Assembly (NCBI GenBank): GCA_900320225.1
Contig: ONRL01000015.1
Span: 24,383-88,382, forward strand
Source of the DNA: an uncultured Lentisphaerota bacterium
GTDB lineage: Bacteria > Verrucomicrobiota > Kiritimatiellia > RFP12 > UBA1067
Reading direction: 5' to 3'
Length of the DNA stretch: 64,000 bases
Made by a program: the position numbers and the translations under genes. Positions 1 through 64,000 of this stretch are shown one piece after another (positions within the stretch are counted from its first letter, which is position 1; each line of letters starts with the position of its first letter). The notes below the pieces were generated by a model. That model made no database searches. It saw only the letters and a program-made list of their open reading frames with translations, and was not told where the DNA came from.

Positions 1-28
1 GTCGGCGGCCGAGGAAGCGCAGGACAAG

Positions 29-661
29 ATGGACGCGAAGGTGAAGATCAGCCAGATGCCGAGCATCGGCCCGCAGTCCTTGATCATGGCCCCCGCGCTT
101 TCCGCGCAGGGCGGCCTCCAGCCCATCTCGAAGGGACGGCGGCAGTGGGGCGTGTACGACATGACGTACCGCACTGCGCAGCGTTGGACGGAGGAGCTCA
201 CGGTCAACTGGTATGTGCTCTGCGACACCTCGAAGGCGAAGCAGAAGGACAAGTCGAAGTCCGCGAAGCGCCTGCCGCCGTACGTCTACTACACGCTCGT
301 GACGCGCTATGTCAACATTCCCGAAGGCGACCACCGTTCCTGCGTGTGCCTGCCCCCGTCGTTCATCGAGCGCTACGGCGAGCCGGTGGTGATCACCTGC
401 GAGATCGTGACGAACGACGGCAAGCTGCTCGACGGCGAGACGGTGCTCAGCAACATCGGCAAGCCGTTCGTCGCCGGCAAGTTCACCGAGGAGACGAAGG
501 ACAAGGCCGAATGGTGGGCGAACGATGAAATCATCAACGCGAAAATCCAGAAGGGCCCAGAGAAGGGCGAGGCGTTGATCGAAGTCCGCCAGGGCCTCGT
601 CGACCGTTCCAAGTCCCCGTTCTATCTTGTCAACAACGCCGACTACGAGGCCATCCAGTAG
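29..661 (+). CDS. hypothetical protein; reading frame is open to the window start so the true start may lie upstream
   Basis: 210-aa ORF in the same orientation and directly upstream of the pilM/N-like gene (10-nt spacer); no recognisable motifs. Confidence 0.45.
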   Translation: MDAKVKISQMPSIGPQSLIMAPALSAQGGLQPISKGRRQWGVYDMTYRTAQRWTEELTVNWYVLCDTSKAKQKDKSKSAKRLPPYVYYTLVTRYVNIPEGDHRSCVCLPPSFIERYGEPVVITCEIVTNDGKLLDGETVLSNIGKPFVAGKFTEETKDKAEWWANDEIINAKIQKGPEKGEALIEVRQGLVDRSKSPFYLVNNADYEAIQ

Positions 662-670
662 GTTTAAGAA

Positions 671-2425
671 ATGTCCCGCATCCTCACACTCAACATCGGC
701 GCGTCGAAGGCCACGTTGGCCGAATACGCGCTGAGCGGCAAGCGGAACCTCACGCTCACCGCATACGGCAGCGCCGACCTGCAGACGGTGGACGTGAACG
801 ACGCGTTGTCCATCTCCGCCTCCCTGCCGCCGGTCATCTCGCAGATCATGCGCGAGACGGGCATCCGCCCCGCTCCGCTCGTCGTCTCGCTCGGCGGGCA
901 GATGGTGTTCCCGCGCTTCGCGAAGTTCCCGCCCGTCGGGGACAAGGCCAAGCTGGAACAGCTCGTCAACTACGAGGTCGAACAGAACGTGCCGTTCCCG
1001 ATCGACGAGATCGTCTGCGACCACCAGTTCCTCGGCGTGATGCCGGACGGCGACCAGGCGGCGATGATCGTCGCGGCGAAGCTGGACGGCGTGCGCGCGG
1101 TGACCGATGCGGTCGCCGCCGCCGGCCTGAAGGCGGCCGTCGTGGACGTGTCGCCCCTCGCGGTGCTGAACGCGCTGCATTTTGCGCAGCCTCAGCTCGC
1201 CGGATGCAGCGTGGTGCTGGACATCGGGTCGAAGACGACGAACCTGATTCTCATCGAGGGCGAGAAGATCTACAACCGGTCGATTCCCGTGGCGGGCAAC
1301 ACGATCACCAAGGAAATCGCCCAGACGTTCGGCTGCTCGTTCGAGGAGGCCGAGCAGCTCAAGATCGAGCGCGGCTACGTGGCGCTGGGCGGCGTCATGG
1401 AAGACGAGGACGAGATCACCGACAGGGTGTCGAAGATCATCCGCACGGTGCTCACGCGCCTCCACGCGGAGATTTCCCGCTCCATCAATTTCTACCGTTC
1501 CCAGCAGGGCGGGGCGGCGCCGTCGCGCCTGTTCCTGACGGGCGGGACCGTGCGTCTGCCCCAGCTCGACCAGTTCTTCATGGAGTCGCTCCAGGTCGAC
1601 GTGGAGTACCTCAACCCGTTCACTGCGGTGCGCGTGGGCGGTCGCGTCAACGCGGCCGCGCTGGAAAACGACGCGTTCACGCTCGCCGAGTCGGTGGGCC
1701 TCGCCCTGCGCCAGACGGACGTCTCGGGCTTGATCCGCATCAACCTGATGCCGCCAGAGCTCTTGGCCCAGGCGCGAAACGTCCGCCGCATCCCGTTCCT
1801 CGTGGTAGGCGCGGCCGGGCTGTTGGCGGCGCTCGGACTCGGCATTGTGCTGCAGAACCGCGAACGCGACGCGGTTACGGCCCAGTTGGAATGCGTCCAG
1901 GCGCAGAACGGCGCCCTCGACCAAAAGGAAAAGCAGCTCAAGGCCGCGCAAGGTCGCGAGAAGGCCGAACTGGCCAGTTGCGACGAACTCCAGAAACTCA
2001 TGCGGGGCCGCACGGCCGTGCTCGATCGCGTGCGCGCGGTGCGCAAAAGCCTTCTGCCGGGAATGTGGATCTCCAAGTGGGAACACGTGCCGCCGCAGCA
2101 GGGCGAAGACGAGGAGGAGTCCTTGGAAGGCGTCAAGATTGTCGTCTGCGGATGGAAGGACTCGATGAAGGCCGAACTGAAAAAGTGGAAGGGCCAGCAT
2201 CCGGACGATACGAGCGGCGACGTCGCGACGGTCATCAAGAAGGCGATTGAATCCGTTGGCGGCCTCGTCGCTCCCGCCGAAGAGGGCGCCGACGCGGTGA
2301 CCGTCGACCTCCAGACGGGGCCTTCGCTCGAGGAGATCACGCTGGCGTTCAAGTTCGCGCCGGCCGCGTCGGCCGATCCGAATCCACCTGCCCGGAAAAA
2401 ACAGAAGAGGAGGGGCAGAAAGTGA
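671..2425 (+). CDS. pilM: type IV pilus assembly protein PilM fused to a PilN-like membrane/coiled-coil region
   Basis: N-terminal actin-like ATPase fold typical of PilM (LNIGASKATLAEY...VVLDIGSKTTNLILIEGEKIYNRSIPVAGNTITKEIA...AEQLK). A single TM helix (IPFLVVGAAGLLAALGLGIVL) and long coiled coil follow, as in PilN. Lies upstream of a secretin. Confidence 0.6.
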   Translation: MSRILTLNIGASKATLAEYALSGKRNLTLTAYGSADLQTVDVNDALSISASLPPVISQIMRETGIRPAPLVVSLGGQMVFPRFAKFPPVGDKAKLEQLVNYEVEQNVPFPIDEIVCDHQFLGVMPDGDQAAMIVAAKLDGVRAVTDAVAAAGLKAAVVDVSPLAVLNALHFAQPQLAGCSVVLDIGSKTTNLILIEGEKIYNRSIPVAGNTITKEIAQTFGCSFEEAEQLKIERGYVALGGVMEDEDEITDRVSKIIRTVLTRLHAEISRSINFYRSQQGGAAPSRLFLTGGTVRLPQLDQFFMESLQVDVEYLNPFTAVRVGGRVNAAALENDAFTLAESVGLALRQTDVSGLIRINLMPPELLAQARNVRRIPFLVVGAAGLLAALGLGIVLQNRERDAVTAQLECVQAQNGALDQKEKQLKAAQGREKAELASCDELQKLMRGRTAVLDRVRAVRKSLLPGMWISKWEHVPPQQGEDEEESLEGVKIVVCGWKDSMKAELKKWKGQHPDDTSGDVATVIKKAIESVGGLVAPAEEGADAVTVDLQTGPSLEEITLAFKFAPAASADPNPPARKKQKRRGRK

Positions 2426-3451
2426 GTATGACGAAACAGCAGAAACTCGGCGCGTGCTTCGGCGGCGCGGTCGGCGTAATCGCGCTTGCGCTGGGGTGGT
2501 TCCTCTACAGCGCCTATGCGGAGCATCAGGCGGCCGTGGAAGGTGATGCCGAGGAAGGCACGGAAGGCCTCGTCGGCGCGAAGGAGAAGAACGCCAACTA
2601 CTACGAGAAGAGCAATCCGTTCCCGTCGGCCGAGGCGATCGCCCTCGTCAAGTCGAACGAGATGGCATACGCGGCGTGGAAGGCCGCAGCCATTGATCTG
2701 GCGTCCCGAGGCGACTGCCCGCCGCCCCCCGAGGGACTTGAGCGGACGGTCTTCAAGCAGACGCTCTACGAGCAGGTCACGAAGATGCAGAAGTTGCCGG
2801 GGGGCGCGGTCGGCCGCATCTGCGCGCCCACGTTCCTGTTCGGGTTCGACCAGTACCTGGGCGAAACGGGCGGAACGCCGGAGCAGAAGGATCTTCCGAA
2901 GCTCTATGCGCAGCTTGCCACGATCACGAACGTCGTGGACATCTTCGCCCAGAGCGGCGTGCTGTCTCGCGACGCAGGAAGACGCCGAGGAGGAAAACGC
3001 GCGGAACGTCAAGCAGCGGAACAAGGCCAAAGCAAAGTCCGCCAAGGACGAGTCAGCCGACGAGGCGCCTCGACGTTTTGACTTCCGCTTGGAATATACC
3101 GTACGCGCCTCGGCTTTCGTGAAGGTGCTGAATGGACTGGCGAAGAGCTCGCGTTTCTACGTCGTGAACGATTTCGGGTTTGAGTGCGAGGGCGACTCGC
3201 TCAAGACCCGCCTCGACCGCGCGAAATCCTCCTCGACCGCGGGCGGCGGATCGTCCAGGGGCCGCAGAGGGCGCGAGCGGGAGAAAAAGGAACAGGAGGT
3301 CGCGAGTGGCTTCGTGACAAATCCCGAAACCGATCCGCCTATGCTCGTGCGCATGAAGCTTTCCGTTTATGATTTCGGGAAGGGCCGTGCGCGTGCCGAT
3401 GCCCTGGCGGCGGAAGATACCCCCGCAGTTCCCAAGAAGGAGGGCAAATAA
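2422..3451 (+). CDS. PilO-like membrane protein, apparently frameshifted: N-terminal part in the 2422 frame and C-terminal part in the 2486 frame, switch near 2960-2975
   Basis: N-terminal TM helix (GAVGVIALALGWFLYSAY) in one frame. Conserved-looking C-terminal domain (FDFRLEYTVRASAFVKVLNGLAKSSRFYVVNDFGFE) only in the +1 frame, whose own N-terminus is Arg-rich GC-frame junk. No in-frame start for the C-terminal part. Confidence 0.4.
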
Positions 3452-4626
3452 TGGCGGTCTCCAAGCAGAACTTCATCAAAGACCATTACGACTGGCTCGT
3501 GGCGTTTGTCGGACTTGCCTTGCTGGCGGGCGTCGTGTTCTTGTTCGTCTCCTCGGACAACCTGTCCGAGGAGGATGCCCGCAGCGCCTGCGAGGCCGAG
3601 CTGAAGCAGCGCAAGCCCGTGCACAAAGACGTTGCGGCCGCGGACTTCTCCGTCCTCGACAAGGTGCGGAGCGACATGGAAGCGCCTTCGCTACTCCAGG
3701 TTCCGAGCGACAAGGCGGGGAATTTCCTCGCGAGCGAGTGCCGCGTGTACTGCCAGAATCCCGACGTCGCGGCTTGCCACAAGCCGATTCCGTTTAAGAG
3801 CCAGGAGTGCCCGTACTGTGGGTTCAAGCAGCGGTCGGAAGACGACATGGAAGCCGTGCGCGGAGGCGTCGACGCGGACAATGACGGCATGCCCGACGCC
3901 TGGGAGCTGAAATTCGGACTCAATCCGAACGATCCGGCCGACGCGAAGAAGGACGCCGACGGCGACATGTTCACGAACTTCGAGGAGTACGAGGCGAAGA
4001 CCGATCCGAAGAATCCTGAATCCCATCCCGACTTCCTGGACTTCTTGGCGCTTGCCAGCGACTTGAGGACGGAAGAGCTTCCGTTCATGTTCAAGATGGC
4101 CACCCCCATTCCCAGCGGACATCGCCTCACGTTTGTGGCGACGGCGCGGAACCAGGAGAAGAAGCCTGTCATCGGCGACGCCGTCGTCAAGGGCATGGCG
4201 ACCGCCGAGGTCGGGAAGGAAGTCGTCTTCGAGTTGATGAAGATCAAGTACGTGAAGGGTCGCGCGCAAGACGACAAGGTCAAAACCGGTTGGCGCGTAG
4301 TGAAGTACGACAAGAAAGAAGACCGTGTCCTGAAGCCCGGTACGGAGCAGAAAGTGCTCGTGGACGTCTCCACCGCCGAGCTTGAGCGTATCCGCGACAA
4401 GCGCACGATCACCGTTCAGGTTGGAGTTAGAAAGCCCGTGGCCATCGAGGAGCAGATAGACCTTGTGTGGAATCGGGGCGAGGGCAAGAAGTTTACGGTT
4501 ACGGCGGGAAGTGAGTTCTCCCTCGTGAACCGAAAGTACAAGGTGAAAAAACTTGCCAAGGACGGCAATGCCTGCAAAGTGACCATTGAAGACCTTGGCA
4601 AGAAGACGGAAAAAATCATTCAGTGA
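3451..4626 (+). CDS. membrane-anchored periplasmic protein with a Cys4 zinc-ribbon-like motif and thrombospondin-type-3-like Asp-rich Ca-binding repeats; sits in the PilP position of the cluster
   Basis: TM helix LVAFVGLALLAGVVFLFV; CRVYCQNPDVAACHKP...CPYCG; DADNDGMPDAWELKFGLNPNDPADAKKDADGDMFTNFEEYEAKTDPKNP. ATGA start/stop overlap with the upstream gene. Confidence 0.5.
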   Translation: MAVSKQNFIKDHYDWLVAFVGLALLAGVVFLFVSSDNLSEEDARSACEAELKQRKPVHKDVAAADFSVLDKVRSDMEAPSLLQVPSDKAGNFLASECRVYCQNPDVAACHKPIPFKSQECPYCGFKQRSEDDMEAVRGGVDADNDGMPDAWELKFGLNPNDPADAKKDADGDMFTNFEEYEAKTDPKNPESHPDFLDFLALASDLRTEELPFMFKMATPIPSGHRLTFVATARNQEKKPVIGDAVVKGMATAEVGKEVVFELMKIKYVKGRAQDDKVKTGWRVVKYDKKEDRVLKPGTEQKVLVDVSTAELERIRDKRTITVQVGVRKPVAIEEQIDLVWNRGEGKKFTVTAGSEFSLVNRKYKVKKLAKDGNACKVTIEDLGKKTEKIIQ

Positions 4627-4628
4627 GA

Positions 4629-4661
4629 CTTGATTCTTGGGAAAGAAAAGGGTATTATACT
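4629..4661 (+). promoter_or_regulatory. sigma70-like promoter (TTGATT-17-TATTAT) upstream of the secretin gene, followed by AAGGAG RBS at 4672-4677
   Basis: cttgattcttgggaaagaaaagggtattatact in an AT-rich 60-nt gap within an otherwise 65% GC region. Confidence 0.35.
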
Positions 4662-4685
4662 ACACATCCTTTAAGGAGCAACTAG

Positions 4686-7600
4686 ATGAGAGCCATAAAA
4701 ATCCTTGCGACCGTCTGTGCGGTTTGCGTTTCTTTTGCCCTCGCAACGAGTGTGTTTGCGCAGGACGATCTCGACAATTTGTTGAACGATCTAGAGGGAG
4801 AGGCCAAGAAGAAAGAGGCGAAACCCGCGGAGGTGAAGCCTGCGGAGGCGAAGCCTGCGGAGAAGCCCGCCGAGCCCGCGCCCGTCGCGGAGGCGAAGCC
4901 TGCGGAGAAGCCCGCCGAGCCCGCGCCCGTCGCGGAGGCGAAGCCCGCGGAGAAGCCCGCCGAGCCCGCGCCCGTCGCGGAGGCGAAGCCCGCGGAGAAG
5001 CCCGCCGAGCCCGCGCCCGTCGCGGAGGCGAAGCCCGCATCTGAGGTTGACAACATAATTGATAACCTCGCGCAAGTTCCAGCTAAGGCCGCTCCCGCGC
5101 CCGTCGCGGAAGCGAAGCCCGCGGAGGAGAAGCCGGCCGAACCGGCTCCCGTCGCGGAAGCGAAGCCCGCAGAGGAGAAGCCGGCTGAACCGGCTCCCGT
5201 CGCGGAAGCGAAGCCTGCGGAGGAGAAGCCTGCCGAGCCTGCTCCCGTCGCGGAAGCGAAGCCCGCGGAGGAGGTGACGGAAGAGGCGAAGTTGTTGAGT
5301 GATATCCAGGCGACCGAAGAACTGCGTCGCGACGCGCTGAAGACGCATGCGCTCGGAGAATTGGAAGAGGCTCGCGCGGCGTTGCAGCGGCGCGAGTGGG
5401 ATCTCGCCTACACGAAGTTCAGTTTGGCAAACGTCGGCTTGAAGGGGGATGCGCTGACAGCTCCGTTCTGCAAGGAATGCGAGCAGGGCATGGCGAAGGC
5501 GAAGTATGAGGCGGCCAAACAGGCGCTCAAGGAGTCGAACAGGGAACTCGCTGCGCAGTATGCGGAGGAAGCGTTGAAGCTGGGCCATCCGCACGCGGGG
5601 GCGTTGCTGGACGGATTGAAGTCCGAGCAGACCCAGGAGACGGAGACGGACATCACCGAAATCAAGCATCGTCGCAACGATCCGGATTACAAGAAAGATC
5701 GCGACCTCACGCGCAAGCGCCTGCGCCTGTCGTCCCAATATTTGGCGGTGGCGGATTTGAACAGCGCGCTTGAGCAGTGCGACCTCGTCCTGCGGTCCGA
5801 TCCGTACAACCAGCAGGCCATTGCCCTGCGTTCGCGCATCCAGCGCAAGCGCCAGATGATCATCGACAAGGAACGCGAGGCGACACGCAATGGGATGATT
5901 GCGGACGTTGGCGCGGCGTGGCGCCCCGTTTACGCGGTTGATTCGGTCGAGCTCTCGAACTTGGACGGCGGGACGATGAAGACGCCCATCGGCGGCGATC
6001 CCGAGCGGACGATTGAGCAGTCAATCGAAAAGCGCATGAAAGAGATGGTTCTGCCGTCGATCTCGTTCCGGCCGCCGGCCACGATCATCGACGCGGTTGA
6101 CTACTTCCGCCAGGCGTCGAAGGACTTCGACCGTCCGGAGATCCCCGTTGACCAGCGTGGCTTCAACTTCATCCTTACGCTTGACAAGGCGTTGACGGGA
6201 GGCGAGGCGCCCGCTGAAAACAATGCCGAATCCGCGTTTGGCGCGGCGGCGGAAGACACGGGCAGCGGCGGTGCCGTGCCGCAGATTCCGAGCATCCAGG
6301 CCTCGAACATGAGCCTCTGGGAGGCGATGTACCAGGTCTGCAAGAGCTGTGGCTTCAAGTTCAAGGTGCAGGGGTCTGTCGTGATGGTCATGCCGAAGAA
6401 CATGACAACGGACGAGTTGATCACCCGTTCCTACAACGTGGTCGAGTCGTTCGTGGACCGCATGAACGACGCATCCAGCGGCCTCAAGAACGAGAAGGCC
6501 GGCGACTTCGGCGGCGGTGGCGGCGATTCGGGCGAGGGCAACGACGAGGACGCCTGGAAAAAGTACTTCGAGGAGATGGGCGTGGCGTGGCCGCTGAATT
6601 CCCGCATCAAGTACATCAAGGCCATCGGCAAGCTCCGCGTTACCAACACGGCCGACCAGCTCGCCATCCTCGAACAGGCCCTGAACGAACTGAACGTCAC
6701 CCCGATGCTCATTGAAATCGAGACGCGTTTCGTCGAAGTGGCGCAGGAGGACTTGAACTCCCTCGGTTTCGAATGGCTGCTCAACAGCGATTACTCCTTC
6801 AACGTGGGCGGCAAGCTCAAGAAGGCGCTCAACCTCAAGGACGGCGCGTGGACCCTGAAGGAAGGGCAGGAGACCTTGAGCAGTTATACGCGGGAGATTA
6901 CCACGATACAAGGGAACGGGACGTTTTATGAGATGGACGGGGGTGGAACGACGCCGGTTGCCGTTCCTTCGTCTGATGCGAAGAAGGATACGATCACCGC
7001 GACTTATACAATGAGTCCCGACCAATATGGTTGGTCCAATACTGATGAAAATGGTAGCCGTTACACCCGCTCGAACTGGAACCGCACGGGCAAGAACGTT
7101 GGCATCAACGCCGTCAACGGCACGGACTATTCGTCGGGCATGCGTTATCTCTCCACACAGGACAACCACATTTCCGGCCAGGGGTCGTCGAAGAACGACC
7201 AGTTCATGCGCGTGAACGCGTTCCTCGGCAACGCCGACCTCTCGATGATTCTCCACATGCTCTCGCAGCGCAGCGACACGGACCTCCTCTCCGCGCCGAA
7301 GGTCGTGACGAAGGGTGGCCAGGAGGCGACGATCAAGGTCGTGACGATTTACCGTTACCCGCAGGACTACGACGTGACGATCCAGTCGACCTCTTCGTCT
7401 TCCACGTCGTCTATCACGGGTACCGGCAGCGGCAGCGACGGCAAGATCCTCCCGATGGTGGAACCGCAGAACTTCGAGACGCAGGAAGTGGGCGTGATCC
7501 TCACCTGCACGCCGGATGTTTCGGCGGAAGGCCAGATGATCAACCTCCAGCTCACGCCGAAGGTGATCGGCGAGCCGACGTGGCGCGACTACGGCATGAA

Positions 7601-8006
7601 GGTGCCGATGTCGTCCGTGATGAGCTCCACCGCGCAGATGGCGGCGCTCGCGAGCGGCAACGAGGACATGCAGTGGTTCACGGTGCCGATGGAACAGCCC
7701 TTCTTCAAGGAGCGTTCGATCGACACGCACGTCTCGATCTACAACGGCGCGACGATCGTGATGGGCGGGCTCATCACGGAAGAGCGCAAGTCAATGGAGG
7801 ACAAGATCCCGTTCCTCGGCGACATTCCGTTCGTCGGCCGCTTCTTCCGCAGCCGCAGCGAGTGGTCGAACAAGCGCAACCTGTTGATCTTCGTCACGGC
7901 GCGCCTTGTGGATCCGCGCGGTCGCCAGATTACCCTCGGCACGGGGGACGACACCGGTGCGACGGAGCAGCCGGAAGCCGGCGTGACGCCCGCCCCTGCG
8001 AAGTGA
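4686..8006 (+). CDS. pilQ: type IV pilus/type II secretion secretin (PilQ/GspD family) with signal peptide and a long Ala/Pro/Glu/Lys tandem-repeat N-terminal region
   Basis: Signal peptide MRAIKILATVCAVCVSFALATSVFAQ. C-terminal secretin domain (LSAPKVVTKGGQEATIKV...ILTCTPDVSAEGQMINLQLTPKV...GGLITEERKSMEDKIPFLGDIPFVGRFFRSRSEWSNKRNLLIFVTARLV). Confidence 0.8.
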   Translation: MRAIKILATVCAVCVSFALATSVFAQDDLDNLLNDLEGEAKKKEAKPAEVKPAEAKPAEKPAEPAPVAEAKPAEKPAEPAPVAEAKPAEKPAEPAPVAEAKPAEKPAEPAPVAEAKPASEVDNIIDNLAQVPAKAAPAPVAEAKPAEEKPAEPAPVAEAKPAEEKPAEPAPVAEAKPAEEKPAEPAPVAEAKPAEEVTEEAKLLSDIQATEELRRDALKTHALGELEEARAALQRREWDLAYTKFSLANVGLKGDALTAPFCKECEQGMAKAKYEAAKQALKESNRELAAQYAEEALKLGHPHAGALLDGLKSEQTQETETDITEIKHRRNDPDYKKDRDLTRKRLRLSSQYLAVADLNSALEQCDLVLRSDPYNQQAIALRSRIQRKRQMIIDKEREATRNGMIADVGAAWRPVYAVDSVELSNLDGGTMKTPIGGDPERTIEQSIEKRMKEMVLPSISFRPPATIIDAVDYFRQASKDFDRPEIPVDQRGFNFILTLDKALTGGEAPAENNAESAFGAAAEDTGSGGAVPQIPSIQASNMSLWEAMYQVCKSCGFKFKVQGSVVMVMPKNMTTDELITRSYNVVESFVDRMNDASSGLKNEKAGDFGGGGGDSGEGNDEDAWKKYFEEMGVAWPLNSRIKYIKAIGKLRVTNTADQLAILEQALNELNVTPMLIEIETRFVEVAQEDLNSLGFEWLLNSDYSFNVGGKLKKALNLKDGAWTLKEGQETLSSYTREITTIQGNGTFYEMDGGGTTPVAVPSSDAKKDTITATYTMSPDQYGWSNTDENGSRYTRSNWNRTGKNVGINAVNGTDYSSGMRYLSTQDNHISGQGSSKNDQFMRVNAFLGNADLSMILHMLSQRSDTDLLSAPKVVTKGGQEATIKVVTIYRYPQDYDVTIQSTSSSSTSSITGTGSGSDGKILPMVEPQNFETQEVGVILTCTPDVSAEGQMINLQLTPKVIGEPTWRDYGMKVPMSSVMSSTAQMAALASGNEDMQWFTVPMEQPFFKERSIDTHVSIYNGATIVMGGLITEERKSMEDKIPFLGDIPFVGRFFRSRSEWSNKRNLLIFVTARLVDPRGRQITLGTGDDTGATEQPEAGVTPAPAK
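4846..5275 (+). repeat. coding tandem repeats: ~4 x 45 nt (AEAKPAEKPAEPAPV) then ~4 x 48 nt (AEAKPAEEKPAEPAPV) inside the secretin N-terminus
   Basis: near-identical DNA units gcggaggcgaagcctgcggagaagcccgccgagcccgcgcccgtc and gcggaagcgaagcccgcagaggagaagccggctgaaccggctcccgtc. Confidence 0.9.
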
Positions 8007-8009
8007 CGC

Positions 8010-8633
8010 ATGATGAAGATTGCCTTGACAGGCGGCATCGCCTGCGGCAAGAGCCTGTTTGCCAAGTTCCTTCGGGAACTTGGCATTCATGTTCTTGACG
8101 CTGACGACGTCGTCCATGAACTCGAAGCGCCCGGTGGCGCAGCCGTGTCGGCCATCGTTGCGCGCTTCGGCTCGGATGTCCTCGCGCCTGATGGCGGGAT
8201 CGACCGCGCGGCATTGGCCGCGCGCGTTTTTTCGGATCCTGCCGCCCGCGTCGACCTCGAGGCAATTGTTTTCCCATTGGTGCGTTCGCGCCTTCGGGAA
8301 AGCGGCACTCCTGCCGCTTCTCCTTCTCCCTCCTTCACCATTCACGTAATTCCTCTCCTTTTTGAGTCGCATTGGGAATCGGATTATGATATACTTCTCT
8401 GCATCGCCTCCCCGGTGGATTTGCAAATCAGCCGGATGATGCAGTCACGCGGTTATTCGCGTGCGCACGCGGAGGCACGTCTCGCGGCTCAATGGCCCGT
8501 GTCCGAAAAAGCGGCTCGATGCCATTACACCGTGATGAACGACTCCACACCCGAACACCTGAGGGACGAAGCCCAACGGCTCGTTGCCTGGTTGAAGGAG
8601 CAAATAGAGAATGAGTGCAGAAGAAAAGAATGA
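8010..8633 (+). CDS. coaE: dephospho-CoA kinase
   Basis: P-loop [20 protein letters not shown] motif; ~200 aa. Contains an in-frame palindromic insert (see repeat 8296-8330). Confidence 0.85.
8296..8330 (+). repeat. family-B palindromic element (GAAAGCGGCActccTGCCGCTTC) inserted in frame within coaE (encodes [12 protein letters not shown])
   Basis: same palindrome occurs intergenically at 41895-41925 and 46994-47025. Confidence 0.7.
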
Positions 8634-10491
8634 TCAGACCGCAGCGGAAGCCGCCGTGTCCACCGCAGGGAAAACCGCGAAGAAGGTTGCGACGACCAAG
8701 AAGAAACGTGGCCGTCCCACAAAGGCGGAGTTGGCTGCGCGTGCGGCGGGGACGCCTTCGCCCTCGTTGGAGAGCCCTCAACCGACAGCAAGTGTGCCGC
8801 CACAAGAATCCGCACCGGCTCCAACGGAGACAACGGGCACCCCGCCCGCTGCGGCCGCGACACGCGCGGCCTCGCCGGAGACCGCTCAACCGGCAGCAAG
8901 CGTACAACCGAAAGAATCCGTGCCGGCTTCGACTGAGACAACGGGCACCCCGCCCGCTGCGGCCGCGACAAGCGAGGCTCTCCCAAAAGTTTCTGCGCCT
9001 GCACAACCCACCGTTTCGCCTCCTGGCGAACAGCCGATGAGCAATCGGCAGCGGCGTCGTATGGAATGGCTTGCGCGCGCCGCGCAGCGTAACGGGAACC
9101 GGCCGAACTTCAAGGGCGGCAAGCATGTCCAGATGTTGCCGCAGGGCAACCGACGCCCGGCCTTTGAGGTTCCGCAGAATCTTCCGCCCCCCGTTCCCGC
9201 CGTGCCGCGCAACCCCGACTTGCCGGAGTACAACCTTCAGGACATCCATTCCTGGGACAACGGCGAGATCGTCGCGAAGATGTGGCCGGACGCGAACCCC
9301 GAGGACCTCGGCGCGATGAAGCGCCACGAAATCATCTTCGGTGCGATCCGCAGCTATCTCAACCGCGGCGGCGCCGTAATGGCCACGGGCTGCCTGGAAG
9401 TAGTGAAGGAAGGCTACGGCTTCCTCCGCAGCGCGAAGACGAACTTCCTCGCCTGCCCCGAAGACGTGTTCATCCCTCAGCAGCAGATCCGCCGCCACGC
9501 GCTCCGCACGGGCGACACCGTGGTGGGCCCGATCCGCGACCCGCGCGACAAGGACCGTTTCTTCGCGCTCGGCAACGTCGTGTCGGTGAACGGCAAGACG
9601 CCCAGCGAGGCGGCGCGAATCGTCCACTTCGAAAACCTCGTGCCGACATTCCCCACGCGCCGCATCATCCTTGAGACGACGCCGGGTGAATTCTCGATGC
9701 GCGTGGTCGATCTCTTTACGCCAATCGGCTTCGGGCAGCGCGGTCTCATCGTCGCGCCGCCGCGCGTCGGCAAGACGGTCCTTCTGCAGAAGATGGCGAA
9801 CGCCATCACGAAGAACCATCCTGACGCCGTCCTCATCGTGCTGCTCATCGACGAGCGTCCCGAGGAAGTGACGGACATGCAGCGCAACACGAAGGCGATG
9901 GTCCTCTCCTCCACGTTCGACGAGGAGCCGCAGCACCACGTGAACGTGGCGGAGATGGTGATCGAGATGTCGCGCCGCCAGGTGGAGAACGGCAAGGACG
10001 TGGTGATCTTGCTCGACTCTATCACGCGCCTCGCCCGCGCCTATAACACGGTGCAGCCGCACTCAGGCAAGATTCTCACCGGCGGCGTGGACGCCCTTGC
10101 CCTGCACCGTCCGAAGCGCTTCTTCGGCGCGGCGCGCAACATCGAGGGCGGCGGTTCGCTCACGATCATCGCCACCGGCCTGGTGGACACCGGTTCGCGT
10201 ATGGACGAGGTGATCTTCGAGGAGTTCAAGGGTACGGGCAACATGGAGTTGTGCCTCGACCGGGGCCTCGCCGACCGGCGCATCTTCCCGGCGATCGACA
10301 TCGACAAGTCCGGCACGCGCAAGGAGGATCTCCTGCTCGCGCCGCTGGAGCTGGAGAAGACCTGGGCGTTGCGCCGCGCGTTGTCCGACGCCGGTCCCGA
10401 ACGTGCCATGCAGACCGTGCTCGCCGGCATGAAGAAGTACAAGTCCAACCCCGAGTTCCTCCTTTCAATTGACACGAAGAACATCTACTAA
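8611..10491 (+). CDS. rho: transcription termination factor Rho with ~200-aa low-complexity N-terminal extension
   Basis: C-terminal RecA-like Rho core ([50 protein letters not shown]...DERPEEV). The Pro/Ala/Thr-rich N-terminus contains a ~105-nt direct duplication (8776-8990). Confidence 0.9.
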
Positions 10492-12319
10492 CCTGCAAGC
10501 TCGGCTCCTGCTGGTTGCCGCGTCGCTCCTGCTGGTTGCGCTCGTGTGGGCGCTCTTCCGCCAGACGGGGGGATTTGAGTTCCTTCGCCTTGACGATCCG
10601 GGCTACACGTATCTCTGCCCGTTCGTGAAGGACGGCTTGTCATGGGCGAACGTGCGCGAGGCATTCACGAACGTGCGGCACGAGGCCATCTGGATGCCCG
10701 TGACGAACATTTCCTACATGTGCGCCATCTCGCTGTTCGGTCCCGGTGCGGGCGCTCACCATCTCGTGAACGTCGCCATCCACGCGCTGAACGCGGTTCT
10801 GCTGCTGTGGTTGCTGGTCGCACTGGGACAACGGGCGTCTCGCCTGGTGACGGTCGCGTTCCTCCTCGCCGCCTTCTGGGCGCTCCACCCGCAACGCGTG
10901 GAGGCGGTGGCGTGGATCGCGAGCCGCAAGGAGCTGCTTTGCACCACGTTCGTCCTCGGGGGACTTCTCTGCTGGCTTCGCGCGCGGAGACGGGAGGGGT
11001 GGGGATGGATCCCTGCCTTGGCGGGCACGTATGCCTGTTACGCGCTGGCGTGCATGAGCAAGCCCACGGCGATGTGCTTCCCGTTCCTCGTGCTCGCGGT
11101 CGAGGGGATCTTGTGGCCGCGACAAACGCGCTCATCGCCTTTCTCCTTTGTCCTTTGTCAGTTGTCCTTCTTCCTTCTCATCGCTGCCGCCACAGGCGCG
11201 CTGGCGGTCTATTCGCAGACGCATCCCGAAGGCCATGCCGAGCTCGCGCTGTTCAGCGCGCCGCTGGGATGGCGCATCCTCAACGCCACCGTGTCCGTGG
11301 GGCTTTACATTTTCCAGATGTTCATTCCCGTGGGCATTCATCTTGATTACCGTGCCGTGCCGGGCGACTGGCCGCTCCACGGCGCGCTCGGGTTGGTGGT
11401 GCTGGCGCTTGCGGTGTCGGGAATTGGAGGGGAGTGGTGGTGGCGCCGCCGTACATGGCGGCGATCCGGACAGGGCGCCGACGCTGACCGCGCCACTCTT
11501 TTCCTCATGGGGGCGATTGGACTTTGGTTCTTCGCCTCGTTGGGGCCCACGCTGGGCATCTTCGGCAGTTTCGGCGAACATGCGCGCGCCGACCGCTTCC
11601 TCTACCTGCCCGCGATGGCCTTGCCCATCGGTGCGATGCTCTTGTGGGGGAGGCTCGGCTGCGAGGGAGGGTCGCGCTCCCGTGTCCTCGTATGGGGAGC
11701 CGCCGTCTCGGCGGCTCTGGTTGTGGCAGTCTCCTTCACGGTCGCCTATCCGGTCGTGGCGAGCTACCGCACGGACATGACGGCGTTCACGCGCACGTTG
11801 GCGGTCGACCCCGACAACTGGCGCGCGCTTGCACATGTCGGCGAGGCGCGTTGCGCCGCAGGCGATCTTGGCGCGGGCATCGACTTGTTGCGGCGCAGCC
11901 GCACGGTCCTGGCGCGCGACGCCACCGACGGGAAGTTGGCCTACGCGCTGATGCGCCGCGGACGCGCGGAGGATTGGGCGGAAATCCGCGACGTCTGCGC
12001 GGCCGTGGCGTCCAATCCCGCGCGCGACGCGCGCGGGCAGGCGTTGGAGGCGCTGGGCACGGCCGAGCTGGTGGCGCGGAACTGGGCGGATGCCGCCCGG
12101 TATCTGCTCTTCTCCATCAAAGCGCCGGCACGCCACTATTCATCTGCCGACGCCATCCTAAAGCTGGCTTTCGCGCAACACAATGGCGGACGGCGCGCGG
12201 ATGCGCGGAAACTTCTGGAGTGGGTTCGGGATAGTTCGGGGCGCGAAGACCTCGCCAAGCGGGCGCGGGAGGTGCTGTCGGTGCTCGAGTATTCGCCACG
12301 CGGGATGTTGTTTTGGTGA
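10469..12319 (+). CDS. polytopic membrane protein with C-terminal TPR repeats, PMT/ArnT/TMTC-like (GT-C fold glycosyltransferase-like)
   Basis: multiple TM helices, loop with DDPGY acidic motif, C-terminal TPR-like helical repeats; functional family assignment tentative. Confidence 0.45.
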
Positions 12320-12322
12320 GAG

Positions 12323-15208
12323 GTGTACATGGCAGATATCATCATAGAAGGTGCGAAAGTCCACAACCTGCGCGACATCGACGTGCGCATCCCGCGCAAT
12401 TCGCTGACCGTCGTGACGGGGCTCTCGGGGAGCGGCAAGTCCTCGCTCGCGTTTGACACGCTCTACGCCGAGGGACAGCGCCGGTACGTGGAGTCGCTGA
12501 GCGCGTACGCTCGCCAGTTCCTCGACCAGATGCAGAAGCCGGACGTCGAGCGCATCGAGGGGCTGTCCCCCGCCATCGCCATCGAACAGCGCACCTCCGG
12601 CGGTAACCCGCGTTCGATTGTGGCCACCGTCACGGAAATACACGACTATCTGCGTCTCCTCTACGGCAACGTGGGCGTGGCGCACTGTCCGAAGTGCGGC
12701 AAGCCCGTGCGCCGACAGAGCGCGGAGGAGATCGTGGAGTCGATCCTGAAGTTTCCCGCCGGATCGAAGTTGATCCTCTACGCGCCGGCGGTGAAAGGGC
12801 GCAAGGGCCGCCACGAGGAGACCTTGGCGGAGATCAAGCGGGCGGGTTTCGCGCGCGTGCGCGTGGATGGCGTCACCTACGCCCTTGAAGAGGTGCCTGC
12901 CCTCGACAAGAAGAAGAACCATTCAATCGACGTGGTGGTGGACCGTCTCGTGATTCCCGCCCCTGCCGATAGCAGTGATGGCCGAACGGCGTTCGGGCAA
13001 TTTACCACCCGCCTCACCGACTCCGTGGAGCTCGGCCTCAAGACCGGCAACGGCATCATCGTGGTGGAGCGAGTTGCGGACGCGCAGCAGCGCGTCCCTC
13101 CTGTGGTTTTCTCCGAGAAAAACGCCTGCCCCGACTGCGGCATCTCCTTCGACGAGCTGAAGCCGCGCAACTTCTCATTCAACTCGCCGTTCGGGGCGTG
13201 CCCGACGTGCGGCGGTCTCGGCTCCATCTTCTACTTCGACGAGGATCTCGTGATCCCCGACAAGACGCTCCCCCTCCGCGAATGCATACATCCCTGGCGT
13301 CGCGCCGGACACATGGCGATCATGTACTACAACGAGATCCTCTCGCGGATCGCCAAGCAGTACAAGGTGAAACTGGAGACGCCGTGGGAGAAGCTGCCCG
13401 CCAGTTTCCGCCACAAGCTGCTGCACGGCTTTGACGACGACCTCATCCTCCCCTGGCGCACGAACGACAAGCCCTTCGAGGGCGTGATGGCCACGCTCCA
13501 GCGCATGATGGAGCAGGCGGAGAGCGACGAGCGGCGCGAGAAGTTCGAGTCGTACCAGAGCGACCGGCCGTGTCCCGCGTGTCACGGCGCACGGCTCAAC
13601 CCCGTATCGTGCGCCGTCACGGTGGCGGGCAAGACGATCGTCGAGGTGATGGCGCTCCCCGTGAAGGACGCCCTGACGTTCTTCAAGGGACTGACCGGCG
13701 AGAAGTACGCCGTCGTGAAGGACGTCCTGAAGGAGATCGTGAAGCGGCTCGGCTTCCTCAACGACGTGGGCCTCGACTACCTCACGCTCGACCGGTCAAG
13801 CGGCTCGCTCTCCGGCGGCGAGATGCAGCGCATCCGCCTCGCCTCGCAGATCGGGAGCGGTCTCACGGGCGTACTGTACGTGCTCGACGAACCCACCATC
13901 GGCCTCCATCCCCGCGACAACGCGCGCCTGATCGCCACGCTGAAGGAGCTGCGCGACCGGGGCAACACCGTGGTGGTGGTGGAACACGACGCGGAGATGA
14001 TGCGCACGGCCGATTACATCGTGGATCTCGGCCCCGGCGCCGGCCGCGAGGGCGGCCGCGTGATGTATCAGGGCGATTTCAAGGGGCTCCTCAAATCCGG
14101 CACGCTCACGGCCGATTACCTCACCGGAAAGCGGCGGATCGAATCCGGCCGCGCAGGAGCGCGGCCCTCCCGCGGCGGTCAAGCTGAAGCGCGCCCCTCC
14201 CGCAGCAGTGATGGCCGAACTGCGTTCGGTCGATACCTCACCATCTCCGGCTGTACGCACCATAATCTCAAGAACGTCACGGCGAAGATCCCGCTCGGCA
14301 CCTTCACCGTGGTGACCGGCGTGTCGGGGAGCGGCAAATCCTCGCTCATCGACGAAACCTTGAAACGCGAGCTCATGCGCCGCTTCTACCACGCGAAGGC
14401 CGTGCCCGGCAAGTTCCGGAAGCTCACCGGCGTGGAGCACATCGACAAGGTGATCGAGATCGACCAGTCGCCCATCGGGCGCACCCCGCGCTCGAACCCC
14501 GCCACCTACGTGGGCTTCTTCAGCGACATCCGCGAGCTGTTCGCAAAGACCGAGGGCGCGAAGGCGCGCGGCTACACGGCGGGGCGCTTCAGCTTCAACG
14601 TGAAGGGCGGACGCTGCGAGACGTGCGGCGGCGACGGCGTGCGCAAGCTCGAGATGAGTTTCCTTCCCGATGTCTACGTGACGTGCGAGCAATGCAACGG
14701 GCGGCGCTTCAACAAGGAGACGCTCGAGGTCAAGTACGGCGGCAAGACGATTTCCGACGTGCTCGACATGACCGTCGCCGAGGCATACGAATTCTTCGCG
14801 AAGGTGCCGCGCCTCGCGGCGAAGCTGAAGACGCTTGTGGACGTGGGCCTCGGCTACATCGGCCTCGGACAGCCCGCGACGACGCTCTCCGGCGGCGAGG
14901 CGCAGCGCATCAAGCTCGCGACGGAACTCTCGCGCCGCTCGACGGGCCGCACGCTCTACCTCCTCGATGAGCCCACCACGGGCCTCCACTTCGACGATGT
15001 GGCGAAGCTCATGGCGCTCCTCCTCAAGCTGCGCGAAAGCGGCAACACCGTGGTCGTGATCGAGCACAACGTGGACGTGATGCGTTGCGCGGACTGGATC
15101 ATCGACCTCGGCCCCGGCGGCGGCGACGCGGGCGGCACGCTCGTGGCGGAGGGCCCGCCCGAGGCGATCCGTGCCAACCCGGCTTCCCTCACCGGCCGGT
15201 TCCTGTAG
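12323..15208 (+). CDS. uvrA: excinuclease ABC subunit A
   Basis: two ABC ATPase modules ([35 protein letters not shown]; [11 protein letters not shown]), zinc fingers CPKCG, CPDCG, CETCGG. Carries two in-frame palindromic inserts. Confidence 0.95.
12975..13003 (+). repeat. family-C palindromic element (GATGGCCGAACgGCGTTCGGGCAA) in frame within uvrA (encodes SDGRTAFGQ)
   Basis: related copies in uvrA (14208) and valS (25436, 25908), each translating to a D-G-[RQ]-T-[AV]-F-[GD]-[QR] peptide. Confidence 0.75.
14150..14234 (+). repeat. composite in-frame insert in uvrA: tandem duplicated REP-A fragment (reverse orientation) plus family-C palindrome (encodes [30 protein letters not shown])
   Basis: gagcgcggccctcccgcggc / gaagcgcgcccctcccgcagc duplication followed by gtgatggccgaactgcgttcggtcgat. 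The extra ~25 aa are judged, from memory of E. coli UvrA, to be absent from its linker. Confidence 0.7.
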
Positions 15209-15340
15209 GGGGCGGTGAGAGGAGTAGGAGTGGTGAGAGGAGTGGGATGTGAGAGAGGTGGGAGTTCCGCCCCCCCTCTGGCCCATCGCACGATTCTCAC
15301 CCCTCTCACCTCTCCCACTCCTCCCACCACAAGCCCCCAA
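15205..15340. repeat. long imperfect inverted repeat (purine-rich GGTGAGAGGAGT units, then the pyrimidine-rich complement) between uvrA and purL; terminator and/or MITE-like
   Basis: ggtgagaggagtaggagtggtgagaggagtgggatgtgagagaggtgggag ... ctcacccctctcacctctcccactcctcccacc. Confidence 0.6.
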
Positions 15341-15383
15341 ATTGTGCTATACTATTACTCTCCTGCAAGGAAAGCAAAAGACC

Positions 15384-18300
15384 ATGAAACCGATATTGAT
15401 GATGGGATCCGCGGCGTTCTCGCCGTTCCGCCTCGATGCCCTGCGCGCCGCCATGGCCGCAGCCGACTCCGCGTTCGCGGGCGCGAAGATCAACGCCCGC
15501 TGGGTGTACGCGATTGAACCCGAGGGCAAGGGCCCCGACGCCGAGACGCTCGCCCGCGCCGCGCTGCTGCTCAATGCGGATGGAGTGCAGAGTGCAGAGT
15601 GCTTAGTGCCGGGGACTGCACCCAGCACCCAGCACCAAGCACTCAGCACGTTCTACGTCACGCCGCGCAAGGGCACGATCTCGCCGTGGTCGTCGAAGGC
15701 TACCGACATCTTCCGCAACTGCGGTTTGAAGGGCATCGCACGCGTGGAGCGCGGCATCCGCTTCAACGTGTCGCCTGCAGTGCCGCCAGCGGCTCTCGGC
15801 GCGCTCTACGACCGCATGACAGAGGGCGTGTACACCGACCTCGACGACCTCTTCGACTGCCCACCGCCGAAGCCCGGCGTCACGTTCGACGTGCTCGGAC
15901 GCGGCGTGGAGGCGATCCGCGAGGCAAATGTCTCGCTTGGCCTCGCGATTAGCGAGCCCGAGATGCAGTATCTCGCCGAGAGCTTCAAGGCCGCCGGGCG
16001 CAATCCCACGGACACGGAGCTCGTGATGTTCGGACAGGTCAACTCCGAGCACTGCCGCCACAAAATCTTCGGTGCCCAGTTCATCATCGACGGGAAGAAG
16101 CAGAAGGACTCCCTCTTCGGGATGATCAAGAACACCCACAAGAAGAACGGAAAGGGCACGCTCGTCGCCTACAAGGACAACTCCTCGGTTGTGGAGGGTT
16201 TCGCCACGGAGATGTTCGCGCCGACGGCGGACCACGACTACCGCTTCAAGAAGGTGCAGCTCGACCAGCTCATGAAGGTGGAAACCCACAACCATCCCAC
16301 GGCGATTTCCCCCTATCCGGGCGCGGCCACGGGCGTGGGCGGCGAAATCCGCGACGAGGCGGCGACGGGCAGCGGTTCGCGCTCCAATGCGGGCATCTGC
16401 GGCTTCATGGTGAGCGACCTGCACATCCCCGGTTTCCCGCAGCCGTGGGAACGCGAGTACGCCGAGTTTCCGAAGCGTCTCGCCACGCCGCTCGCGATCA
16501 TGACCGAGGGGCCCATCGGCGGCGCGGCGTTCGGAAATGAATTTGGGCGTCCGCAGCTGACGGGCTTCTTCCGTACGTACGAGGGAGTGGCGGCGGGGCT
16601 TTACCGCGGCTACCATAAGCCCATCATGCTCGCAGGCGGACACGGCGTGATCATCCGCGACCAGGTGGAGAAAAAGCCGGTCAAGACCGGCGCGTACATC
16701 GTGCAGATCGGCGGGCCCGCCATGCGCATCGGCCTTGGCGGCGGCGCGGCGAGCTCGATGATGACCGGCACGAACGACGAGGCGCTCGACTTCAACAGCG
16801 TCCAGCGCGGCAACGCCGAGATGCAGCGCCGCTGCCAGGGCGTGATCAATGCCTGCGCGTCGATGGGGCGGAAGAACCCGGTCCTCTCCATCCACGACAT
16901 CGGCGCGGGCGGCCTTTCCAATGGCTGTCCCGAGCTCGTCGAGGCGACGGGCGGGAAGTTCTCGCTCCGCACGGTCCACAACGAGGAGCCCTCCATGAAC
17001 CCGATGGAGATCTGGTGCTGCGAGGCCCAGGAGCGCTACGTGCTCGCGCTGAGGCGCGACGCGCGCGCGTGGTTCGAGGAGCTGTGCGCCCGCGAGCGCT
17101 GCCCCGTGGCGTTCATCGGCGAGGCGACGGGCGACGGGCGGCTCATCCTTGAAGACGAGTACTTCCACGACCGTCCGATCGACATGGACATCCGCGTGCT
17201 GCTCGGCAAGCCGCCGCGCATGGTGCGCGACGTCACGCACGTGGCGCGCGCGCATGAACCGTTGAAGTTCGCCGGCGTCAAGCCGCAGGACGCGTTCTTC
17301 CGTCTCCTCCACCTGCCCACGATCGCCGACAAGACCTTCCTCGTGACGATCACCGACCGCAGCGTGACCGGCCTCGTCGCGCGCGACCAGATGGTGGGCC
17401 CGTACCAGCTGCCGGCGGCGGACTGCGCGGTGACGATGATGGGCTACAAGACGCTCCACGGCCAGGCCATGGCCACCGGCGAGCGCACGCCCGTGGCGCT
17501 CATCGACGCGCCGGCGTCCGGCCGCCTCGCCATCGCCGAGGCGCTCACGAACCTCGCCGCCGCCGACTGCGGCGACATCCGCAACGTGCGTCTCTCCGCG
17601 AACTGGATGGCGCCGTGCGGCGAGCCGGGCGAGGACGCGAACCTCTTCGACACCGTGAAGGCCGTGGGCCTCGATTTCTGTCCCGCGCTGGGCATCTCGA
17701 TCCCCGTGGGCAAGGACAGCTGCTCCATGCATACCACCTGGACCGACTCGAAGGGCAAGTCGCACAAGCAGGTGGCCCCGCTCTCGCTCGTCGTCTCCAG
17801 TTTCTCGCCCGTCGAGAACGTGCAGCGCACGCTCACGCCCGATCTCAAGCCGACGGCGTCGCAGCTCGTGTACGTTGATTTGAGCCAGGCGAAGTACCGC
17901 CTTGGCGGCAGCTGCCTCGCGCAGGTGTACAACCAGCTCGGCAACGAAAACGCGGATGCGGACGCGAAAACCCTGAAGGCGTTCTTCAACGCGATGCAGA
18001 AGATCGTGAAGGGCGGACTCGCACTCGCCTACCACGACCGTTCCGACGGCGGCCTCGCCGTGACGCTCGCCGAAATGGCGATCACCGGCGGCCGCGGCCT
18101 TGACGTGACCCTGCCCGACGGCGATGCGCTCGCCGTTCTCTTCTCCGAGGAGCCGGGCGCGGTGCTGCAGGTGGCGGACGACAAGCTGAAGGACGTGCTG
18201 GCCATCTTCCGCCGTGCGCGCCTCGGCGACTGCGTGCACGTGATCGGCGCGCCCACGGCCGATCGCGCCTTTACGGTCCATGTCGGGTGCCGTCGCGTTC

Positions 18301-19194
18301 TCGCGACGGACATCACCTCCATCCGCCGAGCGTGGAGCGAGACGACCTACCGCATGCAGGCGCTCCGCGACAACCCCGCCTCGGCGAAGGAGGAATACGA
18401 CAACGGCCTCGACGAGACCGACCCCGGCGCCCCGCATGGCCATCCTGCGCGAGCAGGGCGTGAACGGGCATATCGAGATGGCGGCGGCGTTCGCGCTCGC
18501 GGGTTTCGAGAGCGTGGACGTGCACATGACCGACCTCTTGGCGGGGCGCGTGGACCTTGCGGACTTCCAGGGCCTCGTCGCGTGCGGCGGTTTCAGCTAC
18601 GGCGACGTGCTGGGCGCGGGCAGCGGCTGGGCGCGGTCGATCCTCTTCAACCGCAAGCTCAAGGCGATGTTCAAGAAGTTCTTCCACCGGAAGGACACCT
18701 TCTCGCTCGGCGTGTGCAACGGCTGCCAGATGCTGTCGCAGCTCAAGGACATCATCCCCGGCGCCGAGGCGTGGCCGGAGTTCAAGCGCAACATCTCCGA
18801 GCAGTTCGAGGCGCGCTACTGCACGCTCGAGGTGCTCGAGTCGCCGTCGATCTTCTTCAAGGGCATGGCGGGGAGCCGCATTCCGATCGCCGTTGCGCAC
18901 GGCGAAGGGCGCGCGGTGTTCCCGGATGGCGTCGATGCCGCGAAGGCGAAGGCGGCGCTCCGCTACGTGGACGGCCGCGGCAACCCGACGGAGCGCTATC
19001 CGTGGAACCCGAACGGCTCGGCGGGCGGTCTCACGTCGTTCACGACGCGCGACGGACGCGCCACGATCATGATGCCGCACCCGGAGCGCGGCTTCCGCGC
19101 CGCGCAGCTCAGCTACAATCCGGGCGTGTTCACCGGCGAGGCCGGTCCTTGGATGCGCATGTTCCGCAATGCCTACGCCTTCGCAACCCGCTAG
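15384..19194 (+). CDS. purL: phosphoribosylformylglycinamidine synthase (large single-chain PurL) with apparent 1-nt frameshift near 18425-18440 before the C-terminal glutaminase domain
   Basis: N-terminus [20 protein letters not shown] matches the PurL N-domain. The glutaminase domain ([18 protein letters not shown]...[24 protein letters not shown]...GVCNGCQM) is only in a shifted frame. The switch lies at the C-run gaccccggcgccccgcatgg. Also carries an in-frame palindromic insert. Confidence 0.85.
15584..15650 (+). repeat. family-D imperfect palindromic insert (GTGCAGAGTGCAGAGTGCTTAGTGC...GCACCCAGCACCCAGCACCAAGCACTCAGCAC) in frame within purL (encodes [23 protein letters not shown])
   Basis: the two halves are reverse complements built from GTGCWGAGTGC units; low-complexity peptide interrupts a conserved region. 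Confidence 0.6.
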
Positions 19195-19217
19195 GGAGCA
19201 ACTTTCGACTTTTAACT

Positions 19218-19247
19218 TTCAACTATCACCTCATTTTATGGTATAAT
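19218..19247 (+). promoter_or_regulatory. sigma70-like extended -10 promoter (TTCAAC-18-TGgTATAAT) upstream of xseB
   Basis: ATTTATGGTATAAT motif, also present upstream of gspE at 32791-32804. Confidence 0.35.
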
Positions 19248-19300
19248 ACGCCCATCCACAAGGGAGGGAAAGTCGTTTCGCCCCCTGAGGAGGACAACTG

Positions 19301-19534
19301 ATGAGTGAAGAGCAGAAGAAAGAGACGACGTTCGAGCAGTCGCTCGCGCGGTTGGAGCGGATTGTCTCCGAGATGGAGGGTGGGACGTTGCCCCTCGACG
19401 ACATGATTAAGCGCTTTGAGGAGGGCCGTACGCTCGTGGCCGAATGCACGAAGCAGCTGGAAGGCATCCGCCAACGCATCGAGAAGGTCACTTCCGCCGT
19501 TCCGCCCGCTGTGGAGCCCCTGAACATTTTATGA
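19301..19534 (+). CDS. xseB: exodeoxyribonuclease VII small subunit
   Basis: 77 aa, FEQSLARLERIVSEMEGGTLPLDDMIKRFEEGRTLVAECTKQLEGIRQRIEKV. Confidence 0.85.
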   Translation: MSEEQKKETTFEQSLARLERIVSEMEGGTLPLDDMIKRFEEGRTLVAECTKQLEGIRQRIEKVTSAVPPAVEPLNIL

Positions 19535-20664
19535 CAAAAGACATCTACGTACAGGCCAAGGCCGACCATATCGCCTCGCTCGCGCGCGCGACGCCGCTCT
19601 CCGCGGTCGAGGAGCTCGTGTGGAACGCCCTTGACGCGGACGCGCGGGAAGTGCGCGTGGACCTTGTGCAGAACGCGCTGGGCGGCATCGACGCCGTGCG
19701 CGTGTCTGACGACGGAACCGGCATCGACATCCTGCGCAGCGAGGAGACGTTCGGTTCTCTCGGCGGCAGCTGGAAGCTGCAGGACGCGGGAACGACGGCC
19801 TCGTATCACCGTCGTCTTCACGGCCGGCACGGGCGCGGGCGCTTCAAGGCGTTCGCGCTCGGCACGCACGTGGAATGGCGCACCACGATGAAGGCCGGAG
19901 ACGGGTTGATTTCGTACACGCTCGCCGGTGACGCGAGCGACCCCGGGGTATTCCACGTCGCTCAGGCGGCAACGCCGGGGCCGGCCACGGGCACGGAGGT
20001 TTATGTGACGGGGGTGCGTGCGACGGTGGAGTCGCTGACAAGGCCCGAGGTGGTGGTGCAGACGCTGGCGGCGAAGTTCGCGCTCTACCTGAAGGCCTAT
20101 CCAGGTGTTTCGGTGTATTTCTGCGGCCTGCCCGTTTCGCCGGTCATCGTGCAGAAGGGGGTGGCGGACTACAAAGTCCGCCTCGACTCCGGCGCGGAGG
20201 CGAAGCTCGAGGTGATCGAGTGGCGGAAGAAGTTCGCGGGGAAGGGACGCATTGTGTTCTGCGGGCGCGACGGGTTCACGCTCTACGAGCGGCCGTCGGG
20301 CGTCAGGGCCGGCCAGCCGTTCAGTTACACGGCCTACCTCGTGGGCGGGCGGTTCGGCGAACTCGCGGCGGAGAACGCGCTCGTGATGGACGAGCTCCAT
20401 CCCGAGGTGCGCGCGTGGCTGGACGCGACGCGCGCGATCCTGAAGGAGCATTTCCGCCGACGGACGGAAGAGGCCGTGCAGGAACGCCTCCGCCGCTGGA
20501 TCGATGAAAAGATCTATCCGTTTGCGCCGGACGACGCGAGCGAGGCGCGTGCCGCCTTCGACGCGGGCGTCGCCGAGATGCGCGCGCAGATCGACGGCTT
20601 CGATTCCATGCCGGTCGCCGAGCGCGGGTACCTGTTCTCCCTCATTCGAAAGGCGGTGGGCTAA
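19531..20664 (+). CDS. GHKL-superfamily (HATPase_c_3, MORC/MutL-like) ATPase domain protein
   Basis: Bergerat-fold motifs ELVWNALDADAREVRV...VSDDGTGI; ATGA overlap with xseB stop. The N-terminus resembles that of the island GHKL protein at 48840. Confidence 0.5.
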   Translation: MTKDIYVQAKADHIASLARATPLSAVEELVWNALDADAREVRVDLVQNALGGIDAVRVSDDGTGIDILRSEETFGSLGGSWKLQDAGTTASYHRRLHGRHGRGRFKAFALGTHVEWRTTMKAGDGLISYTLAGDASDPGVFHVAQAATPGPATGTEVYVTGVRATVESLTRPEVVVQTLAAKFALYLKAYPGVSVYFCGLPVSPVIVQKGVADYKVRLDSGAEAKLEVIEWRKKFAGKGRIVFCGRDGFTLYERPSGVRAGQPFSYTAYLVGGRFGELAAENALVMDELHPEVRAWLDATRAILKEHFRRRTEEAVQERLRRWIDEKIYPFAPDDASEARAAFDAGVAEMRAQIDGFDSMPVAERGYLFSLIRKAVG

Positions 20665-20667
20665 GAG

Positions 20668-22260
20668 ATGTTCGCGGCCTTGGCCAACAATCCGTGGAGC
20701 AGCACGTGGAACCTCCTTTCGGACGGCGTCGCGATTCTCATCATCGCGGTGCTGTTGTTGCTCGGCGTTCTGGTTGGCTATGCGCTGCGCGGACTCGTCG
20801 GCCGTTGGCGGGCGGAGACCATTGAAAAGCGGATGCGCCTGCGCGAGGAGGAGAGCGAAAGCGAGATCAAGGCGAAATTGAAGGAGGCGGACATCGCCGC
20901 GCGCGCCGCCGTCGTGCGGGCGAAGGAGGAATTCGACGTGTCCGCGAAGAAGCGCCGCGCCGAACTCCAGTCCGTCGAAGACCGCCTCTCGCAGCGTGAA
21001 AACATGCTGGACCGGCGCGCCGAACAGCTGGACGAGAAGGTCGCCGCCGTGGAGGCGAAGCAGGCCGCCGTCACGGCGGCCGCGGAGAAGGCGGCGGCGG
21101 ACGCCGCCACCGCCGACAAGCGGTTGAAGGACCTCGCGAAGATGACCCACGAAGAGGCCCGCCGCGAGATCCTCACGCGCGCGAACGCGGAACTCCGCGC
21201 CGACGCGGCCATCCTTTCCCGCCGCATCCAGGAGGCCGCGCGCGAACAGGGCGAGACGATTGCCCAGCGCCTTGTGGCGGACGCCATCCAGCGATGCGCC
21301 GTCACGCACCTGAACGAGCTCGCGACGACGGCGGTACAGCTGCCGACTCCGGAAATGAAGGGCCGCATCGTCGGGCGCGACGGCCGCAACGTGCGCGCGT
21401 TCGAGGCGGCGACGGGCGTGACGCTTCTGCTGGACGACGCGCCGGACACGGTCGTGCTCTCCGCGTTCGATCCCCTGCGCCGCGAAATCGCCCGCCGCGC
21501 GCTGACGGCCCTGATCGCCGACGGGCGCATCCACCCCGCGTCGATCGAGAGCGCGGTGGCGACCGCGCGCGACCAGATATCGGTCGCGAACGAGGAGGCG
21601 GGGACGGCCGCGGCCGCCGAGGCCGGCGTGCCCGGGCTTCCCGCCGACGTGCTGCGCCTCATGGGCACGCTCGCCTTCCGCACGTCCTTCACGCAGAACG
21701 TCCTGCGCCATTCCGTGGAGGTGGCGCTCCTCATGGGCACGATGGCGGCGGAGATGGGCCTTGACGCCGCACGTGCCCGGCGCATCGGTTTTCTGCACGA
21801 TGTCGGCAAGGCGATCACCGCCGAGAAGAAAGGCGCGCACGCCGTCTTGGGTGCCGAGTTCCTGAAATCCCACGGCGAGGCCGACGCGGTGTGCGCGGCC
21901 GTCGCCGCCCACCATTCGGATCCCGGCACGGACGGCGGCGTGTACGGCGTGCTCTGCTCGGCGGCGGACGCGATCTCGTCCGCACGGCCCGGCGCGCGCC
22001 AGGAGAGCCTCGGCGACTACGTGCAGCGCCTCGAGACGATCGAGAAGCTGGCGCGCGCGCACAAGGGCGTCGTGAACGTCTACGCCGTGCAGGCCGGGCG
22101 CGATCTCCGCGTGCTGGTGGATCCCGACGTCCTTCCGGACGCAGACATCCCGACCCTTGCCGGGGAAATCTGCCGAGACATCTCAAACCAGCTGAAGTTC
22201 CCGGGCCTCATCCGCGTGACGGTCATTCGGGAACTTCGGTGCGTGGAGTATGCGAAGTAA
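20668..22260 (+). CDS. rny: ribonuclease Y
   Basis: N-terminal TM helix, coiled coil, KH domain (GRIVGRDGRNVRAFEAATGV), HD domain (HSVEVALLMGTMAAE...GFLHDVGKA...HH). Confidence 0.85.
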   Translation: MFAALANNPWSSTWNLLSDGVAILIIAVLLLLGVLVGYALRGLVGRWRAETIEKRMRLREEESESEIKAKLKEADIAARAAVVRAKEEFDVSAKKRRAELQSVEDRLSQRENMLDRRAEQLDEKVAAVEAKQAAVTAAAEKAAADAATADKRLKDLAKMTHEEARREILTRANAELRADAAILSRRIQEAAREQGETIAQRLVADAIQRCAVTHLNELATTAVQLPTPEMKGRIVGRDGRNVRAFEAATGVTLLLDDAPDTVVLSAFDPLRREIARRALTALIADGRIHPASIESAVATARDQISVANEEAGTAAAAEAGVPGLPADVLRLMGTLAFRTSFTQNVLRHSVEVALLMGTMAAEMGLDAARARRIGFLHDVGKAITAEKKGAHAVLGAEFLKSHGEADAVCAAVAAHHSDPGTDGGVYGVLCSAADAISSARPGARQESLGDYVQRLETIEKLARAHKGVVNVYAVQAGRDLRVLVDPDVLPDADIPTLAGEICRDISNQLKFPGLIRVTVIRELRCVEYAK

Positions 22261-22288
22261 AGAAACCCAACAACAAAAGAGGTAGAAA

Positions 22289-24070
22289 ATGATCAAGAAA
22301 ATCGTGAGCGTTAGCGTGGGCGCGGCCGTCTGGGCGGTCTTCGCCGCCGAGGGAGTCCGACCCCAGCCCGAACTCATTGGGACGGTCGAGATAGCCGCTT
22401 TCTCGGATTTCCAGAAGAAGGTCGTAGACCTTGGAACGACCATCAACAATCCCGCCGCGCCGATGCTGGCCGTTCCGGCGGTGCAGAGCATGCTGACGGA
22501 ACAGTTCGGGAAGTTCCGGCAGGATGCGGCGATGAAACTTCTGTGCTATGCGAACGTGGCGGCTCTCCGCAAGGCGATCGTAGAGGACGGGGACGACGAT
22601 ATCGATGACGCCTTCGAGGCCGCGTTCCTCTATCCCTGCGCCGAGGGGGCGGATGCATTCCTCGTCAACCACCCCGAAGCGAAGAAGTCCGCGGACGGCG
22701 TGATCGAACTGGAGGACGGCAACGTGGCCCTGTTCGCGCCAGACGGCCGTACATGCGCATTCGCCTCGAACGCCGGCGCCGCGAAGCGGGCGCTGGCCGC
22801 CGCCCCCGCGCCGACGGCGTGTCCGCTGATCCGCATGAATGTCACGGAAGTCGGTCTCGGGCTTCTGGCCGACCTCCACCAGAAACTGGCCGCCAGCCAG
22901 GAGAGCCTGGCTCAGGTTGCGGGAGGCACGAACGAGACCGATCGCCTCGTCTCGTCGTGTCTGAAGTTCCAGCAGGCGCAGATGAAGCGGCAGAACGCGG
23001 TCCTCCGCATGTTCGCGCAGGCAACGATGAGCATGGATCTGGACGAGACGGGGTTTGTTGTCAAGGGCTCGGTGACGGCGAAGCCGGGCGTGGCCGTCTC
23101 GCCCGCCGCCGGGTTCAAGTTGCCCGCAGGCGTGCTGGACGCCGTTCCCGCGAAGGCGCCGTTGTTCGGCGCGGCGAACCCCTTCCTCTACGCGAACATC
23201 CACAGCGAACAGGAGTACCGCGCCTTGCTCGGCGAGGTACGCGATCTCGTCGATTACCTGTTTGCCTGCTTGCGGCAGAAGACCCCCGATTACGTGCAGG
23301 TGGTGGATGGCCTTCGCGCGGCGATTGCCGACCTGCTGACGACGGCTCCGTGTCCCGGCCCGGCCGACTGGGCCGTGGGCGCGCTTGCCTTCGGACCGCG
23401 GCAGGAACCGTATCTGCTCCAATTCGGTGAGAGCGCGACGGCGACCCAGGGCCGTGAAGTGGCCGTCCGTTTCTACGCGGCCCTGGCGGATGCCATCGGG
23501 AAGAAGTGGCCGGGCATCCTCCTCGCGAACGACGCGACGCTGTCCCTGGACTGGGCTCGTTTGATTGACGTCGTCGCCGCCGCATCTGGCGCGACGCAGG
23601 AGGAGCAGGCTCAGGTGGTTGCCGCGAAGGAGAACGTGGCTGCGATTCTGGGCGGGACGGTGAGCGAAGCCTCCACCGTGATGCCGACTCCGACGACCTA
23701 TCGCACGTTTGTCGGCACAAAGGGCTTCACGCCCCCCGCGGCGGCGCCGGCGGGCGAGCGGCGCTTCGCGGCCGCGGTGCCAGAAGCCGCCGCCAACCGT
23801 CCGGGCGGCGTGTTCTACCTGTCGCTGTACGCGCTCGTGCGCGACAACGTCCTGCCGCTTGTCGTCAAGGTCCTGCCCAAGCAGAAGACGGCGCAGTTCC
23901 AGGCAATCGTGTCCGCGTTGCCGCCCGCCGGCGCGAACGGCGCGATCGCGGGGGCGACCTGGTATGAGAAGAACGGTTCGTGCAGCTTCCTGCTGCGTGT
24001 CACGAAGGACGAAATCCGGAACTACGGCGCGGCAGCCAACGCGATCATGTCCGCGCAGATGGCGGAATAG
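22289..24070 (+). CDS. secreted hypothetical protein
   Basis: signal-peptide-like N-terminus (MIKKIVSVSVGAAVWAVFAAEG), Ala-rich, no recognisable motifs. Confidence 0.45.
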   Translation: MIKKIVSVSVGAAVWAVFAAEGVRPQPELIGTVEIAAFSDFQKKVVDLGTTINNPAAPMLAVPAVQSMLTEQFGKFRQDAAMKLLCYANVAALRKAIVEDGDDDIDDAFEAAFLYPCAEGADAFLVNHPEAKKSADGVIELEDGNVALFAPDGRTCAFASNAGAAKRALAAAPAPTACPLIRMNVTEVGLGLLADLHQKLAASQESLAQVAGGTNETDRLVSSCLKFQQAQMKRQNAVLRMFAQATMSMDLDETGFVVKGSVTAKPGVAVSPAAGFKLPAGVLDAVPAKAPLFGAANPFLYANIHSEQEYRALLGEVRDLVDYLFACLRQKTPDYVQVVDGLRAAIADLLTTAPCPGPADWAVGALAFGPRQEPYLLQFGESATATQGREVAVRFYAALADAIGKKWPGILLANDATLSLDWARLIDVVAAASGATQEEQAQVVAAKENVAAILGGTVSEASTVMPTPTTYRTFVGTKGFTPPAAAPAGERRFAAAVPEAAANRPGGVFYLSLYALVRDNVLPLVVKVLPKQKTAQFQAIVSALPPAGANGAIAGATWYEKNGSCSFLLRVTKDEIRNYGAAANAIMSAQMAE

Positions 24071-24088
24071 ACGGAAACAAAGAAGGAA

Positions 24089-26733
<2,645 letters not shown>

Positions 26734-26744
26734 GAGGTGGCATC

Positions 26745-27950
26745 ATGCAGACCGTCACAAACCAGATCAAGCAGTCAATGGCGGGATCCAGCTGGATCCG
26801 CAAGATGTTCGAGAAGGGCCTTGAACTGAAGAAACGCTACGGCGCGGACGCCGTGTGCGACTTCTCGCTCGGCAACCCCGACGTGCCGCCGCCCGCGAAG
26901 ACGAAGGAAGTCCTGGAGGGCCTCGCCGCGAAGGCGATCGAGCCGCTCGGCCTCGGCTACTGTCCCAACGCCGGCATCCCCGCCGTGCGCGAGGCGATCG
27001 CCGCCTATCTCTCGAACCAGCAGCAAACCGACGTGAAGCCCGGCAACGTGGTGATGACCGTCGGCGCCGCCGGCGCGCTCGTGGCGTTCTTCCGCGCCGT
27101 GATCGAGCCGGGCGACGAGGTGCTGTGCCCCGCGCCGTACTTCGTGGAGTACGGCAGCTACTGCGGACACTTCGGCGGCGTCCTGAAGGCGGTGGACTCG
27201 AAGCCCGACGAGGGCTTTCTGCCCGACTTCGACGCGATGGAGAAGGCCATCGGCCCGAAGACGCGCGCGATTCTCGTCAATTCCCCGAACAACCCGACGG
27301 GCTGCATCTACGCGGCCGAGGACATGGCGCGCCTCGCGGCGATCGTTGACCGCGTAAACGCGGCGCGCGAAGCGGAAGGGGGGCGTCCGCTCTTCCTCCT
27401 CAGCGACGAACCCTACCGCGCGTTCGCCTACGACGGCGCGACGGTGCCGGCCGTCCTGCCGCTCACGCCCTACGCCGTCGTGCTCGGCTCGTTCTCGAAG
27501 ACGCTCTCCCTCGCGGGCGAGCGCATCGGCTACCTGGCGATCGGGTCCGCGATGCCGGACGGCGACACGCTCATCAACGCCGTCACGCTCACGAACCGCA
27601 CGCTCGGGTTCGTGAACGCGCCGGTGCTCGGTCAGCGTCTTGCGGCCGCGCTCCTTGACCAGACCGTCGACCTCGAGATCTACGACCGCCGCCGCAAGTT
27701 GATGGCGAAGGTGCTGTCCGACGCGGGCGTCGACTTCGTGATGCCGAAGGGCGCGTTCTACTTCTTCCCGAAGGCGCCGGGCGGCGACGACCTCGCGTTC
27801 GTGGACGCCTTGCAAGACGAGCGTATCCTCGTGGTGCCCGGACGCGGCTTCGGCATGGCCGGCCACGTGCGCCTTTCGTGCAGCGTGGACGAGGCGATCA
27901 TCGCGCGCAGCGCGGAGGGTTTCAAGCGCGCCGTCGCGAGGTGCCGATGA
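26745..27950 (+). CDS. PLP-dependent aminotransferase, class I/II (AspC/AlaT-like)
   Basis: ~400 aa, NPDVPPP...SPNNPTGCIY...SFSKTLSLAGERIGY (Lys in SFSK as PLP site). Confidence 0.8.
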   Translation: MQTVTNQIKQSMAGSSWIRKMFEKGLELKKRYGADAVCDFSLGNPDVPPPAKTKEVLEGLAAKAIEPLGLGYCPNAGIPAVREAIAAYLSNQQQTDVKPGNVVMTVGAAGALVAFFRAVIEPGDEVLCPAPYFVEYGSYCGHFGGVLKAVDSKPDEGFLPDFDAMEKAIGPKTRAILVNSPNNPTGCIYAAEDMARLAAIVDRVNAAREAEGGRPLFLLSDEPYRAFAYDGATVPAVLPLTPYAVVLGSFSKTLSLAGERIGYLAIGSAMPDGDTLINAVTLTNRTLGFVNAPVLGQRLAAALLDQTVDLEIYDRRRKLMAKVLSDAGVDFVMPKGAFYFFPKAPGGDDLAFVDALQDERILVVPGRGFGMAGHVRLSCSVDEAIIARSAEGFKRAVARCR

Positions 27951-29221
27951 AACGCGCGTTGGGAAGGGTTGCGCTTGTCGCGGCCTTGGCATGCGCCGCA
28001 GAGCCGTCGCGCGCTCCGATGGAATGGGCGAGCGTGCATCCGGAAGCCATTGCCGCGTGGAAGGCCGCAAACCACGCGCCGGACGGCGTGGCCGTGGACG
28101 TCGCAGCCCGCACCGTGCGGATTCTGGTGGAGGCGACGGGCCTTGGGCCGGCGGATACGGCGGAGTTCTTCGCCATCGGTCCGCTCTCCGACCGCGCCTA
28201 TGAATCGTTTTTCGTGACGGTTGCCTCCCCGGCGGCGATTGCCGACGCAATTGAGCGCGCGGGCGTGCCGCGCGGCGTACCGCCGGACATCGCGGGCGCG
28301 CGGCTGTGGCCGTGCGGCGAGAAGCTCACGCTCTCCGCCACGCCGGTCTCCACGAACACGCCGGGAGGGTCGCGCTCCTGCGCGACCGCCCTTTCCTTCC
28401 CCGACCTGCTCGTCGACACGGCGGAGAAGGAGGAAGGTGCGATTCTGTCCGCGCCGGTCGTCTACACGGGCGGCGCGCGCGACGCGTCGGGCGCCGTCGT
28501 GGCCGCCACGAACATCCCGTGCGCCGTATTTGCGCTCTACAGCCACACGCCGTCGCTTCTGCAGCTGAACGGACGGTTCGACCAGTCGACGGTGTACGGG
28601 CGCTTCCGCGCGAAGAAGGTGTGGCCGGCGGGTTCGCTGTTTGAGCTGGCGCTGAGGTGGGACGGCCGCACGACCGTGCTGCGCCGGGACGTGGAGCTAA
28701 CCGTTCCCGCGCTGAAGGAGAAGTTGACGGCGCTCCGCGCGGACGCCGCCGCGCACGACCTGTTCGTGCGGATGTCGTTTGGCGAGGGGGTGACCGTGGG
28801 CGAGGCGGCGGAGATCGCACAGGCGCTATCGCTCGTGGACGGCAAGGGCCTGAAGATGGACGGTCCGATGCCGGGGCAGTTCTTCTTCCGTGCCTTCCTG
28901 CCGGATTCCGCATGGCGCGCGCGCCCGGGCCGTCTCTTCCAGCCGTTCGAGGTGCATGTGGCGGCCGACGGCGCGAAGAAGTTCGTGTTCGTGGAGGAGG
29001 ACTGGTCGGGCGAGGGCCTGGATCCCGTGCTCAAGCCGAAGGAGACGCCGTTCGCGGAGTGGGCGGAACTGCCCAAGCTGATCGCGCAGACGGGCGAAAA
29101 AGGGGCGAAGATCAACGTGCTCTTCCTCTTCGCGCCGAAGGCGACGCCCGTCTCCGCGCTCACGCCCGCCGTCTCCGTCCTGGGCGATCGCATCGGCACG
29201 TTCTACGTCTTCGGCGAATAG
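27947..29221 (+). CDS. secreted hypothetical protein carrying an in-frame REP-A element
   Basis: ATGA overlap with aminotransferase stop; signal peptide MKRALGRVALVAALACAAEP. REP-A copy at 28360-28390 translates as NTPGGSRSCATALSF. Confidence 0.5.
   Translation: MKRALGRVALVAALACAAEPSRAPMEWASVHPEAIAAWKAANHAPDGVAVDVAARTVRILVEATGLGPADTAEFFAIGPLSDRAYESFFVTVASPAAIADAIERAGVPRGVPPDIAGARLWPCGEKLTLSATPVSTNTPGGSRSCATALSFPDLLVDTAEKEEGAILSAPVVYTGGARDASGAVVAATNIPCAVFALYSHTPSLLQLNGRFDQSTVYGRFRAKKVWPAGSLFELALRWDGRTTVLRRDVELTVPALKEKLTALRADAAAHDLFVRMSFGEGVTVGEAAEIAQALSLVDGKGLKMDGPMPGQFFFRAFLPDSAWRARPGRLFQPFEVHVAADGAKKFVFVEEDWSGEGLDPVLKPKETPFAEWAELPKLIAQTGEKGAKINVLFLFAPKATPVSALTPAVSVLGDRIGTFYVFGE
28360..28390 (+). 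repeat. REP-A palindromic element (CCGGGAGGGTCGCGCtcctGCGCGACCGCC) inside a coding sequence
   Basis: identical to intergenic copies at 42878, 42961 and near-identical at 42832, 44663, 46960. Confidence 0.8.
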
Positions 29222-29239
29222 CGGGGGGCGCGCTTGTCG

Positions 29240-29365
29240 CGACCGCCCTATCGGTCCAAAGTCCTCCCTCCTTTGTCCTCTGTCGTCTGCCCTTTGTCCT
29301 TCCCCCTTTTGAGGACAGAAGACAAAGGACGAAAGAGAAAGGCGTTAGGACTTAGGACTTTGGAC
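29240..29365. repeat. ~110-bp imperfect palindrome (hairpin arms of ~50 nt) downstream of the secreted protein gene; terminator or MITE-like element
   Basis: ggtccaaagtcctccctcctttgtcctctgtcgtctgccctttgtcc ... ggacagaagacaaaggacgaaagagaaaggcgttaggacttaggactttggacc. Confidence 0.6.
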
Positions 29366-29415
29366 CTTGGACGAACTGCTTGCGCACCCGGCGGGGAATG
29401 TGGTAAACTACGGGC

Positions 29416-29850
29416 ATGATTCAACCGACCATCAACAACGCGGTGACGATCGCGGGCGGCAGCACGGGTACGATGCTGGCGAACCGCTATCGCGTGGTGC
29501 GGCAGCTGGGCAGCGGCGGCATGGGCAGCGTGTGGCTCGTCGAGGACGTGAAGCCCGGCAACGTAATGATCGCGAAGGATGGCACGCCCTACATCCTTGA
29601 CTTCGGCATCGCGCGCGAGATCCAGGAGACGATGACGCGAGTCACCGGCAAGCTCTCCAGCGGCACGCTGATGTACATGTCGCCCGAGCAACACAACGGC
29701 GCCCGCGCCGCTTCCGCCGGGAGGACCGCGTTCCGGCGCGGCCGCGATCATGGCGGGCCTTGCGAAGAATCTGGAGGACCGACCGCCAACATGTACGGCC
29801 GTGCTGGGCGACGAGCATCATCCGCAAAGAGAGACGGCAATGCAGATTGA
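29416..29850 (+). pseudogene. Ser/Thr protein kinase remnant (internal deletion of subdomains II-VIa, degenerate C-terminus)
   Basis: Gly-rich loop LGSGGMGSVWLVED is directly followed by VKPGNVMIAKDGTPYILDFGIAREI...GTLMYMSPEQ (catalytic loop to APE), with no VAIK/Glu/HRD segments. The tail is GC-frame junk. Confidence 0.55.
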
Positions 29851-30580
29851 AACTACGACAGGGCGCGTTGCCGCCAGTGCCGGAACTGTAAATAGGTCCG
29901 TTCACAACAAAGTCCAACTCTGGGAGGACGGCCCTTACTGGGCCGACACAAACATCGGCGCGGAGAAACCTGAAGATTACGGTTTCTACTTCTGGTGGGG
30001 TGACACGGTCGGTTACAAGCATGAGGGCGCTGCCTGGGTGGCGAGTGACGGTTCCTCTTTGGACTTTGAGTTCGGTGAGGGGCATACGCCAACTTGCGGC
30101 AAAAGCCTGCACACCTTGAAGAGTGAGGGGAGGGTTGTTGGAGGTGAAGAAAGAAAATCTTTGCTTGGAAAGTTATTTGGGGTTAAAGGTAGAGAAGACA
30201 GTGTATTGACCACGAAGCATGACGCGGCGCAGGTACATTGGGGCGGGGAATGGCGCATGCCGACGAATCAGGAACTGAAAGACCTCTGCAACAAGTGCGA
30301 CTGGACCTGGACGACAATGAACGGCGTGAATGGGTATGTTGTCCGCGGTAGAGGCAATTATGCTTCCGTCAGCATCTTCCTTCCCTGTGCCGGTTTCGGC
30401 CACGGGGCGTCGCTCGGCCATGCCGGTTCGACTGGCGCCTACTGGGCGTCCGTTCCGCACTCGGACTACAACGACTTCGAGGCGTGGGATCTCGGCTTCA
30501 ATTCGGGCAGACACGCCGTGAGCTACTACTACCGTTACTTCGGGCAGTCTGTTCGCCCCGTCCAAGGGTTCGCCAAATAG
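29750..30580 (+). CDS. DUF1566 (Lcl C-terminal-like) domain protein; alternative start ATG 29840; possibly the detached C-terminal part of the former kinase gene
   Basis: GGEWRMPTNQELKDL and YWASVPHSD motifs typical of DUF1566; local GC clearly lower than surroundings. Confidence 0.5.
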   Translation: MAGLAKNLEDRPPTCTAVLGDEHHPQRETAMQIETTTGRVAASAGTVNRSVHNKVQLWEDGPYWADTNIGAEKPEDYGFYFWWGDTVGYKHEGAAWVASDGSSLDFEFGEGHTPTCGKSLHTLKSEGRVVGGEERKSLLGKLFGVKGREDSVLTTKHDAAQVHWGGEWRMPTNQELKDLCNKCDWTWTTMNGVNGYVVRGRGNYASVSIFLPCAGFGHGASLGHAGSTGAYWASVPHSDYNDFEAWDLGFNSGRHAVSYYYRYFGQSVRPVQGFAK

Positions 30581-30599
30581 CGAACGAAGTGAGCGCATC

Positions 30600-30800
30600 C
30601 AATTCTTCAATGCTTTAATTATTTCGTTCTGCACCGTGTCACTTGCGGAACTAAACGCAAGTCCCTCCCCGGGGAGGGAAGGAGGATTTCGCCGCCTTTC
30701 CTCGTCCCTCCCCTGTAACCAAAGGACCAAACGCAAGCCGTTTTTGCGTTTACTTCCGCAAACCGTAATCTCACCGGCGTTATTCGTTGGACTTCTCCGT
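30600..30800 (+). promoter_or_regulatory. structured 5' leader with mutually exclusive nested stems upstream of the purH-like gene (attenuator/riboswitch-like); class unassigned
   Basis: TTGCGGAActAAACGCAA ... CCCTCCCCGGGGAGGG ... AAACGCAAgccgtttTTGCGTTTacTTCCGCAA. Confidence 0.35.
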
Positions 30801-30853
30801 TGCGTGGAGGCGGGGATTTTGGTAAAATAGGCGGCAACAAGAAGGAGTCTGTT

Positions 30854-31534
30854 ATGGCGTTGAACATCGTGAAAGACATCGACGCGCGCGTTGCCGTGAA
30901 GCACGTGCTCATGAGCGTCTCGGACAAGACAGGACTGGAGACCTTCGTGCCCGCGCTCGTCAAGGCCTGCCCGGGAGTGAAGATCTACTCCACCGGCGGC
31001 ACCTACGTGAAGGTGAAGGAGATTCTCGGCGCCGACGCCGAGGGAACGCTCGTGGCGGTGAGCGACTACACGGGCCAGCCGGAGATGCAGGGCGGCCTCG
31101 TGAAGACGCTCGACTTCAAGATCTACCTCGGCCTCCTCTCGGAGACGTACAACGACGCGCACCAGGCGGACCTCAAGCGCCTCTCGGCGCAGCCGATCGA
31201 CATGGTGGTGGTGAACCTCTACCCGTTCCAGCAGACCGTCGCGAAGGAAGGCGTGACGCCGGAGATGGCGCGCACGAACATCGACATCGGCGGCCCCTGC
31301 ATGGTGCGCGCCTCGGCGAAGAACTACCTGCGCGTGGCGTCCGTCACCGACCCGCTTGACTACGCCAGCATCGCGAGCGAGCTTGCGGACCACGGCGGCA
31401 CGATTGGGTTCGACACGCGCTTCAAGCTGATGAAGAAGGCGTTCGCGCACACGGCGGCGTACGACACGGCGATTGCGGGCTTCTTCACGAAGACGCCCTG
31501 GGCGGAAGTGGACGGCACGTACACGCAGCACTGA
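30854..31534 (+). CDS. stand-alone IMP cyclohydrolase (MGS-like) domain protein, PurH N-terminal homolog lacking the AICAR formyltransferase domain
   Basis: VLMSVSDKTGL...STGGT...VVNLYPF...DIGGPCMVRASAKN motifs of the PurH IMPCH domain; only 226 aa; AAGGAG RBS. Confidence 0.6.
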   Translation: MALNIVKDIDARVAVKHVLMSVSDKTGLETFVPALVKACPGVKIYSTGGTYVKVKEILGADAEGTLVAVSDYTGQPEMQGGLVKTLDFKIYLGLLSETYNDAHQADLKRLSAQPIDMVVVNLYPFQQTVAKEGVTPEMARTNIDIGGPCMVRASAKNYLRVASVTDPLDYASIASELADHGGTIGFDTRFKLMKKAFAHTAAYDTAIAGFFTKTPWAEVDGTYTQH

Positions 31535-31543
31535 GGTTTCGCC

Positions 31544-32389
31544 ATGGAAAGCATGAAGCACCAGATCAACCTCCTCTGCCAGTTGCAGGAGTTGATCCTC
31601 ACGCGCGACGAGCACCACCACACCGGCGACGGGACGCATCTTGATTCGCTCAACGACTCAATCGACGCGCTTGTGGACAAGCTGGAGCCGCAGCCCAAGA
31701 CGTTCTACCAGCGCCTCTACAAGAAAGACCATCTCGTGATGTCGCCGATGGTGGACGGCTGCTGCGGCGTGTGCGGGATGCGCTTGCCCGTCTCGCAGGT
31801 GCAGCAGGTGCGCCTGGCGCGGACGGTGCAGATGTGCAGCTCGTGCGGGCGCATGCTTTACGACGAGGAGCAGGACGCTCCGCGCGTGATTGCGGAGAAG
31901 CCCGCGCGTGGCGAGCCGCGCAAGACGGGCGTGAGCCGGTTCAGCGCGGAGGAACTGATGGTGTGCGACCTCAAGGGCGACACCACGGAGAGCGTGATCC
32001 GCGAACTTGCGGAGGCGATGGCGGCGCATCGGTTCGTGTCGAACGCCGACGCGCTCGTGAAGGCGGCGATGGAGCGCGAGATCGTGCTCTCCACGGCGAT
32101 GGGCGACGGCCTCGCGTTCCCGCACGTGCGGGGCGTGGAGGGCGGCGGGCTCACGCTCGCGTTGGGCGTGTCGAAGAAGGGCTTCGTCTACGACGACGAC
32201 GGCACGCGCGTCCACTTCGTGTTCTTCAGCGCGATTCCCGTGGCGGTGAGCGCGTTCTACCTGCGCCTCATGAGCGGGCTCTCCGAGGCGTTCGCCAAGA
32301 AGGAGAACCGCGACCTCCTGTTGAAGGCGACGACGCCGGCCGAGCTCTGGAAGTCGTTCATGAAGGCCACGCGCTACACCATCCGCTGA
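31544..32389 (+). CDS. fusion protein: N-terminal coiled-coil + C4 zinc ribbon, C-terminal PTS EIIA type-2 (PtsN-like) domain
   Basis: CCGVCGMRLP...CSSCGRML zinc ribbon; C-terminal LSTAMGDGLAFPHVRG (EIIA-2 phosphorylatable His motif). Confidence 0.55.
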   Translation: MESMKHQINLLCQLQELILTRDEHHHTGDGTHLDSLNDSIDALVDKLEPQPKTFYQRLYKKDHLVMSPMVDGCCGVCGMRLPVSQVQQVRLARTVQMCSSCGRMLYDEEQDAPRVIAEKPARGEPRKTGVSRFSAEELMVCDLKGDTTESVIRELAEAMAAHRFVSNADALVKAAMEREIVLSTAMGDGLAFPHVRGVEGGGLTLALGVSKKGFVYDDDGTRVHFVFFSAIPVAVSAFYLRLMSGLSEAFAKKENRDLLLKATTPAELWKSFMKATRYTIR

Positions 32390-32555
32390 CCGGACGCCCG
32401 CCGTTTTGACGTTTTTCTGACAAGCCCTTGACGGGGGCGTGACACTTTCGCCGCTGGTGCCGTGGTATACTACGCGGCGTCAACCACCCCAAAGGAAAGG
32501 ACGGCGGACATGTTCTTCAAGCTTGAAAAGGAAAAACGGGCGCGGCGTGCCCGGC

Positions 32556-32641
32556 TGGTGCCGGAGGAGGGACTCGAACCCTCACGTACTTGCGTACGGC
32601 AGATTTTGAGTCTGCTGCGGCTGCCATTACGCCACTCCGGC
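32556..32641 (-). tRNA. tRNA-Leu (anticodon CAA), class II with long variable arm, CCA encoded
   Basis: reverse complement GCCGGAGTGGCGTAATGGCAGCCGCAGCAGACTCAAAATCTGCCGTACGCAAGTACGTGAGGGTTCGAGTCCCTCCTCCGGCACCA; 7-bp acceptor stem, anticodon loop CTCAAAA, T-loop GGTTCGAGTCC. Confidence 0.85.
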
Positions 32642-32653
32642 AAGACCTCTGCA

Positions 32654-32727
32654 TGGAGCGGGCGAAGGGAATCGAACCCTCGTGGCCAGCTTGGAAGGCT
32701 GGAACTCTGCCATTGAGTTACGCCCGC
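32654..32727 (-). tRNA. tRNA-Gly (anticodon UCC), CCA encoded
   Basis: reverse complement GCGGGCGTAACTCAATGGCAGAGTTCCAGCCTTCCAAGCTGGCCACGAGGGTTCGATTCCCTTCGCCCGCTCCA; anticodon loop CTTCCAA. Confidence 0.85.
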
Positions 32728-32790
32728 ACGGGGAAACGCGGCAAAGTATATCAGATGTGTTTTCATTAGTCAATCGCCCACGCGGGGCAA

Positions 32791-32804
32791 ATTTATGGTA
32801 TAAT
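32791..32804 (+). promoter_or_regulatory. extended -10 promoter element (TTTATGGTATAAT) immediately upstream of gspE start (possibly near-leaderless)
   Basis: same 13-nt motif as upstream of xseB; only 8 nt between -10 and the annotated ATG. Confidence 0.3.
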
Positions 32805-32812
32805 TTCCACCC

Positions 32813-34504
32813 ATGGCTGAAACATCCAGATTGGCGCTCAACGTCCTCAAGGCGACCGGCCTCTATTCCGACGAGGCTCTCGCCCGCATTGCCGCGCAAC
32901 GCGAGGCGAACCCCGAAATGGGACTTGCGGAGGCAACGGTCAAGTTCGGCGGCGTGAAGGAGGCGGAGTTCCTCCAGAAAGTCGGCGACTTCCTTGGCTT
33001 CGCCTACGTTGACCTTGAGAAGGTGCAGCCGCGTCCGGACGTGCTTCAGAAACTGCCGGCGAGCGCCGTCTACAAGTACAACGCGATGCCGCTCCGGTTC
33101 GACGGCGGCGAGCTCACGGTGGCCGTGAGCGACCCGTTCTCGACGGTGGCGGGGGACGGCCTGCGCCTCGCGGCGGACTGTCCGGTGAAGACGGTCCTCG
33201 CGCCCGCGGAGGAGATCGACAAGGCGATCAAGAAGTTCTACGGCGTGGGCGCGGACGCGATCGAGAAGATGATCGAGGACGGCCGCTACGCGGTGGACGA
33301 CGAGGAAGGGTCCATCTCGAAGATCGACGTGGGGGCCGAGGGCGAGGAAGCCTCCATCGTCAAGTTCGTGAACCGGATCATCGCCGAGGCCGACCGCCAG
33401 GGCGCGACGGACATCCACATCGAGCCGCAGGAGACGGAGCTGCGCATCCGCTACCGCATCGACGGCATGCTGCACAAGGTGGACGTGCCGCCGCAGCTGA
33501 ACCGCCTCAAGAGCGCGATCATCTCCCGCATCAAGGTCATGGCGAACCTCGACATCGCCGAGAAGCGCCTCCCGATGGACGGCCGCATCGGCATCCGCCT
33601 CGGCGGCGAGGACATCGACATCCGCGTGTCCACCATGCCCGGCGCGTGGGGCGAGTCCATCTCCCTGCGTCTTCTCGCCAAGAGCGGCAACTTCGTGAAG
33701 ATGTGCGACCTCGGCTTCAACGACCGCGACTTCGCGGTGGTGGACAAGATCATCCGCCGCCCGAACGGCATCTTCCTCGTGACCGGCCCCACCGGCTCCG
33801 GAAAGTCCACCTCGCTCTACTCGTTCCTCCACGAGGTCAACACGATGGACGTGCGCATCCTCACGGCGGAGGACCCGATCGAGTACCAGATGGACGGCAT
33901 CATCCAGGTGCAGATGAACAAGGACATCGGCCTCGACTTCGCGCGCACGTTGCGCGCCTTCCTGCGCCAGGACCCCGACAAGATCATGGTGGGCGAGATC
34001 CGCGACCGCGAGACGGCCGAAATCGCCATCAACGCCTCGCTCACCGGCCACATGGTGTTCTCCACGCTCCACACGAACACCGCCGCCGGCGCCTTCCCGC
34101 GTCTCACCGACATGGGCGTGGAGCCGTTCCTCATCGCGTCCGCCGTCGCCGGCGTGATGGGCCAGCGCCTCTGCCGCCGCCTCTGCCAGAAATGCAAGCG
34201 CGAGGTGCCGCTCGACCGCAAGTACTACGACCTCTCGTACCCGCCGGAGAGGGACACGGTGTTCGAGCCGAACGGCTGCGACGCGTGCAGCCGCACGGGG
34301 TACAAGGGGCGCCGCGCGCTCTTCGAGGTGCTGGAGGTGGACGAGGAGATCGAGAGCGCCATCGTCAAGCGCGCGAACGCCACGCAGCTCCAGGAGATGT
34401 CGCTCGCGAAGGGCATGAAGACGCTGCGCGAGGATGGCTGGGCGAAGGTCTTCAAGGGCGTCACGTCCGTGACGGAGATCCGGCGCGTGACGGAGGACCA
34501 ATAG
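32813..34504 (+). CDS. gspE: type II secretion/type IV pilus assembly ATPase (GspE/PilB family)
   Basis: N-terminal T2SSE_N domain, Walker A VTGPTGSGKSTSL, Asp box, Walker B, tetracysteine motif CRRLCQKC...CDAC. Confidence 0.85.
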   Translation: MAETSRLALNVLKATGLYSDEALARIAAQREANPEMGLAEATVKFGGVKEAEFLQKVGDFLGFAYVDLEKVQPRPDVLQKLPASAVYKYNAMPLRFDGGELTVAVSDPFSTVAGDGLRLAADCPVKTVLAPAEEIDKAIKKFYGVGADAIEKMIEDGRYAVDDEEGSISKIDVGAEGEEASIVKFVNRIIAEADRQGATDIHIEPQETELRIRYRIDGMLHKVDVPPQLNRLKSAIISRIKVMANLDIAEKRLPMDGRIGIRLGGEDIDIRVSTMPGAWGESISLRLLAKSGNFVKMCDLGFNDRDFAVVDKIIRRPNGIFLVTGPTGSGKSTSLYSFLHEVNTMDVRILTAEDPIEYQMDGIIQVQMNKDIGLDFARTLRAFLRQDPDKIMVGEIRDRETAEIAINASLTGHMVFSTLHTNTAAGAFPRLTDMGVEPFLIASAVAGVMGQRLCRRLCQKCKREVPLDRKYYDLSYPPERDTVFEPNGCDACSRTGYKGRRALFEVLEVDEEIESAIVKRANATQLQEMSLAKGMKTLREDGWAKVFKGVTSVTEIRRVTEDQ

Positions 34505-34570
34505 ACGACTTCCCCTCCGGGTGGAGGGGGCTTTCTACGATAAACTCTAAACAGAAAGAAAAGAGAAGAA

Positions 34571-35594
34571 ATGAACTACAAGTACACCTGCCTGAACCCC
34601 ATTGCGGCGGTCGGGCTGAACAACCTGGACGACAGGTATGCGCGCACGGAGGACTTCGCGTCCGCCGACGCCGTGTTCGTGCGCAGCGCCAAGATGGACG
34701 AGATGGTCCCGGGCGCGAACCTCCTCGCCGTGGCCCGCGCGGGCGCCGGCGTGAACAACATTCCCCATGCGGAGTACGCGAAGAAGGGCATCGTGGTGTT
34801 CAACACCCCGGGCGCCAACGCGAACGGCGTGAAGGAGCTCGTGATCGCGGCCATGCTCCTCGCGAGCCGCGACATCGTGGGCGGCATTGAGTGGGTGAAG
34901 GCGAACGCGGCCGACGCCGCGATCAACAAGTCCGCCGAGAAGGCCAAGAAGGCCTTCGCCGGCACGGAGATCCAGGGCAAGAAGCTCGGCGTGATCGGCC
35001 TCGGCGCGATCGGCCAGAAGGTGGCGAACGCCGCCGTGCACTGCAAGAACGTGGAGGACATCTACCGCGCGTGCGACTTCATCACGATCCACGTGCCGGC
35101 GCTCGACTCCACGAAGGGCATGATCAACGCCGAGGCCCTCGCCATGATGAAGACCGGCGTGATCATCGTCAACGCCGCGCGCGACGCGCTCGTGAACGAG
35201 CCGGACATGCTCGCCGCCCTCGAGAGCGGCAAGGTGCGCAAGTACGTGAGCGACTTCCCGAACGCGACGACCGCCGGCAAGAAGGGCTGCATCGTGATCC
35301 CGCACCTCGGCGCCTCGACCGAAGAGGCCGAGGACAACTGCGCCGTGATGGCGGTGAAGGAGATGCGCGACTATCTCGAGAACGGGAACATCGTCAACTC
35401 CGTCAACTACCCCGCGTGCTCGCTCGGCCCCGCCAACAAGGCCGGCCGCGTGGCGATCTGCCACAAGAACGTGGCGAACATGATCGGCCAGTTCACGAGC
35501 ATCCTCGGCAACGCCGGGGTGAACATCGACGGCGGAGGTCGTGGACCAGCTCAAGAAGAGCGACGCCGTGATTCGCGTGCGCGTGATCAAGTAA
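34571..35594 (+). CDS. D-isomer-specific 2-hydroxyacid dehydrogenase (SerA/PGDH-like), apparent frameshift ~35525-35535 near the 3' end
   Basis: NAD-binding GLGAIGQKVA, catalytic-domain motifs. The natural-looking C-terminus (AEVVDQLKKSDAVIRVRVIK-stop at 35594) is in a different frame from the track ORF, which runs on as junk to 35635. Confidence 0.7.
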
Positions 35595-35607
35595 AGGAGG
35601 GCGGCGG

Positions 35608-36861
35608 ATGGCGGCATTCACCTACAAGGCCGTGACCAAGGACGGCAGGCGCGTGGACGGAACGGTCCAGGCCGCTAGCCGTTCGGAGGCGATGGCCGCC
35701 GTCCGCAAGCTCGGCCACACCCCGCTCTCGATCTCCGAGGCGGGCGGAGGCGCCGGCGACGAGAAAAAAAAGAAGAAGTCCGCCGGCGGCCTCTTCAAGA
35801 TGAAGTTCGGCCGCAAGGCCACGAACATGAAGCCCGTGGAGGTGCTGCTCTTCACGGGCGAGCTCGCCGACCTCCTCGAGGCCGGCATGACGCTCGGCCA
35901 GGCCCTCAGCTGCCTCGCCAACCAGGGCGAGGAGGATAGCGCGCAGCGCGCGATCTCGCAGGGCCTCTGCCAGGCGATCGTGAACGGCGAGGCGTTCTCG
36001 GACGCGATCCGGCGCTACCCCGAGACGTTCCCGCCGCTCTATTCGAACATGGTGCGCGCCGGCGAGTCGTCCGGCGCGATGACCGAGGTGCTGCGCCGCC
36101 TCGTGGACCACTACGAGCGCAACGACAACATGCGCGGCAAGATCAAGAGCGCGCTCTCCTACCCGATCGTGGTGCTCTGCTTCGGCGTGCTCGCCGTCAT
36201 CGCCGCGCTCGTGTGGATCATCCCGCAGTTCCAGAAGGTGTTTGACTCGATGGGCGCCGCGCTGCCGCTGCCCACCCGCATCCTCATCGGCATGAGCCAC
36301 GGCTTCAAGCGGTGGGGCTGGCTGATGGCGATCATCGTCGTGCTGCTCACGATCTGGTTCAAGAAATGGAAGAAGACGCCGTCCGGGCGCCTCCGCGTGG
36401 ACGGATGGAAGCTGAAGATGCCCCTCATCAAGGGCATCGTGGCGAACGGCGTCTACGCCTCCCTCGCCTTCACGCTGAAGACCCTGCTCTCGAACGGCGT
36501 CAACGTGCTCCAGGCGCTCAAGATCTCCGAGGAGACGTGCGGCAACGCCGTGATCGGCCAGGCCCTCGCCAACGCCCGCAAGCGCGTGACGGACGGCACG
36601 TCCATCTCCGGGCCGCTCGCGGCGTCCGGCGCGTTTCCGCGCATGATGACCGACATGCTCGCCGTCGGCGAGCAGGCCGGCAACATGACGGCCTCCCTCG
36701 ACCACATCGGCATGCGCTACCAGAAAGACATGGACCGCAACATCACGGCGTTCACGAACGCCCTTGAGCCGATCCTCATCGTCCTCATCGCCGCCGCCGT
36801 CGGCTTCGTCGCAATCGCCATCCTCATGGCCGTGTTCAACATGTCGAAGGCGCTCGGCTGA
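35608..36861 (+). CDS. gspF: type II secretion system inner-membrane platform protein (GspF/PilC family)
   Basis: two GspF repeats, three TM segments, ~417 aa, follows gspE; GGAGG RBS. Confidence 0.8.
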   Translation: MAAFTYKAVTKDGRRVDGTVQAASRSEAMAAVRKLGHTPLSISEAGGGAGDEKKKKKSAGGLFKMKFGRKATNMKPVEVLLFTGELADLLEAGMTLGQALSCLANQGEEDSAQRAISQGLCQAIVNGEAFSDAIRRYPETFPPLYSNMVRAGESSGAMTEVLRRLVDHYERNDNMRGKIKSALSYPIVVLCFGVLAVIAALVWIIPQFQKVFDSMGAALPLPTRILIGMSHGFKRWGWLMAIIVVLLTIWFKKWKKTPSGRLRVDGWKLKMPLIKGIVANGVYASLAFTLKTLLSNGVNVLQALKISEETCGNAVIGQALANARKRVTDGTSISGPLAASGAFPRMMTDMLAVGEQAGNMTASLDHIGMRYQKDMDRNITAFTNALEPILIVLIAAAVGFVAIAILMAVFNMSKALG

Positions 36862-36899
36862 CGCCCATTCCCTATCCAACAAGCAGAAAGGAACAAACC

Positions 36900-37319
36900 A
36901 TGAACAAACAGGAATCACGCACCGCGCGCGAGGCGCTCCGGCAGGGCTTCACCCTGATCGAAATCCTCGTGGTGGTGGCCATCATCGGCATGCTCGGCGC
37001 CGTCGCCGTGCCGGCGTACATGAGCTATCTCGCGGACGCCCGCGTCGCGACCACGCGGTCCCTCATCAGCAACGTGGACGTGGCCGTGAAGAGCTACAAC
37101 ATGAAACACGGCAAGTATCCCGCGTCGCTGGACGTGCTCACGCAGGAGCAGGCGGACGGCTCCGAGCCGTTGCTGGAGGGCGAGCCCGTCGACCCGTGGG
37201 GGAACGAGCTCCAGTACGAGCTGCAGGGCAAGAAGCGTCCCAAGATCACCTCGTACGGCCCCGACGGCGAGGCGGGCGGCGACGACGACATCACCAACTA
37301 CGACGAAAAGAAGAAATAG
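36900..37319 (+). CDS. gspG: major pseudopilin (GspG-like), prepilin-type N-terminal cleavage/methylation domain
   Basis: QGFTLIEILVVVAIIGMLGAVAVP (G-FTLIE motif), 139 aa. Confidence 0.8.
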   Translation: MNKQESRTAREALRQGFTLIEILVVVAIIGMLGAVAVPAYMSYLADARVATTRSLISNVDVAVKSYNMKHGKYPASLDVLTQEQADGSEPLLEGEPVDPWGNELQYELQGKKRPKITSYGPDGEAGGDDDITNYDEKKK

Positions 37320-37355
37320 CGGGCGGCGCATCACCGTCCTTCCTGGATCACGCCC

Positions 37356-38195
37356 ATGAAACGCAGTGCCGGCTTCACGCTGATTGAGATATTGATCGTC
37401 GTGGCCATCATCTGCGTGATGCTGGCCTCGGCGGTCACGAGCGTCGCGTCCGGTCGCGACGCCGCTCGTGCGCGCGCCGCGGCCCGCGGCGTGGCGCAGA
37501 TGTCGCACTACGCCAACGCCCTCGCGATCCTCCGCCAGCGCCCCGCCGTGATCAGCTTCTCCGGAAACTCGATCACCGTGCAGCTCAGCGGCGAGGGCGT
37601 CGATACGAGCGAAGTCGGCTCGCCCGCCCCGCCCATCTACCAGGAAGTGAACGGCGAGAAGGTCGAGGCGCTTCTGGACGAGACGGAAGACGCCGAAGGG
37701 ACCTCGGCCGACGGCGCGCCGGAAGGAGAAGGCGACGCGAAACCGGTGAAGAAGTCCGGCTACCTGTTCACGGAGGACATCCTCGACCTCGATGAACTGG
37801 CCAAGGAAGACGCCACCCGAACGTACGAGGGCATCCTGTTCCGGGTCGAGCTGGTGGACGAGAACGGGCTGGCGCTGGATTCGCTGACGACGACGCAGCT
37901 CCGCAGCGAGGCCGACGCCCTGCTCACGAAGCGCCGCCCGGCCGGTGCGGCATGGTCCAACACGTCCGGGGAAATCGATCTCGGCGCGTCGGGCGACGAC
38001 GAGGAGAAGCCCGAGGTTCGCCCCGAGAACGAAGGGCGCGTCATCTACGAGACGAACGGCAACTGCGCGCCCTACCGCGTCACCCTGTTCGCGGCGACGG
38101 AGGAGAACGAAGAAGGCGAGGAGCTGATGACCGTGAACGTGTCGCGTTCGGGCAAGGTCACCATCGGGGACGAGGAGGATTCGAGACGCCGATGA
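37356..38195 (+). CDS. minor pseudopilin (GspH-like) with acidic C-terminal extension
   Basis: SAGFTLIEILIVVAIICVMLA prepilin N-terminus. Confidence 0.55.
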   Translation: MKRSAGFTLIEILIVVAIICVMLASAVTSVASGRDAARARAAARGVAQMSHYANALAILRQRPAVISFSGNSITVQLSGEGVDTSEVGSPAPPIYQEVNGEKVEALLDETEDAEGTSADGAPEGEGDAKPVKKSGYLFTEDILDLDELAKEDATRTYEGILFRVELVDENGLALDSLTTTQLRSEADALLTKRRPAGAAWSNTSGEIDLGASGDDEEKPEVRPENEGRVIYETNGNCAPYRVTLFAATEENEEGEELMTVNVSRSGKVTIGDEEDSRRR

Positions 38196-38680
38196 GCGCG
38201 CGGGCGGACAGATCGGGTTTCACGCTCCTCGAGGTGATGATCGCCACGATCATCCTCTCCATCGGCCTCGTCGTGCTCCTGACGAGCTTCTCGAACTGCC
38301 AGAAGGTCATGAAGGCGTCGCAGGACCACGAAACCGCCCAGTACGTGCTCTCGCTCGGCGAGACGGTCTATCCCATTCCCTCGCCCGACCTCGTCACGGG
38401 CGATCCGCTGGAGGACGAACAGCTGAACATCCAGGAGACCTCGGCCGAGGACCTGCTCGATGAACTGGACCTGCCCTCGTCCGAGTTGCCGAAGGACCGC
38501 CGCGACGAACTGTCCTCGTACACGTTCGAACGTGCCGTGGACGAGGTCGACGACGAAGAGCTCGAACGCGCCGGCTTCCTCTACACGCTCCGCACGCGCG
38601 TCCGCTGGGGCAGCACGCGCCTGCGCGACGAGGAGCGTCCCAAGCTGGAGGTCCTCACGCTGTGGAGGAAGAAGAAGTGA
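38192..38680 (+). CDS. minor pseudopilin (GspI-like)
   Basis: RSGFTLLEVMIATIILSIGLVVL; ATGA overlap with upstream stop. Confidence 0.6.
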   Translation: MSARADRSGFTLLEVMIATIILSIGLVVLLTSFSNCQKVMKASQDHETAQYVLSLGETVYPIPSPDLVTGDPLEDEQLNIQETSAEDLLDELDLPSSELPKDRRDELSSYTFERAVDEVDDEELERAGFLYTLRTRVRWGSTRLRDEERPKLEVLTLWRKKK

Positions 38681-39594
38681 GGCGCGGGTTCACCATGATC
38701 GAGATGCTGCTCGCCATCATGATCCTCGCGATCATGACGATCGTCAGCACGATGGTGTTCCACACCGTCGTGCGCAACTGGACGCTCGCGACGGACATGG
38801 CCGACAACATGCAGCGCGTGGACTACGTCACCGCGCAGGTCGTCTATGCCCTCCGCAGCGCCTACTTCCCCACGAGCGGCGAAACGACCAACGCAGACGG
38901 CTTCTCGCTGTTTGACGGAAACGAGAACAACGACCCCGAAGAATCCGACACCATCAGCTGGACGAAGCTCGGCCCGGCGATCGTCGGGCGCAACTCCCGC
39001 TTCGCGCGTTCGCCCCACCGGGTGACGCTGTTCGTCCGGTCCGAAAGAGATGCCGACGAGGAGCATCCCGCCGGCCTGATCGCCCAGGTGATCGGCGAGG
39101 ACAAGTTCCGCCCGGACGACTTCGACGAGGAAGACGAGAACAACTGGGACTGGTTCCTGCTCGGGTCGCAGGTTCAGGGCTTCAACTGCCGCGTGCTCGA
39201 CAAAGACGAACCTTTCAGCAGCGGAATGGCCAACTGGCAGGACACGTGGGACACCTCAAACTGCATCCCGCGGCGCGTGCAGCTTACGTTCTGGATGAAG
39301 CCGATCGACGAGGACAAGGATCCCTATCCCGTCGTGCGCGTGCTGGACATCCCGCTTTGGGACATCTCCCAGAATCCGCTGAAAACCGATTCAACCGCGA
39401 AAGACGACGGTAGAGGGGGCAAGAAAACGAGCGGCGGCAAAGGTGGTTCAAGTGGAGGCAAGAGTGATGCCGGTGGCGGCAAGACGCCCGGCCCCGGCGG
39501 CGGCGGCAGTATGCCGGGCCCCGGCGGTGGCAGAATGCCCGGCCCGGGCGGCGGAGGGCCCGGTCCCGGTGGCGGGGGAGGGCCGATGCCATGA
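38662..39594 (+). CDS. minor pseudopilin (GspJ-like) with Gly-rich C-terminal tail; alternative GTG start at 38677
   Basis: RRGFTMIEMLLAIMILAIMTIV; C-terminal GGKGGSSGGKSDAGGGKTPGPGGGG low-complexity region. Confidence 0.55.
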   Translation: MEEEEVRRGFTMIEMLLAIMILAIMTIVSTMVFHTVVRNWTLATDMADNMQRVDYVTAQVVYALRSAYFPTSGETTNADGFSLFDGNENNDPEESDTISWTKLGPAIVGRNSRFARSPHRVTLFVRSERDADEEHPAGLIAQVIGEDKFRPDDFDEEDENNWDWFLLGSQVQGFNCRVLDKDEPFSSGMANWQDTWDTSNCIPRRVQLTFWMKPIDEDKDPYPVVRVLDIPLWDISQNPLKTDSTAKDDGRGGKKTSGGKGGSSGGKSDAGGGKTPGPGGGGSMPGPGGGRMPGPGGGGPGPGGGGGPMP

Positions 39595-40844
39595 GAAGAT
39601 CGTCACGTAAAGGCAGCGCGCTCGTGGCCGTGATCTGGCTCTTGGCGGTGTTGTCCATCCTCATCGCGAGCTATGCGGTCGACGCGCATCTCCAGACGCG
39701 CATCAACATCTACCTCCGCGAGCGCGTCACGGTGGACCACCTGACGGAGGCGGGCCTCGCCATCGCCGAGGTCATTCTCACGGACTACCAGAACGTGTCG
39801 GAGGCGGCCTCGGACTCCGAGCTCGAGGAGAAGCTTGAAGATGACCGCTGGTACACGGAGAAACTTTCGCTCAAGTCGCAGGGCGGAAAGGAAGTGACGA
39901 CGGGGGCCGTCCCCGTCGATGCGTTGAACCCCAACGGAGGCACCGTCTCCGTGACCATTCGTCCAATCGAGTCAAAACTCAACATCAACAACCTTTACGC
40001 CGGCGGCGACCAGAACTTCGGCGAAATCTGGATGCGCATCCTCGCCGTGAGCGGTATTCCCAAGGACTACTGGGACGGCATCGTCAACGGTTGGTGCGAT
40101 TGGCGCGACACGGACGGGACGACGACCGGCGGGGCTCGTTCGGAGAACGCGGGCGCGGAGAACGACTTCTACACTGACGCCTACCAGGATTTCGTCGACG
40201 GGCGCGACGTGGAGAAGAACAAGAACTACAAGCCCAAGGCGCGCGACGGCGAGATCGTCGACATCGAGGAGCTCAAGGCGATCAAGGGTTTCAACGAGTA
40301 CGACGAGAAGCCGATCAACGCGGACGCCATCCTGAACGGCGGCGTGCTGAACCCCGCCGAGGACGAGAAGGACCAGATCGTCGTGACAAACGGCATCAGC
40401 GCGTTCTTCTCCCTCTATGGCAGCGGAAAAATCAACGTCAATGCCGTGAAGGACCCGCGCGTCCTTGCCGTCATCCCCGGCATTTTCCAGGGCAACCCCG
40501 ACGACCAGCGCGCCGACGACGTCGAGGAGGCCATGGCCATCGCCCAGAAAATCATCGAGTTGCGCGAAACCCTTCCAACTGACGGGAAAAGCCCCTTGAT
40601 TTCCTCGTCCGACGAGGAGAACGACACGGGCGCCTACAAGGATTTCAACAATCTGCAGATGCGTCTGCAAGACGTGGGGTTGGATATCCAGAATGACGCT
40701 TCGAACTATCTTTCCTTCCAGCCAGACAAGTTCTTCGAGATCACGATCATCGGCAAGTCGTTTGGCATCGTGCACAAGATCGTCGCCGTTGCGCTCGTTG
40801 ACGGCGACAAGGTGCGCTACCTCCGTTGGCAGGAGGATCCGTGA
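39591..40844 (+). CDS. minor pseudopilin GspK-like
   Basis: RKGSALVAVIWLLAVLSILIASYAV N-terminus characteristic of GspK; ~417 aa; ATGA overlap. Confidence 0.6.
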   Translation: MRRSSRKGSALVAVIWLLAVLSILIASYAVDAHLQTRINIYLRERVTVDHLTEAGLAIAEVILTDYQNVSEAASDSELEEKLEDDRWYTEKLSLKSQGGKEVTTGAVPVDALNPNGGTVSVTIRPIESKLNINNLYAGGDQNFGEIWMRILAVSGIPKDYWDGIVNGWCDWRDTDGTTTGGARSENAGAENDFYTDAYQDFVDGRDVEKNKNYKPKARDGEIVDIEELKAIKGFNEYDEKPINADAILNGGVLNPAEDEKDQIVVTNGISAFFSLYGSGKINVNAVKDPRVLAVIPGIFQGNPDDQRADDVEEAMAIAQKIIELRETLPTDGKSPLISSSDEENDTGAYKDFNNLQMRLQDVGLDIQNDASNYLSFQPDKFFEITIIGKSFGIVHKIVAVALVDGDKVRYLRWQEDP

Positions 40845-41602
40845 CGGAAATAATCTGGTTCATAATAATCTGGGGCATCATACACTGGATTCGGTCTGTC
40901 CTCGAACAGCGGCGGATAGAACAAGGGCAGGCGGCAAGGCGCGTGCAGTCCGAATACGTCAAGGGGCGGATACTTGAATGCTTCAGCAGGATGCTGGCGT
41001 TCGTCTCAAAGGCAGACGGAAGGATCAGCAAGTGCGAGGTTGACGTTGCCAGCCAATGCCTCAAGTCCCTTGGCATTTCGGAAACGGAGTATCGGCGATG
41101 CGTGGAGGCCTTCAACGGCATGCGCGATTTCTCGCTGGAGGCATTCCGCAGGTGCGCGGCGGATCTGGTCGCGATCACGACAAATGAAGTCTGTACGTTG
41201 ATTTATGAAATGCTCTGGATTGTGGCGGCGGCCGACGGTACGCTTGACGCACGCGAAGACGACCTGCTGCGTAACGCGACCGGGCCGCTGGGAATAGACG
41301 GGGGCTTCTACTACCATTTCAAGCGCAGGTATTTCGGATTCGGCGGCGCAGGCGGCTCGGGTGGCGCAGGCGGAGGATGTCAGCACGATTCAGAGCTCGA
41401 AAAGGCATACGCAAGATTGGGATGCTCGGCGTCCGACTCCAACGACGCAGTGAAAGCCGCCTTCCGCAAGGCGGCGATGCGGTATCACCCCGACCGTCTC
41501 AGGGCAGAGGGACTGCCGGAAGGCATGGTCGCGCAGGCAACGCGGTCAATGGCGGAAATCAACGCCGCCTGGGATGTCGTCAGGAAGGCGCGCGGCCTCT
41601 AA
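40841..41602 (+). CDS. djlA: co-chaperone DjlA-like: N-terminal TM helix, TerB-like domain, C-terminal J domain
   Basis: J-domain with HPD (AFRKAAMRYHPDRL); GTGA overlap with gspK-like stop; Gly-rich linker. Confidence 0.65.
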   Translation: MTEIIWFIIIWGIIHWIRSVLEQRRIEQGQAARRVQSEYVKGRILECFSRMLAFVSKADGRISKCEVDVASQCLKSLGISETEYRRCVEAFNGMRDFSLEAFRRCAADLVAITTNEVCTLIYEMLWIVAAADGTLDAREDDLLRNATGPLGIDGGFYYHFKRRYFGFGGAGGSGGAGGGCQHDSELEKAYARLGCSASDSNDAVKAAFRKAAMRYHPDRLRAEGLPEGMVAQATRSMAEINAAWDVVRKARGL

Positions 41603-41793
41603 CCCCCTCGGCGCCGAGCGTCGCGCCCACTATTGCTTTCATGTCAAGTATCCTACCAAACCCGCCCCTGGGCGTGCAGGAGGTTGAAATCCACTGCGTA
41701 TGAGCCAAGGACCGCTTGCACTTTCACTATAAATAGTGTGTCATGCCGCAAACGGTTCCAAGGCAGAACCTGCAAACGCATAAGGAGGACAAC

Positions 41794-41859
41794 ATGAAAA
41801 TTCTGATAACGGTCGTAACTCTCGCACTTTTGCTGTCCGGGTGCGTCTCCATCGGCTAG
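41794..41859 (+). CDS. putative 21-aa small lipoprotein/peptide (MKILITVVTLALLLSGCVSIG)
   Basis: AAGGAGG RBS 6 nt upstream of ATG; lipobox LLSGC; too short for the ORF track. Confidence 0.3.
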   Translation: MKILITVVTLALLLSGCVSIG

Positions 41860-41992
41860 TCCGATCTACGAGCCCAAAGCGGGTGGCCCCCCTCGGGGAA
41901 GCGGCACTCTTGCCGCTTCTCCTGGTAGTTATACACCCGCGTAGCCGCGTGGGGAGGTACCAAGTCATGGAACAATCCAAAGGAGGAAACGA

Positions 41993-42820
41993 ATGGCAGA
42001 CCTTTTTGAAGTGAATGGCGCGAAATGCGTCTCATGCGGCGCATGCGTGCGCGACTGCGCCTTCCGTGCGCTCAAAATGGAGGATGGCGCGCCGCGCATG
42101 GCCTTCCCGGACCGGTGCATGAAATGCCAGCACTGCCTCGCGGTGTGCCCCATGGGCGCCGTCACGTTCGACGGGAAGCGTCCGGAGGACTCCGTGCCGG
42201 TCTACGGCTTGCCACTGCCGAGCCTCGAGTCTGTCGAGAACTGGCTCCGCACCCGCCGCTCCATGCGGTATTTCGCCGACGAGGACGTCGAGCGCGCCAC
42301 GCTTTCGCGCATCCTCTCCGCGCTCGGCAACGCGCCCACCGGCTGCAACGCGCGCGCGCTCACGTTCACGTGCTTCCCCACGCGCGCGTCGATGGATGGC
42401 TTCCGCCGCGATTTCATCTCCGTAATCGAACGCCACCGCAACGGCGCGAAGCTCCTGCCGCGCTGGCTGGCCGTGCCCGCGATCCGCCTGCGCAACGGAG
42501 AGGACGACATGTTCTTCCGCGAGGCAAGCGGGATGCTCGTCGTTTCATCCGACGATACCGCGCCCGGCGTGGCCACGCCGCTCGAGGACGTCACGATCGC
42601 GTGCGCGCAATTCGAGATGCTGGCCAATGCGGCGGGCATCGCCACATGCTGGTGCGGCTTCCTCAAGATGGTGCAGCAGGAAATCCCCGAACTGCTGGAG
42701 CAGACGATCGGCCTTCGCCGCACGGCGCCATTCTACGCGATGCTCTTCGGCCGCCCCGCCGTGCGCTACGCGCGCGGCGTCCAGCGCGATTCCTACGCCC
42801 GCATCGACTTCCGCGGATGA
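41993..42820 (+). CDS. 4Fe-4S ferredoxin domain fused to nitroreductase-family domain
   Basis: CVSCGACVRDC...CMKCQHCLAVCP dicluster motifs; nitroreductase fold C-terminal part; AAAGGAGG RBS. Confidence 0.7.
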   Translation: MADLFEVNGAKCVSCGACVRDCAFRALKMEDGAPRMAFPDRCMKCQHCLAVCPMGAVTFDGKRPEDSVPVYGLPLPSLESVENWLRTRRSMRYFADEDVERATLSRILSALGNAPTGCNARALTFTCFPTRASMDGFRRDFISVIERHRNGAKLLPRWLAVPAIRLRNGEDDMFFREASGMLVVSSDDTAPGVATPLEDVTIACAQFEMLANAAGIATCWCGFLKMVQQEIPELLEQTIGLRRTAPFYAMLFGRPAVRYARGVQRDSYARIDFRG

Positions 42821-42829
42821 CTAACTGGC

Positions 42830-43016
42830 TCCCCCGGGAGGGTCGCAGTTTACTGCGACCGCCAACTGGGACCGCCACCCCGGGAGGGTCGCGCTCCTGC
42901 GCGACCGCTCGGCGTTCCATCGCCGTCAGCGGCTCGGCGAGACGCCTCGCCCCACCGCTCCCCGGGAGGGTCGCGCTCCTGCGCGACCGCATGGGATCGC
43001 CGCCATCTTGGCGGCG
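42830..43016. repeat. BIME-like cluster: three REP-A copies (42832, 42878, 42961), a GGCGAGacgCCTCGCC palindrome and palindrome E (GCCGCCATCTTGGCGGCG)
   Basis: direct reading; same units recur at 44625-44790 and 46900-47170. Confidence 0.85.
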
Positions 43017-43113
43017 CCCCGCATTGAATCTTCATCACACACCATCTTCTATCCTTGCAACTACGCCAAAAAACTGCTAAAATATAAGATGTTGAAGCCC
43101 ACAAAAGTATCTC

Positions 43114-43416
43114 ATGAGACCGAAAAAGACAATCCTGCTGCCCAAGGCGGCCAAATCCCTTCAGATTCTGGGACAGAACCTGAAGTTCGCCCGCATCCGC
43201 AGGCGCATCTCCGCCGCCATGATGTGTGAGCGTGCGGGCATCAGCCATGCGACCTTGACTGCCATTGAGCAAGGCAAGCCTTCCGTGTCAATGGCGGGTT
43301 ACATGTCAGTCCTCTTCTGCCTTAACATGCACGCGGACATTGAGAAGGTCGCCTCGGACGATGTCCTGGGACGCGAACTGCAGGACCTGCAGCTCCCAAA
43401 GAGGGTCCATTCATGA
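43114..43416 (+). CDS. hipB: HTH XRE-family antitoxin (HipB-like)
   Basis: helix-turn-helix SAAMMCERAGISHATLTAIEQGK; ATGA overlap with hipA-like start. Confidence 0.7.
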   Translation: MRPKKTILLPKAAKSLQILGQNLKFARIRRRISAAMMCERAGISHATLTAIEQGKPSVSMAGYMSVLFCLNMHADIEKVASDDVLGRELQDLQLPKRVHS

Positions 43417-44612
43417 AGCGCGTCGAGGTCCATATCGCCGAAGGCGAGACAAACCGTCGCCTTGGAGCGCTCGAATACGACGAACTTCGCGGCAAGGAGA
43501 TATCGTCGTTTGAACTCGACGGCGACTACATCCTCCATCCGTCCGTGCCGTTTCTCGGTCCGGACATCGGACTGTTCCGCGGCAAGCAGTATCCAACGCT
43601 TTCCTACGGATTTGGAATCTTTCAGGACGCAGCGCCTGATTCGTGGGGACGCAAGATCATCCGCCGCCGCGAGAAACGCGGCAATCTCCGCGAGAGCGAT
43701 TATCTCCTCGGCGTATTCGATCTGACGCGCCTCGGCGCACTTCGTTTCCGGCTTGATGGCGCCGAGGACTTCGTGAACGCGGACGGCGAGAATCCCGCGC
43801 CGCCCTGGACGACGCTGCGAACGCTTGAAGACTCATCCCGTCGGTTCGAGGAGGATGATTCCGACGAAGCGGCGCTTGCCGTCCTGCTCCGCCCGGGCAC
43901 GTCGCTCGGCGGCGCACGGCCGAAGGCGAGCGTGACGGCACCGGACGACAGCCTTTGGATCGCCAAGTTCCCTTCGAAGGAAGACGACTTCGATACGGGC
44001 GCATGGGAATACCTTGTCCATGTTCTTGCCGAGGACGCCGGGCTGCGCGTTCCGGAGGCGAAGGCGCAGAAATTCTCCAAGACCGGCACGACGTTCCTCT
44101 GCCGCCGGTTTGACCGCGACGGCGCGCGGCGCATTCCCTTCGCTTCGGCGATGGCGATGCTCGGCTGTGAAGACAGGCAGGAGGAAGGAAACGGCACGTA
44201 CCTTGACATCGCGGGCTTCCTCATGCAGCATGGCGCGAAGCCGGACGCGGACCTGCCGGAACTCTGGCGGCGCATCGTGTTCTCGCTTCTCGTCTCAAAC
44301 ACGGACGACCATCTGCGCAACCACGGTTTCGTCGCCGAACACGGCAGGTGGCGCCTTTCGCCCGCCTATGACCTCAACGCGAACGCGAAGCGTCCGCAGG
44401 CACTTTCCCTTGAACTGGACGCCGGCGTGCCGATAGAGTCTGTCGACACGCTTCTCGATGCCGCCGAATACTTTCGGTTGAGCAAGACGGAAGCGAACGC
44501 CCAGCTCTCCCGCATCCGCACAGCGGTTGCGAAATGGCGTACGATCGCCGTCCATCTCGGCATCCCTCGTCGCGAGCAGGAGGAGATGTCCGCCTGTTTC
44601 GCAAAATCCTAA
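43413..44612 (+). CDS. hipA: HipA-family Ser/Thr kinase toxin (type II TA)
   Basis: HipA_C motifs FLCRRFDR and VSNTDDHLRNHGF; ~400 aa. Confidence 0.75.
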   Translation: MKRVEVHIAEGETNRRLGALEYDELRGKEISSFELDGDYILHPSVPFLGPDIGLFRGKQYPTLSYGFGIFQDAAPDSWGRKIIRRREKRGNLRESDYLLGVFDLTRLGALRFRLDGAEDFVNADGENPAPPWTTLRTLEDSSRRFEEDDSDEAALAVLLRPGTSLGGARPKASVTAPDDSLWIAKFPSKEDDFDTGAWEYLVHVLAEDAGLRVPEAKAQKFSKTGTTFLCRRFDRDGARRIPFASAMAMLGCEDRQEEGNGTYLDIAGFLMQHGAKPDADLPELWRRIVFSLLVSNTDDHLRNHGFVAEHGRWRLSPAYDLNANAKRPQALSLELDAGVPIESVDTLLDAAEYFRLSKTEANAQLSRIRTAVAKWRTIAVHLGIPRREQEEMSACFAKS

Positions 44613-44624
44613 TTCCCCCGCGCG

Positions 44625-44790
44625 CGGTGGGGCGAGGCGTCCCGCCGAGCCGCCCACCATCACCCCGGGAGGGTCGCGCTCCGTCGCGACCACATGGATC
44701 GCCGCCATCTTGGCGGCGCACCCACCCACCCACCACCCCCCAAAAAACCAACTAACTCACCAACCAACCAACTAACCAACAAATTTCGCG
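44625..44790. repeat. BIME-like cluster (GGCGAGGCGTC palindrome, REP-A, palindrome E) followed by CCCA/CCAA microsatellite
   Basis: ccccgggagggtcgcgctccgtcgcgaccac; gccgccatcttggcggcg; cccacccacccaccacc...ccaaccaaccaactaaccaac. Confidence 0.85.
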
Positions 44791-45058
44791 CTTGTGCGGC
44801 CGAGAATGGTATGATAAACTATCGGCGCTTTCGGGAATTGATGCCCCCGGTGGGGCTATACAGCGAAAGCCGTCCGGACGGGACCCATGTCTGGAGTGCA
44901 TGGGATCCTCTTGGGCCGGGTAGCGAGATCCTCCGCTGAAAAACGCGGACGCCACTTCGGTGGATGGCTGGCAGGGCCGATTCCAAACTGCAGCGGCGGC
45001 GTGTGCCGTCGGTGATGTGCAGGAATACATCCCGCATCGCGGGAGAAAGGAATCGGTT

Positions 45059-46855
45059 ATGAAGTTCAAAGTCTTCATATCAAGCGTGCAGGACGAGTTT
45101 GCGGCCGAGCGTCGCAAGCTCAAGGATTGGCTGGGAAGCGATCCATTCATTTCGCGGTTCGTCGAGAGCGTCTTCTTGTTCGAGGATGTTCCTGCGAAGG
45201 GGCGCTCGCCGGTTGACGTGTATCTTGACGAGGTAAAGGGTTCGGATATCTACATCGGTCTCATCGGCGCGCAATATTACGGAAGGAACAGCGTGAAGCT
45301 GGGTGTGTCAGCTACCGAACGCGAATACGCCGCCGCCGTCTCCGCCGGAGTTGAATGCTGGGTTTATCTTTCCAATGTAGAGAAGCGGGACAAGAAGGCG
45401 GAGGCGCTTGTCAAGAAGGTCGGCTCCGCCGCCACGTGGGCAAAGTATGAAGGATTCCCCGAACTCCGCGACGCGGTCTTTTCAAGTTTCGTCGACTTCC
45501 TCGACAAGCGTCATTTGCTCGTCGTAAGCGACTTCGACATCATGGCCTGTCCGCAGGCCCGGATGGAGGACATCTCGACGGAACGCGTGAGCTGGTATCT
45601 GGAGATGCTGCACAGGCACGGCAAAAAATCGTTGCCGCTGGATGCGTCTCCGCAGAAGCTCTTGAAGCATCTCGGCATGTTGAAGGGCAAGTACCTGACC
45701 AACGCCGGAGTCCTGTTGTTTGGGACTAAGCCGCAGGACTTCTACTACCAGACCACGTTGAAGTGCGCGTGGGTCGAAGGAACGGTCTATACGCGCCCTT
45801 TCCTCGACACGGCAAAGTTCGAAGGCGACCTGTTCGCGCTTCTGGAACAGGGCAGAAACTTCGTGATGTCCCGGATCGCGCACAGTCGCGGACTCCGTAC
45901 GGACGGCCCCATCGCGCCGTCGCTTCCCGAAATCCCGGAGGAGGCCGTTGAGGAGGCAATCGTCAATGCGCTCATCCACCGCAACTGGCATTCAAGCGCG
46001 TCGGTTGAGATTCGCCTATTCGCAGATCGGCTTGAGGTGTGGAGTCCCGGACACCTCCCGCCAGATATCACAATCCCCGAACTCTACAAGGAACACGATT
46101 CCCATCCAGTCAACAAGGAGATCCTCAAGGCATTCGACAAGATCAACGTCATTGAGTCTCTGGGCACCGGCATCGAACGCATGATCGCGGCGTGCCATGC
46201 GTCGGGCTTGCCCACGCCGGTCTTCGAATACCATGGCTCTGCTTTTGTTGTGACGATCCTCAAAGACGCATGGACGCGCACCGCGTTGGAATCACTCGAC
46301 CTCAATCCCGACCAGATAAAGGCGGTCTCGTATGTGAAGGTGAACGGCTGGATTTCCTCATCGCGCTATGCCGAGCTGTACAAGGTTCCGATGCGGACGT
46401 CGAGCCGGGAACTTGGCGAACTGGCGCATAAGGGCGTGTTCGTTCTTGTGGGCAAGGGACGGCAGTCCCGGTACGAGCTGAAATCGAATCGCGCCAGAAT
46501 CGCGCCAATCGCGCCAATGCCTGAACAAGGCTCAAAACCCCAGAAAAACAAGGGGAAATTAACGGCCGATCGTAGTTTGTCACCACAAACTAGTAAAGAA
46601 AGCACCCAAGAAATCGCCCAAGAAACCGCCCAAGAAAACCTGTCGGTGGAGGAATCCAGAATTGTAGCTTACATTAAGGCGAATGCAGCGATTACGCGCA
46701 AGTTGCTATCAGAAAAGCTTGGTATAAGTTCTGACAGTGTTAAACGCCGTCTTGAAGCACTCAAGGCGAAGTTGGGCCTCCATCACGAAGGCCCAACCAA
46801 AAAGGGCCGCTGGGTGTTTGGTACTGAGTCCAAAGGAAAGCGGGGTGCCAAATGA
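45059..46855 (+). CDS. DUF4062 + AlbA_2/Schlafen-like + HATPase_c_4 (RecG-C-terminal-like) + wHTH domain protein, putative defence/regulatory ATP-binding protein
   Basis: MKFKVFISSVQDEFAAERRKLKDWL (DUF4062 N-terminus). LIHRNWHSSASVEIRLFADRLEVWSPGHLP...ESLGTGIERMIAACHASGLPTPVFE (HATPase_c_4 motif). Pro/Gln-rich tail with QEIAQETAQEN repeat. Confidence 0.6.
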   Translation: MKFKVFISSVQDEFAAERRKLKDWLGSDPFISRFVESVFLFEDVPAKGRSPVDVYLDEVKGSDIYIGLIGAQYYGRNSVKLGVSATEREYAAAVSAGVECWVYLSNVEKRDKKAEALVKKVGSAATWAKYEGFPELRDAVFSSFVDFLDKRHLLVVSDFDIMACPQARMEDISTERVSWYLEMLHRHGKKSLPLDASPQKLLKHLGMLKGKYLTNAGVLLFGTKPQDFYYQTTLKCAWVEGTVYTRPFLDTAKFEGDLFALLEQGRNFVMSRIAHSRGLRTDGPIAPSLPEIPEEAVEEAIVNALIHRNWHSSASVEIRLFADRLEVWSPGHLPPDITIPELYKEHDSHPVNKEILKAFDKINVIESLGTGIERMIAACHASGLPTPVFEYHGSAFVVTILKDAWTRTALESLDLNPDQIKAVSYVKVNGWISSSRYAELYKVPMRTSSRELGELAHKGVFVLVGKGRQSRYELKSNRARIAPIAPMPEQGSKPQKNKGKLTADRSLSPQTSKESTQEIAQETAQENLSVEESRIVAYIKANAAITRKLLSEKLGISSDSVKRRLEALKAKLGLHHEGPTKKGRWVFGTESKGKRGAK

Positions 46856-46899
46856 AGCTCCGGCGGTTCACATCTGCCGGCGTGGAGATGGCTCGGCGA

Positions 46900-47170
46900 T
46901 CTACGCGGAGGGGCGAGGCGTCTCGCCGAGCTGCCCGGTAGGGCGGTCGCCCCGCGACCGCCGCCCGGGAGGGCCGCGCTTGTCGCGGTCTTTCGGGGAA
47001 GCGGCACTCATGCCGCTTCACTTGGTCAGGCCCGCTCGCCGAGCGGGCCGCCGCCTAACTGGGAAAGCCGCCATCTTGGCGGCGCACCCACCAACCAACC
47101 AACTAACCAACCACCCACTAACCAACCAACCAACCAACAAACCAACAAACCAACCAACCAACTACTCGCT
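46900..47170. repeat. largest BIME-like cluster (six palindromic units incl. REP-A, REP-B, palindrome E) followed by ~80-nt CCAACC microsatellite; marks the core/defence-island boundary
   Basis: ggcgaggcgtctcgcc; ggcggtcgccccgcgaccgcc; cccgggagggccgcgcttgtcgcggtc; gaagcggcactcatgccgcttc; ggcccgctcgccgagcgggcc; gccgccatcttggcggcg; (ccaacc)n. Confidence 0.85.
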
Positions 47171-47422
47171 TCCCCGCGTGCCGCCGATTTGGTATACTTA
47201 TTTCGCCTCGTTCGGAAGGGTGGGGTAAGATAGCCCAGTGACGAGACCCGCCGCCGGGAGGGCCGACAGGATCGGCCAGCGAATTGCAAACCTTGTCTCT
47301 TGAGAATTTGGACCTTCGATACGCTGACACGTGGCTTGCAAGACGATACCCTTTTAACTTGGGGTGTCGCCTTGCCAGGTAGTTTAGCGGGCTGTCCAAG
47401 GCCTTCAAGAGTGCGTGGCATA

Positions 47423-47466
47423 GGCGCGCCCCTCTAACCAGAACAGAGAGGCGCGCCTTTCTGTTC
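47423..47466 (+). terminator. Rho-independent terminator-like hairpin (GGCGCGCCcCTCT-loop-AGAGaGGCGCGCC + TTTCTGTT); orphan, not associated with an annotated gene
   Basis: GC-rich 13-bp stem followed by T-tract, 570 nt downstream of the nearest + strand CDS and just before GC content drops. Confidence 0.4.
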
Positions 47467-47481
47467 GCAAACGAGAGACGG

Positions 47482-48843
47482 ATGAGCGAGCGGAGGAAAT
47501 GCGATGTTCGACATGACTCCTTGCCATGTGGCAAGGGGCAGGATGTCGTATGCCCTACGCATGTTGCTACTGCTGCCAGGTGTGATAAAAAGCGGATAAG
47601 GTTCATTGACCTCTTTGCGGGATGTGGTGGTTTGTCGGAAGGGTTTATTCAAGCTGGATATACGCCAGTCGCTCATGTGGAAATGAATGAGGCTGCCTGC
47701 TTCACGCTCAAGACCCGGATGGCCTATCATTGGCTGAAGAAGAACGGCAAGCTTGCCGACTATTGCGCTTACTTGAGAGGTGAAATTTCACGGGATGAGT
47801 TCTACAAAAAGATTCCTTCGCAAATTCTTGATTCGGTTATCAACGAAGAGGTTGGCGAAAAGACATTGGAGTCTCTGTTCGAAAAGATTGATGCGGCAAA
47901 GGGGGAGGAGACAATTGATCTGATCGTGGGCGGTCCGCCGTGTCAGGCCTATTCGCTGGTCGGACGGGCGAGGAAGTCTATGGAGGGGAATCCTCGCAAT
48001 TACCTCTTTCGGTATTACATTGAGTTCCTTAAGCACTACAAGCCGAAATGCTTTGTGTTTGAAAATGTCGTTGGTCTTCTATCCGCAGCAGACAAAGACG
48101 GCAACAAGTATCTTGATATGATGATTGACGGCTTCAAGGATGCAGGATACACCACTTCCTACGAGACCATCAATACGAAAACGCTTGGCATCCCACAGGC
48201 GCGTAAGAGGGTCATCATCATCGGCGTTCGCGGGAAGAAGAAGTTCAAGTACCCTAAGATGCGCGGCAGGCCATTCAAGTACACGGTCAATGAGATGTTG
48301 GATGGCTTGCCGGCGTTGCCCGCTGGCGGTATAGCGGAACCTTTTGACATCAAGGTGTCCGGTGATACTAAGGCGGCATTAAAGGCAACAGGTGTTCTGG
48401 ATGAAGCTATTCCGGTGACGCAGCATCAGGTTCGTCCGAACAATGCGAATGATTTGGAAATTTACAAGCGGGTTGTTGAGCTCTGGAACAAGGAGCATAA
48501 GCGACTGAGCTATGACACCTTGCCGGCAAGATTGCAAACCCATACAAACCGCAAGACTTTCAAGGATCGGTTTAAGGTCGTGGCGAGTGATGAGAAGGTC
48601 TGTCACACGGTTGTTGCACACATTCACAAGGACGGTCATTACTATATCCATCCTGACATCGAACAGAATCGTTCGATTTCGGTTCGCGAGGCCGCACGCT
48701 TGCAGACCTTTCCGGACAACTATTATTTCGAGAGCAGTTCGAAACGTCCCGGACGCGCCGCACCCTATCGTCAGATCGGCAACGCCGTTCCGGTGATGTT
48801 TGCGAAGAAGATTGCGGAAGCAATGAGAGGCTTGTTGAAGTGA
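47482..48843 (+). CDS. dcm: DNA (cytosine-5)-methyltransferase
   Basis: motif I FIDLFAGCGG, motif IV GGPPCQAYS, motif VI FVFENVVGL, motif X RQIGNAVPV. Confidence 0.9.
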   Translation: MSERRKCDVRHDSLPCGKGQDVVCPTHVATAARCDKKRIRFIDLFAGCGGLSEGFIQAGYTPVAHVEMNEAACFTLKTRMAYHWLKKNGKLADYCAYLRGEISRDEFYKKIPSQILDSVINEEVGEKTLESLFEKIDAAKGEETIDLIVGGPPCQAYSLVGRARKSMEGNPRNYLFRYYIEFLKHYKPKCFVFENVVGLLSAADKDGNKYLDMMIDGFKDAGYTTSYETINTKTLGIPQARKRVIIIGVRGKKKFKYPKMRGRPFKYTVNEMLDGLPALPAGGIAEPFDIKVSGDTKAALKATGVLDEAIPVTQHQVRPNNANDLEIYKRVVELWNKEHKRLSYDTLPARLQTHTNRKTFKDRFKVVASDEKVCHTVVAHIHKDGHYYIHPDIEQNRSISVREAARLQTFPDNYYFESSSKRPGRAAPYRQIGNAVPVMFAKKIAEAMRGLLK

Positions 48844-50948
48844 AAAAGGAACGGATTGCATTTAAGACGCGTGCAAGATTGCTTTGCCAGCTTGGTGAGC
48901 AACTCATCAAGTCTGAAGACATTGCCTTATTGGAATTGATAAAGAATTCCTATGATGCGGATGCGACATATTGCAATGTGCTGATGGAGAACGTTGCGGA
49001 TCCGAAAAATGGACGCATTGTTATTGATGATGATGGTTGTGGAATGAGCGCAGAACGTATTCGCCATACTTGGTTGGAGATCGGCACGAACTTCAAGGAG
49101 AGCCTTGCGGCGGATGAAGCGACCAAGAGGACTCCGAAGTTCAAGCGGATGCGCCTGGGAGAAAAGGGGATTGGGCGTTTCGGTGTGCATCGACTCGGGC
49201 ATAAAATTGATGTATATAGCAAGTCTGCGGATTCGCGGCTGGAAGCGCATTTGGCTATTGATTGGCGAAGTGCTGAGAAAGCGGAAATGATTGAGGATGT
49301 GCCGGTTTCTCTCACGGAGGATATTCCGCATTATTTCAAGGGAAAGAAAACCGGAACGCTTATCGTCATTACCAATTTGAAGGGTGAATGGACGCGAAAG
49401 ATGGCGCGAGACGTTGCACGGGCTATTGCGACGCTTAATTCTCCATTTGAGGAACAGGGAGAGTTTGTTCCGACGCTGAAGTTCACGGGACAAAGAGGCG
49501 AGGGCAAGTGGATTGACGGCATTGTTACATTCGATGAGATTCGTGCTAAGAGTCTCGGGTCGTTCGAAATTATGCTGAGGGGGAATCGAATTAAGAGCTT
49601 TGAGTATCATTTCACGCCGTGGAAGGTTATGGACAAGCTTCAGCCCCGTATGGTGAAGTGGGACTCGAAACATACCGAAGCGCGTTTGATTACGGAGGAT
49701 GATGAAGAGATCGATTTGTCCGAGATCGGAGAGGTGAGTTTCAAGGGGCTTGTCTTTGATTTGGATACAAAGATCCTGAAGCTTGGAATCCAAGATGTTG
49801 TGGGCTTCAAGGGTTATCTTCAGGCCAATGGTGGTGTCCGAGTTTACCGCGATAATATGCGGGTTCTGAATTACGGAGAGCCGGATGACGATTGGCTCGA
49901 CTTGAATTTTCGGCGCGTGAACCAGCCGACGCGCAAGGTAAGCTCAAATGTAATCATTGCCGCAGTCGGCCTTTCGCGTGAAAGCAGTGGTGCGTTGCGG
50001 GAAAAAGCGAATCGCGAGGGCTTTCTGAAGAACGCAGCATTCATGAAGCTTCGGAATGCCATCTTGTACGCGCTCAGCAAAGTTGAGCTTGAACGCAGCG
50101 TTGATAAAGATAGTATTCGCGCGGCTTATGGGAAGAAGGCTGAGATTAAAAATCGTCATGTGACGATGGATGACTTGCGGGCGGATGTCGAGACTTACGT
50201 CAAGAACAAGGTTGCGCGGAAGAAGATGTTGCAATGTATCGACCGTGTAGAGGATCAGTTTGAGGAATTTGCCGATTCTTTGATCAAGAGTGCAGGGGCG
50301 GGCCTAAACTTGTCGATGGTCATCCATCAAATGGAGAAAATCATCAAGAACGTTAAGGCCATGCTACGCAAACGAGGGCACGAGTCCGATGTGGCAAAGC
50401 AAATCGATTCACTGGCATTGCTGATTGAAGGATACAGCATCCTCATCCGTGAGTCTGATCGCAAGGTGCGCAATCTCGATGAGATTGTTGAACAGTCTGT
50501 GTATAATGTCGGATTTAGGTTGTCTGCGCATAAGATTGATCTCGTGGATGCGTATAAAAAGCGTGGAAAATGTCTGGCCTTGTGTACGGAAAACCATGCC
50601 ATTAACGCAATGCTGAACCTTTTCGACAATTCGATTTGGTGGCTGGGCTATTCGAAAACCGAATCACCGAAGATTTATGTGGATATCGTTGAATCGAAGT
50701 TGTATAAGGATTCGATTGCGATTGTTGTTGCTGATAATGGGCCGGGGTTCTCACGGGATCCGGAGGAGATGATCAAGCCGTTTGTCACTTCCAAACCTAA
50801 TGGCATGGGCATTGGGTTGCATTTGACGAATGAGATAATGTTGTCTTTGGGCGGGAAACTCGATTTTCCTGCAGCGAAGGATGTTGGCGTTCCAAAGGCA
50901 TTTGCCAATGGCGCCATAGTTGCCTTGGTGTTTCCGAAGGAGGCCTAA
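48840..50948 (+). CDS. MORC-like GHKL-superfamily ATPase (HATPase_c_3) large protein, 702 aa
   Basis: Bergerat ATP-binding motifs LELIKNSYDADATYCNV...VIDDDGCGMS...GEKGIGRFG. GTGA overlap with dcm stop, so translationally coupled. C-terminal ~400 aa unassigned. Confidence 0.7.
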   Translation: MKKERIAFKTRARLLCQLGEQLIKSEDIALLELIKNSYDADATYCNVLMENVADPKNGRIVIDDDGCGMSAERIRHTWLEIGTNFKESLAADEATKRTPKFKRMRLGEKGIGRFGVHRLGHKIDVYSKSADSRLEAHLAIDWRSAEKAEMIEDVPVSLTEDIPHYFKGKKTGTLIVITNLKGEWTRKMARDVARAIATLNSPFEEQGEFVPTLKFTGQRGEGKWIDGIVTFDEIRAKSLGSFEIMLRGNRIKSFEYHFTPWKVMDKLQPRMVKWDSKHTEARLITEDDEEIDLSEIGEVSFKGLVFDLDTKILKLGIQDVVGFKGYLQANGGVRVYRDNMRVLNYGEPDDDWLDLNFRRVNQPTRKVSSNVIIAAVGLSRESSGALREKANREGFLKNAAFMKLRNAILYALSKVELERSVDKDSIRAAYGKKAEIKNRHVTMDDLRADVETYVKNKVARKKMLQCIDRVEDQFEEFADSLIKSAGAGLNLSMVIHQMEKIIKNVKAMLRKRGHESDVAKQIDSLALLIEGYSILIRESDRKVRNLDEIVEQSVYNVGFRLSAHKIDLVDAYKKRGKCLALCTENHAINAMLNLFDNSIWWLGYSKTESPKIYVDIVESKLYKDSIAIVVADNGPGFSRDPEEMIKPFVTSKPNGMGIGLHLTNEIMLSLGGKLDFPAAKDVGVPKAFANGAIVALVFPKEA

Positions 50949-50949
50949 G

Positions 50950-52260
50950 ATGGAATTGCCACAGAACGCGCGTGTTGCCATCGTCGATAATGTGTATGGC
51001 GAGGTGGAAGGGCTGATGGAGGCGCTTGCATCAAAAGGAGTGCCTGTTGTTTACTATCAGGGACAGAAGAAATTTCCAAAGCTGCCTTTGTCTGGCATTC
51101 GTTTATTGTTTCTTGATTTAGAGCTAGATGGCCTTGAGGGGCAGTCTGATAAGGCCAAAACGGCGACTGCGGCTGCAAATGCATCCACTTTAATCGCACC
51201 TGGTAATGGCCCGGTTGTGATTGTGCTTTGGACTAAGCACAGCGGTAAAGGTGTCGTGGACCGGTTTCGTGGTTATCTGAAGGGTCATATGACAAATCCT
51301 TACTTTGTTGTGTGCATGGATAAGGCGAGTTGTCAGGACAAGGCTGGTAAGTTTTCTACGGCACGAATCAAACGGAACCTTTCCCTGAAGTTGGCGGGGG
51401 CAAATGTTATTGGACTGCACACGACGTGGGAAAATGCGCTTTTCAAGGGCTCTGTGAAGTTGGCAGATCGTGTAGCTGCCATCGCGTCCGCAGATGAGGA
51501 CTGGCAGATCGTGATCTCACGTATGTTTTATAAGCTTTATAAGGCGAATAGCGAGAAGGTCGAGCTTAAAACGCTGAAAGAACAGTTCTTAAGTGCTTGT
51601 TCATTGTATGGTGCGGGGTTGCTGAATGCGATTAACTTCGAATTGTCTCGTTCTTCGTTGTCTTGCGGCAAGAGGTTTTCCTTGGTGAAGGAGAAACTTG
51701 CCGGAGACAGAGAGGCGAGGTTGAATGGATTGCTGAATGCTTTCCTTTATTACGACAAAGACCGAGCCGATCCCAATGTGCCAGGGACTGTATATGCGGT
51801 TCGTTCTGGTGGTGCGGACATTAAGTGTGGCATTGTGGCAGATTTCTTTGTGGAGAAATCGGCGCAGAAAGTGATTCGGAGCAAGGTCGCAAAAGATGTT
51901 CGTCTCTGTAAGATTGTTGTAACGCCATCTTGTGATTGCTCACAGAAAAAGGAGTTTCGATCTGGAGGTGGAAAAAAGTCGAAAACCTATGACCGAGTCG
52001 TATGGGCGCTGCTGGTGAATCGAGCCATGGGTGCGGAGTACATTGAACGTAAATACCGCAAGACCAGATGCTATTTGCTGGAGGGCTTTGAGTATGACGG
52101 CGGCATGTACGATCTGCTGATTGATCTCGACACATTGGGTTTTGAGGTCCTTGACCTCAAGAAACAAAGTCGCCTGTTTACTCTAACATCGATGGTGCTG
52201 GCCGATGTTCAGTCCAAATTGGCGAATCAGCTGAATCGCATAGGCATTGTATCGGTATGA
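50950..52260 (+). CDS. hypothetical protein with N-terminal receiver-like (CheY-fold-like) region; C-terminal part unassigned
   Basis: ARVAIVDNVYGEVEGLMEALASKGVPVVYY...IRLLFLDLELDG pattern of alternating beta/alpha with an acidic pocket. 1-nt gap to upstream stop; ATGA overlap with downstream start. Confidence 0.45.
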   Translation: MELPQNARVAIVDNVYGEVEGLMEALASKGVPVVYYQGQKKFPKLPLSGIRLLFLDLELDGLEGQSDKAKTATAAANASTLIAPGNGPVVIVLWTKHSGKGVVDRFRGYLKGHMTNPYFVVCMDKASCQDKAGKFSTARIKRNLSLKLAGANVIGLHTTWENALFKGSVKLADRVAAIASADEDWQIVISRMFYKLYKANSEKVELKTLKEQFLSACSLYGAGLLNAINFELSRSSLSCGKRFSLVKEKLAGDREARLNGLLNAFLYYDKDRADPNVPGTVYAVRSGGADIKCGIVADFFVEKSAQKVIRSKVAKDVRLCKIVVTPSCDCSQKKEFRSGGGKKSKTYDRVVWALLVNRAMGAEYIERKYRKTRCYLLEGFEYDGGMYDLLIDLDTLGFEVLDLKKQSRLFTLTSMVLADVQSKLANQLNRIGIVSV

Positions 52261-53132
52261 ATATGCGTTGTTGTCGATACATGAAGTTTGGTTACGCGAA
52301 TGCGTCTTTGAGGGATAACTTCTTCAGAGTTAGCGGTCCGCTGGATTTTAATGATCCATTCGAATGCAGAGGATGCTATATTCATTTTGATGAGGCGTTG
52401 CGAAAGTATGTTCATCAGAACTTTGAGAGATTGAGGTTTGAGTCTATACGTCGAACTAATTCAACGACGCCGGAACTTCAAGCAAGGTTTACGGAAGAGT
52501 TCCTGTTTAAGACATACTTTGATTCAGCATCCCGATCGCTTGACAGTTCTTGGATTAACGCTGTTAATGAAACGGTTTTGATGTTGTGCTTTGTCAAGGA
52601 GCGAGGGTTGAAGCCCACCTCTGACGTTTTGTTCTGGTCGCATTACGCGGATTCTGGCAAGGGTGTCCGTATTGTGTTTGACTTGCCCGAAAGACCACGG
52701 GGGGGCGTTTATTATATGAAGGAAGTTGAGTATTGTGAGAAGGTGCCAGCATTTGACTGTCGGAAGATGGATGCTTGGCTTCAAGGGAAAGAATTTCAGG
52801 ATTATTTGGAGCGTATTTCACATGTGAAGGGGAAGGCTTGGGAATATGAGAATGAAATCCGAATGATTATACCACGGCGCATTCCTGAGCAGATGAAGCG
52901 AGTGCCGTTTGCTCATTTGTGTCCTCGTGAGAAAGACGGGGTAACACATTATTTTGTGCGAATTAATTACGATGCGATTCGGCGCATAGATTTTGGACCG
53001 CATGTTGATTTGAAACAGGCAGTGCGGTTAATTGAAGACCTGAAGCACGAAAAAGGTACTGGGCACATAGCATTCTGGCAAGCAACGTTGGGCTCAGGAT
53101 CATACACGTACATTTATCAGAAAGTGGCATAA
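52257..53132 (+). CDS. DUF2971 family protein
   Basis: N-terminal MKFGYANASLRDNFFRVSGPLDFNDPFE matches the DUF2971 signature (...FNDPFE); overlaps upstream stop (ATGA). Confidence 0.6.
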   Translation: MNMRCCRYMKFGYANASLRDNFFRVSGPLDFNDPFECRGCYIHFDEALRKYVHQNFERLRFESIRRTNSTTPELQARFTEEFLFKTYFDSASRSLDSSWINAVNETVLMLCFVKERGLKPTSDVLFWSHYADSGKGVRIVFDLPERPRGGVYYMKEVEYCEKVPAFDCRKMDAWLQGKEFQDYLERISHVKGKAWEYENEIRMIIPRRIPEQMKRVPFAHLCPREKDGVTHYFVRINYDAIRRIDFGPHVDLKQAVRLIEDLKHEKGTGHIAFWQATLGSGSYTYIYQKVA

Positions 53133-53186
53133 GGAATGATAGGAGAGGTGAATCTGGCTCGTAAGGCTTGACTGTGAGTAGTTGAT

Positions 53187-53735
53187 ATGGCGATATGCAT
53201 CAATAAATTAAAATCCTCTCAGGTCCTTGACGACTGTCAAAGGTCGTTGGATTTGTTGGAGAATGTGCCGGATGGGGACAAGCAGTTGTTCCGCATCTAC
53301 TGGACATTCTGCTTGGTAGCGTTACGCAGTGTTGAAGATGCCTTGATAAAAAATGATGCAAAGAGGTATCCAGAAATGATGGCGCCGTTAAAAGAGAGGC
53401 ACAATCAGCTTATGGCGCTTAAAACAAAATACCCGGACAATATAAAGTACGAAGAGTGCGATAGTGACGATTATTTAATCTACCACCGTCTTATACGCGG
53501 TGAGCGTAATTCTGCGGTCCATGAAGCGGCTCAAGCTTATGTAGATGGTATGTGGTCTATGGTTGCTGATAAAGGCCTTGCCAATTGGGGTAATACTTAT
53601 CTGCCGATGTGGGATTTTGACAAATGGGGACTCGATGACTGTAGGGATTGGATGCAAAGAGGGATAGATTGGTGGAGAAAAGAGATAGAATCCATTGCGA
53701 CTAAAGCCATTGAAGCACAAGGGAAAGAAAAATGA
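53187..53735 (+). CDS. hypothetical protein, Trp-rich
   Basis: 182-aa ORF 55 nt downstream of the DUF2971 gene, same strand; no recognisable motifs. Confidence 0.4.
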   Translation: MAICINKLKSSQVLDDCQRSLDLLENVPDGDKQLFRIYWTFCLVALRSVEDALIKNDAKRYPEMMAPLKERHNQLMALKTKYPDNIKYEECDSDDYLIYHRLIRGERNSAVHEAAQAYVDGMWSMVADKGLANWGNTYLPMWDFDKWGLDDCRDWMQRGIDWWRKEIESIATKAIEAQGKEK

Positions 53736-54361
53736 TTTTCAGACTTGGAGAACTTTTTTGTGCCCCAGGAGGTTTGGCTTGGGGTGCCACGCATGCAAAC
53801 ATAGGTAATCCAGAATGGTGGATACAACATGCATGGGCGAATGATTATAGCGTGCGATATTGTTTGCATGGGCAATGCAACTTCCCAATGGAATATAAAT
53901 CGATAAATCGCGCATTGTGTTTGTGCGCTTGATTCGTATGGACGATTTTAAGCTGGTCAACACATCAGGGAGAGAGCGATGACCACGATAGAAGTAAATA
54001 CTATTAGGAATTATGCAGAGATGATACTTGGACATATTAAGGAGTCTAGGTGTAGGCACAAGAAAATATCGTGTAAGGCATTAAAGTTTTGGAGTGCGGC
54101 CATATACAACTTTGCCGAACAGAGTAGACGCTTTGAGAATCATCTTCCTATTGGACGTGAGGGGATAGAATTTATTTCGGAGCATTAATGATGAGTAACG
54201 GCTTGCATAACGGCGATAAAACTCAGGACGATTCTCTTGTTCTTCTGGATGAGGAATGGCCTTGTTACAGTGTGAAGTCTATCTTCAATGCGGTCATGGC
54301 GGTTTGGCTTGCGGAGCCGAGATGTTCCTTTGTTCTTCATCAGTGAATCGGAGGCACTTGG

Positions 54362-56485
54362 ATGATCAATAAGGCAGATTTCTCGGTATGGCTGTCAAGT
54401 GGCAACAAAGAGAACAGCGGCAAAGCCCGCAGTTATTTGACTGCGCTTAACGACATAGATCAAATCCTTCATTCACTCGTCAAGGAGTTTGACTCGCCAA
54501 GTGTTTTTGAGTTGCCAAAGCATTCGCTTGAGACACTTCGCGAATTCTTCATAAAGGAATCAAAGAATTCAGCATCGGTAATATTGGGGATGCAGGGACT
54601 TCATGGTAGTTCGTATCTCAAAAATCGCTTTTACTCCGCAAGTGTCAGCAAGCTGTTGGACTATCTATTAGAGAAGCAGGGAACAGAATCGATTCGTTTT
54701 TCTGGATTTCCAGATCACCTCTCCATTGCGCTGAGGGTCTTTGCCGAAAAGCGGTATGCGGCAGAATGGCAGGACAAGACGAGCAAGGATGGCTATCAGA
54801 ATATCTACGACATGGCAGCGATGACGCCGGAGCAGATTGCCGCAGGGTCGCTTGACGATTTCTACAATGATTTCCTGTTGAAGATCTGGGCGTTCAAGAA
54901 TGGCGGCAGTCGGCGATATGGACAGCTTGACGAGGCAGGTAGAAAAGCCTATCGGCAGTTCGTTGTTGATTTGAAGACGCAGCTCAAGAGCTTTGACTCC
55001 TACTTCCCGCCCAATACGCAATGTCCCGATGGCATGGGCGTGGGCGTGCTTACGGAGTTGATGATGCGCTTCTGGCCGAATTCGTGTTGCAACTACAACG
55101 CAAGTCTCATCCACGAGGCACTTGTTACGTTACACATGGCGGAAGGGGACTTCGTCTGGCCGAAAACGCCGTCCGTCTATCAGGATTTCATGGGCAAGTG
55201 TGCGACTATCCTGCTCAAGATGGAGCAGATGAAACTGCCGCGCCGTTCCGATCCCGGCAATGACGAGCCGCCGGACTACATCACCGTGAACGAGTTTCTG
55301 TGGTTCGTCCGCGAGTACAAGGATTTAATTCAGGAGGAAGTCATGAGCAAGAAGATGAAAACCGATGCGCCTACGAAGTATGACGAAGGCAAGCGCAAAA
55401 CACTCGCGTTCGATCCTAATTCAAAGGATGACGAACTTCTTCTGCGTCTGCTTGCCGCGCTTCGCGCCAAGCCGTTCGCCATCCTCGCCGGACACTCCGG
55501 CACTGGCAAGAGCCGCTATGTGAAGAAGCTTGCGTACATGACCTGCAACATGGACGAGCTGCGTAACGAAAAGCAGCTGCCGGGCAACTATCTTCTCCTT
55601 CAGGTCAAGCCCAACTGGCACGATTCCACCGAACTGCTTGGTTTCCGCAACGCGATGGACGGCGACCGCTACCAGAAGACCAAGCTTATCGAATTCCTTT
55701 TCCGTGCCTATCAGTTCAAGGACACGCCATTCTTCCTCTGCCTTGACGAGATGAACCTTGCGCCGGTTGAACAGTATTTTGCCGAGTTTTTGAGTTCGAT
55801 GGAGTCTGCGGAACCTGTTCCGCTTAATGACATCACCGTGAAGGACGACAATCTTTTCGATCTTGGTTGCGAATGGAAAGCCGCTTACGATTACTTGGCG
55901 GCGAACGGCTTCTCCATCCCGAAGAATCTGTTCATCGTCGGTACAGTCAACATGGACGAGACGACCAACCAGTTCTCGCGCAAGGTTCTTGACCGTGCCT
56001 TCACGATAGAGATGACGGATGTCGACTTTAAGAACTACGGACATGTCACCCAGCCGAGTTATGCCGACACCATCGAGGAAGAAAAGATACAGGCGCTTCT
56101 CAATGGGGAGAAGTTCGTGGATAAGCTTGATGCCGAGGATGTAGCTGAGGGCGCGCCTCTTGTCAAGGTACAGAAAGCCCTGGAGCCAACTGCGTTTGCG
56201 GTCGCATATCGCTTCGCAAACGAATACACGCTTCTGAAAAGGGCGATTGCGTGTTTCGACAAGGACAGTACGATGAAGCTGGACGCGCTTGACCAGGCCG
56301 TTCTAATGAAGATCCTGCCGCGTGTTGCGGGCGAAAAGGATTACATTGAGAAGGTCTATGGCAAGAACGATAACGAGGGTCTTCGGAAAGCGCTTGAGGG
56401 GAAGTCTGTCTCGCTTAAGAAAATTGCCGAGATCATGAAACGCGCCAATGACATGAACGCCCAGTACATCACGTTCTGGCCATGA
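54362..56485 (+). CDS. mcrB: McrB-like AAA+ GTPase subunit (type IV methyl-dependent restriction), with long N-terminal domain
   Basis: FAILAGHSGTGKSRYV (Walker A), FFLCLDEMNLAPVEQYFAEF (McrB-type Walker B), NLFIVGTVNMDETT (sensor). Confidence 0.7.
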   Translation: MINKADFSVWLSSGNKENSGKARSYLTALNDIDQILHSLVKEFDSPSVFELPKHSLETLREFFIKESKNSASVILGMQGLHGSSYLKNRFYSASVSKLLDYLLEKQGTESIRFSGFPDHLSIALRVFAEKRYAAEWQDKTSKDGYQNIYDMAAMTPEQIAAGSLDDFYNDFLLKIWAFKNGGSRRYGQLDEAGRKAYRQFVVDLKTQLKSFDSYFPPNTQCPDGMGVGVLTELMMRFWPNSCCNYNASLIHEALVTLHMAEGDFVWPKTPSVYQDFMGKCATILLKMEQMKLPRRSDPGNDEPPDYITVNEFLWFVREYKDLIQEEVMSKKMKTDAPTKYDEGKRKTLAFDPNSKDDELLLRLLAALRAKPFAILAGHSGTGKSRYVKKLAYMTCNMDELRNEKQLPGNYLLLQVKPNWHDSTELLGFRNAMDGDRYQKTKLIEFLFRAYQFKDTPFFLCLDEMNLAPVEQYFAEFLSSMESAEPVPLNDITVKDDNLFDLGCEWKAAYDYLAANGFSIPKNLFIVGTVNMDETTNQFSRKVLDRAFTIEMTDVDFKNYGHVTQPSYADTIEEEKIQALLNGEKFVDKLDAEDVAEGAPLVKVQKALEPTAFAVAYRFANEYTLLKRAIACFDKDSTMKLDALDQAVLMKILPRVAGEKDYIEKVYGKNDNEGLRKALEGKSVSLKKIAEIMKRANDMNAQYITFWP

Positions 56486-56504
56486 TCGGAGACTTCCTGC
56501 GGTA

Positions 56505-58589
56505 ATGTCTGAAACTGTCTACACATATACGCATGGCGATGTCTTTACGCTGAAGGTGATGGGCCGAAACGCCGGCCGATACGAGGCGTACTGCAAGCGC
56601 ATCGGCGTGGAAGAAGGCTCTGACGAGAGCCGTGTGGACATATCTTCTCCCAACGGAGTGGAGCAGATGGAGCCGCCCTTCTTCGAGACACGCTATTTCT
56701 TGCGGTGTGACTTCAAAGATGCGTCTATCCGCGACGCAGTGTTCTTCCATAAGATGGCCAGCGTTTCGGAGGCGTTCGACTTTGACGGCAAAACGCTCGT
56801 GGGTGTACTTGATTTCGTGAACGCTCCGGGCAAGTTCCACTTTGAGATAGTCTGGTATCGCGGCGGCGTTCGCGAATCGGCGGCATTTGACTGGATAGTT
56901 GTGTCTGAGAAGCTTAACGTCCAAAGTGATTACAAAGAAATCGTCACGACTATCGAGGAGAATGCGCCTGGGTTGGTGCGGGCGTTTCTTGCGAAGTCAA
57001 AGGGCGCGGCGGGGCTTATCCGTCGCGACGACACCAATGACGCAATTTGGGCGGATATTTTCAACGAGATCGGCGACCGTTATCAGAGAGCGTGCGAGTG
57101 GATCGTGAACAGGCCGCACCTCAAGTACATTTCGGAAGTCGAGTATCGGCGAGCAGGACTGGTCAAGCGATGGACGCCGGGCTTGGTCAACAGTTATGCG
57201 ACCATGGGCAAGGGGCGGCGAGCGGTTGCTCTTTTCAGGACGGAACACATATCGCCGCAGGTTGATACGGTAGAGAATAGGTTCGTCAAGTTCACCTTGC
57301 GGAGTGTCGTTGCAAGGTTGGAAAAATTCGCGTCTGTCTGTGAGGGGCACAAGACGGTCAGCGAGGTGTTCGTAAAGGACCTGCGGGCGCGGGCGGCGAG
57401 ACTTGCCAAGACGATGCGCAATCCTTTTTTCGTCGGCGTGGGACATTTCACGGGTTTGCGTCAAGAGAGCATGGTTCTGCAGCGGCGGCAGGGATATGCG
57501 GACATCTATGCGACATGGTTGATGCTCAAGCATACTCTCGATACAACGCAAACGGGTCTGGCAGTTGGACACAGGCCGATCAGCGCGCTCTACGAGTTCT
57601 GGTGTTTTCTGCGCATGGCAGATTTGCTGGAGAAGGACTTCGGATTTGGACGCCCGGAAGGTATGATAGACGGGGCTAAGGTCTATGACGACCTCTTCGA
57701 AGAACCGGACCCTGACAAGATTGACACCACGACGCTCTCTGCACTGACGTACAAGTTTCCCGAAAAAGATGGGGTTTCCATTAAACTACTGTATCAGCAG
57801 AACTACGGCAAGGAGACTGTCGATGGAGATTTGGCTTACTATAATCCGCAACGGCCTGACATTGTGCTAGTGATTGAACGCGGGAAGGATGTGTTCACTT
57901 ATCTGTTCGACGCCAAATACCGCATTGATGAGCGTGGTGGGAAGGATGCTTCCCCAGCTGAGCCGATCAACGACATGCATCGTTACAGAGATGCGATTTT
58001 GTATCGTTCACAAGAGGATGACCGTAAGTTGTCTCGGCAGATCGTTGGCGCGTATGTGCTCTATCCCGGCCGGCCTCTGCCACAGAGCTACAACTACGCG
58101 GAACTGATCAAAAACGAGAACATCGGCGCCATCCCTCTTCTGCCAGGCGAGGATGGCGGGAGCGCACTAAAGTCATTCATTGGCGAAATTCTCAGTAAGA
58201 AGACCCCGGAATCGCACCTTTCCGCCGACATCCCGACTCGCGGCACCACGGTGGTCGTCGGGAAGGACGAGGGCGTATTTCTTGAAAATGAAGTCGTGTA
58301 CGGGACATACGCGGCAGGGCAGCTTGATTGGATTCTTGAGAAGCACATGTACAATCTGCCGGTGGAAGAGTCTGAGAAGTTTGGCATCGTGGATATGGCG
58401 ACGGCCGAGCAGAAGAAAATTCTTTATCTTGTTGCTTTTCGTGGAACCGGTAGTCACCGTGTTTTCAGGCTTCTGCCCGGTGTGCGTAAAGTGACGCCGA
58501 ATGACTTGTGGAAAATGGGATATCCTAGGCAATGTCGCTATGACGAATACTGGTTGTTTAAGTTAGGCGAAGAACTAGGGCTAAGGTAG
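56505..58589 (+). CDS. mcrC: McrC-like partner nuclease (PD-(D/E)xK), enlarged 694-aa variant
   Basis: PD-(D/E)xK core RPDIVLVIE...LFDAKYR near C-terminus; 20-nt gap after McrB-like gene. Confidence 0.6.
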   Translation: MSETVYTYTHGDVFTLKVMGRNAGRYEAYCKRIGVEEGSDESRVDISSPNGVEQMEPPFFETRYFLRCDFKDASIRDAVFFHKMASVSEAFDFDGKTLVGVLDFVNAPGKFHFEIVWYRGGVRESAAFDWIVVSEKLNVQSDYKEIVTTIEENAPGLVRAFLAKSKGAAGLIRRDDTNDAIWADIFNEIGDRYQRACEWIVNRPHLKYISEVEYRRAGLVKRWTPGLVNSYATMGKGRRAVALFRTEHISPQVDTVENRFVKFTLRSVVARLEKFASVCEGHKTVSEVFVKDLRARAARLAKTMRNPFFVGVGHFTGLRQESMVLQRRQGYADIYATWLMLKHTLDTTQTGLAVGHRPISALYEFWCFLRMADLLEKDFGFGRPEGMIDGAKVYDDLFEEPDPDKIDTTTLSALTYKFPEKDGVSIKLLYQQNYGKETVDGDLAYYNPQRPDIVLVIERGKDVFTYLFDAKYRIDERGGKDASPAEPINDMHRYRDAILYRSQEDDRKLSRQIVGAYVLYPGRPLPQSYNYAELIKNENIGAIPLLPGEDGGSALKSFIGEILSKKTPESHLSADIPTRGTTVVVGKDEGVFLENEVVYGTYAAGQLDWILEKHMYNLPVEESEKFGIVDMATAEQKKILYLVAFRGTGSHRVFRLLPGVRKVTPNDLWKMGYPRQCRYDEYWLFKLGEELGLR

Positions 58590-58606
58590 TGGGAGATTGA
58601 GGCGCC

Positions 58607-58684
58607 ATGGGACTCGTCAAGACCAGAAGACTTGTGGCAATGCGGAAGCAGTTACGCCCCCTGTCAGGGTTGCAGCAAGAATGA
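58607..58684 (+). CDS. small ORF (25 aa, MGLVKTRRLVAMRKQLRPLSGLQQE), paralog of 61961-62104
   Basis: GGGAG RBS; first 15 residues conserved with the second copy despite synonymous DNA divergence. Confidence 0.35.
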   Translation: MGLVKTRRLVAMRKQLRPLSGLQQE

Positions 58685-58731
58685 GTATTTTCGTGGCAAA
58701 GAAGTAACATCTAACCTAACCCGGAGGCCTT

Positions 58732-60630
58732 ATGAAAATCATTTATACATACATTGCAGATTTCCCGCCTTTCAAGAATGCGGAAATGAATTTCGTATCA
58801 GATTATAGATGTAATTTCAATGGTGAGAAGTTAAGAATAAAACATTCGAAAGTCTTGCCCAAAGGGTTCTTTTCGCATGATGACCGATTGTGTGTGTCCG
58901 CAGTAGTGGGCCCAAATGGAGCGGGAAAGACTTCTCTCATCCGTTTCTTGAGATCACTCATGTATCCTGTGCAAAAGCAAGAATTCGTTCTTGTTTTGGA
59001 GGCAAAAGGAGATATAATTGTTTACTATAACTTAAACGGCGGAAGAATCCAAGTTGAGGGAGAGGGATGTAAAGTAAAATCCGTCAATAATCGTTACGAG
59101 AATACTGAATTTATGCAGGATGCCATTTCGACTTGCTTCAATGTTGTGTACTATTCGCCGCACTATTCGTTGTCTGTACCTTTCCGATTTACAAATGACG
59201 ATTTTGTAAACCTCTCTACGACATATCTTTTGAACAATACTATGGATGGTTCTTCTAGTCAGGCCAGATGTGTCAGTTCGTCAATCTTTATTGCAGAAGA
59301 ATTTTATCGTCTTGTCCGTTTCTATGAAGCATGTAAAGATATGTCTAATGTCGTTGAGCAAGTTCCGAAGGGTGTCGCATTCGTACCAGACACTCAAACA
59401 TTGGAATTTATTTTTCAATATTATTCTGAACTGCTTAATAAGGAGAAAGTTCGTATCAAGGAGATTCGTAAAGGTATTGTTGTTGGTGAAAGGGAACTTA
59501 CTAATAATGAAATGCAGCGTATAGAGACGATGCTGTCTTTTCTTGGATTTGATTTTGACGATGCCTTTATGTGTGTGTTCCAGTGTTTTGTGGCGATTAT
59601 TTGGCAAAGGAAGATATTCAATGATAAGTTTCTTAATGGAAAGGAATACGGATGTCTTTTGCTTGATTTTTGTGCGTCATTAATTGATTCAGACAATATG
59701 GACAAAAGAACCATTCGTAGTAAAGTCATTAACTTTTTGAAATTGAACAAGCCAGAACAAATTGGGAAGCTAGAATATTTGAATGAGGATGCAAGTAGTA
59801 TTAAGGAAGAAAATCCTTTATTCGCATTTTTTAAAATCCTTAGTGACTTAACATCTCACAGGGGTGGCGAAGGAGAAGTTTACCTGCAAATGCCGTGGAA
59901 CAAATTAATGAAGAACCTAGAGTTTGTAAAAGAACTGTATGGGTGCACGACTGCGATCGGGGCATTTGTTGAGTGGCGTTTTGATCCACCAATGTCATCT
60001 GGTCAATATACTTTGTATTCTTTCTATGCTCGCCTATACGAGTATTTCGTTAATATTAGAGACTGTGTTGCTGGGTACGACGGAAGTGACTTCTCGCATG
60101 AATGGGCTTTTCACATGGAGTCTGGCTGGATTGTGATACTGGATGAAGTAGAGGTGACTCTACACCCAGAATGGCAACGGACGATAGTATCGAATGTTTT
60201 GCATGTGTTTAAGGAATTCTTTAAGGGGTTTAATGTACACCTAATCTTTGCAACGCATTCGCCGATATTGCTGTCGGATGTGCCGGCTGGCAATGTGGTA
60301 TTACTTGATAAAGGCAGGGTGATTAACGGACAAACTAAAGACGGAGAGGAATTCAAGCCTTTCGGCTTTGGTGCGAACATTTATGACTTGTATCGCCATT
60401 CGTTCTTTCTAAAGAATGGCGCCGTAGGGTTATTCGCGCGAAAGAAGATAGATGATGTGGTAAGAAAAATATGCGAGTTACTTGAACCATCGAAGAAGAG
60501 CAAAAAGGAACCCGAAGATAAGTTTAATTATGATGAAGCGAACAAGATTTCCAATTTGGTTGCAGATCCTATTGTCAGGAAATATCTCAAGTCTGTAATA
60601 CCATTAGCGAAGGAACGGGCAAATGCGTAA
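58732..60630 (+). CDS. ABC/SMC-like AAA ATPase (AAA_15/AAA_21 type), Septu PtuA-like
   Basis: Walker A VVGPNGAGKTSL, Walker B/D-loop IVILDEVEVTLHPEWQ, H-loop ATHSP; low GC. Confidence 0.6.
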   Translation: MKIIYTYIADFPPFKNAEMNFVSDYRCNFNGEKLRIKHSKVLPKGFFSHDDRLCVSAVVGPNGAGKTSLIRFLRSLMYPVQKQEFVLVLEAKGDIIVYYNLNGGRIQVEGEGCKVKSVNNRYENTEFMQDAISTCFNVVYYSPHYSLSVPFRFTNDDFVNLSTTYLLNNTMDGSSSQARCVSSSIFIAEEFYRLVRFYEACKDMSNVVEQVPKGVAFVPDTQTLEFIFQYYSELLNKEKVRIKEIRKGIVVGERELTNNEMQRIETMLSFLGFDFDDAFMCVFQCFVAIIWQRKIFNDKFLNGKEYGCLLLDFCASLIDSDNMDKRTIRSKVINFLKLNKPEQIGKLEYLNEDASSIKEENPLFAFFKILSDLTSHRGGEGEVYLQMPWNKLMKNLEFVKELYGCTTAIGAFVEWRFDPPMSSGQYTLYSFYARLYEYFVNIRDCVAGYDGSDFSHEWAFHMESGWIVILDEVEVTLHPEWQRTIVSNVLHVFKEFFKGFNVHLIFATHSPILLSDVPAGNVVLLDKGRVINGQTKDGEEFKPFGFGANIYDLYRHSFFLKNGAVGLFARKKIDDVVRKICELLEPSKKSKKEPEDKFNYDEANKISNLVADPIVRKYLKSVIPLAKERANA

Positions 60631-61786
60631 ACTCGTGATAAATGATGACGATCTAGAGCTGCATAAGGACACCTATTCAACCCCAATCGAGGATATCCTT
60701 GGTTTGCTTGCCAAAGGGGATACTGTGAAGAAAGTTGGGAAAGCGGAAGACGGGAAACTGACAGACATCGATTGGCTATCGGCCAAAACCCCGGAGGAAC
60801 AAGATTTCTATAAAGGAATTCTTGAAAAGTACCAGGAAAAGAACTTTCTTACGACGGAGTTGGACGGCCTAGTTAAATTATGCAAAGAGTTTGACAAGCT
60901 GTACGAACCTTTTCAGAAGGAAAAGCTCGTAGAAATCAAAAATAATTTAAAGGAGATATTTAACTATGAAAAATTTGGAGCAGGACAAAAGCTGGTGGTA
61001 AAAACGATAAATAATGTTCAGTGTTATTCATGGACCAATTGCACCGAATCTTGGAGTGCTTGGCATTTTATCAAACACCTGAATGTCAGAACGTGTTGTT
61101 ATTGTAACGCCGAAACTATTTTCGCATTGTTGCTAAACCAGCCATGTCCTGGAGTTGAAGAAAAACGTTCAAATAGTAAGGCGAAGAAAGAAGATTACAA
61201 GAGGTCTGCTCTTGACCATTATATTGGTCATTCAGAGTATCCGGCTTTTGGATTGTCATTGTATAACCTTGTGCCAGCTTGCACTAGATGCAACACGAAT
61301 ATTCGAGGTGCAAAAGTCTTGGATTATCAAAGCAATATTCATCCATACGAAGAGTCCTTTGATGATTTCTTCAGGTTTAAATACTTCGTGAAGAAGACAG
61401 GCGTGGATTTCCAAGCGTTAACCGAAGACGATATAGGTCTAATTGTTTCGCAACTTGATAAGGACGGTCACATTATAAACATAGATAAAAGAGGAATGAA
61501 CACAGCGAAGTTCTTTCATTTGAAAGAAGTGTATAATCAACTCCATCGTAGCGAAGCAATTGACACGATTCGAAGATATACATTGATTCCAGAAGCACGG
61601 CGAAAAGAACTTGAACAACACTATCCAAATATTGGGCGGGTTGTCCTAGAGCGAATGCTTTGGGGAGTGGATTGTGATCGTAATAATATCAATCAATACC
61701 GCCTAGGTAAGTTGACGCTTGATTTGTTGGAACAGTTGGGTGCGACTTCGCAAGACGAACTTGATCGGATTTGGCAAAAATGGTGA
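60623..61786 (+). CDS. HNH endonuclease domain protein, Septu PtuB-like partner
   Basis: RTCCYCN...DHYIGHSEYP...YNLVPACTRCN (HNH/His-Me finger with two Cys pairs); 8-nt overlap with the ATPase gene. Confidence 0.55.
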   Translation: MRKLVINDDDLELHKDTYSTPIEDILGLLAKGDTVKKVGKAEDGKLTDIDWLSAKTPEEQDFYKGILEKYQEKNFLTTELDGLVKLCKEFDKLYEPFQKEKLVEIKNNLKEIFNYEKFGAGQKLVVKTINNVQCYSWTNCTESWSAWHFIKHLNVRTCCYCNAETIFALLLNQPCPGVEEKRSNSKAKKEDYKRSALDHYIGHSEYPAFGLSLYNLVPACTRCNTNIRGAKVLDYQSNIHPYEESFDDFFRFKYFVKKTGVDFQALTEDDIGLIVSQLDKDGHIINIDKRGMNTAKFFHLKEVYNQLHRSEAIDTIRRYTLIPEARRKELEQHYPNIGRVVLERMLWGVDCDRNNINQYRLGKLTLDLLEQLGATSQDELDRIWQKW

Positions 61787-61960
61787 GCTAACAGGTACGA
61801 GTCGCAAGCCCCATTGGTGGAGGAGCCCGCGAGGGGTGATCTCATTGGTGAGTAGGAGTGGTGGATTAGTCATGGCCATGCAACAGAAAGGCAACGAGAG
61901 ACGCAGAGGTAGCCCTCGTTGATATGGTAACACTGACACAGTAACGCGAGAGGTGAGATC

Positions 61961-62104
61961 ATGGGACTCGTGAAAACAAGAAGGCTGGCGGCGATGCAGA
62001 AGCAGCAGCGCGCGAAGGCGGGGATGAAGCCGCCGGCACCAAAACCTACGCGAATGAATGGTTGCAGGAACGCAACGAATTTCGAGTCAATGAAACGCGG
62101 TTAG
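61961..62104 (+). CDS. small ORF (47 aa, MGLVKTRRLAAMQKQQRAKAGMKPPAPKPTRMNGCRNATNFESMKRG), paralog of 58607-58684
   Basis: GAGAGGTGAG RBS; sits 13 nt upstream of the DUF262-HNH gene. Confidence 0.35.
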   Translation: MGLVKTRRLAAMQKQQRAKAGMKPPAPKPTRMNGCRNATNFESMKRG

Positions 62105-62117
62105 AAGGAGCAATGGC

Positions 62118-63458
62118 ATGAATCAAACTGTTCAACCGATCAATTCTCGTCCGATGACAAGGGTAGAATTCAATACGTTCACCATTCGCACGTTGGTCGG
62201 ATGGTACGAGCGGGGTTTGCTGAATCTTGAACCGGAGTTTCAGAGAAAGTCGGTCTGGAAGAAGCAGCAGCGATCTAGGTTGATGAATTCCATTCTGCAT
62301 GGCTATCCACTTCCGAATGTGGCGATCTACAAACGGTATGATGAGAAGCTCCACTGTGTCCGTTACGATGTGATTGACGGCAAGCAGCGCCTAGAGTCCA
62401 TCTTGCTTTTTCTTGGAAAACTTAGAGGCGAAGATTCGCGTTTTGAGGCGGCGTTTACAGATTGGCGTGACGGAAGGGAATATACCGTCAAGCAGTCTTG
62501 GCGAGACATGTGCCCCAAAAACCAGGGTCAAATCATGAGATTCAAAATACCGGCCGTCTGGGTTCAGGGTGAGTTGCACGAGATACGTGAGATGTTTGTG
62601 CGAATCAATTCAACCGGCAAAGCACTGACTCATCAGGAAGTCCGCAACGCGAAGTACTTCAGTTCTGAATTCCTTCAGCGCATGATTCCCCTTGCCAGAC
62701 AGCTAAAGCGCAACTTCTTAGAAATGGGTGTCCTTTCTGAGAGTGAGATTCTTCGGATGAAGGATGTGGAATTTTGTTCGGAGCTGGTCCTTTCAGTCCT
62801 GCACGGAAACGTTCTCGACAAGAAACGCGCGCTTGATCAGTCAATGACGGATGGGTTCGTTGACATGCGGAGACTTCCAAAGGCGATACGAGACGTGAAG
62901 GCGACGATCCGGTATCTGGCCAAGCTGCTGCCCGACATTCGCGCAACGCGGTTCAAGAAACTTGCGGACTTCTACACGCTCGTGGTCCTGTTCGCGCGTT
63001 ACTTGCGAGAGGGGAAGACGCTGCAGAATGCTAAGGCGAAACGCGAGGCGGGATATCTGCTTGAGCGGTTCGGCGTTCTGGCGGACAAGGCGTACAAGTC
63101 GATCAGCGAATTCGACCGAGAGGCGGAGATTGATCCAAATGCGTTGACGTACATCCAGACAGTTCGCGAGGGCGGCGACACTGCGGCACACCGTCGCGAG
63201 CGAGAGAGGATTGTGGAAAACATCTTGGAGAATGTCTTTGACCAGAAAGACCGCCATCGCACGTTCACAGAAGTTCAGCGGCGAATCATCTGGGCGAATA
63301 CGAAGCGCAAGAAGTGTTACAGGTGCGGGCGCGAGTTGAAATGGTCGAACTTCGAGATCGACCATGTCTATCCTTACAGCAAGGGCGGCAAGACAACGAT
63401 AGAGAACAGTGCAATCATCTGCAAGCGCTGCAATTGCAAGAAAGGCGCAAAGGTTTGA
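62118..63458 (+). CDS. DUF262 (ParB/GmrS-like NTPase) + C-terminal HNH/DUF1524-like nuclease: GmrSD/BrxU-family type IV restriction enzyme
   Basis: LEPEFQRKSVW and DGKQRLESI (DUF262 motifs); CYRCGRELKWSNFEIDHVYPYSKGGKTTIENSAIICKRCN (HNH). Confidence 0.7.
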   Translation: MNQTVQPINSRPMTRVEFNTFTIRTLVGWYERGLLNLEPEFQRKSVWKKQQRSRLMNSILHGYPLPNVAIYKRYDEKLHCVRYDVIDGKQRLESILLFLGKLRGEDSRFEAAFTDWRDGREYTVKQSWRDMCPKNQGQIMRFKIPAVWVQGELHEIREMFVRINSTGKALTHQEVRNAKYFSSEFLQRMIPLARQLKRNFLEMGVLSESEILRMKDVEFCSELVLSVLHGNVLDKKRALDQSMTDGFVDMRRLPKAIRDVKATIRYLAKLLPDIRATRFKKLADFYTLVVLFARYLREGKTLQNAKAKREAGYLLERFGVLADKAYKSISEFDREAEIDPNALTYIQTVREGGDTAAHRRERERIVENILENVFDQKDRHRTFTEVQRRIIWANTKRKKCYRCGRELKWSNFEIDHVYPYSKGGKTTIENSAIICKRCNCKKGAKV

Positions 63459-63515
63459 TGCTAGCACTCGGCTTCTGCCCCGGACGGGGGACGGATTGTA
63501 AAAGGAGGGAATAGG

Positions 63516-64000
63516 ATGAAGGTAATTCTGAGCAGAAAAGGTTTTGACAGTGTCAATGGTAAGATGCCAAGTGCCATAATGCCGAACGGCGATGTCGTTT
63601 CTTTCCCGATTCCTTCAGGTGACAAGACCACATTTGACGACTTACGATATAGGGATGTCTCTTATAAGCAAATATTGGATTCTCTTGTACAAAAGAAATC
63701 TGGATGCAGGGATATTCCTTGGCGACATTGTCACATTGATCCGGATCTGGATAAGACGCGTTGGAAGAAAACACCCCATCATAATTGGAAGCCGGCTTTC
63801 GGCCCGTCATGGAACGTATGGCACTATCTGAAAGAGACGGTTGGGATTCAAAAGAATGATGTATTTCTTTTCTTTGGGACATTTCACTTTTTAACCCAGA
63901 AGGCGCCTAGAGGTTTCGAGTACGCCGCTCGAACCGGCGATTTCTTTCATGACTCGGACTTGCATCTCATCTGGGGATATTTGCAAGTCGGGAACATCAT
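63516..64000 (+). CDS. partial ORF (5' part only, runs off window); N-terminus MKVILSRKGFDSVNGKMPSAIMPNG resembles the Nmad3 (nucleotide-modification-associated domain 3) family, tentative
   Basis: AAAGGAGGG RBS 7 nt upstream; open for 161 codons to window end; family assignment from memory of the Nmad3 N-terminal signature, unverified. Confidence 0.35.
   Translation, partial: MKVILSRKGFDSVNGKMPSAIMPNGDVVSFPIPSGDKTTFDDLRYRDVSYKQILDSLVQKKSGCRDIPWRHCHIDPDLDKTRWKKTPHHNWKPAFGPSWNVWHYLKETVGIQKNDVFLFFGTFHFLTQKAPRGFEYAARTGDFFHDSDLHLIWGYLQVGNI

Follow-up and report, generated by a model that had tools for sequence, protein, structure and literature searches.

The palindromes that lie in frame inside conserved genes of this DNA are best read as REP-type hairpin elements of a rumen Kiritimatiellae lineage, which are likely mobilised by a RAYT-like enzyme and are retained by selection in permissive linkers. 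We put the probability of this reading at roughly 0.7. The window, which is the whole stretch of 64,000 nucleotides that was analyzed, carried palindromes of several families in uvrA, valS, coaE, purL and the gene of a hypothetical protein, as the first-pass annotation had claimed, and no reading frame was broken by them. The 64 kb contained four copies of family C, three of family B and six to seven of REP-A. The features are listed below with their window coordinates and strand.

8010..8633, +, coaE (dephospho-CoA kinase), host of a family B copy; Pfam PF01121, E = 7e-47
8291..8324, +, family B hairpin, in frame in coaE; DNA fold -11.1 kcal/mol, z = -5.4
12323..15208, +, uvrA, host gene with hot spots at aa 213-226 and 606-632; PDB 2r6f match, E = 0
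12971..13000, +, family C copy 1 at uvrA site 1, a 6-nt tail followed by the 24-nt palindrome
14147..14172, -, REP-A copy in uvrA site 2, read GRAGARPSR, stem GGCCGCGC/GCGCGGCC with a compensatory change
14183..14203, -, partial duplicate of the 3' part of that REP-A copy, read …EARPSRSS, seen directly in the sequence
14204..14233, +, family C copy 2 at uvrA site 2
15249..19194, +, purL (large FGAR amidotransferase), host gene; Pfam
~15586..15652, +, family D, GTGCNNA-type repeats that form a long, imperfect hairpin within the purL frame; z = -4.3 for a fold of -19.6 kcal/mol
24089..26733, +, valS, host gene; Pfam, PDB 1gax
25433..25462, +, family C copy 3 (GGTCAAAC/GTTTGACC variant) at valS site 1, DGQTVFDQ after the zinc-ribbon motif CPKCG
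25904..25933, +, family C copy 4 at valS site 2, DGQTAFGQ
27947..29221, +, hypothetical protein with a signal-peptide-like N-terminus, host of REP-A; 266 homologs found
28359..28389, +, REP-A copy in frame, TPGGSRSCAT
41890..41923, +, family B copy, intergenic; pattern match and repeat similarity
42832..42990, +, three REP-A copies in an intergenic hairpin cluster
44663..44693, +, REP-A copy, intergenic
46900..47180, +, intergenic mosaic of five to six different hairpins, including a REP-A variant and family B (46990-47023)

When up to two mismatches were allowed, the pattern GATGGYCRAACNGYGTTYGRYCAA matched family C at 12977, 14210, 25439, and 25910, all on the + strand of the 64-kb window. 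These were four matches compared with 0.00 expected from dinucleotide shuffles. All four copies were intragenic, two in uvrA and two in valS, as had been annotated earlier with coordinates 2-3 nt too low. Each palindrome was read in the frame of its host gene, giving DGRTAFGQ and DGRTAFGR in UvrA and the two listed octapeptides in ValRS, so that the translations agree with the earlier claim of one similar peptide in two unrelated proteins. The unit of about 30 nt consists of AG-M-W-T-T-GAT, an 8-bp stem (GGCCRAAC), the loop TGN, the return stem GTTYGGCC and AA (consensus nnAGnnTTGATGGCCGAACTGnGTTCGGCCA), and it forms a hairpin with a stem of 8-9 bp and a 3-nt loop. Neither a GTAG nor a CGTC tetranucleotide was present in this consensus, and Rfam returned no match. 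When folded as single-stranded DNA, REP-A, family B, the purL element and three of the four family C copies were more stable than shuffled sequences (z of -2.9 to -5.4); the remaining copy, at 14210, was not (z -1.6).

Family B was located with GAAGCGGCANNNNTGCCGCTTC at 8299 (in coaE, with one mismatch), 41898, and 46998, the latter two being intergenic as previously described, while no match was expected. Its copies were 85-91% similar across 34 nt, and its stem measured 8-9 bp compared to 8 bp in REP-A. The pattern GGGAGGGTCGCGCTCCTGCGCGACC matched REP-A at 28359, inside ORF 27947-29221, and at the intergenic positions 42832, 42878, 42960, and 44663. Families A and B thus form intergenic clusters besides their genic copies. 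A CA-rich low-complexity tract follows the hairpin mosaic at 46900..47180. The reverse REP-A fragment reported in uvrA, with a partial duplicate after it, and the family D element reported in purL were both recovered. In relatives, peptides of the family D kind (VPSAEC…ALGTKH) occupied both UvrA sites and the second valS site, and the family B element was translated in another frame (GEAALSPL) in the purL of relatives. Heptamer-repeat hairpins of the HEPR/VVRD and VPSAEC types could come from slippage without a transposase.

The two hot spots of uvrA were compared with related loci. At site 1, the syntenic loci L001, L002, and L005 were shorter by 24 nt and the gap coincided with the core at 12977-13000, which is a clean presence/absence difference; this length does not fit the 30-nt unit unless a further 6-nt change occurred. 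The AF2 pLDDT was below 50 at aa 216-221, within an otherwise confident domain. At site 2, the composite of reverse REP-A and family C was also found in L001, L002, and L018, and the partial REP-A duplicate was missing from L001 and L002. In L003, which was 97% identical overall, a CACGAAC-repeat segment replaced family C copy 2. The fold of the whole 101-nt composite at site 2 was indistinguishable from those of shuffles (z -0.85). Both sites were alignment gaps relative to the UvrA of G. stearothermophilus (2r6f), of about 12 and 19 residues; the extension of the linker proposed earlier was therefore present, and its size of ~25 aa had been somewhat overstated.

Among 80 UvrA homologs, a clade diverging by no more than 3% outside the sites displayed all combinations of site-1 and site-2 states, each site being empty or filled by family C or by other hairpin families. 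Site 2 of P0057, P0059, and P0062 read MAELCSAKK. Since such near-identical relatives differ in the content of the sites, the segments are recent insertions rather than ancestral peptides. No target-site duplication emerged when filled sites were compared with empty ones, family C being a single hairpin, and no target-site rule, target motif or excision footprint could be derived for it from the compared sites.

The other host genes gave a similar picture. The copy at valS site 1 was shared with L053 (RUG12514) and missing from distant orthologs; no close empty allele was found, and other Kiritimatiellae had a different segment without a zinc ribbon at this place. Site 2 of valS was polymorphic among close orthologs and missing from distant ones, being filled in L013, L044, L047, L053, L072, and L076, half filled in L079 and occupied by another hairpin family in L080. 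The coaE orthologs in L001 and L005 had no family B-derived segment, and this insert too was polymorphic in close orthologs and missing in distant ones. The inserts of purL likewise differed between relatives. The REP-A insert at 28359 was present in some orthologs of 85-93% identity, lacking in others, and missing in distant orthologs. The earlier view that the peptides were inserted is thus upheld by presence/absence at uvrA, coaE, REP-A, and valS site 2, and by distant orthologs only at valS site 1. Frameshifting deletions were found in purL at 18427/18428, which leaves the GATase part in the frame of ORF 18280-19194, and in valS (34 nt, at 26127/26128), with the C-terminal part in ORF 25978-26733; both sit away from the hairpin elements.

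That the palindromes recur elsewhere, as anticipated, was seen in a scan of a genome collection. Family C occurred in 73 loci, about 52 of them in Kiritimatiellae-type rumen or gut MAGs (about 25 MAGs), and the remaining loci were single matches in unrelated taxa. With the strict pattern, a MAG contained at most about nine matches (RUG14821, RUG12514). About 65-70 of the 79 Kiritimatiellae-type copies lay in long open frames and about 10 appeared intergenic; the closest relatives, over about 160 kb, had family C copies within uvrA and valS only and none between genes. Further hosts were leuS, the linker of metG, purF, and a dehydratase. Across about 30 independent sites, other frames of the element were also read, including MAELCSA and AERSSAI. 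The stem showed covariation in the MAG copies: pair 8-18 was GC in 46, AT in 16, GT in 1, and AC in 0, and pair 6-20 was CG in 51, TA in 6, CA in 3, and TG in 3, the last two making six mismatches. This covariation was absent in the 21 family C matches from unrelated taxa. Moreover, the 5' tail had A at -6 in 32 of 37 independent sites and G at -5 in all 37, and these two positions lay outside the scan pattern.

Because family C is translated in several frames and its stem carries compensatory changes, it is a nucleic-acid element at the DNA level and not a peptide motif. The four window copies do share frame, orientation, and nearly the same peptide, as would be expected if the octapeptide were a protein-level motif, ancestral or convergently selected, whose DNA palindromy is incidental. 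However, the peptide was missing from close as well as distant orthologs, two other frames of the same DNA were translated elsewhere, and the compensatory changes preserved the stem but not the peptide (R to Q, G to D). These findings contradict the protein-level motif, which we consider extremely improbable.

The scan also revealed a candidate mobiliser. Thirteen scan loci, about one quarter of the Kiritimatiellae-type family C loci, encoded a protein of 350-470 aa with HUH (VMPDHVH) and Tyr (ERYIAYNP) motifs; the link is one of co-location only, and the scan was baited with the family C repeat itself. The motifs VMPDHVHFN and ERYIAYNP were invariant. The protein matched NCBIfam NF047646 (REP_Tyr_transpos) with E = 1e-13 and 51 bits, below the curated cut-off of 80. 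It had no Pfam match and no PDB match by phmmer, and one homolog had been named RayT by JGI. The structural model had a mean pLDDT of 52 and was confident for residues ~20-115 only; the top 30 Foldseek matches were all IS200/IS605 or TnpA_REP (Y1) transposases, with 4er8 among them. An additional domain at the C-terminus, conserved and about 200 aa long, had no family match. In 11 of 11 mapped loci, the loop that separates the HUH and Tyr motifs contained an inward-facing pair of family C copies, and a further copy was located at the 3' end of the gene in 6 of these. In the 109 homologs, both loop copies were found in 79 and at least one copy in 105. The MAG RUG12514 held both the RAYT-like gene (L064) and a valS with both copies of the window type (L053); within the 64-kb window no RAYT-like gene was present. 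From the sequences, the gene with family C inside and beside it in related rumen MAGs supports a REP/RAYT system.

We therefore propose the following course of events. A putative lineage-specific RAYT-like HUH/Y1 enzyme would probably move family C with the single-stranded hairpin as its substrate, in the manner of IS200/IS605 and E. coli TnpA_REP enzymes. New copies may insert anywhere, and those surviving in essential genes would be stop-free, have a length that is a multiple of three, and lie in a flexible linker or loop. Since selection would leave only tolerable copies, the same few permissive linkers would be struck repeatedly by several families, namely two in UvrA, two in ValRS, several in PurL, and one in CoaE. 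Resident hairpins would then duplicate, lose parts or be replaced, and recombination would shuffle them between strains. The outcome would be hypervariable linker peptides that are by-products of a DNA element and are probably neutral. The other families (A, B, D, and the heptamer hairpins) presumably spread likewise.

Hairpins could alternatively arise and turn over locally by replication slippage or template switching and spread by gene conversion or homologous recombination, the RAYT-like gene being a mere decorated host. The inserts at the same sites are indeed often hairpin-forming heptamer or nonamer repeats, such as CACGAAC (HEPRTTNHEPR), SGKSGKSGK and the EDCRLKS…NPQSSI type. The partial duplication within uvrA site 2 of the window, the free mixing of site-1 and site-2 states in near-identical UvrA proteins, as recombination would give, and the lack of a target-site duplication or target motif in the compared sites point in the same direction. 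However, slippage cannot put the same sequence of 24-30 nt with a conserved 5' tail into about 30 unrelated sites of many genes and genomes, nor does a local origin account for the concentration of the repeat in and beside one HUH/Y1 transposase-like gene, with 105 of 109 homologs decorated, or for the intergenic clusters of families A and B. We consider a purely local origin unlikely.

The first-pass annotation had likened the palindromes to Rickettsia palindromic elements (RPEs), reportedly described by Ogata and colleagues in 2000. RPEs are palindromic repeats that lie in frame in functional genes and add peptide segments to unrelated proteins. The parallel holds for the behaviour, i.e., insertion in frame with an intact ORF and absence from orthologs, whereas the host phyla differ and RPE-1 is about 100-150 nt long compared with 24-65 nt for the Kiritimatiellae elements, and kinship in sequence is not expected. 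We know of no dedicated transposase for RPEs, and the present elements are better described as REP-type with a RAYT-like transposase. The short RPE-4 and RPE-6 of R. conorii are themselves CGTC-type REPs (PMC3733652).

Intragenic REP behaviour is not new, since intragenic GTAG/CGTC REPs were catalogued in 2013, including those in uvrA of O. terrae and in tRNA synthetases (Di Nocera, De Gregorio, and Rocco, 2013, BMC Genomics 14:522; PMC3733652). These are in-frame stem-loops in ORFs, present as singles, dimers or groups and encoding about 7-80 aa, with DNA-repair genes and tRNA synthetases as preferred hosts; the authors argued that they are tolerated because they lie in flexible linkers (PMC3733652). 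Both uvrA genes of O. terrae have two inserts each, and the REP dimer of Oter_3168 at aa 224-239 (PMC3733652) lies in the same UvrA linker as the Kiritimatiellae site 1. This shared linker, the stem-keeping compensatory changes, and the position of insertion sites at domain junctions of UvrA, ValRS, MetRS, and PurL would also fit hairpins kept as useful mRNA structures (translation pausing at domain boundaries, transcript protection) or DNA structures (supercoiling, recombination), with an adaptive linker position. However, close relatives have an empty site or an unrelated insert, so no particular hairpin is required, and recognition of the hairpin by a transposase predicts stem conservation equally. 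A useful hairpin is quite improbable in our view.

Returning to REP-type elements spread by a RAYT-like enzyme, families C, B, and A resemble known REPs as short G+C-rich stem-loop palindromes, with compensatory substitutions in the stem of family C. In contrast to the GTAG/CGTC REPs, family C has neither tag and bears a conserved 5' tail (AG..TTGAT), its host is Kiritimatiellae, and its copies are mostly intragenic in the sample rather than extragenic; several families compete for the same sites, and strain-level turnover is visible from metagenomes. The unlike tag, the mostly intragenic copies, the strain-level turnover at hot spots, and the transposase gene with its own in-frame REP pair look less ordinary. 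Tentatively, this may be an unusual REP/RAYT variant, which is possible without being the favoured case, in which a transposase-like gene with its own in-frame hairpin pair is host, possible master copy, and possible self-regulator, and mostly genic repeats are gained, lost, and swapped at a few essential-enzyme linkers on a strain time-scale. If so, this gain, loss, and swapping would create hypervariable protein linkers in a natural gut population.

REP/REPIN-RAYT systems ("REPtrons") are said to have been described by Nunvar in 2010, Bertels and Rainey in 2011, Ton-Hoang in 2012, and Messing in 2012 (PDB 4er8). Similarly to these, a single-copy HUH/Y1 transposase-like gene of the related MAGs is co-located with one short-hairpin family dispersed in the same genomes, with inverted (REPIN-like) pairs and a hairpin with a conserved single-stranded 5' tail. 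The differences are that the cognate hairpins lie inside the transposase ORF (between HUH and Tyr, and at the C-terminus), not merely beside it, and that the protein has the extra C-terminal domain and scores under the curated RAYT cut-off. Nunvar (2010) and Bertels and Rainey (2011) are both cited in the 2013 catalogue (PMC3733652). In structure, the N-terminal domain was closest to the IS200/IS605 enzymes ISDra2 and IS608 TnpA (Foldseek E = 6e-5 to 1e-3); the HUH motif is shared, and the tailed hairpin may be likened to their hairpin recognition with a short 5' guide or target sequence. Unlike in IS200/IS605, tnpB is absent and no left and right ends delimit an IS-like unit; the repeat, about 30 nt long, is a solitary hairpin. 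Bacterial MITEs that insert in frame, such as Correia/NEMIS (reviewed in PMC10969869), are likewise small non-autonomous repeats able to land in ORFs; MITEs, however, measure 70-300 bp and have terminal inverted repeats and target-site duplications, neither of which was seen in family C.

These observations suggest that REP-type hairpins can colonise coding DNA at scale outside Rickettsia and proteobacteria, and that the same flexible linkers of UvrA, aminoacyl-tRNA synthetases, and PurL serve as landing pads in distant lineages. Since the clade is present in thousands of rumen metagenome assemblies, it offers a natural population for measuring the gain, loss, and replacement of intragenic repeats, and the candidate transposase comes with a defined 30-nt substrate for in vitro work. 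In practice, length variation in PVC genomes is inflated by the insert sites, which also break assemblies and disturb the alignment of orthologs. The UvrA homologs ranged from 932 to 1053 aa in length, and the alignment of purL with four relatives revealed at least six variable insert sites.

Based on its sequence, we assigned the window to a Kiritimatiellae bacterium of the PVC group. The nearest UvrA homologs, with up to 98% identity, were named "MAG: … Kiritimatiellae bacterium" and came mostly from ruminant gut assemblies. The G+C content of the window was ~65% up to ~47 kb. A generic inverted-repeat listing was discarded because it was dominated by chance GC-rich palindromes, and a perfect-stem scan of the window was used in its place. 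Among the host genes, the CoaE, PurL, and ValRS domains were confirmed by Pfam, and the identities of UvrA and ValRS were confirmed against the structures 2r6f and 1gax, respectively. The elements were located as follows.

8299, + strand: family B, in coaE
12977, + strand: family C, in uvrA
14147-14172, reverse: REP-A copy, within uvrA
14210, + strand: family C, in uvrA
25439, + strand: family C, in valS
25910, + strand: family C, in valS
28359, 42832, 42878, 42960, and 44663: REP-A copies
41898, + strand: family B, intergenic
46998, + strand: family B, intergenic

The first-pass annotation had reported palindromes lying in frame within housekeeping genes, and this was confirmed: four matches of family C and three of family B, including the one in coaE, were found, while shuffled sequences gave an expectation of zero for each. 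In each of the four family C copies, the reading frame of the host gene encodes DG[RQ]T[AV]F[GD][QR]. When folded as single-stranded DNA, most hairpins were more stable than shuffled sequence, with z from -2.9 to -5.4, while the family C copy at 14210 (z -1.6) and the whole composite at the second uvrA site (z -0.85) were no more stable than shuffles. An Rfam search at the element positions matched no family. In addition, intergenic mosaics resembling BIME-like clusters were seen at 42830-43020, 44620-44790, and 46900-47180, with four to six different hairpin families per row and a CA-rich stretch of low complexity (CACCCACC…AACCAACC) after each mosaic. The hypothetical ORF 10469-12319, whose orthologs range from 591 to 669 aa, contained at 11649-11717 part of a REP-A-like segment (GGGAGGGTCGCGCTCCCG) and, separately, a perfect hairpin (GAGCCGCCGTCTCGGCGGCTC); both are probably additional intragenic elements.

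The distribution of family C was then determined with the pattern TGATGGYCRAACNNNGTTYGRYCA, one genome being searched per species. The scan returned 73 loci, of which ~52 fell in ~25 rumen or gut MAGs of the Kiritimatiellae type, several of these with 5-9 matches; the remaining loci were single matches in unrelated taxa. In the MAG copies, the degenerate stem positions covaried with Watson-Crick pairs kept (GC 46, AT 16, GT 1, AC 0), and a second stem pair was CG in 51 and TA in 6 cases, with 6 mismatches. The matches in unrelated taxa showed no stem covariation. These compensatory changes replaced R with Q and G with D in the encoded peptide. Across ~30 independent sites, family C occurred in three of its six reading frames, one of them reverse (AERSSAI); the frame counts are approximate, because calling coding frames from ORF length and GC3 mistakes a frame for the antisense one, R2 calls in fact representing F0. 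Likewise, family B in purL of the relatives was read in a different frame from that in coaE. The hosts of family C included leuS, the linker of MetRS, purF, a sugar dehydratase, a multi-pass membrane protein, and large secreted proteins. Representatives of the independent sites shared AG at -6/-5, positions that the scan pattern did not cover, and the unit is therefore ~30 nt, or ten codons. As single-stranded DNA, its sequence is AGATTTGATGGCCGAACTGCGTTCGGCCAA, and a peptide or read across the junction of an insert would contain …SSADGQTVFDQDPDV…. A MITE was rejected, since the element is a single hairpin and no duplication distinguished filled from empty sites.

The 120 UvrA homologs with 80-98% identity ranged from 932 to 1053 aa, and in their alignment the length variation fell mostly within site 1, which spans query aa 213-226, and site 2, which spans aa 606-632. 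Homologs with 92-94% identity to the query carried …PAAADPSFTTRL… at site 1; others had …SDDGRTEFGQF… there, and still others had segments of 25-45 aa such as EFVVRDS…HEPRTTNHEPR. At the DNA level, this site showed a clean 24-nt difference among syntenic loci of five relatives. Site 2 held at least six kinds of segment, including reverse REP-A with family C, GRAVAPRPP…ARAGRAPYQ, HEPRTTNHEPR, VPSAECLVPSAE…ALGTKH, and EDCRLKS…NPQSSI, and read MAELCSAKK in a sister clade. In a neighbor-joining tree of UvrA with both sites masked, every combination of states occurred within a clade differing by at most 3% elsewhere. Site 1 may have been filled once and then lost repeatedly, or filled several times. 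We sought a target-site rule for the insertions, and none could be derived. Both sites were gaps in the alignment to 2r6f, one within the UvrB-binding domain and the other in the linker joining the two ABC halves. This placement relies on the sequence alignment in place of the AF2 model, which was built with 39 close homologs and was poor (mean pLDDT 45); its only usable feature was a drop in pLDDT at precisely aa 216-221, within an otherwise confident domain (130-260).

The other host genes varied in the same manner. The coaE segment was missing from two relatives (L001 and L005) and longer in a third (L004), and purL had at least six variable sites of this sort. The second valS site carried family C in seven lineages, was half-filled in one, and held another family in one; the copy at the first site was common only to the window and one relative (L053). 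The metagenome scan for valS gave only two close relatives (L079 and L080), the remainder being ~55% identical, and both inserts were absent from distant orthologs. Moreover, orthologs of the hypothetical protein with 85-93% identity differed in whether they carried its REP-A segment. The interpretation of the palindromes as inserted elements was thus supported, since the peptides vary among close orthologs and the element recurs in relatives. An ancestral peptide was rejected, as the inserts vary between near-identical UvrA proteins and are absent from distant valS orthologs.

Two of these essential genes were also broken in the window sequence, within 10 kb of each other. At 18427-18428, purL lacked the conserved "GLTFKLTYEPD" codons and an adjoining variable insert relative to four syntenic relatives; the frame is shifted, and the glutamine amidotransferase domain carries on in ORF 18280-19194. 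This deletion, which coincides with one hypervariable insert site, may reflect either misassembly or a genuine pseudogene. The second was valS, where a 34-nt deletion at 26127-26128 relative to L053 and L079 removed the conserved "DVYWKALRLLH" and shifted the frame, leaving the C-terminal part of ValRS in ORF 25978-26733; misassembly or a genuine frameshift may likewise account for it.

A candidate mobilizer of family C was suggested by its sequence context in the relatives. Thirteen scan loci each contained one gene for a protein of 350-470 aa with the invariant motifs VMPDHVHFN (HUH) and ERYIAYNP, here called RAYT-like. It matched the NCBIfam model "REP-associated tyrosine transposase" with E = 1e-13, under the curated cut-off, and the top 30 PDB matches of the confident N-terminal part of its AF2 model were all IS200/IS605 and TnpA_REP transposases. 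Pfam, phmmer against PDB, and a profile against PDB (E = 0.5 to ISDra2) yielded little, so that the informative evidence was the NCBIfam and fold searches only. One homolog had been named RayT by JGI. In 11 of 11 mapped loci, the loop that separates the HUH and Tyr motifs contained an in-frame, inward-facing pair of family C copies, and six of the 11 had an extra copy at the 3' end of the gene. A protein-similarity search gave 109 homologs, of which 105 carried one or two of the loop copies and 79 carried both; the loop ranged from 7 to 102 aa. The related rumen MAG RUG12514 encoded a RAYT-like gene at L064 and, at L053, a valS bearing the two family C copies of the window. The 64-kb window contained no such gene, and the link with family C is therefore drawn from relatives and co-location only. 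The RAYT-like proteins (L063:3607-4788, L064:2170-3375, and homologs P0121-P0240) also had a conserved C-terminal domain of ~200 aa (…GYVIISGFISKGEQAVRDML…ILPSCIPNRRFRPES…), which matched no Pfam or NCBIfam family; the AF2 model is unreliable past residue ~115 and of low confidence in this domain.

In the proposed mechanism, a Y1 transposase, working on single-stranded DNA, would spread the REP-type hairpins; this first step was inferred. Selection then keeps solely the in-frame, stop-free copies in flexible linkers, and the settled hairpins afterwards duplicate, decay, and are replaced, with recombination shuffling them. This filtering and turnover of the inserts emerged from the comparisons between relatives. 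In one relative 97% identical overall (L003), a CACGAAC-repeat segment occupied the second uvrA site where the window has the REP-A/C composite. For the heptamer-repeat hairpins, slippage plus recombination is a plausible, purely local origin, but such an origin fails to explain family C.

The phenomenon of intragenic REPs was already known, since GTAG/CGTC REPs of this kind have been catalogued (Di Nocera et al., 2013; PMC3733652). They were most numerous in Opitutus terrae, also of the PVC group, and in R. conorii, where they correspond to RPE-4 and RPE-6, and their preferred hosts were repair genes and tRNA synthetases (PMC3733652). Both uvrA genes of O. terrae carry two inserts each, and Additional file 3 lists a REP dimer in the UvrA Oter_3168 (999 aa) at residues 224-239 (PMC3733652), in the same linker as our site 1. 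Compared with those REPs, the tag of family C differs from GTAG/CGTC, its copies are biased to intragenic locations, several hairpin families compete at identical sites, and a REP pair sits inside a RAYT-like ORF with an extra C-terminal domain.

Further features were observed in the window. The secretin ORF 4686-8006 contained tandem 45/48-nt repeats at 4797-5294 encoding AEAKPAEKPAEPAPV, and its orthologs ranged from 968 to 1211 aa. The longest ORF of Rho (8611-10491) was 626 aa, compared with 476-485 aa called in relatives, where Rho starts several hundred bases downstream of coaE; its upstream part probably either escapes translation or forms an N-terminal extension of variable length or sequence. 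Finally, the region 47482-63458 had a low G+C content (43-50% compared with 65%) and the look of a defence island, with genes for a C5 DNA methylase, a HATPase protein, DUF2971, an AAA_5 (McrB-like) protein, DUF2357 with PD-(D/E)XK (McrC-like), an AAA_21/AAA_15 ATPase, and GmrSD_N with HNH.

What the first reader, a model, noticed from the sequence alone, without database searches (positions are those of the whole stretch)
42830..47290. BIME-like palindrome clusters plus CCAACC microsatellites delimit two small cassettes (hipBA; DUF4062/AlbA_2 protein) at the edge of a defence island
Three composite repeat blocks (42830-43016, 44625-44790, 46900-47170) share the same ordered units (GGCGAG..CTCGCC palindrome, REP-A, palindrome E GCCGCCATCTTGGCGGCG). 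The last two end in CCCA/CCAA microsatellites, whose complement (GGTTGG)n could form G-quadruplexes. The blocks bracket a hipB-hipA TA module and a DUF4062 ATPase gene as direct-repeat-flanked cassettes. The third block abuts the lower-GC island. This looks like a recombination hotspot where accessory genes are swapped in and out.
Basis: seen in the sequence. Interest (0 to 1): 0.7.

Follow-up and report, generated by a model that had tools for sequence, protein, structure and literature searches.

The report
REP hairpin clusters between defence cassettes
The three repeat blocks are real clusters of a known kind of bacterial repeat (GTAG-tagged REP hairpins), each ending in a long G-free CCAA-rich tail, and they sit at the joints of a mosaic array of toxin-antitoxin and defence gene modules in an uncultured rumen Kiritimatiellae bacterium; this is a new lineage-specific variant of known biology.

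Summary
Observation confirmed. Blocks at 42826-43016, 44623-44787 and 46904-47167 share ordered units far beyond chance. They are arrays of 3-7 short GC-rich hairpins, nearly all in one orientation, often carrying the GGTAG/GGGAG 5' tag of GTAG-type REP elements. Blocks 2 and 3 end in G-free tails of 69 and 83 nt, followed by an extended -10 promoter.

The host is an uncultured rumen Kiritimatiellae. Related contigs support the cassette idea. The DUF4062 module, the hipBA module and an HNH module recur with different neighbours. Homology breaks at the tail/promoter junction. A ~330-nt unit (gene remnant, REP cluster, tail) follows unrelated genes.

Not supported:
- No tail-length difference among near-identical strains.
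- G-quadruplex potential is marginal.
- The REPs do not alternate in orientation as BIME REPs do.
- The blocks are not attC-like, and no integrase was seen.

Best reading: REP clusters plus rut-like C-rich tracts insulate transcription between self-promoted modules and provide portable homology for recombination. The function is inferred, not shown.

Side findings: a conserved ~270-nt structured RNA-like element (47197-47466) upstream of restriction-modification operons, and an in-frame REP insertion in a coding gene.

Novelty: new variant of a known kind. Interest about 0.4.

The parts
41895..41919 (+). Solitary REP-B hairpin (GGGGAAGCGGCACTCTTGCCGCTTC) upstream of the nitroreductase module
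   Evidence: It matches REP-B in block 3 and in L008, L153, L157 and L149.
41993..42820 (+). Fer4-nitroreductase gene. It behaves as a module: homology to the closest species (L008) starts at 41960 and stops at 42828.
   Evidence: (Pfam). None of the flanking window genes was found in L008-L013 or in most of L014-L023. L014, L018 and L019 have only distant (26-40% aa) dcm, HATPase or GmrSD-type matches downstream.
42826..43016 (+). Block 1. Units in order: REP-A variant (42832-42862), REP-A (42878-42908), small hairpin (42910-42927), P1 inverted (42932-42953), REP-A (42960-42990), E hairpin (42998-43016).
   Evidence: RNA fold gives independent hairpins, z = -6.5.
43017..43083 (+). G-poor tract (2 G in 40 nt; G-free at 43027-43056) followed by the hipBA promoter TTGCAA-17-TAAAAT (43055-43083)
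43114..44612 (+). hipB-like HTH antitoxin (43114-43416) and HipA_C kinase toxin (43413-44612), with a 4-nt overlap. The module homologous in other genomes spans 43072-44590.
   Evidence: It recurs in three other genomic contexts.
44623..44718 (+). Block 2 REP cluster: P1 (44629-44650), REP-A (44663-44693), E (44700-44718)
44719..44787 (+). G-free C/A-rich tail (69 nt: A29 C34 G0 T6), predicted unstructured and rut-like
44807..45058 (+). Extended -10 promoter (TGG-TATGAT, 44807-44815) and the ~240-nt 5' leader of the DUF4062 module. The left homology breakpoint of the module lies at 44771-44779 ('ACCAAC|TTCGCGCTTGTGC').
   Evidence: Read directly from the sequence. The leader fold is unremarkable, z = -1.6.
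45059..46855 (+). DUF4062 + HATPase_c_4 + wHTH protein gene (598 aa), defence-like. It recurs at 88-92% nt identity in L153, L156 and L157 with different neighbours.
46853..46897 (+). 5' remnant (first 15 codons, MKLRRFTSAGVEMAR) of a gene that is full length in L153 10197-10832. It is cut off where the REP cluster begins.
   Evidence: The same truncation point occurs in L008 17694 and L153 4198.
46904..47084 (+). Block 3 REP cluster: P1 (46910-46931), GGTAG-tagged REP-D (46937-46962), REP-F (46963-46989), REP-B (46995-47019), REP-C (47023-47049), E (47066-47084)
   Evidence: RNA fold z = -4.8. Window 46836-47161 is 90% identical to L008 17678-18002.
47085..47167 (+). G-free C/A-rich tail (83 nt: A39 C40 G0 T4), unstructured and rut-like
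47190..47466 (+). Extended -10 promoter (TGG-TATACT, 47190-47198) and a conserved ~270-nt structured RNA-like element. It ends in the hairpin GGCGCGCC...GGCGCGCC plus TTTCTGTT (47423-47465).
   Evidence: No Rfam match.
47479..47482 (.). Boundary of the low-GC defence island. Homology with strain L004 and with L153 stops at 47479. The dcm ORF starts at 47482.

Best explanation
The blocks are clusters of a lineage-specific family of GTAG-tagged repetitive extragenic palindromes (REPs). The host is an uncultured rumen Kiritimatiellae bacterium.

Each junction between accessory modules has three parts in order:
- a unidirectional array of 3-7 stable GC-rich hairpins;
- often a 39-164-nt G-free, C/A-rich, unstructured tract;
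- the extended -10 promoter of the next module.

Proposed function at the RNA level (inferred): the hairpins protect the 3' end of the upstream transcript. The G-free tract acts as a Rho-loading (rut-like) site. Each self-promoted module (hipBA; the DUF4062 gene; the leader plus restriction-modification operon) is thereby insulated from read-through.

Proposed function at the DNA level (shuffling shown by comparison, mechanism inferred): the repeated blocks are portable homology. Modules are joined, lost and exchanged at them by homologous recombination. This produces a mosaic, co-oriented array of toxin-antitoxin and defence modules next to a recently acquired, REP-free, low-GC island.

The confidence of 0.5 is for the whole statement. 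The identity as GTAG-type REP clusters at module junctions alone is about 0.8. The combined insulator plus recombination-substrate mechanism is about 0.45.
For: REP identity:
- Of 45 hairpins in junction blocks of the window and close relatives, 26 carry a G[TG]AGG/GTAG tag on the 5' side and none on the other side. Seventeen carry a strict GTAG.
- Unit hits number 80 in + orientation against 10 in - over 308 kb.
- The sequences resemble published GTAG REPs (PMC2817692 Table 1; PMC3733652).
- The blocks fold as independent local hairpins with z = -6.5, -2.6 and -4.8.

Insulator reading:
- The tails have 0 G in 69 and 83 nt and are 48-49% C.
- No intrinsic terminator was found in 41500-47700, against 7.3 expected.
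- On the + strand only three 78-nt windows have C >= 30 and G <= 6. All lie just 3' of + strand genes, and two of them are the tails. On the - strand one of three such windows lies at the 3' end of a - strand gene.
- In E. coli, Rho-dependent transcripts end in stable hairpins without a U tract, with rut sites immediately downstream, and REPs are enriched there (PMC6061677).
- REP325 is both a partly Rho-dependent terminator and an mRNA stabiliser (bioRxiv 10.64898/2026.03.23.713779).

Mosaicism:
- The DUF4062 module (44771/9-46590) recurs in L153, L156 and L157 with other neighbours. The left breakpoint is at the end of the tail.
- The HNH_2 module follows AbiE in L008 but a DUF3800 gene in L144. 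AbiE is followed by Nmad3-HNH-dcm in L064.
- The gene remnant, REP cluster and tail (about 330 nt, 90% identical) follow unrelated genes in the window and in L008.
- The unit composition of orthologous junctions differs.
- The low-GC island carries no REPs.
Against: - No transcript or Rho data exist, and the presence of rho in this genome was not checked.
- The strict one-way orientation could reflect replication-strand bias of a RAYT-type transposase rather than RNA function, because all local genes are also co-oriented.
- Genome-wide copy number is unknown and no RAYT gene was seen.
- The hipBA module moves between contexts in more distant species without these blocks, so the blocks are not necessary for mobility.
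- Homologies between the three window blocks are short (27-88 nt at 83-96%), which makes them poor substrates for RecA.
- Near-identical strains show no cassette gain or loss inside 42.4-47.5 kb.
Confidence: 0.5

Rival explanations
1. Passive selfish repeats. The REPs are mobilised by a RAYT-type transposase or spread by gene conversion. They pile up in dispensable intergenic DNA between horizontally acquired modules. They neither insulate transcription nor promote cassette exchange. The tails are slippage-generated junk.
For: - The units have GTAG-type tags and a single orientation.
- REPs also sit at other intergenic sites (8296, 41895) and even inside ORFs: 28360 is an in-frame insertion, and 11662, 13078 and 14147 also lie in ORFs.
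- hipBA moves without them in other species.
- Tail length varies widely between loci, 39-164 nt as scored.
Against: - C-rich, G-poor tracts of this kind lie specifically at 3' ends of genes on the sense strand, including in core regions.
- The cluster, tail and promoter keep a constant order.
- Tails are identical in length in independent assemblies of the same species.
- Homology breakpoints coincide with block edges.
Confidence: 0.3
2. An integron-like site-specific cassette system. The blocks are attC-like recombination sites, and the array is a cluster of cassettes lacking a nearby integrase (CALIN-like).
For: - The cassettes are co-oriented and hold one or two genes.
- They include toxin-antitoxin and defence genes.
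- They are separated by related palindromic repeats, and their order differs between genomes.
Against: - The blocks are arrays of several short, perfect hairpins with a variable number of units. They are not one 57-141-nt imperfect hairpin with paired ends.
- No partner exists for the G-free tail.
- Each module has its own promoter.
- No integrase domain appears among the called genes with precomputed Pfam in L001-L007 and L153-L166. The only transposase is an IS110 in L162.
- hipBA homology ends at its promoter and stop codon, not at a conserved core site.
Confidence: 0.04
3. The tails are regulatory microsatellites. Length changes, or G-quadruplexes formed by the (GGTTGG)n complement on the template strand, switch or tune the adjacent promoters, as in phase variation.
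For: - The tails lie 20-25 nt upstream of extended -10 promoters.
- Scored tails range from 39 to 164 nt, and only an 'ACCAAC' seed remains at the L153, L156 and L157 junctions.
- The complement of the block 2 tail contains GGG runs, with G4Hunter 1.25.
Against: - No length difference at tail 2 among the same-species assemblies that span it (L004, L005, L006), nor at tail 3 in L004.
- The complement of the block 3 tail has only GG runs, with G4Hunter 0.96 and no G3+ motif.
- The repeats are imperfect (80-83% matches), which damps slippage.
Confidence: 0.08

Closest known systems
GTAG-tagged REP elements and their clusters (BIMEs) of Proteobacteria (E. coli, Pseudomonas, Stenotrophomonas, Xanthomonas)
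   Same: - 20-30-nt GC-rich palindromes with an unpaired GTAG-like 5' tag.
- Several sequence subfamilies per genome.
- Mostly downstream of ORFs.
- Clustered into mosaic blocks whose unit content varies.
- Occasional intragenic copies.
- Association with Rho-dependent 3' ends and mRNA stabilisation in E. coli (PMC2817692, PMC3733652, PMC6061677).
   Different: - The successive REPs here point the same way, instead of alternating (BIMEs) or forming inverted doublets (REPINs).
- The clusters are capped by a long G-free (CCCA/CCAA)n tract.
- The host is a Kiritimatiellae. I found no paper in the held library mentioning REPs in this class.
- No RAYT was seen.
Neisseria intergenic mosaic elements (NIMEs, dRS3/RS repeats) and 'minimal mobile elements' (from my own knowledge, not checked in the library)
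   Same: Arrays of short repeats at intergenic junctions next to variable accessory or silent cassettes. Exchange of gene modules by homologous recombination without a dedicated recombinase.
   Different: Unrelated sequences. The Neisseria system relies on natural transformation and conserved flanking genes. It has no G-free tails.
Sedentary chromosomal integrons and CALINs (cassette arrays with attC sites, rich in toxin-antitoxin and defence cassettes)
   Same: Co-oriented small cassettes, toxin-antitoxin and defence content, palindromic repeats between cassettes, and variable order between genomes.
   Different: The repeats are not attC-like. The cassettes carry their own promoters, and no integrase was seen.
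Rho-dependent terminators with protective 3' hairpins (E. coli; PMC6061677)
   Same: Stable hairpins without a U tract, followed immediately by an unstructured C-rich, G-poor stretch of about 70-80 nt.
   Different: The C-rich stretch here is extreme (0 G) and repetitive. Rho dependence is untested.
Rickettsia palindromic elements (RPE; from my own knowledge) and the intragenic REPs of PMC3733652
   Same: A REP unit inserted in frame in a protein-coding gene (window 28360-28390).
   Different: Much shorter (about 24-30 nt) than RPEs.

Membership tests
REP (GTAG-tagged repetitive extragenic palindromes) | Short (20-40 nt) GC-rich imperfect palindromes that form stem-loops | tested here: met
   Stems of 8-10 bp with loops of 3-5 nt. 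The blocks fold as independent hairpins.
REP (GTAG-tagged repetitive extragenic palindromes) | Unpaired GTAG-like tag at one end of the palindrome | tested here: met
   Of 45 hairpins, 17 have a strict GTAG and 26 have G[TG]AGG/GTAG at the 5' side, with 0 on the 3' side. Within the window itself most tags are the variant GGGAG.
REP (GTAG-tagged repetitive extragenic palindromes) | High copy number, dispersed over the genome | tested here: inconclusive
   There are 90 unit hits in 308 kb of window plus related contigs. Units occur at unrelated loci and species. Some related contigs end at or just beyond REP blocks or the nitroreductase gene. No complete genome is available.
REP (GTAG-tagged repetitive extragenic palindromes) | Predominantly extragenic, downstream of ORFs | tested here: met
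   All composite blocks lie directly 3' of + strand ORFs. Exceptions lie inside ORFs at 28360, 11662, 13078 and 14147, which is known for REPs (PMC3733652).
REP (GTAG-tagged repetitive extragenic palindromes) | Cognate RAYT (Y1 transposase) gene flanked by the REPs | not testable with these tools
No Y1 transposase appears among the annotated genes of the fetched loci.
BIME (bacterial interspersed mosaic element) | Cluster of REPs with mosaic unit composition | tested here: met
   There are 3-7 units per block. Unit content differs between the three blocks and between orthologous junctions.
BIME (bacterial interspersed mosaic element) | Regularly spaced REPs in alternating orientation (PMC2817692) | tested here: not met
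   All tagged hairpins are in the same orientation (26 against 0; 80 against 10). Within the three window blocks only P1 of block 1 is inverted; P1 is also inverted in blocks of L008 and L157.
Integron attC site / cassette array | Single 57-141-nt imperfect hairpin whose two ends pair (R''-L''/L'-R') with a GTTRRRY core at the cassette boundary | tested here: not met
   The folds show only local hairpins and an unpaired tail. The boundary sequence is ACCAAC|TTCGCGC, and its complement gives GTTGGT, which does not fit GTTRRRY. No attC covariance model was available.
Integron attC site / cassette array | Integron integrase adjacent to the array; promoterless cassettes | tested here: not met
   No integrase domain appears in the called genes of the fetched loci. 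The hipBA module has a -35/-10 promoter-like site found by the scan. The DUF4062 module and the RNA-like element have extended -10 sites read by eye. A CALIN may lack the integrase, so this alone is not decisive.
Rho-dependent terminator (rut site) | [quoted passage not shown] | tested here: met
   69 nt and 83 nt with 0 G and 48-49% C. They are unpaired in the MFE and centroid folds and lie after stop codons.
Rho-dependent terminator (rut site) | Termination depends on Rho | not testable with these tools
   No transcriptome is available, and rho of this genome was not examined.
G-quadruplex-forming sequence (complement of the tails) | Four or more G runs (ideally of 3 or more G) with short loops; G4Hunter above about 1.2-1.5 (threshold from my own knowledge) | tested here: inconclusive
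   Complement of the block 2 tail: G4Hunter 1.25, four G3+ motifs. Complement of the block 3 tail: 0.96, only GG runs. Formation in vitro was not tested.
HipBA type II toxin-antitoxin | HTH antitoxin gene immediately upstream of, and overlapping, a HipA_C kinase gene | tested here: met
   HTH_31 E = 2.4e-6 and HipA_C E = 2.4e-47, with a 4-nt overlap. The NCBIfam equivalog cut-offs were not reached.

The most novel reading that the evidence does not exclude
The junction unit, made of a unidirectional REP array, a G-free poly(CCAA/CCCA) tract and a promoter or leader, may be a dedicated portable 'connector'. With it, rumen Kiritimatiellae would assemble and reshuffle toxin-antitoxin and defence modules into co-oriented arrays without a site-specific recombinase. 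This would be a functional analogue of an integron built from REPs and Rho insulation. The associated ~270-nt structured element (47197-47466) would be a new cis-acting leader RNA that governs entry of RNA polymerase into newly acquired restriction-modification operons.
Probability: 0.12. Interest if true: 0.7.

Novelty: new variant of a known kind. Interest (0 to 1): 0.4.

Why it matters
REPs are among the oldest unexplained bacterial repeats and have been studied almost only in Proteobacteria. Here a GTAG-type REP family appears in an uncultured gut lineage of the PVC group, in an unusually legible arrangement: hairpin array, then G-free tract, then promoter. This arrangement fits the recent view of REPs as dual terminator and stabiliser elements. 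The same blocks coincide with the joints of a mosaic defence and toxin-antitoxin array. If confirmed, this would link REP biology to the modular evolution of defence islands. It would also provide compact natural insulator parts for high-GC hosts. By itself the finding remains within known categories.

Tried and rejected
- Metagenome scan with the degenerate pattern GCCGCCNTCNNGGCGGCGCACC. Only L054, L064, L102, L144 and L149 were true relatives. L091 carries inverted E units inside an apparent ORF.
- Rfam at gathering thresholds on the whole window, and at E-value thresholds on 41.5-47.6 kb and on the L004 tail. Only the two tRNAs and chance-level hits came back.
- Viral contig scans for REP-D and for the RNA-like element gave no hits, so there is no sign of phage origin.
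- attC/integron reading: rejected on structure, promoters and absence of an integrase.
- Nitroreductase as a fixed anchor for synteny: rejected. Even at 94% amino-acid identity its flanks differ on both sides, so it behaves as another module.
- The 'T' unit as a repeat: rejected. It is a truncated gene start.
- Intrinsic terminators in the blocks: none found.
- AlbA_2 domain in the DUF4062 protein: not detected by Pfam at E <= 1e-3. PADLOC gives weak similarity to pAgo- and SIR2-associated proteins over aa 156-411.
- The 5' leader of the DUF4062 gene as a structured RNA: fold z = -1.6, not pursued.

Full report

Yes. Reading 42600-47500 and the repeat finder show three composite blocks.

- The unit GGGGCGAGGCGTCTCGCCGAGC (P1) occurs three times at 3 or fewer mismatches, against 0.00 expected. 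It lies at 42932-42953 (inverted), 44629-44650 and 46910-46931.
- The hairpin GCCGCCATCTTGGCGGCG (E) is exact at 42999, 44701 and 47067.
- The start of REP-A, CCCGGGAGGGTCGC, is exact four times inside blocks 1 and 2 and has one mismatch in block 3.
- Tandem Repeats Finder reports period-4 arrays at 44719-44780 and 47086-47162.
- These arrays are part of G-free runs of 69 and 83 nt. About 1e-7 or fewer such runs are expected at this composition.

Pfam confirms the genes:

- an HTH antitoxin overlapping a HipA_C kinase (43114-44612);
- a 598-aa DUF4062 + HATPase_c_4 + wHTH protein (45059-46855). AlbA_2 itself was not detected.

Downstream lie these genes:

- a DrmMII-like cytosine methylase and a BbrUII-like restriction enzyme;
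- PDC-S31;
- a McrB-like protein and a McrC-like protein;
- a PtuA/B-like pair;
- GmrSD.

GC falls from 0.55-0.69 in the six kilobase windows spanning the finding (42-48 kb) to 0.37-0.54 beyond 48 kb.

**2. What the blocks are**

Each block folds as a row of independent 8-10-bp GC-rich hairpins, followed by an unpaired tail. The fold z-scores are -6.5, -2.6 and -4.8.

I collected 45 such hairpins from junction blocks of the window and its close relatives.

- 26 carry G[TG]AGG/GTAG immediately 5' of the stem, and none carry it on the other side. Seventeen have a strict GTAG.
- With unit patterns, 80 hits are in + orientation and 10 in - orientation over 308 kb.

This tag, the size and the sequence style match the GTAG super-family of repetitive extragenic palindromes. 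Compare GGTAGGGCGGTCGCCCCGCGACCGCC here with GTAGGGcGGGTAAGCG..CCCgCC or GGTAGCGCCGGGCCATGCCCGGCG in PMC2817692 Table 1. See also PMC3733652, which reports tagged REPs in Planctomycetes and REPs inside genes.

The blocks are therefore REP clusters. They are 'BIME-like' only loosely. BIMEs are defined by regularly spaced REPs in alternating orientation (PMC2817692), and these REPs all point the same way.

**3. Organism and comparison**

The nitroreductase gene at 41993-42820 finds uncultured rumen Kiritimatiellae MAGs. Same-species contigs from other samples are 99.6-100% identical across the region.

In related species the picture is a mosaic.

- In L008 (nitroreductase 94% amino-acid identity) neither flank of the nitroreductase is conserved. 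Downstream come NUDIX, HTH_36, AAA_14/DUF4143, a DUF1016 fragment, AbiEi/AbiEii and HNH_2 genes. They are separated by the same kind of blocks, each ending in a C/A-rich tail and a TAnnnT promoter.
- The DUF4062 module (window 44771/9-46590) recurs at 88-92% nucleotide identity in L153, L156 and L157. Its neighbours there are AAA_14/DUF4143, DUF1294, a glycoside hydrolase or a dcm gene.
- The left breakpoint of that module is the same in all four copies, at the end of the tail: 'ACCAAC|TTCGCGCTTGTGC'.
- The HNH_2 module follows AbiE in L008 but a DUF3800 gene in L144. AbiE is followed by Nmad3-HNH-dcm in L064.
- Window 46836-47161 is 90% identical to L008 17678-18002. This stretch begins with the first 15-16 codons of a gene that is intact in L153 10197-10832. 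In the window, in L008 and at a second L153 site, that gene is cut at the same point by the P1 unit.
- So a ~330-nt unit (gene remnant, REP cluster, tail) has been copied behind unrelated genes.
- The unit content of orthologous junctions differs, as expected for dynamic REP clusters.
- The hipBA module (43072-44590, from its -10 region to just before the hipA stop codon at 44610-44612) is found at 79-81% identity in three other contexts in more distant species, without these REPs. It is a self-contained mobile module, and the blocks are not required for its movement.

**4. Strain level**

L004 comes from another sample and is 99.6% identical. It has both tails at exactly the same length. Its only two gaps lie in the RNA-like element, near 47405. 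L005 and L006 agree for tail 2.

L004 loses all similarity to the window at 47479/47480, just before the dcm start. The low-GC island is therefore replaced in that strain.

The island continues for at least 7 kb beyond the window and is REP-free. The gene upstream of the McrC-like gene differs between contigs: 707 aa in the window and L166, 913 aa in L164 and L165. REPs thus mark the higher-GC modules and not the low-GC island. I infer that the higher-GC modules have been resident longer.

**5. How it probably works**

Shown:
- the architecture of hairpin array, G-free C-rich unstructured tract and promoter;
- its sense-strand polarity;
- the absence of intrinsic terminators in 41500-47700 (0 found against 7.3 expected);
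- on the + strand the only three 78-nt windows with C >= 30 and G <= 6 are the two tails and 15265-15373, all just 3' of + strand genes;
- on the - strand one of three such windows (30115-30204) lies at the 3' end of a - strand gene.

From the literature: in E. coli, Rho-dependent transcripts end at stable hairpins without U tracts. These hairpins protect against 3' exonucleases, with rut sites immediately downstream, and REPs are enriched at such ends (PMC6061677). REP325 is both a partly Rho-dependent terminator and a stabiliser (bioRxiv 10.64898/2026.03.23.713779).

Inferred: the blocks insulate each self-promoted module from upstream transcription and stabilise the upstream mRNA. As dispersed homology, they are also the places where modules are joined and exchanged.

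I put about 0.8 on 'GTAG-type REP clusters at module junctions'. I put about 0.45 on the combined mechanism of insulator plus recombination substrate.

**6. Rivals**

- *Passive accumulation of selfish REPs (0.3).* It explains the intragenic copies and the REP-free movement of hipBA. It does not explain the fixed order or the gene-end specificity of C-rich tracts.
- *Integron-like attC arrays (0.04).* This fails on structure, on the presence of promoters and on the absence of an integrase.
- *Phase-variable or G-quadruplex tails (0.08).* There is no within-species length variation. G4Hunter gives only 1.25 and 0.96, and the block 3 tail complement has only GG runs.

**7. Side findings**

- A conserved ~270-nt element (47197-47466) has its own extended -10 promoter and a terminal hairpin plus U-rich run.
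  - It occurs in full in L153, L149, L019 and L004. Its first ~100 nt recur upstream of many modules.
  - 96% of cells pair, with 6 compensatory pairs against 2.9 +/- 1.2 in shuffles and 0-3 in slid controls. Only four sequences were available.
  - It has no Rfam match.
  - It precedes dcm-type restriction operons in the window, L019 and L149, and an unknown ORF in L153.
- The REP at 28360-28390 is an in-frame insertion in a real gene. The L020 orthologue lacks exactly those 8 residues.

**8. Verdict**

This is a genuine and well-delimited feature. The elements themselves are a lineage-specific variant of a known class (REPs), and the function remains inferred. Interest is 0.4.

Noticed in passing
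window 47197-47466 (promoter 47190-47198; terminal hairpin 47423-47465): A conserved ~270-nt structured RNA-like element with its own promoter and a terminator-like end. Full copies occur in L153, L149, L019 and L004, and its 5' ~100 nt recur upstream of many modules. It lies directly upstream of dcm-type restriction-modification operons. It has no Rfam match and modest covariation (6 compensatory pairs, only 4 sequences).
   Followed up: partly
window 28360-28390, in ORF 27878-29221: A REP-A unit lies inside a real coding gene and encodes ..TPGGSRSCATA... The L020 orthologue (59% identity over 403 aa) has an 8-residue gap exactly there, so this is an in-frame REP insertion. REP-like hairpins also lie in ORFs at 11662-11717, 13078 and 14147.
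   Followed up: partly
window 46853-46897: The first 15 codons (MKLRRFTSAGVEMAR) of a gene that is full length in L153 10197-10832. Its start codon (ATG at 46853) overlaps the stop codon of the upstream gene, and it is truncated by the REP cluster. The same truncated junction occurs in L008 and at a second L153 site. The last codons (..KRGAK*) of two unrelated upstream genes are shared with it.
   Followed up: yes
window 15214-15328 and 29269-29365: Long low-complexity inverted repeats in core intergenic regions, with purine-rich GGTGAGAGGAG-type arms facing C/T-rich arms. They may be terminators of another style. The 15293-15332 arm is G-free and sits just upstream of the purL promoter-like TGCTATACT.
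   Followed up: no
window 15583-15649, inside the purL ORF: A low-complexity palindrome, (GAGTGCA)n facing (GCACCCA)n, lies within the N-terminal coding region of the FGAR amidotransferase gene. It may be another in-frame hairpin insertion.
   Followed up: no
L004 5051-5492, compared with window 47480 onward: A strain 99.6% identical up to 47479 carries unrelated, ORF-poor sequence instead of the dcm island. That sequence has no match in any fetched locus and no Rfam hit.
   Followed up: partly
L164/L165 compared with window 53-56 kb: Inside the low-GC island the gene upstream of the McrC-like gene is swapped. It is 707 aa in the window and L166, and 913 aa in L164/L165, where it is preceded by two dcm genes. 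The downstream McrC-like, PtuAB-like and GmrSD genes are kept.
   Followed up: no
window 4815-5273 and 8762-8978: In-ORF tandem repeats of 45, 48 and 108 nt at 83-99% matches. They encode Ala/Glu/Lys/Pro-rich linkers in two large ORFs.
   Followed up: no
L149 13228-13378 and 11339-11607 (minus strand): About 40 nt of the promoter-proximal part of the RNA-like element (window 47185-47225) is present twice. The copies flank a ~1.6-kb lower-GC two-gene insert, which resembles a duplication at an insertion site.
   Followed up: no

What the first reader, a model, noticed from the sequence alone, without database searches (positions are those of the whole stretch)
47200..64000. Lower-GC defence island begins right after the repeat cluster; no integrase or tRNA at the junction
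GC falls from ~65% to ~45-50% from about 47.45 kb and stays low to the window end, across at least five defence-type modules. The junction carries the BIME cluster, an orphan terminator-like hairpin (47423-47466) and then the island. The tRNA genes in the window (32.5 kb) are far from it. Acquisition therefore appears to be repeat-mediated rather than via a tRNA-targeting integrase, or the mobilisation genes lie beyond the window.
Basis: seen in the sequence. Interest (0 to 1): 0.6.

Follow-up and report, generated by a model that had tools for sequence, protein, structure and literature searches.

The report
Integrase-free defence-gene hotspot with cassette-boundary repeats
The low-GC stretch is a real anti-phage defence island in a rumen Kiritimatiellae genome, sitting at a conserved chromosomal hotspot with no integrase or tRNA in the DNA seen, and its gene cassettes appear to be swapped between strains at two conserved non-coding boundary sequences that I could not find described.

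Summary
GC is 0.646 up to 42.8 kb and 0.477 from 47.48 kb to the window end, with change points at 44.74 and 47.58 kb. The low-GC part holds only defence genes: a Dcm/HATPase_c_3/446-aa/DUF2971 operon, an McrBC-like pair, PDC-M62 A/B and GmrSD-HNH plus Nmad3. Sibling contigs add AbiE and ZacAB over a further 10.6 kb. No tRNA lies nearer than 32.7 kb, and no integrase or transposase was seen.

The BIME cluster is one of three host-type REP/CA-rich units that bracket HipBA and a DUF4062 gene. I found no evidence that it mediated acquisition.

The "orphan hairpin" ends a conserved, structured ~270-nt leader with its own promoter. In four other contigs this leader sits 10-25 nt upstream of a different defence operon. 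In a near-identical strain the crossover lies inside it.

Further right, cassettes are separated by a conserved ~100-nt element that starts a small ORF (MGLVKTRRLAAMQKQQRAKAG...). The protein database holds about 1200 variants of this ORF, and the element occurs next to defence genes in more than 120 rumen contigs. Strain-level cassette gain and loss has its breakpoints inside it.

Best reading: a chromosomal hotspot whose cassettes turn over by recombination at conserved boundary elements. The right end in this strain was not seen.

The parts
41993..42820 (+). Fer4-nitroreductase gene, the last host-GC gene before the variable region (GC 0.673, GC3 0.87).
   Evidence: Pfam annotation and composition. 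Orthologues at 73-94% identity occur in Kiritimatiellae/Lentisphaerae MAGs, with different genes downstream.
42832..43017 (+). REP-type hairpin cluster 1, followed by a promoter-like site at 43055-43083.
43114..44612 (+). HipB (43114-43416) and HipA (43413-44612) toxin-antitoxin cassette at near-host GC.
   Evidence: HipA_C at 2.4e-47; HTH_31 for the upstream gene.
44616..44790 (+). REP cluster 2 plus a C/A-rich tract, followed by an extended -10 motif (TGGTATGAT).
45059..46855 (+). DUF4062 / HATPase_c_4 / wHTH protein (Schlafen/AlbA_2-type region shared with pAgo-associated proteins), intermediate GC 0.557.
46880..47170 (+). REP/BIME cluster 3 plus a (CCAA)n microsatellite at 47086-47162. This is the repeat cluster named in the finding.
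47190..47474 (+). Promoter (extended -10 TGGTATACT, 47190-47198) and a conserved, structured ~270-nt leader or sRNA (47203-47474). It ends in the hairpin 47423-47457 with a U tract to 47465. I read it as the left anchor of the low-GC array.
   Evidence: Homologues in L071, L049, L023 and L086, each 10-25 nt upstream of a different defence operon. Fold z-scores -3.0 and -4.3. 73 consensus pairs, 6 with compensatory changes. No Rfam match. Crossover inside it in strain L008.
47482..53132 (+). Four-gene operon with overlapping or abutting genes: Dcm C5-methyltransferase (47482-48843), HATPase_c_3 protein with BbrUII/HgiDII-like N-terminus (48840-50948), 446-aa protein of unknown family (50920-52260), and DUF2971/PDC-S31 (52257-53132).
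   Evidence: The same four-gene order, with variant proteins, occurs in strain L162.
53187..53735 (+). 182-aa protein with no family match. Two small called ORFs follow at 53979-54346.
54362..58589 (+). McrBC-like pair: AAA_5 GTPase-like protein (PDC-M26A, 54362-56485) and DUF2357/PDDEXK_7 nuclease (56505-58589). Strain breakpoint at 54713, where the N-terminal domain of the first protein is swapped.
58600..58676 (+). Degenerate copy of the MGLVK inter-cassette element (small ORF from 58607, 25 codons).
   Evidence: D19; nhmmer E = 3e-16.
58732..61786 (+). PDC-M62 A/B two-gene system: AAA_21/PtuA-like ATPase (58732-60630) and PtuB-like partner (60623-61786). GC 0.39-0.40.
61934..62104 (+). MGLVK inter-cassette element. 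The core is 61934-62045, with a strong SD and a small ORF at 61961-62104 (MGLVKTRRLAAMQKQQRAKAGMKPP...). The ORF stops 13 nt before the GmrSD start codon.
   Evidence: nhmmer E = 2e-27. One breakpoint of the GmrSD-Nmad3-160aa presence/absence polymorphism lies in this copy.
62118..64000 (+). GmrSD_N-HNH protein (62118-63458; NsnA / PD-T4-2_A-like) and Nmad3 protein (starts at 63516 and runs off the window).

Best explanation
The region from 47.48 kb to beyond the window end is the variable part of a chromosomal defence-gene hotspot in a rumen Kiritimatiellae bacterium.

The hotspot lies downstream of a Fer4-nitroreductase gene. It starts with two host-GC cassettes (HipBA and a DUF4062/Schlafen-like gene), each bracketed by ordinary host REP/CA-rich/promoter units.

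The low-GC part is a co-oriented array of defence operons. On the left it is anchored by a conserved promoter plus a structured ~270-nt leader that ends in a terminator-like hairpin directly before the first gene. In its right half the cassettes are separated by a conserved ~100-nt element that begins a short, translatable ORF (the MGLVK element).

Shown: cassettes are gained, lost and replaced between closely related strains, and the breakpoints I could map lie in the leader, in MGLVK copies, or once inside a defence gene.

Inferred: exchange is by recombination between these conserved sequences and incoming DNA from related strains, most simply homologous recombination, not by a tRNA-targeting integrase.

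Inferred: the leader drives, and perhaps gates by conditional termination, transcription into the array.
For: Composition step and defence gene content.

No tRNA or recombinase: no tRNA near the junction. No recombinase domain in about 40 kb of called genes around and beyond the island. No integrase or transposase family among the 25 most frequent Pfam families in three sets totalling 291 ORFs that neighbour MGLVK elements in other contigs.

Hotspot: relatives with 78-94% identical nitroreductase carry different defence or TA genes downstream, and L023 also has the leader followed by a GC drop.

Leader as anchor: it is conserved upstream of five different first genes. Strain L008 differs by 0.18% up to 47374, by 15% over 47375-47490, and is unrelated beyond.

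MGLVK element as junction: copies follow McrC, M62B, Nmad3, the 160-aa gene and AbiEii. Comparing L038 with L001, a 2.9-kb GmrSD-Nmad3-160aa block is present or absent with both breakpoints inside element copies. Neighbouring modules are 94%, 86% and 95% identical, so the array is mosaic. L062 lacks both M62AB and GmrSD, and there too the breakpoints lie at element copies.

Position of the element: its upstream neighbour is co-oriented in 103 of 123 cases, with a median of 68 nt from the stop codon to the small-ORF ATG.

Right ends without a recombinase: L037 shows element, then a HAD gene, with GC jumping to 0.66-0.72. L062 shows AbiE, then a Peptidase_C1 gene.

No plasmid or phage match to the island DNA, and no viral contig carries the element.
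Against: The right end of the island in this strain was not reached. All contigs carrying it stop within 10.6 kb of the window end, so a recombinase further right cannot be excluded.

Homologous and site-specific recombination are not distinguished. Only three or four junctions were mapped. The end points of partial element copies vary (+16, +24, about +45 and +68 from the ATG). That favours homologous or illegitimate events but does not prove them.

The left 11 kb of the low-GC part has no MGLVK element, so the element is not needed at every junction.

Synteny around the nitroreductase is also scrambled upstream, so "conserved hotspot" rests on few genomes.

The source of the low-GC cassettes is unknown. 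Transcription of the leader and translation of the small ORF are untested.
Confidence: 0.6

Rival explanations
1. This is a classical integrase-mediated genomic island, or tandem islands, inserted at the 3' end of a small RNA gene (the 47203-47474 element). The integrase gene lies at the far, unseen end.
For: The left junction abuts a structured, promoter- and terminator-bearing RNA-like gene. Non-coding RNA genes are common landing sites, and both P. aeruginosa core defence hotspots are flanked by a tRNA or tmRNA gene (PMC10250203). The right end in this strain was not seen.
Against: No recombinase in 27 kb of island sequence (47.5-74.2 kb equivalent) or at the right ends seen in L062 and L037. 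No second copy of the leader's 3' end was found as a direct repeat in the window or in sibling contigs. The crossover in L008 lies inside the leader with graded divergence, not at a sharp att core. Internal cassette-level polymorphism is not explained by this model.
Confidence: 0.15
2. This is an integron-like platform. A dedicated but unidentified site-specific recombinase captures cassettes at the MGLVK element (attC analogue) and at the leader (attI/Pc analogue).
For: The cassettes are co-oriented. A conserved element sits just 3' of each cassette (median 68 nt from stop codon to small-ORF ATG; 84% co-oriented). One promoter-bearing element lies at the 5' end of the array, and it co-occurs with MGLVK elements in the same orientation in L049, L071, L086 and the window. 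Defence cassettes are known in integrons (bioRxiv 10.1101/2024.07.02.601719; PMC12614218). Codons 13-25 of the element are conserved at all three codon positions, as a DNA site would be.
Against: No integrase in any annotated locus, and none among the frequent families in the censuses. The element has no hairpin potential on either strand (z = -0.24 and -0.31), unlike attC. Partial copies end at different positions. Cassettes are multi-gene, and at least one (AbiE) is preceded by a consensus promoter read directly from the sequence.
Confidence: 0.12
3. One reading: the island was acquired through the REP/BIME cluster at 46.9-47.2 kb, by recombination between REP copies or by a REP-associated transposase.
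For: REP/CA-rich units bracket HipBA and the DUF4062 gene, and an AbiEii cassette in relative L012. These units may therefore mark the boundaries of the host-GC cassettes.
Against: The same hairpins are dispersed in ordinary intergenic regions of the window. There are none inside the low-GC part. The mapped left breakpoint is 200-300 nt to the right of the cluster, inside the leader. No RAYT-type gene was seen in the annotated region, although I did not search for one specifically.
Confidence: 0.08
4. This is not a recent acquisition. The low GC reflects a long-resident, lineage-specific pool of defence genes kept AT-rich by their own evolutionary dynamics. The compositional step therefore says little about transfer.
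For: The same hotspot is occupied in species whose nitroreductase is 78% identical. The MGLVK element is itself GC-rich and was found only in rumen-type metagenome and MAG data. Cassette GC ranges widely, from 0.39 to 0.535.
Against: Near-identical strains differ in whole cassettes, and adjacent modules differ in divergence. This requires ongoing exchange.
Confidence: 0.05

Closest known systems
Core defence hotspots (cDHS1/cDHS2) of Pseudomonas aeruginosa and similar chromosomal defence islands (PMC10250203)
   Same: A fixed chromosomal site next to core genes. [quoted passage not shown]
   Different: There the flanking RNA is a tRNA-Pro or tmRNA gene, and the sites carry many integrases, ICEs and prophages. 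Here I found no tRNA or tmRNA and no mobility genes, and the array has its own conserved boundary sequences (leader and MGLVK element).
Integrons, sedentary chromosomal integrons and CALINs (attC arrays without an integrase)
   Same: Co-oriented cassettes, a conserved repeat at the 3' side of each cassette, one promoter-bearing platform at the 5' end, and defence genes as cargo.
   Different: No IntI. The repeat has no attC-type hairpin and instead shows coding-type third-position variation. Cassettes are large multi-gene operons. The attC covariance model was not available, so formal exclusion is incomplete.
Minimal mobile elements of Neisseria (definition quoted in PMC3082526; original papers by Saunders and Snyder 2002 and Snyder et al. 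2007 not read)
   Same: Different whole-gene cassettes found between conserved sequences in different strains, incorporated by homologous recombination without a dedicated recombinase.
   Different: There the anchors are two conserved genes and there is usually one cassette. Here the anchors are short non-coding or small-ORF elements repeated within a multi-cassette array. Competence of the host is unknown.
Orphan toxin/immunity arrays of CDI, Rhs and MafB loci (from my own knowledge)
   Same: Tandem cassettes, each preceded by a short conserved coding segment that gives homology for recombinational swapping.
   Different: There the conserved segment is the end of a large toxin gene, and recombination changes that toxin's C-terminus. 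Here the conserved segment starts a free-standing 25-88-codon ORF with no parent gene.
REP/BIME elements of Enterobacteria and Pseudomonas
   Same: The clusters at 42.8, 44.6 and 46.9 kb are imperfect palindromes in intergenic regions, present in several variants and dispersed across the window.
   Different: They are a host-wide feature. I found no evidence that they take part in building the low-GC array.

Membership tests
Defence island / chromosomal defence hotspot | Several recognised defence systems clustered together | tested here: met
   Dcm/REase-like operon, PDC-S31, McrBC-like PDC-M26A, PDC-M62 A/B and GmrSD/NsnA-like are in the window. AbiE and ZacAB lie just beyond it.
Defence island / chromosomal defence hotspot | Variable content between strains at a conserved chromosomal position | tested here: met
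   Three strain variants share 96-100% identical segments but differ in cassettes. Relatives carry other defence genes downstream of the same nitroreductase and leader. The right flank was seen only in the related contigs L062 and L037.
Defence island / chromosomal defence hotspot | Composition differs from the genome | tested here: met
   GC 0.477 against 0.646; GC3 0.40-0.66 against 0.71-0.87.
Integrase-mediated genomic island at a tRNA or tmRNA gene | A tRNA or tmRNA gene at one junction | tested here: not met
   ARAGORN and Rfam find only tRNA-Leu and tRNA-Gly at 32556-32727, about 15 kb from the junction.
Integrase-mediated genomic island at a tRNA or tmRNA gene | A tyrosine or serine recombinase gene within the island | tested here: not met
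   None among the Pfam hits for genes from 33.5 to about 74.2 kb in window-equivalent coordinates. The region beyond that was not seen.
Integrase-mediated genomic island at a tRNA or tmRNA gene | Direct repeat (att) of the left junction at the right junction | not testable with these tools
   The right end of this strain's island is on no retrievable contig. No second copy of the leader's 3' end was found in the held loci.
Integron / CALIN | IntI integrase next to the array | tested here: not met
   No Phage_integrase hit in any annotated locus.
Integron / CALIN | attC sites: imperfect palindromes that fold as hairpins on one strand | tested here: not met
   The MGLVK consensus folds no better than shuffles as RNA (z = -0.24) or as bottom-strand DNA (z = -0.31). 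The IntegronFinder attC model was not run.
Integron / CALIN | Co-oriented cassettes, each followed by the repeat | tested here: met
   103 of 123 upstream neighbours are co-oriented, with a median of 68 nt from stop codon to small-ORF ATG. This is a resemblance only.
REP/BIME | Short imperfect palindromes repeated in intergenic regions genome-wide | tested here: met
   GGGAGGGTCGCGC...GCGCGACC and GCCGCCATCTTGGCGGC hairpins occur at 11.7, 14.1, 28.4, 42.8-43.0, 44.6-44.7 and 46.9-47.1 kb, against about 0.0-0.1 expected by chance.
REP/BIME | Associated RAYT transposase in the genome | not tested
   No specific search was made, and only 64 kb of the genome is available.
Known RNA family (Rfam 15) for the 47203-47474 element | Score at or above a family's gathering threshold | tested here: not met
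   No hit at gathering thresholds. The best hits at E <= 10 are chance-level: 17 bits against a threshold of 50.

The most novel reading that the evidence does not exclude
Rumen Kiritimatiellae may have a distinct gene-cassette platform for defence systems. It would consist of one conserved promoter plus structured leader RNA at the head of the array, and a conserved ~100-nt element after each cassette. The first ~12 codons of that element (MGLVKTRRLAAM) are under peptide-level purifying selection, and its next ~13 codons are conserved as DNA. The element would act as the exchange site for cassettes, and possibly as a translated re-start signal for downstream genes. The system would be an integron-like solution without an integron integrase or attC hairpins.
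Probability: 0.25. Interest if true: 0.8.

Novelty: new variant of a known kind. Interest (0 to 1): 0.55.

Why it matters
Defence islands are usually explained by mobile elements landing at tRNA or tmRNA genes. How islands with no mobility genes are built and reshuffled is poorly understood.

This locus offers two short, conserved and easily searchable boundary sequences that mark the start of a defence array and the junctions between its cassettes. They occur in a poorly studied, uncultured gut and rumen lineage.

If the pattern holds, three things follow:
- The sequences give a direct handle for harvesting new defence cassettes from metagenomes, since anything between two MGLVK elements is a candidate.
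- They give a testable model for recombinase-free cassette exchange.
- They give a candidate regulatory RNA that may control a whole defence array.

Tried and rejected
1. MGLVK repeats as 5' fragments of a target gene left by tandem site-specific integrations. Rejected: all ~1200 database proteins with this N-terminus are 33-88 aa, and no full-length parent exists.

2. MGLVK element as attC. No fold signal on either strand.

3. Known RNA family for the leader or for the element. No Rfam hit.

4. Phage or plasmid origin. No megablast match for 47.2-64 kb in 50,697 phage or 72,556 plasmid records. The element pattern is absent from 2.9 million viral contigs.

5. Walking rightwards. The right end of this strain's island stays unknown.

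6. Using the nitroreductase as a synteny anchor. It works downstream, where the region is variable. Unexpectedly, synteny is also lost upstream, even at 94% identity.

7. The simple terminator scan missed the 47423 hairpin because its loop is 9 nt. ViennaRNA confirms the hairpin.

8. The 69- and 52-aa ORFs at 53979-54346 are not homologous to the similarly sized pair in L037.

9. Literature searches for Kiritimatiellae defence islands or conserved inter-cassette repeats found nothing relevant.

10. NCBIfam and precomputed Pfam give no family for the small ORF.

Full report
**Observation**

A 1-kb GC profile shows 0.56-0.73 up to 47 kb and 0.37-0.55 from 48 kb to the end.
- GC is 0.6455 for 1-42820, 0.5975 for 42821-47200 and 0.4768 for 47481-64000.
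- A likelihood change-point search gives 47280 for one break, and 44740 plus 47580 for two.
- GC3 falls from 0.71-0.87 (T2SS-like gene, TerB-DnaJ, nitroreductase, HipBA) to 0.69 (DUF4062 gene) and then to 0.40-0.66.
- The only tRNA genes are at 32556-32727.

The compositional claim, the position of the step and the absence of a nearby tRNA are therefore confirmed. One refinement is that the drop has two steps.

**Gene content**

All genes from 43 kb onward are on the + strand:
- HipB/HipA, 43114-44612.
- A DUF4062 / HATPase_c_4 / wHTH protein, 45059-46855.
- A four-gene operon with overlapping or abutting genes: Dcm (DrmMII-like, 1e-152), a HATPase_c_3 protein with a BbrUII/HgiDII-like N-terminus, a 446-aa unknown, and DUF2971/PDC-S31 (47482-53132).
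- A 182-aa unknown.
- An McrBC-like pair (PDC-M26A AAA_5 protein plus a DUF2357/PDDEXK_7 nuclease), 54362-58589.
- PDC-M62 A/B, 58732-61786.
- GmrSD_N-HNH (62118-63458) and Nmad3 from 63516.

Sibling metagenome contigs that carry exactly the same proteins extend 10.6 kb further. They add the rest of Nmad3, a 160-aa gene, AbiEi/AbiEii, two small genes, and ZacA with a split ZacB. No integrase, resolvase or transposase domain appears among the called genes from 33.5 kb to about 74.2 kb in window-equivalent coordinates.

**Host and hotspot**

The nitroreductase at 41993-42820 has 73-94% identical orthologues in rumen MAGs labelled Kiritimatiellae, Lentisphaerae or Verrucomicrobia. Downstream of it these relatives carry other accessory genes:
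- L012: NUDIX, HTH_36, AAA_14/DUF4143, AbiEii, HNH_2.
- L018: a HATPase_c_4 protein, Dcm, GmrSD.
- L022: HATPase_c_3 and Dcm.
- L023: a Dcm fusion.

Several MAG contigs end right after the nitroreductase, as expected next to a repetitive or variable region. The place is thus occupied by defence genes across species while the genes themselves differ. Synteny upstream of the nitroreductase is also not conserved, so the anchor is weak on that side.

**The BIME cluster**

The cluster at 46880-47170 is real, but it is one of three. The intergenic regions after the nitroreductase, after HipA and after the DUF4062 gene align with each other. Each has a GGGGCGAGGCGTCTCGCC hairpin, a CCGGGAGGGTCGCGC...GCGCGACC hairpin, a GCCGCCATCTTGGCGGCGC hairpin, a C/A-rich tract and a promoter-like motif.

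The same hairpins occur in ordinary intergenic regions at 11.7, 14.1 and 28.4 kb, where about 0.0-0.1 matches are expected by chance. None lies inside the low-GC part. They are a host-wide REP family and may bound the two host-GC cassettes, but no breakpoint was mapped to them.

**The "orphan" hairpin belongs to a conserved leader**

The stretch 47203-47474 follows an extended -10 motif (TGGTATACT, 47190-47198). It ends in the hairpin 47423-47457 plus UUUCUGUU, 16 nt before the Dcm start codon.

- It has homologues at 76-83% identity in L071, L049 and L023, and its 3' part occurs in L086.
- In each case it lies 10-25 nt upstream of the first gene of a different low-GC operon:
  - HATPase_c_3-Z1-DUF4420-AIPR-Dcm-SLFN helicase in L071.
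  - A 102-aa gene and a Dcm-like cluster in L049.
  - A Dcm fusion in L023.
  - A YhcG/DUF1016 nuclease followed by Dcm and McrBC-like genes in L086.
- It folds better than all 200 shuffles (z = -3.0; z = -4.3 for the L023 copy).
- RNAalifold gives 73 pairs, 6 of them with compensatory changes, but from only four distinct sequences.
- Rfam has no match.
- Strain L008 differs from the window at 9 of 4950 positions up to 47374, at 17 of 116 positions over 47375-47490, and is unrelated beyond that. This places a crossover inside the leader.

I read the leader as the conserved left anchor of the variable array and as its likely promoter and regulatory region. Its function as a conditional terminator is inference.

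**The inter-cassette element**

A direct repeat links 58606-58676 with 61960-62030 (D19). In the sibling contig L001 further copies follow Nmad3, the 160-aa gene and AbiEii, the last in two copies.

- Structure. The conserved core is about 100 nt. It has 27 nt with a strong Shine-Dalgarno sequence (GAGAGGTGAT), then the first ~25 codons of a small ORF, MGLVKTRRLAAMQKQQRAKAGMKPP..., after which the copies diverge.
- Not a gene fragment. My first idea was that these are 5' fragments of a target gene left by tandem integration. That failed: a profile search of 5.8 billion proteins returned 1199 hits, all 33-88 aa and none with a Pfam domain.
- Distribution.
- Position. The gene upstream is co-oriented in 103 of 123 cases and ends a median of 68 nt before the ATG. 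The next gene starts a median of 286 nt after the ATG.
- Neighbours. Pfam censuses of 86 upstream, 61 downstream and 144 further ORFs are dominated by defence families: NERD, helicases, Nmad3, DUF2357/PDDEXK_7, AbiEii, PLDc_2, Dcm, Macro, NYN, HNH and McrBC. No integrase or transposase family is among the 25 most frequent in any set. The downstream set also contains core-type genes such as GH43, TSP3 and HAD, as expected at the right border of an island.
- Coding signal. In 65 copies that were not selected by my search pattern, third codon positions of codons 3-11 vary in 14-61% of copies, apart from one invariant arginine codon at 7%. First and second positions vary in 0-10%, apart from synonymous Leu first-position changes and position +21 (17%). 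This points to purifying selection on the peptide. Codons 13-25 vary little at any position, which points to a DNA-level constraint.
- No structure. The element has no secondary-structure signal and no Rfam match.

**Breakpoints between strains**

- L001, L002 and L004 are 99.3% identical to the window from 54713 onward. Upstream they carry two further Dcm genes and a 913-aa McrB-like protein with a different N-terminus.
- L038 shares McrBC (94%), M62 (86%) and AbiE (95%) with L001 but lacks the 2.9-kb GmrSD-Nmad3-160aa block. Its single MGLVK element matches the copy after M62B on its left and a long-version copy on its right. The switch lies in the DNA-conserved part, about +36 to +68 from the ATG.
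- After AbiE, L038 and L001 diverge 16 nt into the next element.
- L062, from a 162-kb contig with McrBC 96-97% identical, goes from McrC through element copies straight to AbiE and then to a host-GC Peptidase_C1 gene.
- In L037 the island ends with cpYpsA, one element, and then HAD, YqeY and glycosyltransferase genes, with GC rising to 0.66-0.72.

Cassette gain and loss therefore has its ends in the conserved elements. The array is a mosaic of modules with different divergence, and the two right ends that could be seen carry no recombinase.

**Mechanism**

Shown:
- The composition step.
- The defence gene content.
- The absence of tRNA and recombinase genes in the sequence available.
- The conservation and position of the leader and of the MGLVK element.
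- The location of the breakpoints.

Inferred:
- Exchange happens by recombination between these conserved sequences in resident and incoming DNA. Homologous recombination is the simplest reading, because partial copies end at different positions and divergence is graded around the L008 crossover.
- The leader promotes, and may gate, transcription of the array.
- The small ORF is translated.

I put 0.6 on the hotspot-with-boundary-elements explanation, 0.15 on an unseen integrase acting at the RNA-like gene, 0.12 on an unknown site-specific system, 0.08 on the REP-mediated model as written, and 0.05 on long residence without transfer.

**Comparison with known systems**

- The closest match in kind is the core defence hotspot described in P. 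aeruginosa. It has fixed flanks, lower GC, variable defence content and a flanking non-coding RNA gene. Those sites, however, hold many mobile-element genes and a tRNA or tmRNA (PMC10250203).
- The closest match in proposed mechanism is the Neisseria minimal mobile element, in which cassettes between conserved sequences are exchanged by homologous recombination (definition quoted in PMC3082526).
- In architecture the array resembles an integron or CALIN, but it fails the two defining tests I could run: no IntI and no attC-type hairpin.
- I found no description of the MGLVK element or of the leader in Rfam, Pfam, NCBIfam or the searchable literature. That is absence of evidence within these libraries only.

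**Verdict**

The finding as written, a low-GC defence island without an integrase or tRNA at its junction, is correct and by itself ordinary. The proposed BIME-mediated acquisition is not supported. What raises the interest is the pair of conserved boundary elements and the direct evidence that cassette turnover happens at them. I rate this a new variant of a known kind, with interest 0.55.

Noticed in passing
L062 reverse strand about 3880-3960; L003 14778-14900; proteins P0031, P0036, P0059, P0070 and P0087: Some MGLVK element copies carry 27-66-bp palindromic mini-insertions (for example TCCACCTTCGCCAAGGCTACGGTGGA) at fixed points inside the small ORF. They look like a tiny hairpin-type mobile repeat that targets the element.
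   Followed up: partly
window 54362-54713, compared with L162 7240-9981 and L038 1903-4419: The McrB-like protein exists as 707-, 838- and 913-aa versions. They share the C-terminal ~590 residues (92-99% identical) but have unrelated N-terminal domains. This is a reader-domain swap with a sharp breakpoint at 54713. The 913-aa version follows two extra Dcm genes.
   Followed up: partly
window 61961-62118: The small ORF of the MGLVK element stops 13 nt before the GmrSD start codon, and the GmrSD Shine-Dalgarno sequence (AAGGAG) overlaps the ORF's stop codon. Translational coupling is possible here but is not general: the median distance from the ATG to the next gene is 286 nt.
   Followed up: partly
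L008 5067-5492: In a strain that is 99.8% identical up to the leader, the sequence after the leader has no long ORF and contains strong hairpins (GGTCGGATCC...GATCCGACC). It may be another non-coding RNA or the start of a different system. No match in any held locus.
   Followed up: no
L062 3106-5163 (minus strand) and L023 6060-7967: The Peptidase_C1-lectin gene that follows the island in L062 has a 75% identical orthologue about 2 kb upstream of the nitroreductase in L023. The two genes next to the island are thus on opposite sides in different lineages. Gene order around the hotspot is rearranged.
   Followed up: partly
window 44815-44890 compared with 47203-47250; L022 12620-12710; L023 15135-15223; L018 11784-11883: The first ~90 nt of the leader, including a REP-like CCGGGAGGGCCG...CGGCC hairpin, recur as separate partial copies, among them the 5' UTR of the DUF4062 gene. 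The leader may be built from a promoter-proximal module shared by several cassettes.
   Followed up: partly
L001 15045-15686 and L037 1893-2266: A small module is conserved between two otherwise different islands: a 69-78-aa protein (KKYF(I/V)LKLDSYEG...) followed by a short RadC/JAB-like C-terminal fragment.
   Followed up: no
L001 16920-18652; L062 5461-6269: ZacB is split into 308- and 269-aa ORFs. AbiEii in L062 is split into 118- and 138-aa ORFs. Some cassettes in these arrays are decaying.
   Followed up: no
window 4797-5294: Near-perfect 45- and 48-nt tandem repeats encode an (AEAKPAEKPAEPAPV)n-type low-complexity segment inside a large gene. Unrelated to the island.
   Followed up: no
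window 11138-11177, 15618-15649, 29263-29316, 44730-44785, 47086-47162: Short C/A-rich or C/T-rich periodic tracts (CCAA, GCACCCA, CCTTTGTCC) recur in intergenic regions, often just upstream of promoter-like motifs. This may be a lineage-specific feature of intergenic architecture.
   Followed up: no

What the first reader, a model, noticed from the sequence alone, without database searches (positions are those of the whole stretch)
47482..53735. Candidate undescribed defence operon: C5-methyltransferase + MORC-like GHKL ATPase + receiver-like protein + DUF2971 protein (+ hypothetical)
Four genes are translationally coupled by overlapping stop/start codons (GTGA at 48840, 1-nt gap at 50949, ATGA at 52257). 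A fifth follows after 55 nt. All lie in a lower-GC island next to known defence modules. The combination of a Dcm-type MTase with a 702-aa GHKL (Bergerat-fold) ATPase, a protein with a CheY-like N-terminus and a DUF2971 protein does not match BREX, DISARM, Dnd/Ssp, Druantia, Gabija, Lamassu or Septu architectures as I know them. GHKL/MORC-type ATPases linked to R-M genes have been predicted computationally but are not an experimentally characterised defence system.
Basis: partly seen in the sequence, partly recalled or inferred. Interest (0 to 1): 0.85.

Follow-up and report, generated by a model that had tools for sequence, protein, structure and literature searches.

The report
Methylase-linked MORC–kinase and receiver module
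A cytosine DNA methylase gene is followed by a conserved gene pair built like a two-component signalling system: a MORC-type ATPase fused to a histidine kinase, then a receiver protein with an unknown output domain.

Summary
The ORFs, the overlapping stop/start codons and the low-GC island are all there as described.

The conserved unit is three genes, not five:
- **Dcm**: a C5-cytosine methylase.
- **702-aa protein**: a MORC-like GHKL ATPase with a middle domain, fused to a histidine-kinase DHp hairpin (His496, present in all 91 aligned homologs) and an intact kinase ATP-binding domain.

In 80 species-level genomes from Bacteria and Archaea, the receiver gene directly follows the kinase gene in 74. 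A Dcm lies within 4 kb in 65, and a Vsr gene is present in 44.

The DUF2971 gene accompanies the trio only in near-identical relatives. It resembles the validated single-gene defence Aristaios. The 182-aa gene belongs to the decayed LlaJI-like module downstream.

Bellieny-Rabelo et al. (2021) already described this architecture computationally (HEF_HK/Response_reg_2), but their Pfam models do not match this clade. I found no experimental work.

The most likely function is a methylation-linked, phosphorelay-gated defence. This is a new member of a known but untested kind.

The parts
47482..48843 (+). C5-cytosine DNA methyltransferase (Dcm type, 453 aa). Motif I FAGCGG at residue 45, catalytic PPCQ at 152, ENV at 194.
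   Evidence: Pfam DNA_methylase 3.3e-60; TIGR00675 dcm 6e-53; PADLOC DrmMII PDLC02649 1.3e-152; motifs read. A Dcm lies within 4 kb of the kinase-like gene in 65 of 80 genomes.
48840..50948 (+). 702-aa MORC-like ATPase fused to a histidine-kinase-like transmitter. N-terminal GHKL 48840-49439; middle beta-rich domain 49467-49979; long helices 50034-50438, including the DHp-like hairpin 50301-50438 with His496 (50325-50327); kinase ATP-binding (CA) domain 50463-50936.
   Evidence: HATPase_c_3 residues 27-173 and HATPase_c residues 586-680. AF2 model with pLDDT 77. Foldseek top hits are MORC2, SMCHD1, MORC3 and Hsp90, with HK853 matching the C-terminus. PDB profile hits to HK853 and others cover residues 517-674. 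Conserved in 93 homologs: E32, N36, D39, D64xGxG, H496 in 91 of 91 aligned, N597, D632xGxG, G655xGxG.
50950..52260 (+). 436-aa receiver-effector protein. CheY-fold receiver 50971-51324, with Asp56 at 51115-51117; output domain 51358-52257, with invariant Cys328-Asp329 at 51931-51936.
52257..53132 (+). DUF2971 protein (291 aa). It is carried in the same mobile cassette in this lineage only, and is probably an independent single-gene defence candidate.
   Evidence: Pfam DUF2971 30.1 bits, cut-off 22; PADLOC PDC-S31 2.2e-23; phrog_1762 1.6e-29. Present after the receiver gene only in L009-L011 and L094, and in none of 80 genome loci. A DUF2971 protein, Aristaios, is a validated single-gene antiphage system (PMC11381338).
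47434..53145 (.). Limits of the shared cassette (Dcm + kinase-like + receiver-effector + DUF2971). DNA similarity to a relative from a different genomic context starts and stops here.
   Evidence: blastn: window 47434-53145 matches L009 5217-10930 at 91.7% identity, and the flanks are unrelated.
53187..53735 (+). 182-aa conserved hypothetical gene. It is NOT part of the module; it is the leading gene of the next, decayed m5C restriction module.
   Evidence: 66 homolog clusters. Found in front of Dcm-Dcm-McrB-like-McrC-like genes (L096-L100) or HNH_2+Dcm (L094). In the window its stop overlaps the ATG of a Dcm motif-I remnant at 53732. Absent from L009-L011 and from the 80 genome loci.

Best explanation
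The functional unit is Dcm + a MORC-histidine-kinase fusion + a receiver-effector. This is the 'two-component-system-like' module linked to C5 methylases that comparative genomics predicted in 2021.

**Proposed mechanism.**
1. Dcm marks the host's own DNA with 5-methylcytosine. This is inferred from family membership.
2. In the 702-aa protein, the N-terminal MORC/paraMORC-type GHKL ATPase and its middle domain sit where a kinase normally has its sensor. They are proposed to act as an ATP-driven dimerising DNA clamp that reports on DNA state, for example incoming DNA that lacks the mark. This is inferred.
3. That signal switches on the C-terminal DHp+CA transmitter, which autophosphorylates His496. 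All kinase boxes are shown to be intact; the chemistry is inferred.
4. The phosphoryl group passes to Asp56 of the 436-aa receiver protein. The receiver fold and the full set of conserved receiver residues are shown; the transfer is inferred.
5. Phosphorylation activates the 300-aa output domain, which is the effector acting on DNA or the cell. Its fold has no known relative and its activity is unknown.

The DUF2971 gene is a separate Aristaios/PDC-S31-like passenger of the cassette. The 182-aa gene belongs to the neighbouring LlaJI-like module.
For: **Architecture.** There are two GHKL domains. The fold matches MORC2/SMCHD1/MORC3 at the N-terminus and HK853 at the C-terminus. The DHp-like hairpin carries His496 in all 91 aligned homologs, followed by Glu in 75. 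N, G1, F and G2 boxes are intact.

**Linkage.** The receiver gene is directly downstream in 74 of 80 genomes, a Dcm lies within 4 kb in 65, and Vsr is present in 44. Kinase-like and receiver proteins co-vary (Spearman 0.68), whereas Dcm is exchanged freely (0.08).

**Sister family.** On Campylobacter plasmids NCBI annotates the pair as 'sensor histidine kinase' and 'response regulator' next to dcm. That regulator shares the TPSCDxxxxK output motif.

**Defence setting.** The module lies in a low-GC island between DUF4062/HATPase_c_4, McrBC-like and AAA_21 genes. It is mobile: the same cassette occurs in other contexts, on conjugative plasmids and next to DISARM genes.

**Literature.** PMC8011034 describes the same architecture. 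Detocs shows that a His-to-Asp phosphorelay can run a defence system.
Against: - No experiment exists for any member.
- The output domain has no recognisable nuclease or toxin fold or motif, so 'effector' is an assumption.
- In the window's clade the residue after the phospho-acceptor His is Gln, not the usual acidic residue. This holds for 12 of 91 homologs and could weaken autokinase activity.
- Dcm is swapped without regard to kinase lineage. That is hard to square with a sequence-specific restriction enzyme matched to its methylase.
- Some loci already carry a complete classical R-M system beside the pair, for example dcm+vsr+EcoRII-C on a Rhizobium plasmid. That fits a regulatory or accessory role equally well.
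Confidence: 0.6

Rival explanations
1. Regulatory two-component system. The pair senses an intracellular cue and controls the expression or activity of the linked methylase or restriction genes, rather than being the effector itself. This is the suggestion of the 2021 paper.
For: The authors of PMC8011034 propose signalling that controls R-M systems. Some loci have a complete classical R-M set next to the pair, such as dcm+vsr+EcoRII-C or HNH_2+Dcm. Free swapping of Dcm fits a generic controller.
Against: No HTH or other DNA-binding domain is detectable in the output domain. Many loci, the window included, have only Dcm plus the pair and no other nuclease to regulate. The N-terminal sensor is a MORC-type DNA-manipulating ATPase.
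Confidence: 0.2
2. Methylation-linked repair aid. A MutL-like ATPase assists Vsr in very-short-patch repair of the T:G mismatches that 5-methylcytosine deamination creates.
For: Vsr is present in 44 of 80 loci, often right after the receiver gene. E. coli MutL is known to interact functionally with Vsr, as cited in PMC2292703.
Against: Vsr is absent from 36 of 80 loci and from the window. Vsr accompanies Dcm genes generally. A kinase-receiver relay and a 300-aa output domain have no role in known VSP repair. The module sits in defence islands and on plasmids.
Confidence: 0.08
3. One reading: one new five-gene (or four-gene) defence operon in which the DUF2971 protein and the 182-aa protein are obligatory partners.
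For: Overlapping or near-overlapping codons link the first four genes in the window. The four-gene block moves as one cassette at 92% DNA identity.
Against: DUF2971 is in none of 80 genome loci. In L009 it is separated from the receiver gene by a 20-nt gap. DUF2971 proteins act alone in Aristaios and PDC-S31. The 182-aa gene is absent from L009-L011 and is tied to other modules.
Confidence: 0.07

Closest known systems
HEF_HK / Response_reg_2 two-component-like pair linked to C5 methylases (Bellieny-Rabelo, Pretorius and Moleleki 2021, PMC8011034; Pfam PF19191/PF19192)
   Same: A soluble protein with N-terminal HATPase_c_3, a DHp-like hairpin with a conserved His, and a C-terminal HATPase_c. 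An adjacent protein with a receiver-like domain and no other known domain. C5 methylase upstream, Vsr often downstream, R-M genes around (searches compared).
   Different: The two Pfam models do not match the window proteins or any relative scanned. The H-box reads HE[IV]EK, or HQMEK in the window, rather than HEF. So this is a divergent or sister clade. It also reaches Archaea and, in this lineage, carries a DUF2971 gene.
Prokaryotic MORC / paraMORC GHKL ATPases of restriction-modification operons (Iyer, Abhiman and Aravind 2008, PMC2292703)
   Same: N-terminal GHKL with intact ATP motifs plus a middle domain. The fold is closest to MORC2, MORC3 and SMCHD1. Linked with Dcm and Vsr and spread by lateral transfer.
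   Different: The described paraMORC1-5 have nuclease, TIR or other C-terminal extensions and helicase partners. None has a histidine-kinase transmitter or a receiver partner.
Detocs, the defensive two-component system (Rousset et al., bioRxiv 10.1101/2023.01.24.525353)
   Same: Kinase plus receiver-effector logic used for defence. There, the His and Asp are required for protection.
   Different: Detocs has a TPR sensor, a third buffer receiver protein and usually a PNP ATP-nucleosidase effector, and no methylase. Here the sensor is a MORC-like ATPase, there is no buffer gene, the output domain is unknown and a Dcm is linked. No sequence relationship was detected.
GHKL-Shedu VcSduA (paraMORC3) of Vibrio cholerae (PMC12137116)
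   Same: An experimentally validated defence protein in which an N-terminal GHKL ATPase is thought to control an effector.
   Different: It is a single polypeptide with a DUF4263 PD-(D/E)xK nuclease, and has no kinase, receiver or methylase.
Aristaios / PADLOC PDC-S31 (DUF2971 single-gene systems; PMC11381338)
   Same: The fourth gene has DUF2971 above Pfam's cut-off and matches PDC-S31 over nearly its whole length. Its size is similar: 291 aa against 316 aa.
   Different: No direct comparison with the Aristaios sequence was possible. Here the gene rides in a cassette behind the three-gene module.
DISARM class 2 (DrmMII methylase)
   Same: The Dcm matches PADLOC's DrmMII model PDLC02649 end to end at 1.3e-152. 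In Methanolobus and one actinobacterial MAG the module sits beside DISARM helicase and DUF1998 genes.
   Different: No DrmA, DrmB or DrmC in the window. 78 of 80 genome loci lack them.

Membership tests
HEF_HK/Response_reg_2 TCS-like pair (PMC8011034) | One soluble protein with N-terminal HATPase_c_3 and C-terminal HATPase_c | tested here: met
   PF13589 at residues 27-173 (3.6e-21) and PF02518 at residues 586-680 (1.5e-16). All 120 listed homologs carry both domains.
HEF_HK/Response_reg_2 TCS-like pair (PMC8011034) | DHp-like two-helix hairpin with a core His followed by an acidic residue, just before the C-terminal ATP-binding domain | tested here: met
   Helices 488-510 and 515-533. His496 is present in all 91 aligned homologs, followed by Glu in 75 and Gln in 12, the window among the latter.
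HEF_HK/Response_reg_2 TCS-like pair (PMC8011034) | Adjacent gene for a receiver-like protein with the conserved Asp, Asp, Asp, Thr and Lys, and no other known domain | tested here: met
   [not shown]
HEF_HK/Response_reg_2 TCS-like pair (PMC8011034) | Linkage to a C5-cytosine methylase, with Vsr frequent | tested here: met
   Dcm within 4 kb in 65 of 80 loci and Vsr in 44 of 80. In the window Dcm is directly upstream and there is no Vsr.
HEF_HK/Response_reg_2 TCS-like pair (PMC8011034) | Match to the Pfam models PF19191 (HEF_HK) and PF19192 (Response_reg_2) | tested here: not met
   Neither model appears, at thresholds of E<=0.1 or E<=1, for the window proteins, the 19 aligned receiver homologs, the Rhizobium and Campylobacter plasmid pairs, or five proteobacterial pairs. 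I could not confirm that the library copy holds these two models.
Classical two-component system | His autophosphorylation and His-to-Asp phosphotransfer | not testable with these tools
   Only the residues and folds needed for it are shown.
MORC/paraMORC GHKL ATPases | Bergerat-fold motifs I-IV followed by an S5-like middle domain | tested here: met
   E32, N36, D39, D64xGxG, G107-G112 and G172-T173 are essentially invariant. About 470-500 columns align to the MORC2, MORC3 and SMCHD1 ATPase modules at E 5e-12 to 1e-10. The S5 assignment of residues 210-380 rests on that fold match only.
DISARM class 2 | DrmA helicase, DrmB (DUF1998) and DrmC (PLD) together with DrmMII | tested here: not met
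   Only the methylase matches. The neighbours are HipA, a DUF4062 protein, McrBC-like genes and an AAA_21 protein.
Detocs | DtcA kinase with TPR sensor, stand-alone buffer receiver DtcB, receiver-PNP effector DtcC | tested here: not met
   No third receiver gene is present. There are no TPR or PNP domains and no PADLOC hit other than REase_II for the kinase-like protein. The architecture is described.
BbrUII/HgiDII family type II restriction enzymes | Full-length match to NF050001 (cut-off 550 bits) | tested here: not met
   80.5 bits, covering residues 16-197 only, which is the GHKL domain. The PADLOC REase_II hits are likewise N-terminal only.
Aristaios / PDC-S31 (fourth gene only) | DUF2971 domain protein of about 260-320 aa | tested here: met
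   PF11185 at 30.1 bits against a cut-off of 22. PDC-S31 PDLC04990 at 2.2e-23, covering 19-251 of 259 profile positions.
Aristaios / PDC-S31 (fourth gene only) | Protects against phage as a single gene | not testable with these tools
   Reported for the lactococcal protein only.

The most novel reading that the evidence does not exclude
This is a widespread immune system, present in at least 585 species-level genomes of Bacteria and Archaea. In it a MORC-type DNA clamp serves as the sensor of a histidine kinase. It reads the cytosine-methylation state of DNA regardless of the methylase's sequence specificity, and activates by His-to-Asp phosphotransfer an effector domain of a fold with no known relative (signature TPxCDxxQxK). 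That would be a self/non-self mechanism different from classical restriction, and a prokaryotic precedent for MORC proteins acting on unmethylated or foreign DNA.
Probability: 0.3. Interest if true: 0.8.

Novelty: new member of a known kind. Interest (0 to 1): 0.5.

Why it matters
The Dcm + MORC-kinase + receiver-effector trio is common. At least 585 species-level genomes carry it, there are 1655 receiver-protein clusters at 50% identity, and it occurs on conjugative plasmids. Yet PADLOC does not name it, Pfam and NCBIfam do not recognise the receiver protein, and I found no experimental work.

If it is a defence system, it would be only the second type run by a His-to-Asp phosphorelay, after Detocs. 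It would also be the first to couple such a relay to DNA methylation and to a MORC-like ATPase, a protein class whose eukaryotic members silence foreign DNA by a mechanism still debated.

The analysis gives precise handles for testing: His496, Asp56, the two ATP sites and Cys328-Asp329. It also corrects the operon boundaries, so a cloning experiment would use the right genes.

Tried and rejected
3. **DISARM membership**, suggested by the DrmMII hit. Rejected because no DrmA, DrmB or DrmC is present.
4. **MADS.** It uses an N6 methylase with a specificity subunit and has eight genes, so it is unrelated.
5. **Genome scan with the receiver-protein alignment.** It failed because no stretch was conserved enough. 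I used the kinase-like alignment instead.
6. **Receiver protein against plasmids by tblastn.** No match, although the kinase-like protein finds 221 plasmids. The receiver protein evolves too fast for single-sequence search.
7. **Supplementary tables of the 2021 paper.** They are not held, so I could not check whether specific genomes overlap.
8. **Promoter and terminator scan.** It found no more sites than shuffled sequence gives, so it is uninformative.

Full report
**1.

The junctions are as stated:
- The GTG start of the 702-aa gene overlaps the Dcm stop (GTGA).
- The 436-aa gene starts one base after the TAA of the 702-aa gene, behind an AAGGAGG site.
- The DUF2971 gene overlaps the 436-aa gene by ATGA.
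- The fifth gene follows a short spacer.

GC drops from about 0.65 to 0.44-0.55 from about 47 kb to the end of the window. The flanks carry defence-type genes: HipA, a DUF4062/HATPase_c_4/wHTH protein, a McrB-like AAA_5 protein with a DUF2357/PDDEXK_7 partner, an AAA_21 (PDC-M62A) ATPase and HNH proteins. The host is probably a Kiritimatiellae bacterium. An identical type II/IV secretion ATPase cluster carries that name, and all the genes looked up sit on a 405-kb contig.

**2. What the proteins are.**

*Gene 1* is a standard C5 methylase. It scores Pfam 3e-60 and has motif I FAGCGG, catalytic PPCQ and ENV.

*Gene 2* has two GHKL domains, not one: HATPase_c_3 at residues 27-173 and a histidine-kinase-type HATPase_c at 586-680. 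NCBIfam histidine-kinase models align to residues 502-701. The AlphaFold model (pLDDT 77) shows four parts:
- an N-terminal GHKL domain;
- a beta-rich middle domain (210-380);
- long helices ending in a two-helix hairpin (488-533);
- a kinase ATP-binding domain (542-699).

Foldseek places the first 470-500 residues with the MORC2, SMCHD1, MORC3 and Hsp90 ATPase modules, and the C-terminus with HK853. A sequence profile also finds HK853-type kinases over residues 517-674. In 93 homologs both ATP sites are essentially invariant. His496, in the first hairpin helix, is present in all 91 that align there, followed by Glu in 75 and by Gln in 12, the window among them.

*Gene 4* is a DUF2971 protein that matches PADLOC's single-gene candidate PDC-S31.

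*Gene 5* has no domain hit.

**3. What is conserved elsewhere.**

The 702-aa protein has thousands of full-length relatives of about 700 aa. At least 585 species-level genomes encode one, from most bacterial phyla and from Archaea such as Methanolobus and Cenarchaeum. In the 80 loci fetched:

| Feature | Loci out of 80 |
|---|---|
| Receiver-protein homolog directly downstream | 74 |
| Dcm within 4 kb | 65 |
| Vsr in the locus | 44 |
| DUF2971 gene | 0 |
| 182-aa gene | 0 |

The receiver protein family has 1655 cluster representatives, nearly all 400-480 aa.

Pairwise similarity of kinase-like proteins tracks that of their receiver partners (Spearman 0.68) but not that of the neighbouring Dcm (0.08). 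Among pairs of loci with closely related kinase-like proteins, half have essentially unrelated Dcm proteins. So the pair is a co-evolving unit, and the methylase is interchangeable.

A more distant branch, at 25% identity, sits on Campylobacter conjugative plasmids. There NCBI's pipeline calls the two genes 'sensor histidine kinase' and 'response regulator', next to dcm. That regulator shares the TPSCD...K output motif.

**4. Boundaries in the window.**

DNA similarity to a relative in a different genomic context runs exactly from 47434 to 53145 at 91.7%. That span is Dcm + kinase-like + receiver + DUF2971 and nothing else. DUF2971 follows the trio only in these near-identical relatives, where a 20-nt gap can separate it from the receiver gene. 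A DUF2971 protein is a validated stand-alone antiphage gene, Aristaios (PMC11381338). I therefore read gene 4 as an independent passenger.

The 182-aa gene has 66 homolog clusters. It is found immediately before Dcm-Dcm-McrB-like-McrC-like modules or an HNH_2+Dcm pair. In the window its stop overlaps the ATG of an ORF that begins MIFRLGELFCAPGGLAWG. That is motif I of a C5 methylase, and the ORF breaks off after about 66 codons. The McrB-like C-terminus and the McrC-like protein downstream are 81-85% identical to those of L097. There, two intact Dcm genes lie between them and the 182-aa gene. Gene 5 thus belongs to the next module, which has lost its methylases.

**5. Comparison with what is known.**

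The architecture was published by Bellieny-Rabelo, Pretorius and Moleleki in 2021. They described:
- a soluble protein with HATPase_c_3, a new DHp-like domain (HEF_HK, PF19191) and HATPase_c;
- linkage in 91.6% of 644 regions to a gene with a receiver-like domain (Response_reg_2, PF19192);
- C5 methylases upstream, Vsr downstream and R-M genes nearby.

They suggested descent from paraMORCs and a role in signalling that controls R-M systems. No experiment was reported, and I found none since.

Every architectural feature is met here. However, neither Pfam model matches the window proteins or any relative I scanned, and the H-box reads HE[IV]EK rather than HEF. The window's family is therefore a divergent or sister clade of the published one.

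It is not DISARM: only the methylase matches, and the helicase, DUF1998 and PLD genes are absent. In Methanolobus, though, the module does sit right behind DISARM genes, which may explain the strong DrmMII hit. It is not a BbrUII/HgiDII restriction enzyme, because only the GHKL domain matches. It is not Detocs, which has a different sensor, a buffer protein and a different effector. It is not MADS.

**6. Mechanism.**

*Shown:* the folds, the intact catalytic and phospho-acceptor residues, the tight co-evolving pairing, the link to Dcm, and the mobile defence-island setting.

*Inferred:* Dcm marks self DNA. The MORC-like module, sitting in the sensor position of the kinase, reports on DNA state. 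His496 is autophosphorylated and passes the phosphate to Asp56. The output domain is then switched on as the effector.

The free exchange of Dcm argues against a restriction enzyme with a matched recognition sequence. It fits better a reader of methylation state in general, or a guard of methylase function.

Weak points are the unknown activity of the output domain, the Gln after His496 in this clade, and loci where a complete classical R-M system stands beside the pair. Those loci keep the regulatory reading alive. The repair reading (MutL-like helper of Vsr) is weakened because Vsr is missing in 45% of loci, the window included.

**7. Verdict.**

This is a new member, possibly of a sister clade, of a computationally predicted and experimentally untouched methylase-linked two-component-like module. 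It sits next to a probable Aristaios-like gene and a decayed LlaJI-like restriction module.

Interest is moderate. It is not a discovery, but it is a widespread, well-defined and directly testable candidate immune mechanism.

Noticed in passing
window 53732-53932: An ORF overlaps the stop of the 182-aa gene and begins MIFRLGELFCAPGGLAWG, which is motif I of a C5 methylase. It ends after about 66 codons. It is the remnant of the two Dcm genes that relatives (L096-L098) carry at this position.
   Followed up: yes
window 54362-58589: A McrB-like AAA_5 protein (707 aa, PDC-M26A) and a DUF2357+PDDEXK_7 McrC-like protein (694 aa). From memory, the arrangement in relatives resembles LlaJI-type R-M (two Dcm + R1 + R2). 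Here the methylases are gone, and the N-terminal third of R1 (54362-55228) finds no match in the R1 of L097. Whether the pair is still active, or has become methylation-dependent, is open.
   Followed up: partly
window 58732-61786: An AAA_21/PDC-M62A ATPase (632 aa) overlaps a 387-aa protein with weak HNH-endonuclease PHROG hits. This is another candidate two-gene defence module.
   Followed up: no
window 62118-63458: A 446-aa protein whose C-terminal 50 residues match the HNH region of the Cas9, IscB and Cas9d models (E 6e-07 to 5e-03).
   Followed up: no
window 43413-46855: A HipA_C kinase (399 aa) with a 100-aa ORF upstream, then a 631-aa DUF4062 + HATPase_c_4 + winged-helix protein with weak PADLOC hits to pAgo-associated and CARF-type models. 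The island therefore starts before the finding.
   Followed up: no
window 47086-47162: An (ACCA)n tetranucleotide array of 19.5 copies lies in the 600-bp spacer just upstream of the cassette boundary (47434).
   Followed up: no
L001 (Methanolobus vulcani) 1-11819; also L025: The Dcm + kinase-like + receiver + Vsr module lies directly after DISARM-type genes (helicase, DUF1998/MZB, PLD, a 1012-aa protein). PADLOC's DrmMII model PDLC02649 matches the window's Dcm end to end. Some methylases filed as DrmMII may really belong to this module, or the module may sometimes serve DISARM.
   Followed up: partly
L030 (uncultured Cenarchaeum sp.) 7674-18068: Several kinase-like and receiver-like ORFs lie in tandem (at least three kinase-like copies), with no Dcm in the 18-kb locus.
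   Followed up: no
[not shown]
   Followed up: no
L096-L098: A variant module: Dcm (401 aa), a 783-aa HATPase_c_3+HATPase_c protein, and a 297-aa partner that shows no profile similarity to the receiver-effector family (hhalign E 0.46).
   Followed up: partly
window 32556-32727: tRNA-Leu(CAA) and tRNA-Gly(UCC) lie on the minus strand, about 12 kb upstream of where GC starts to fall. No link to the island was established.
   Followed up: no
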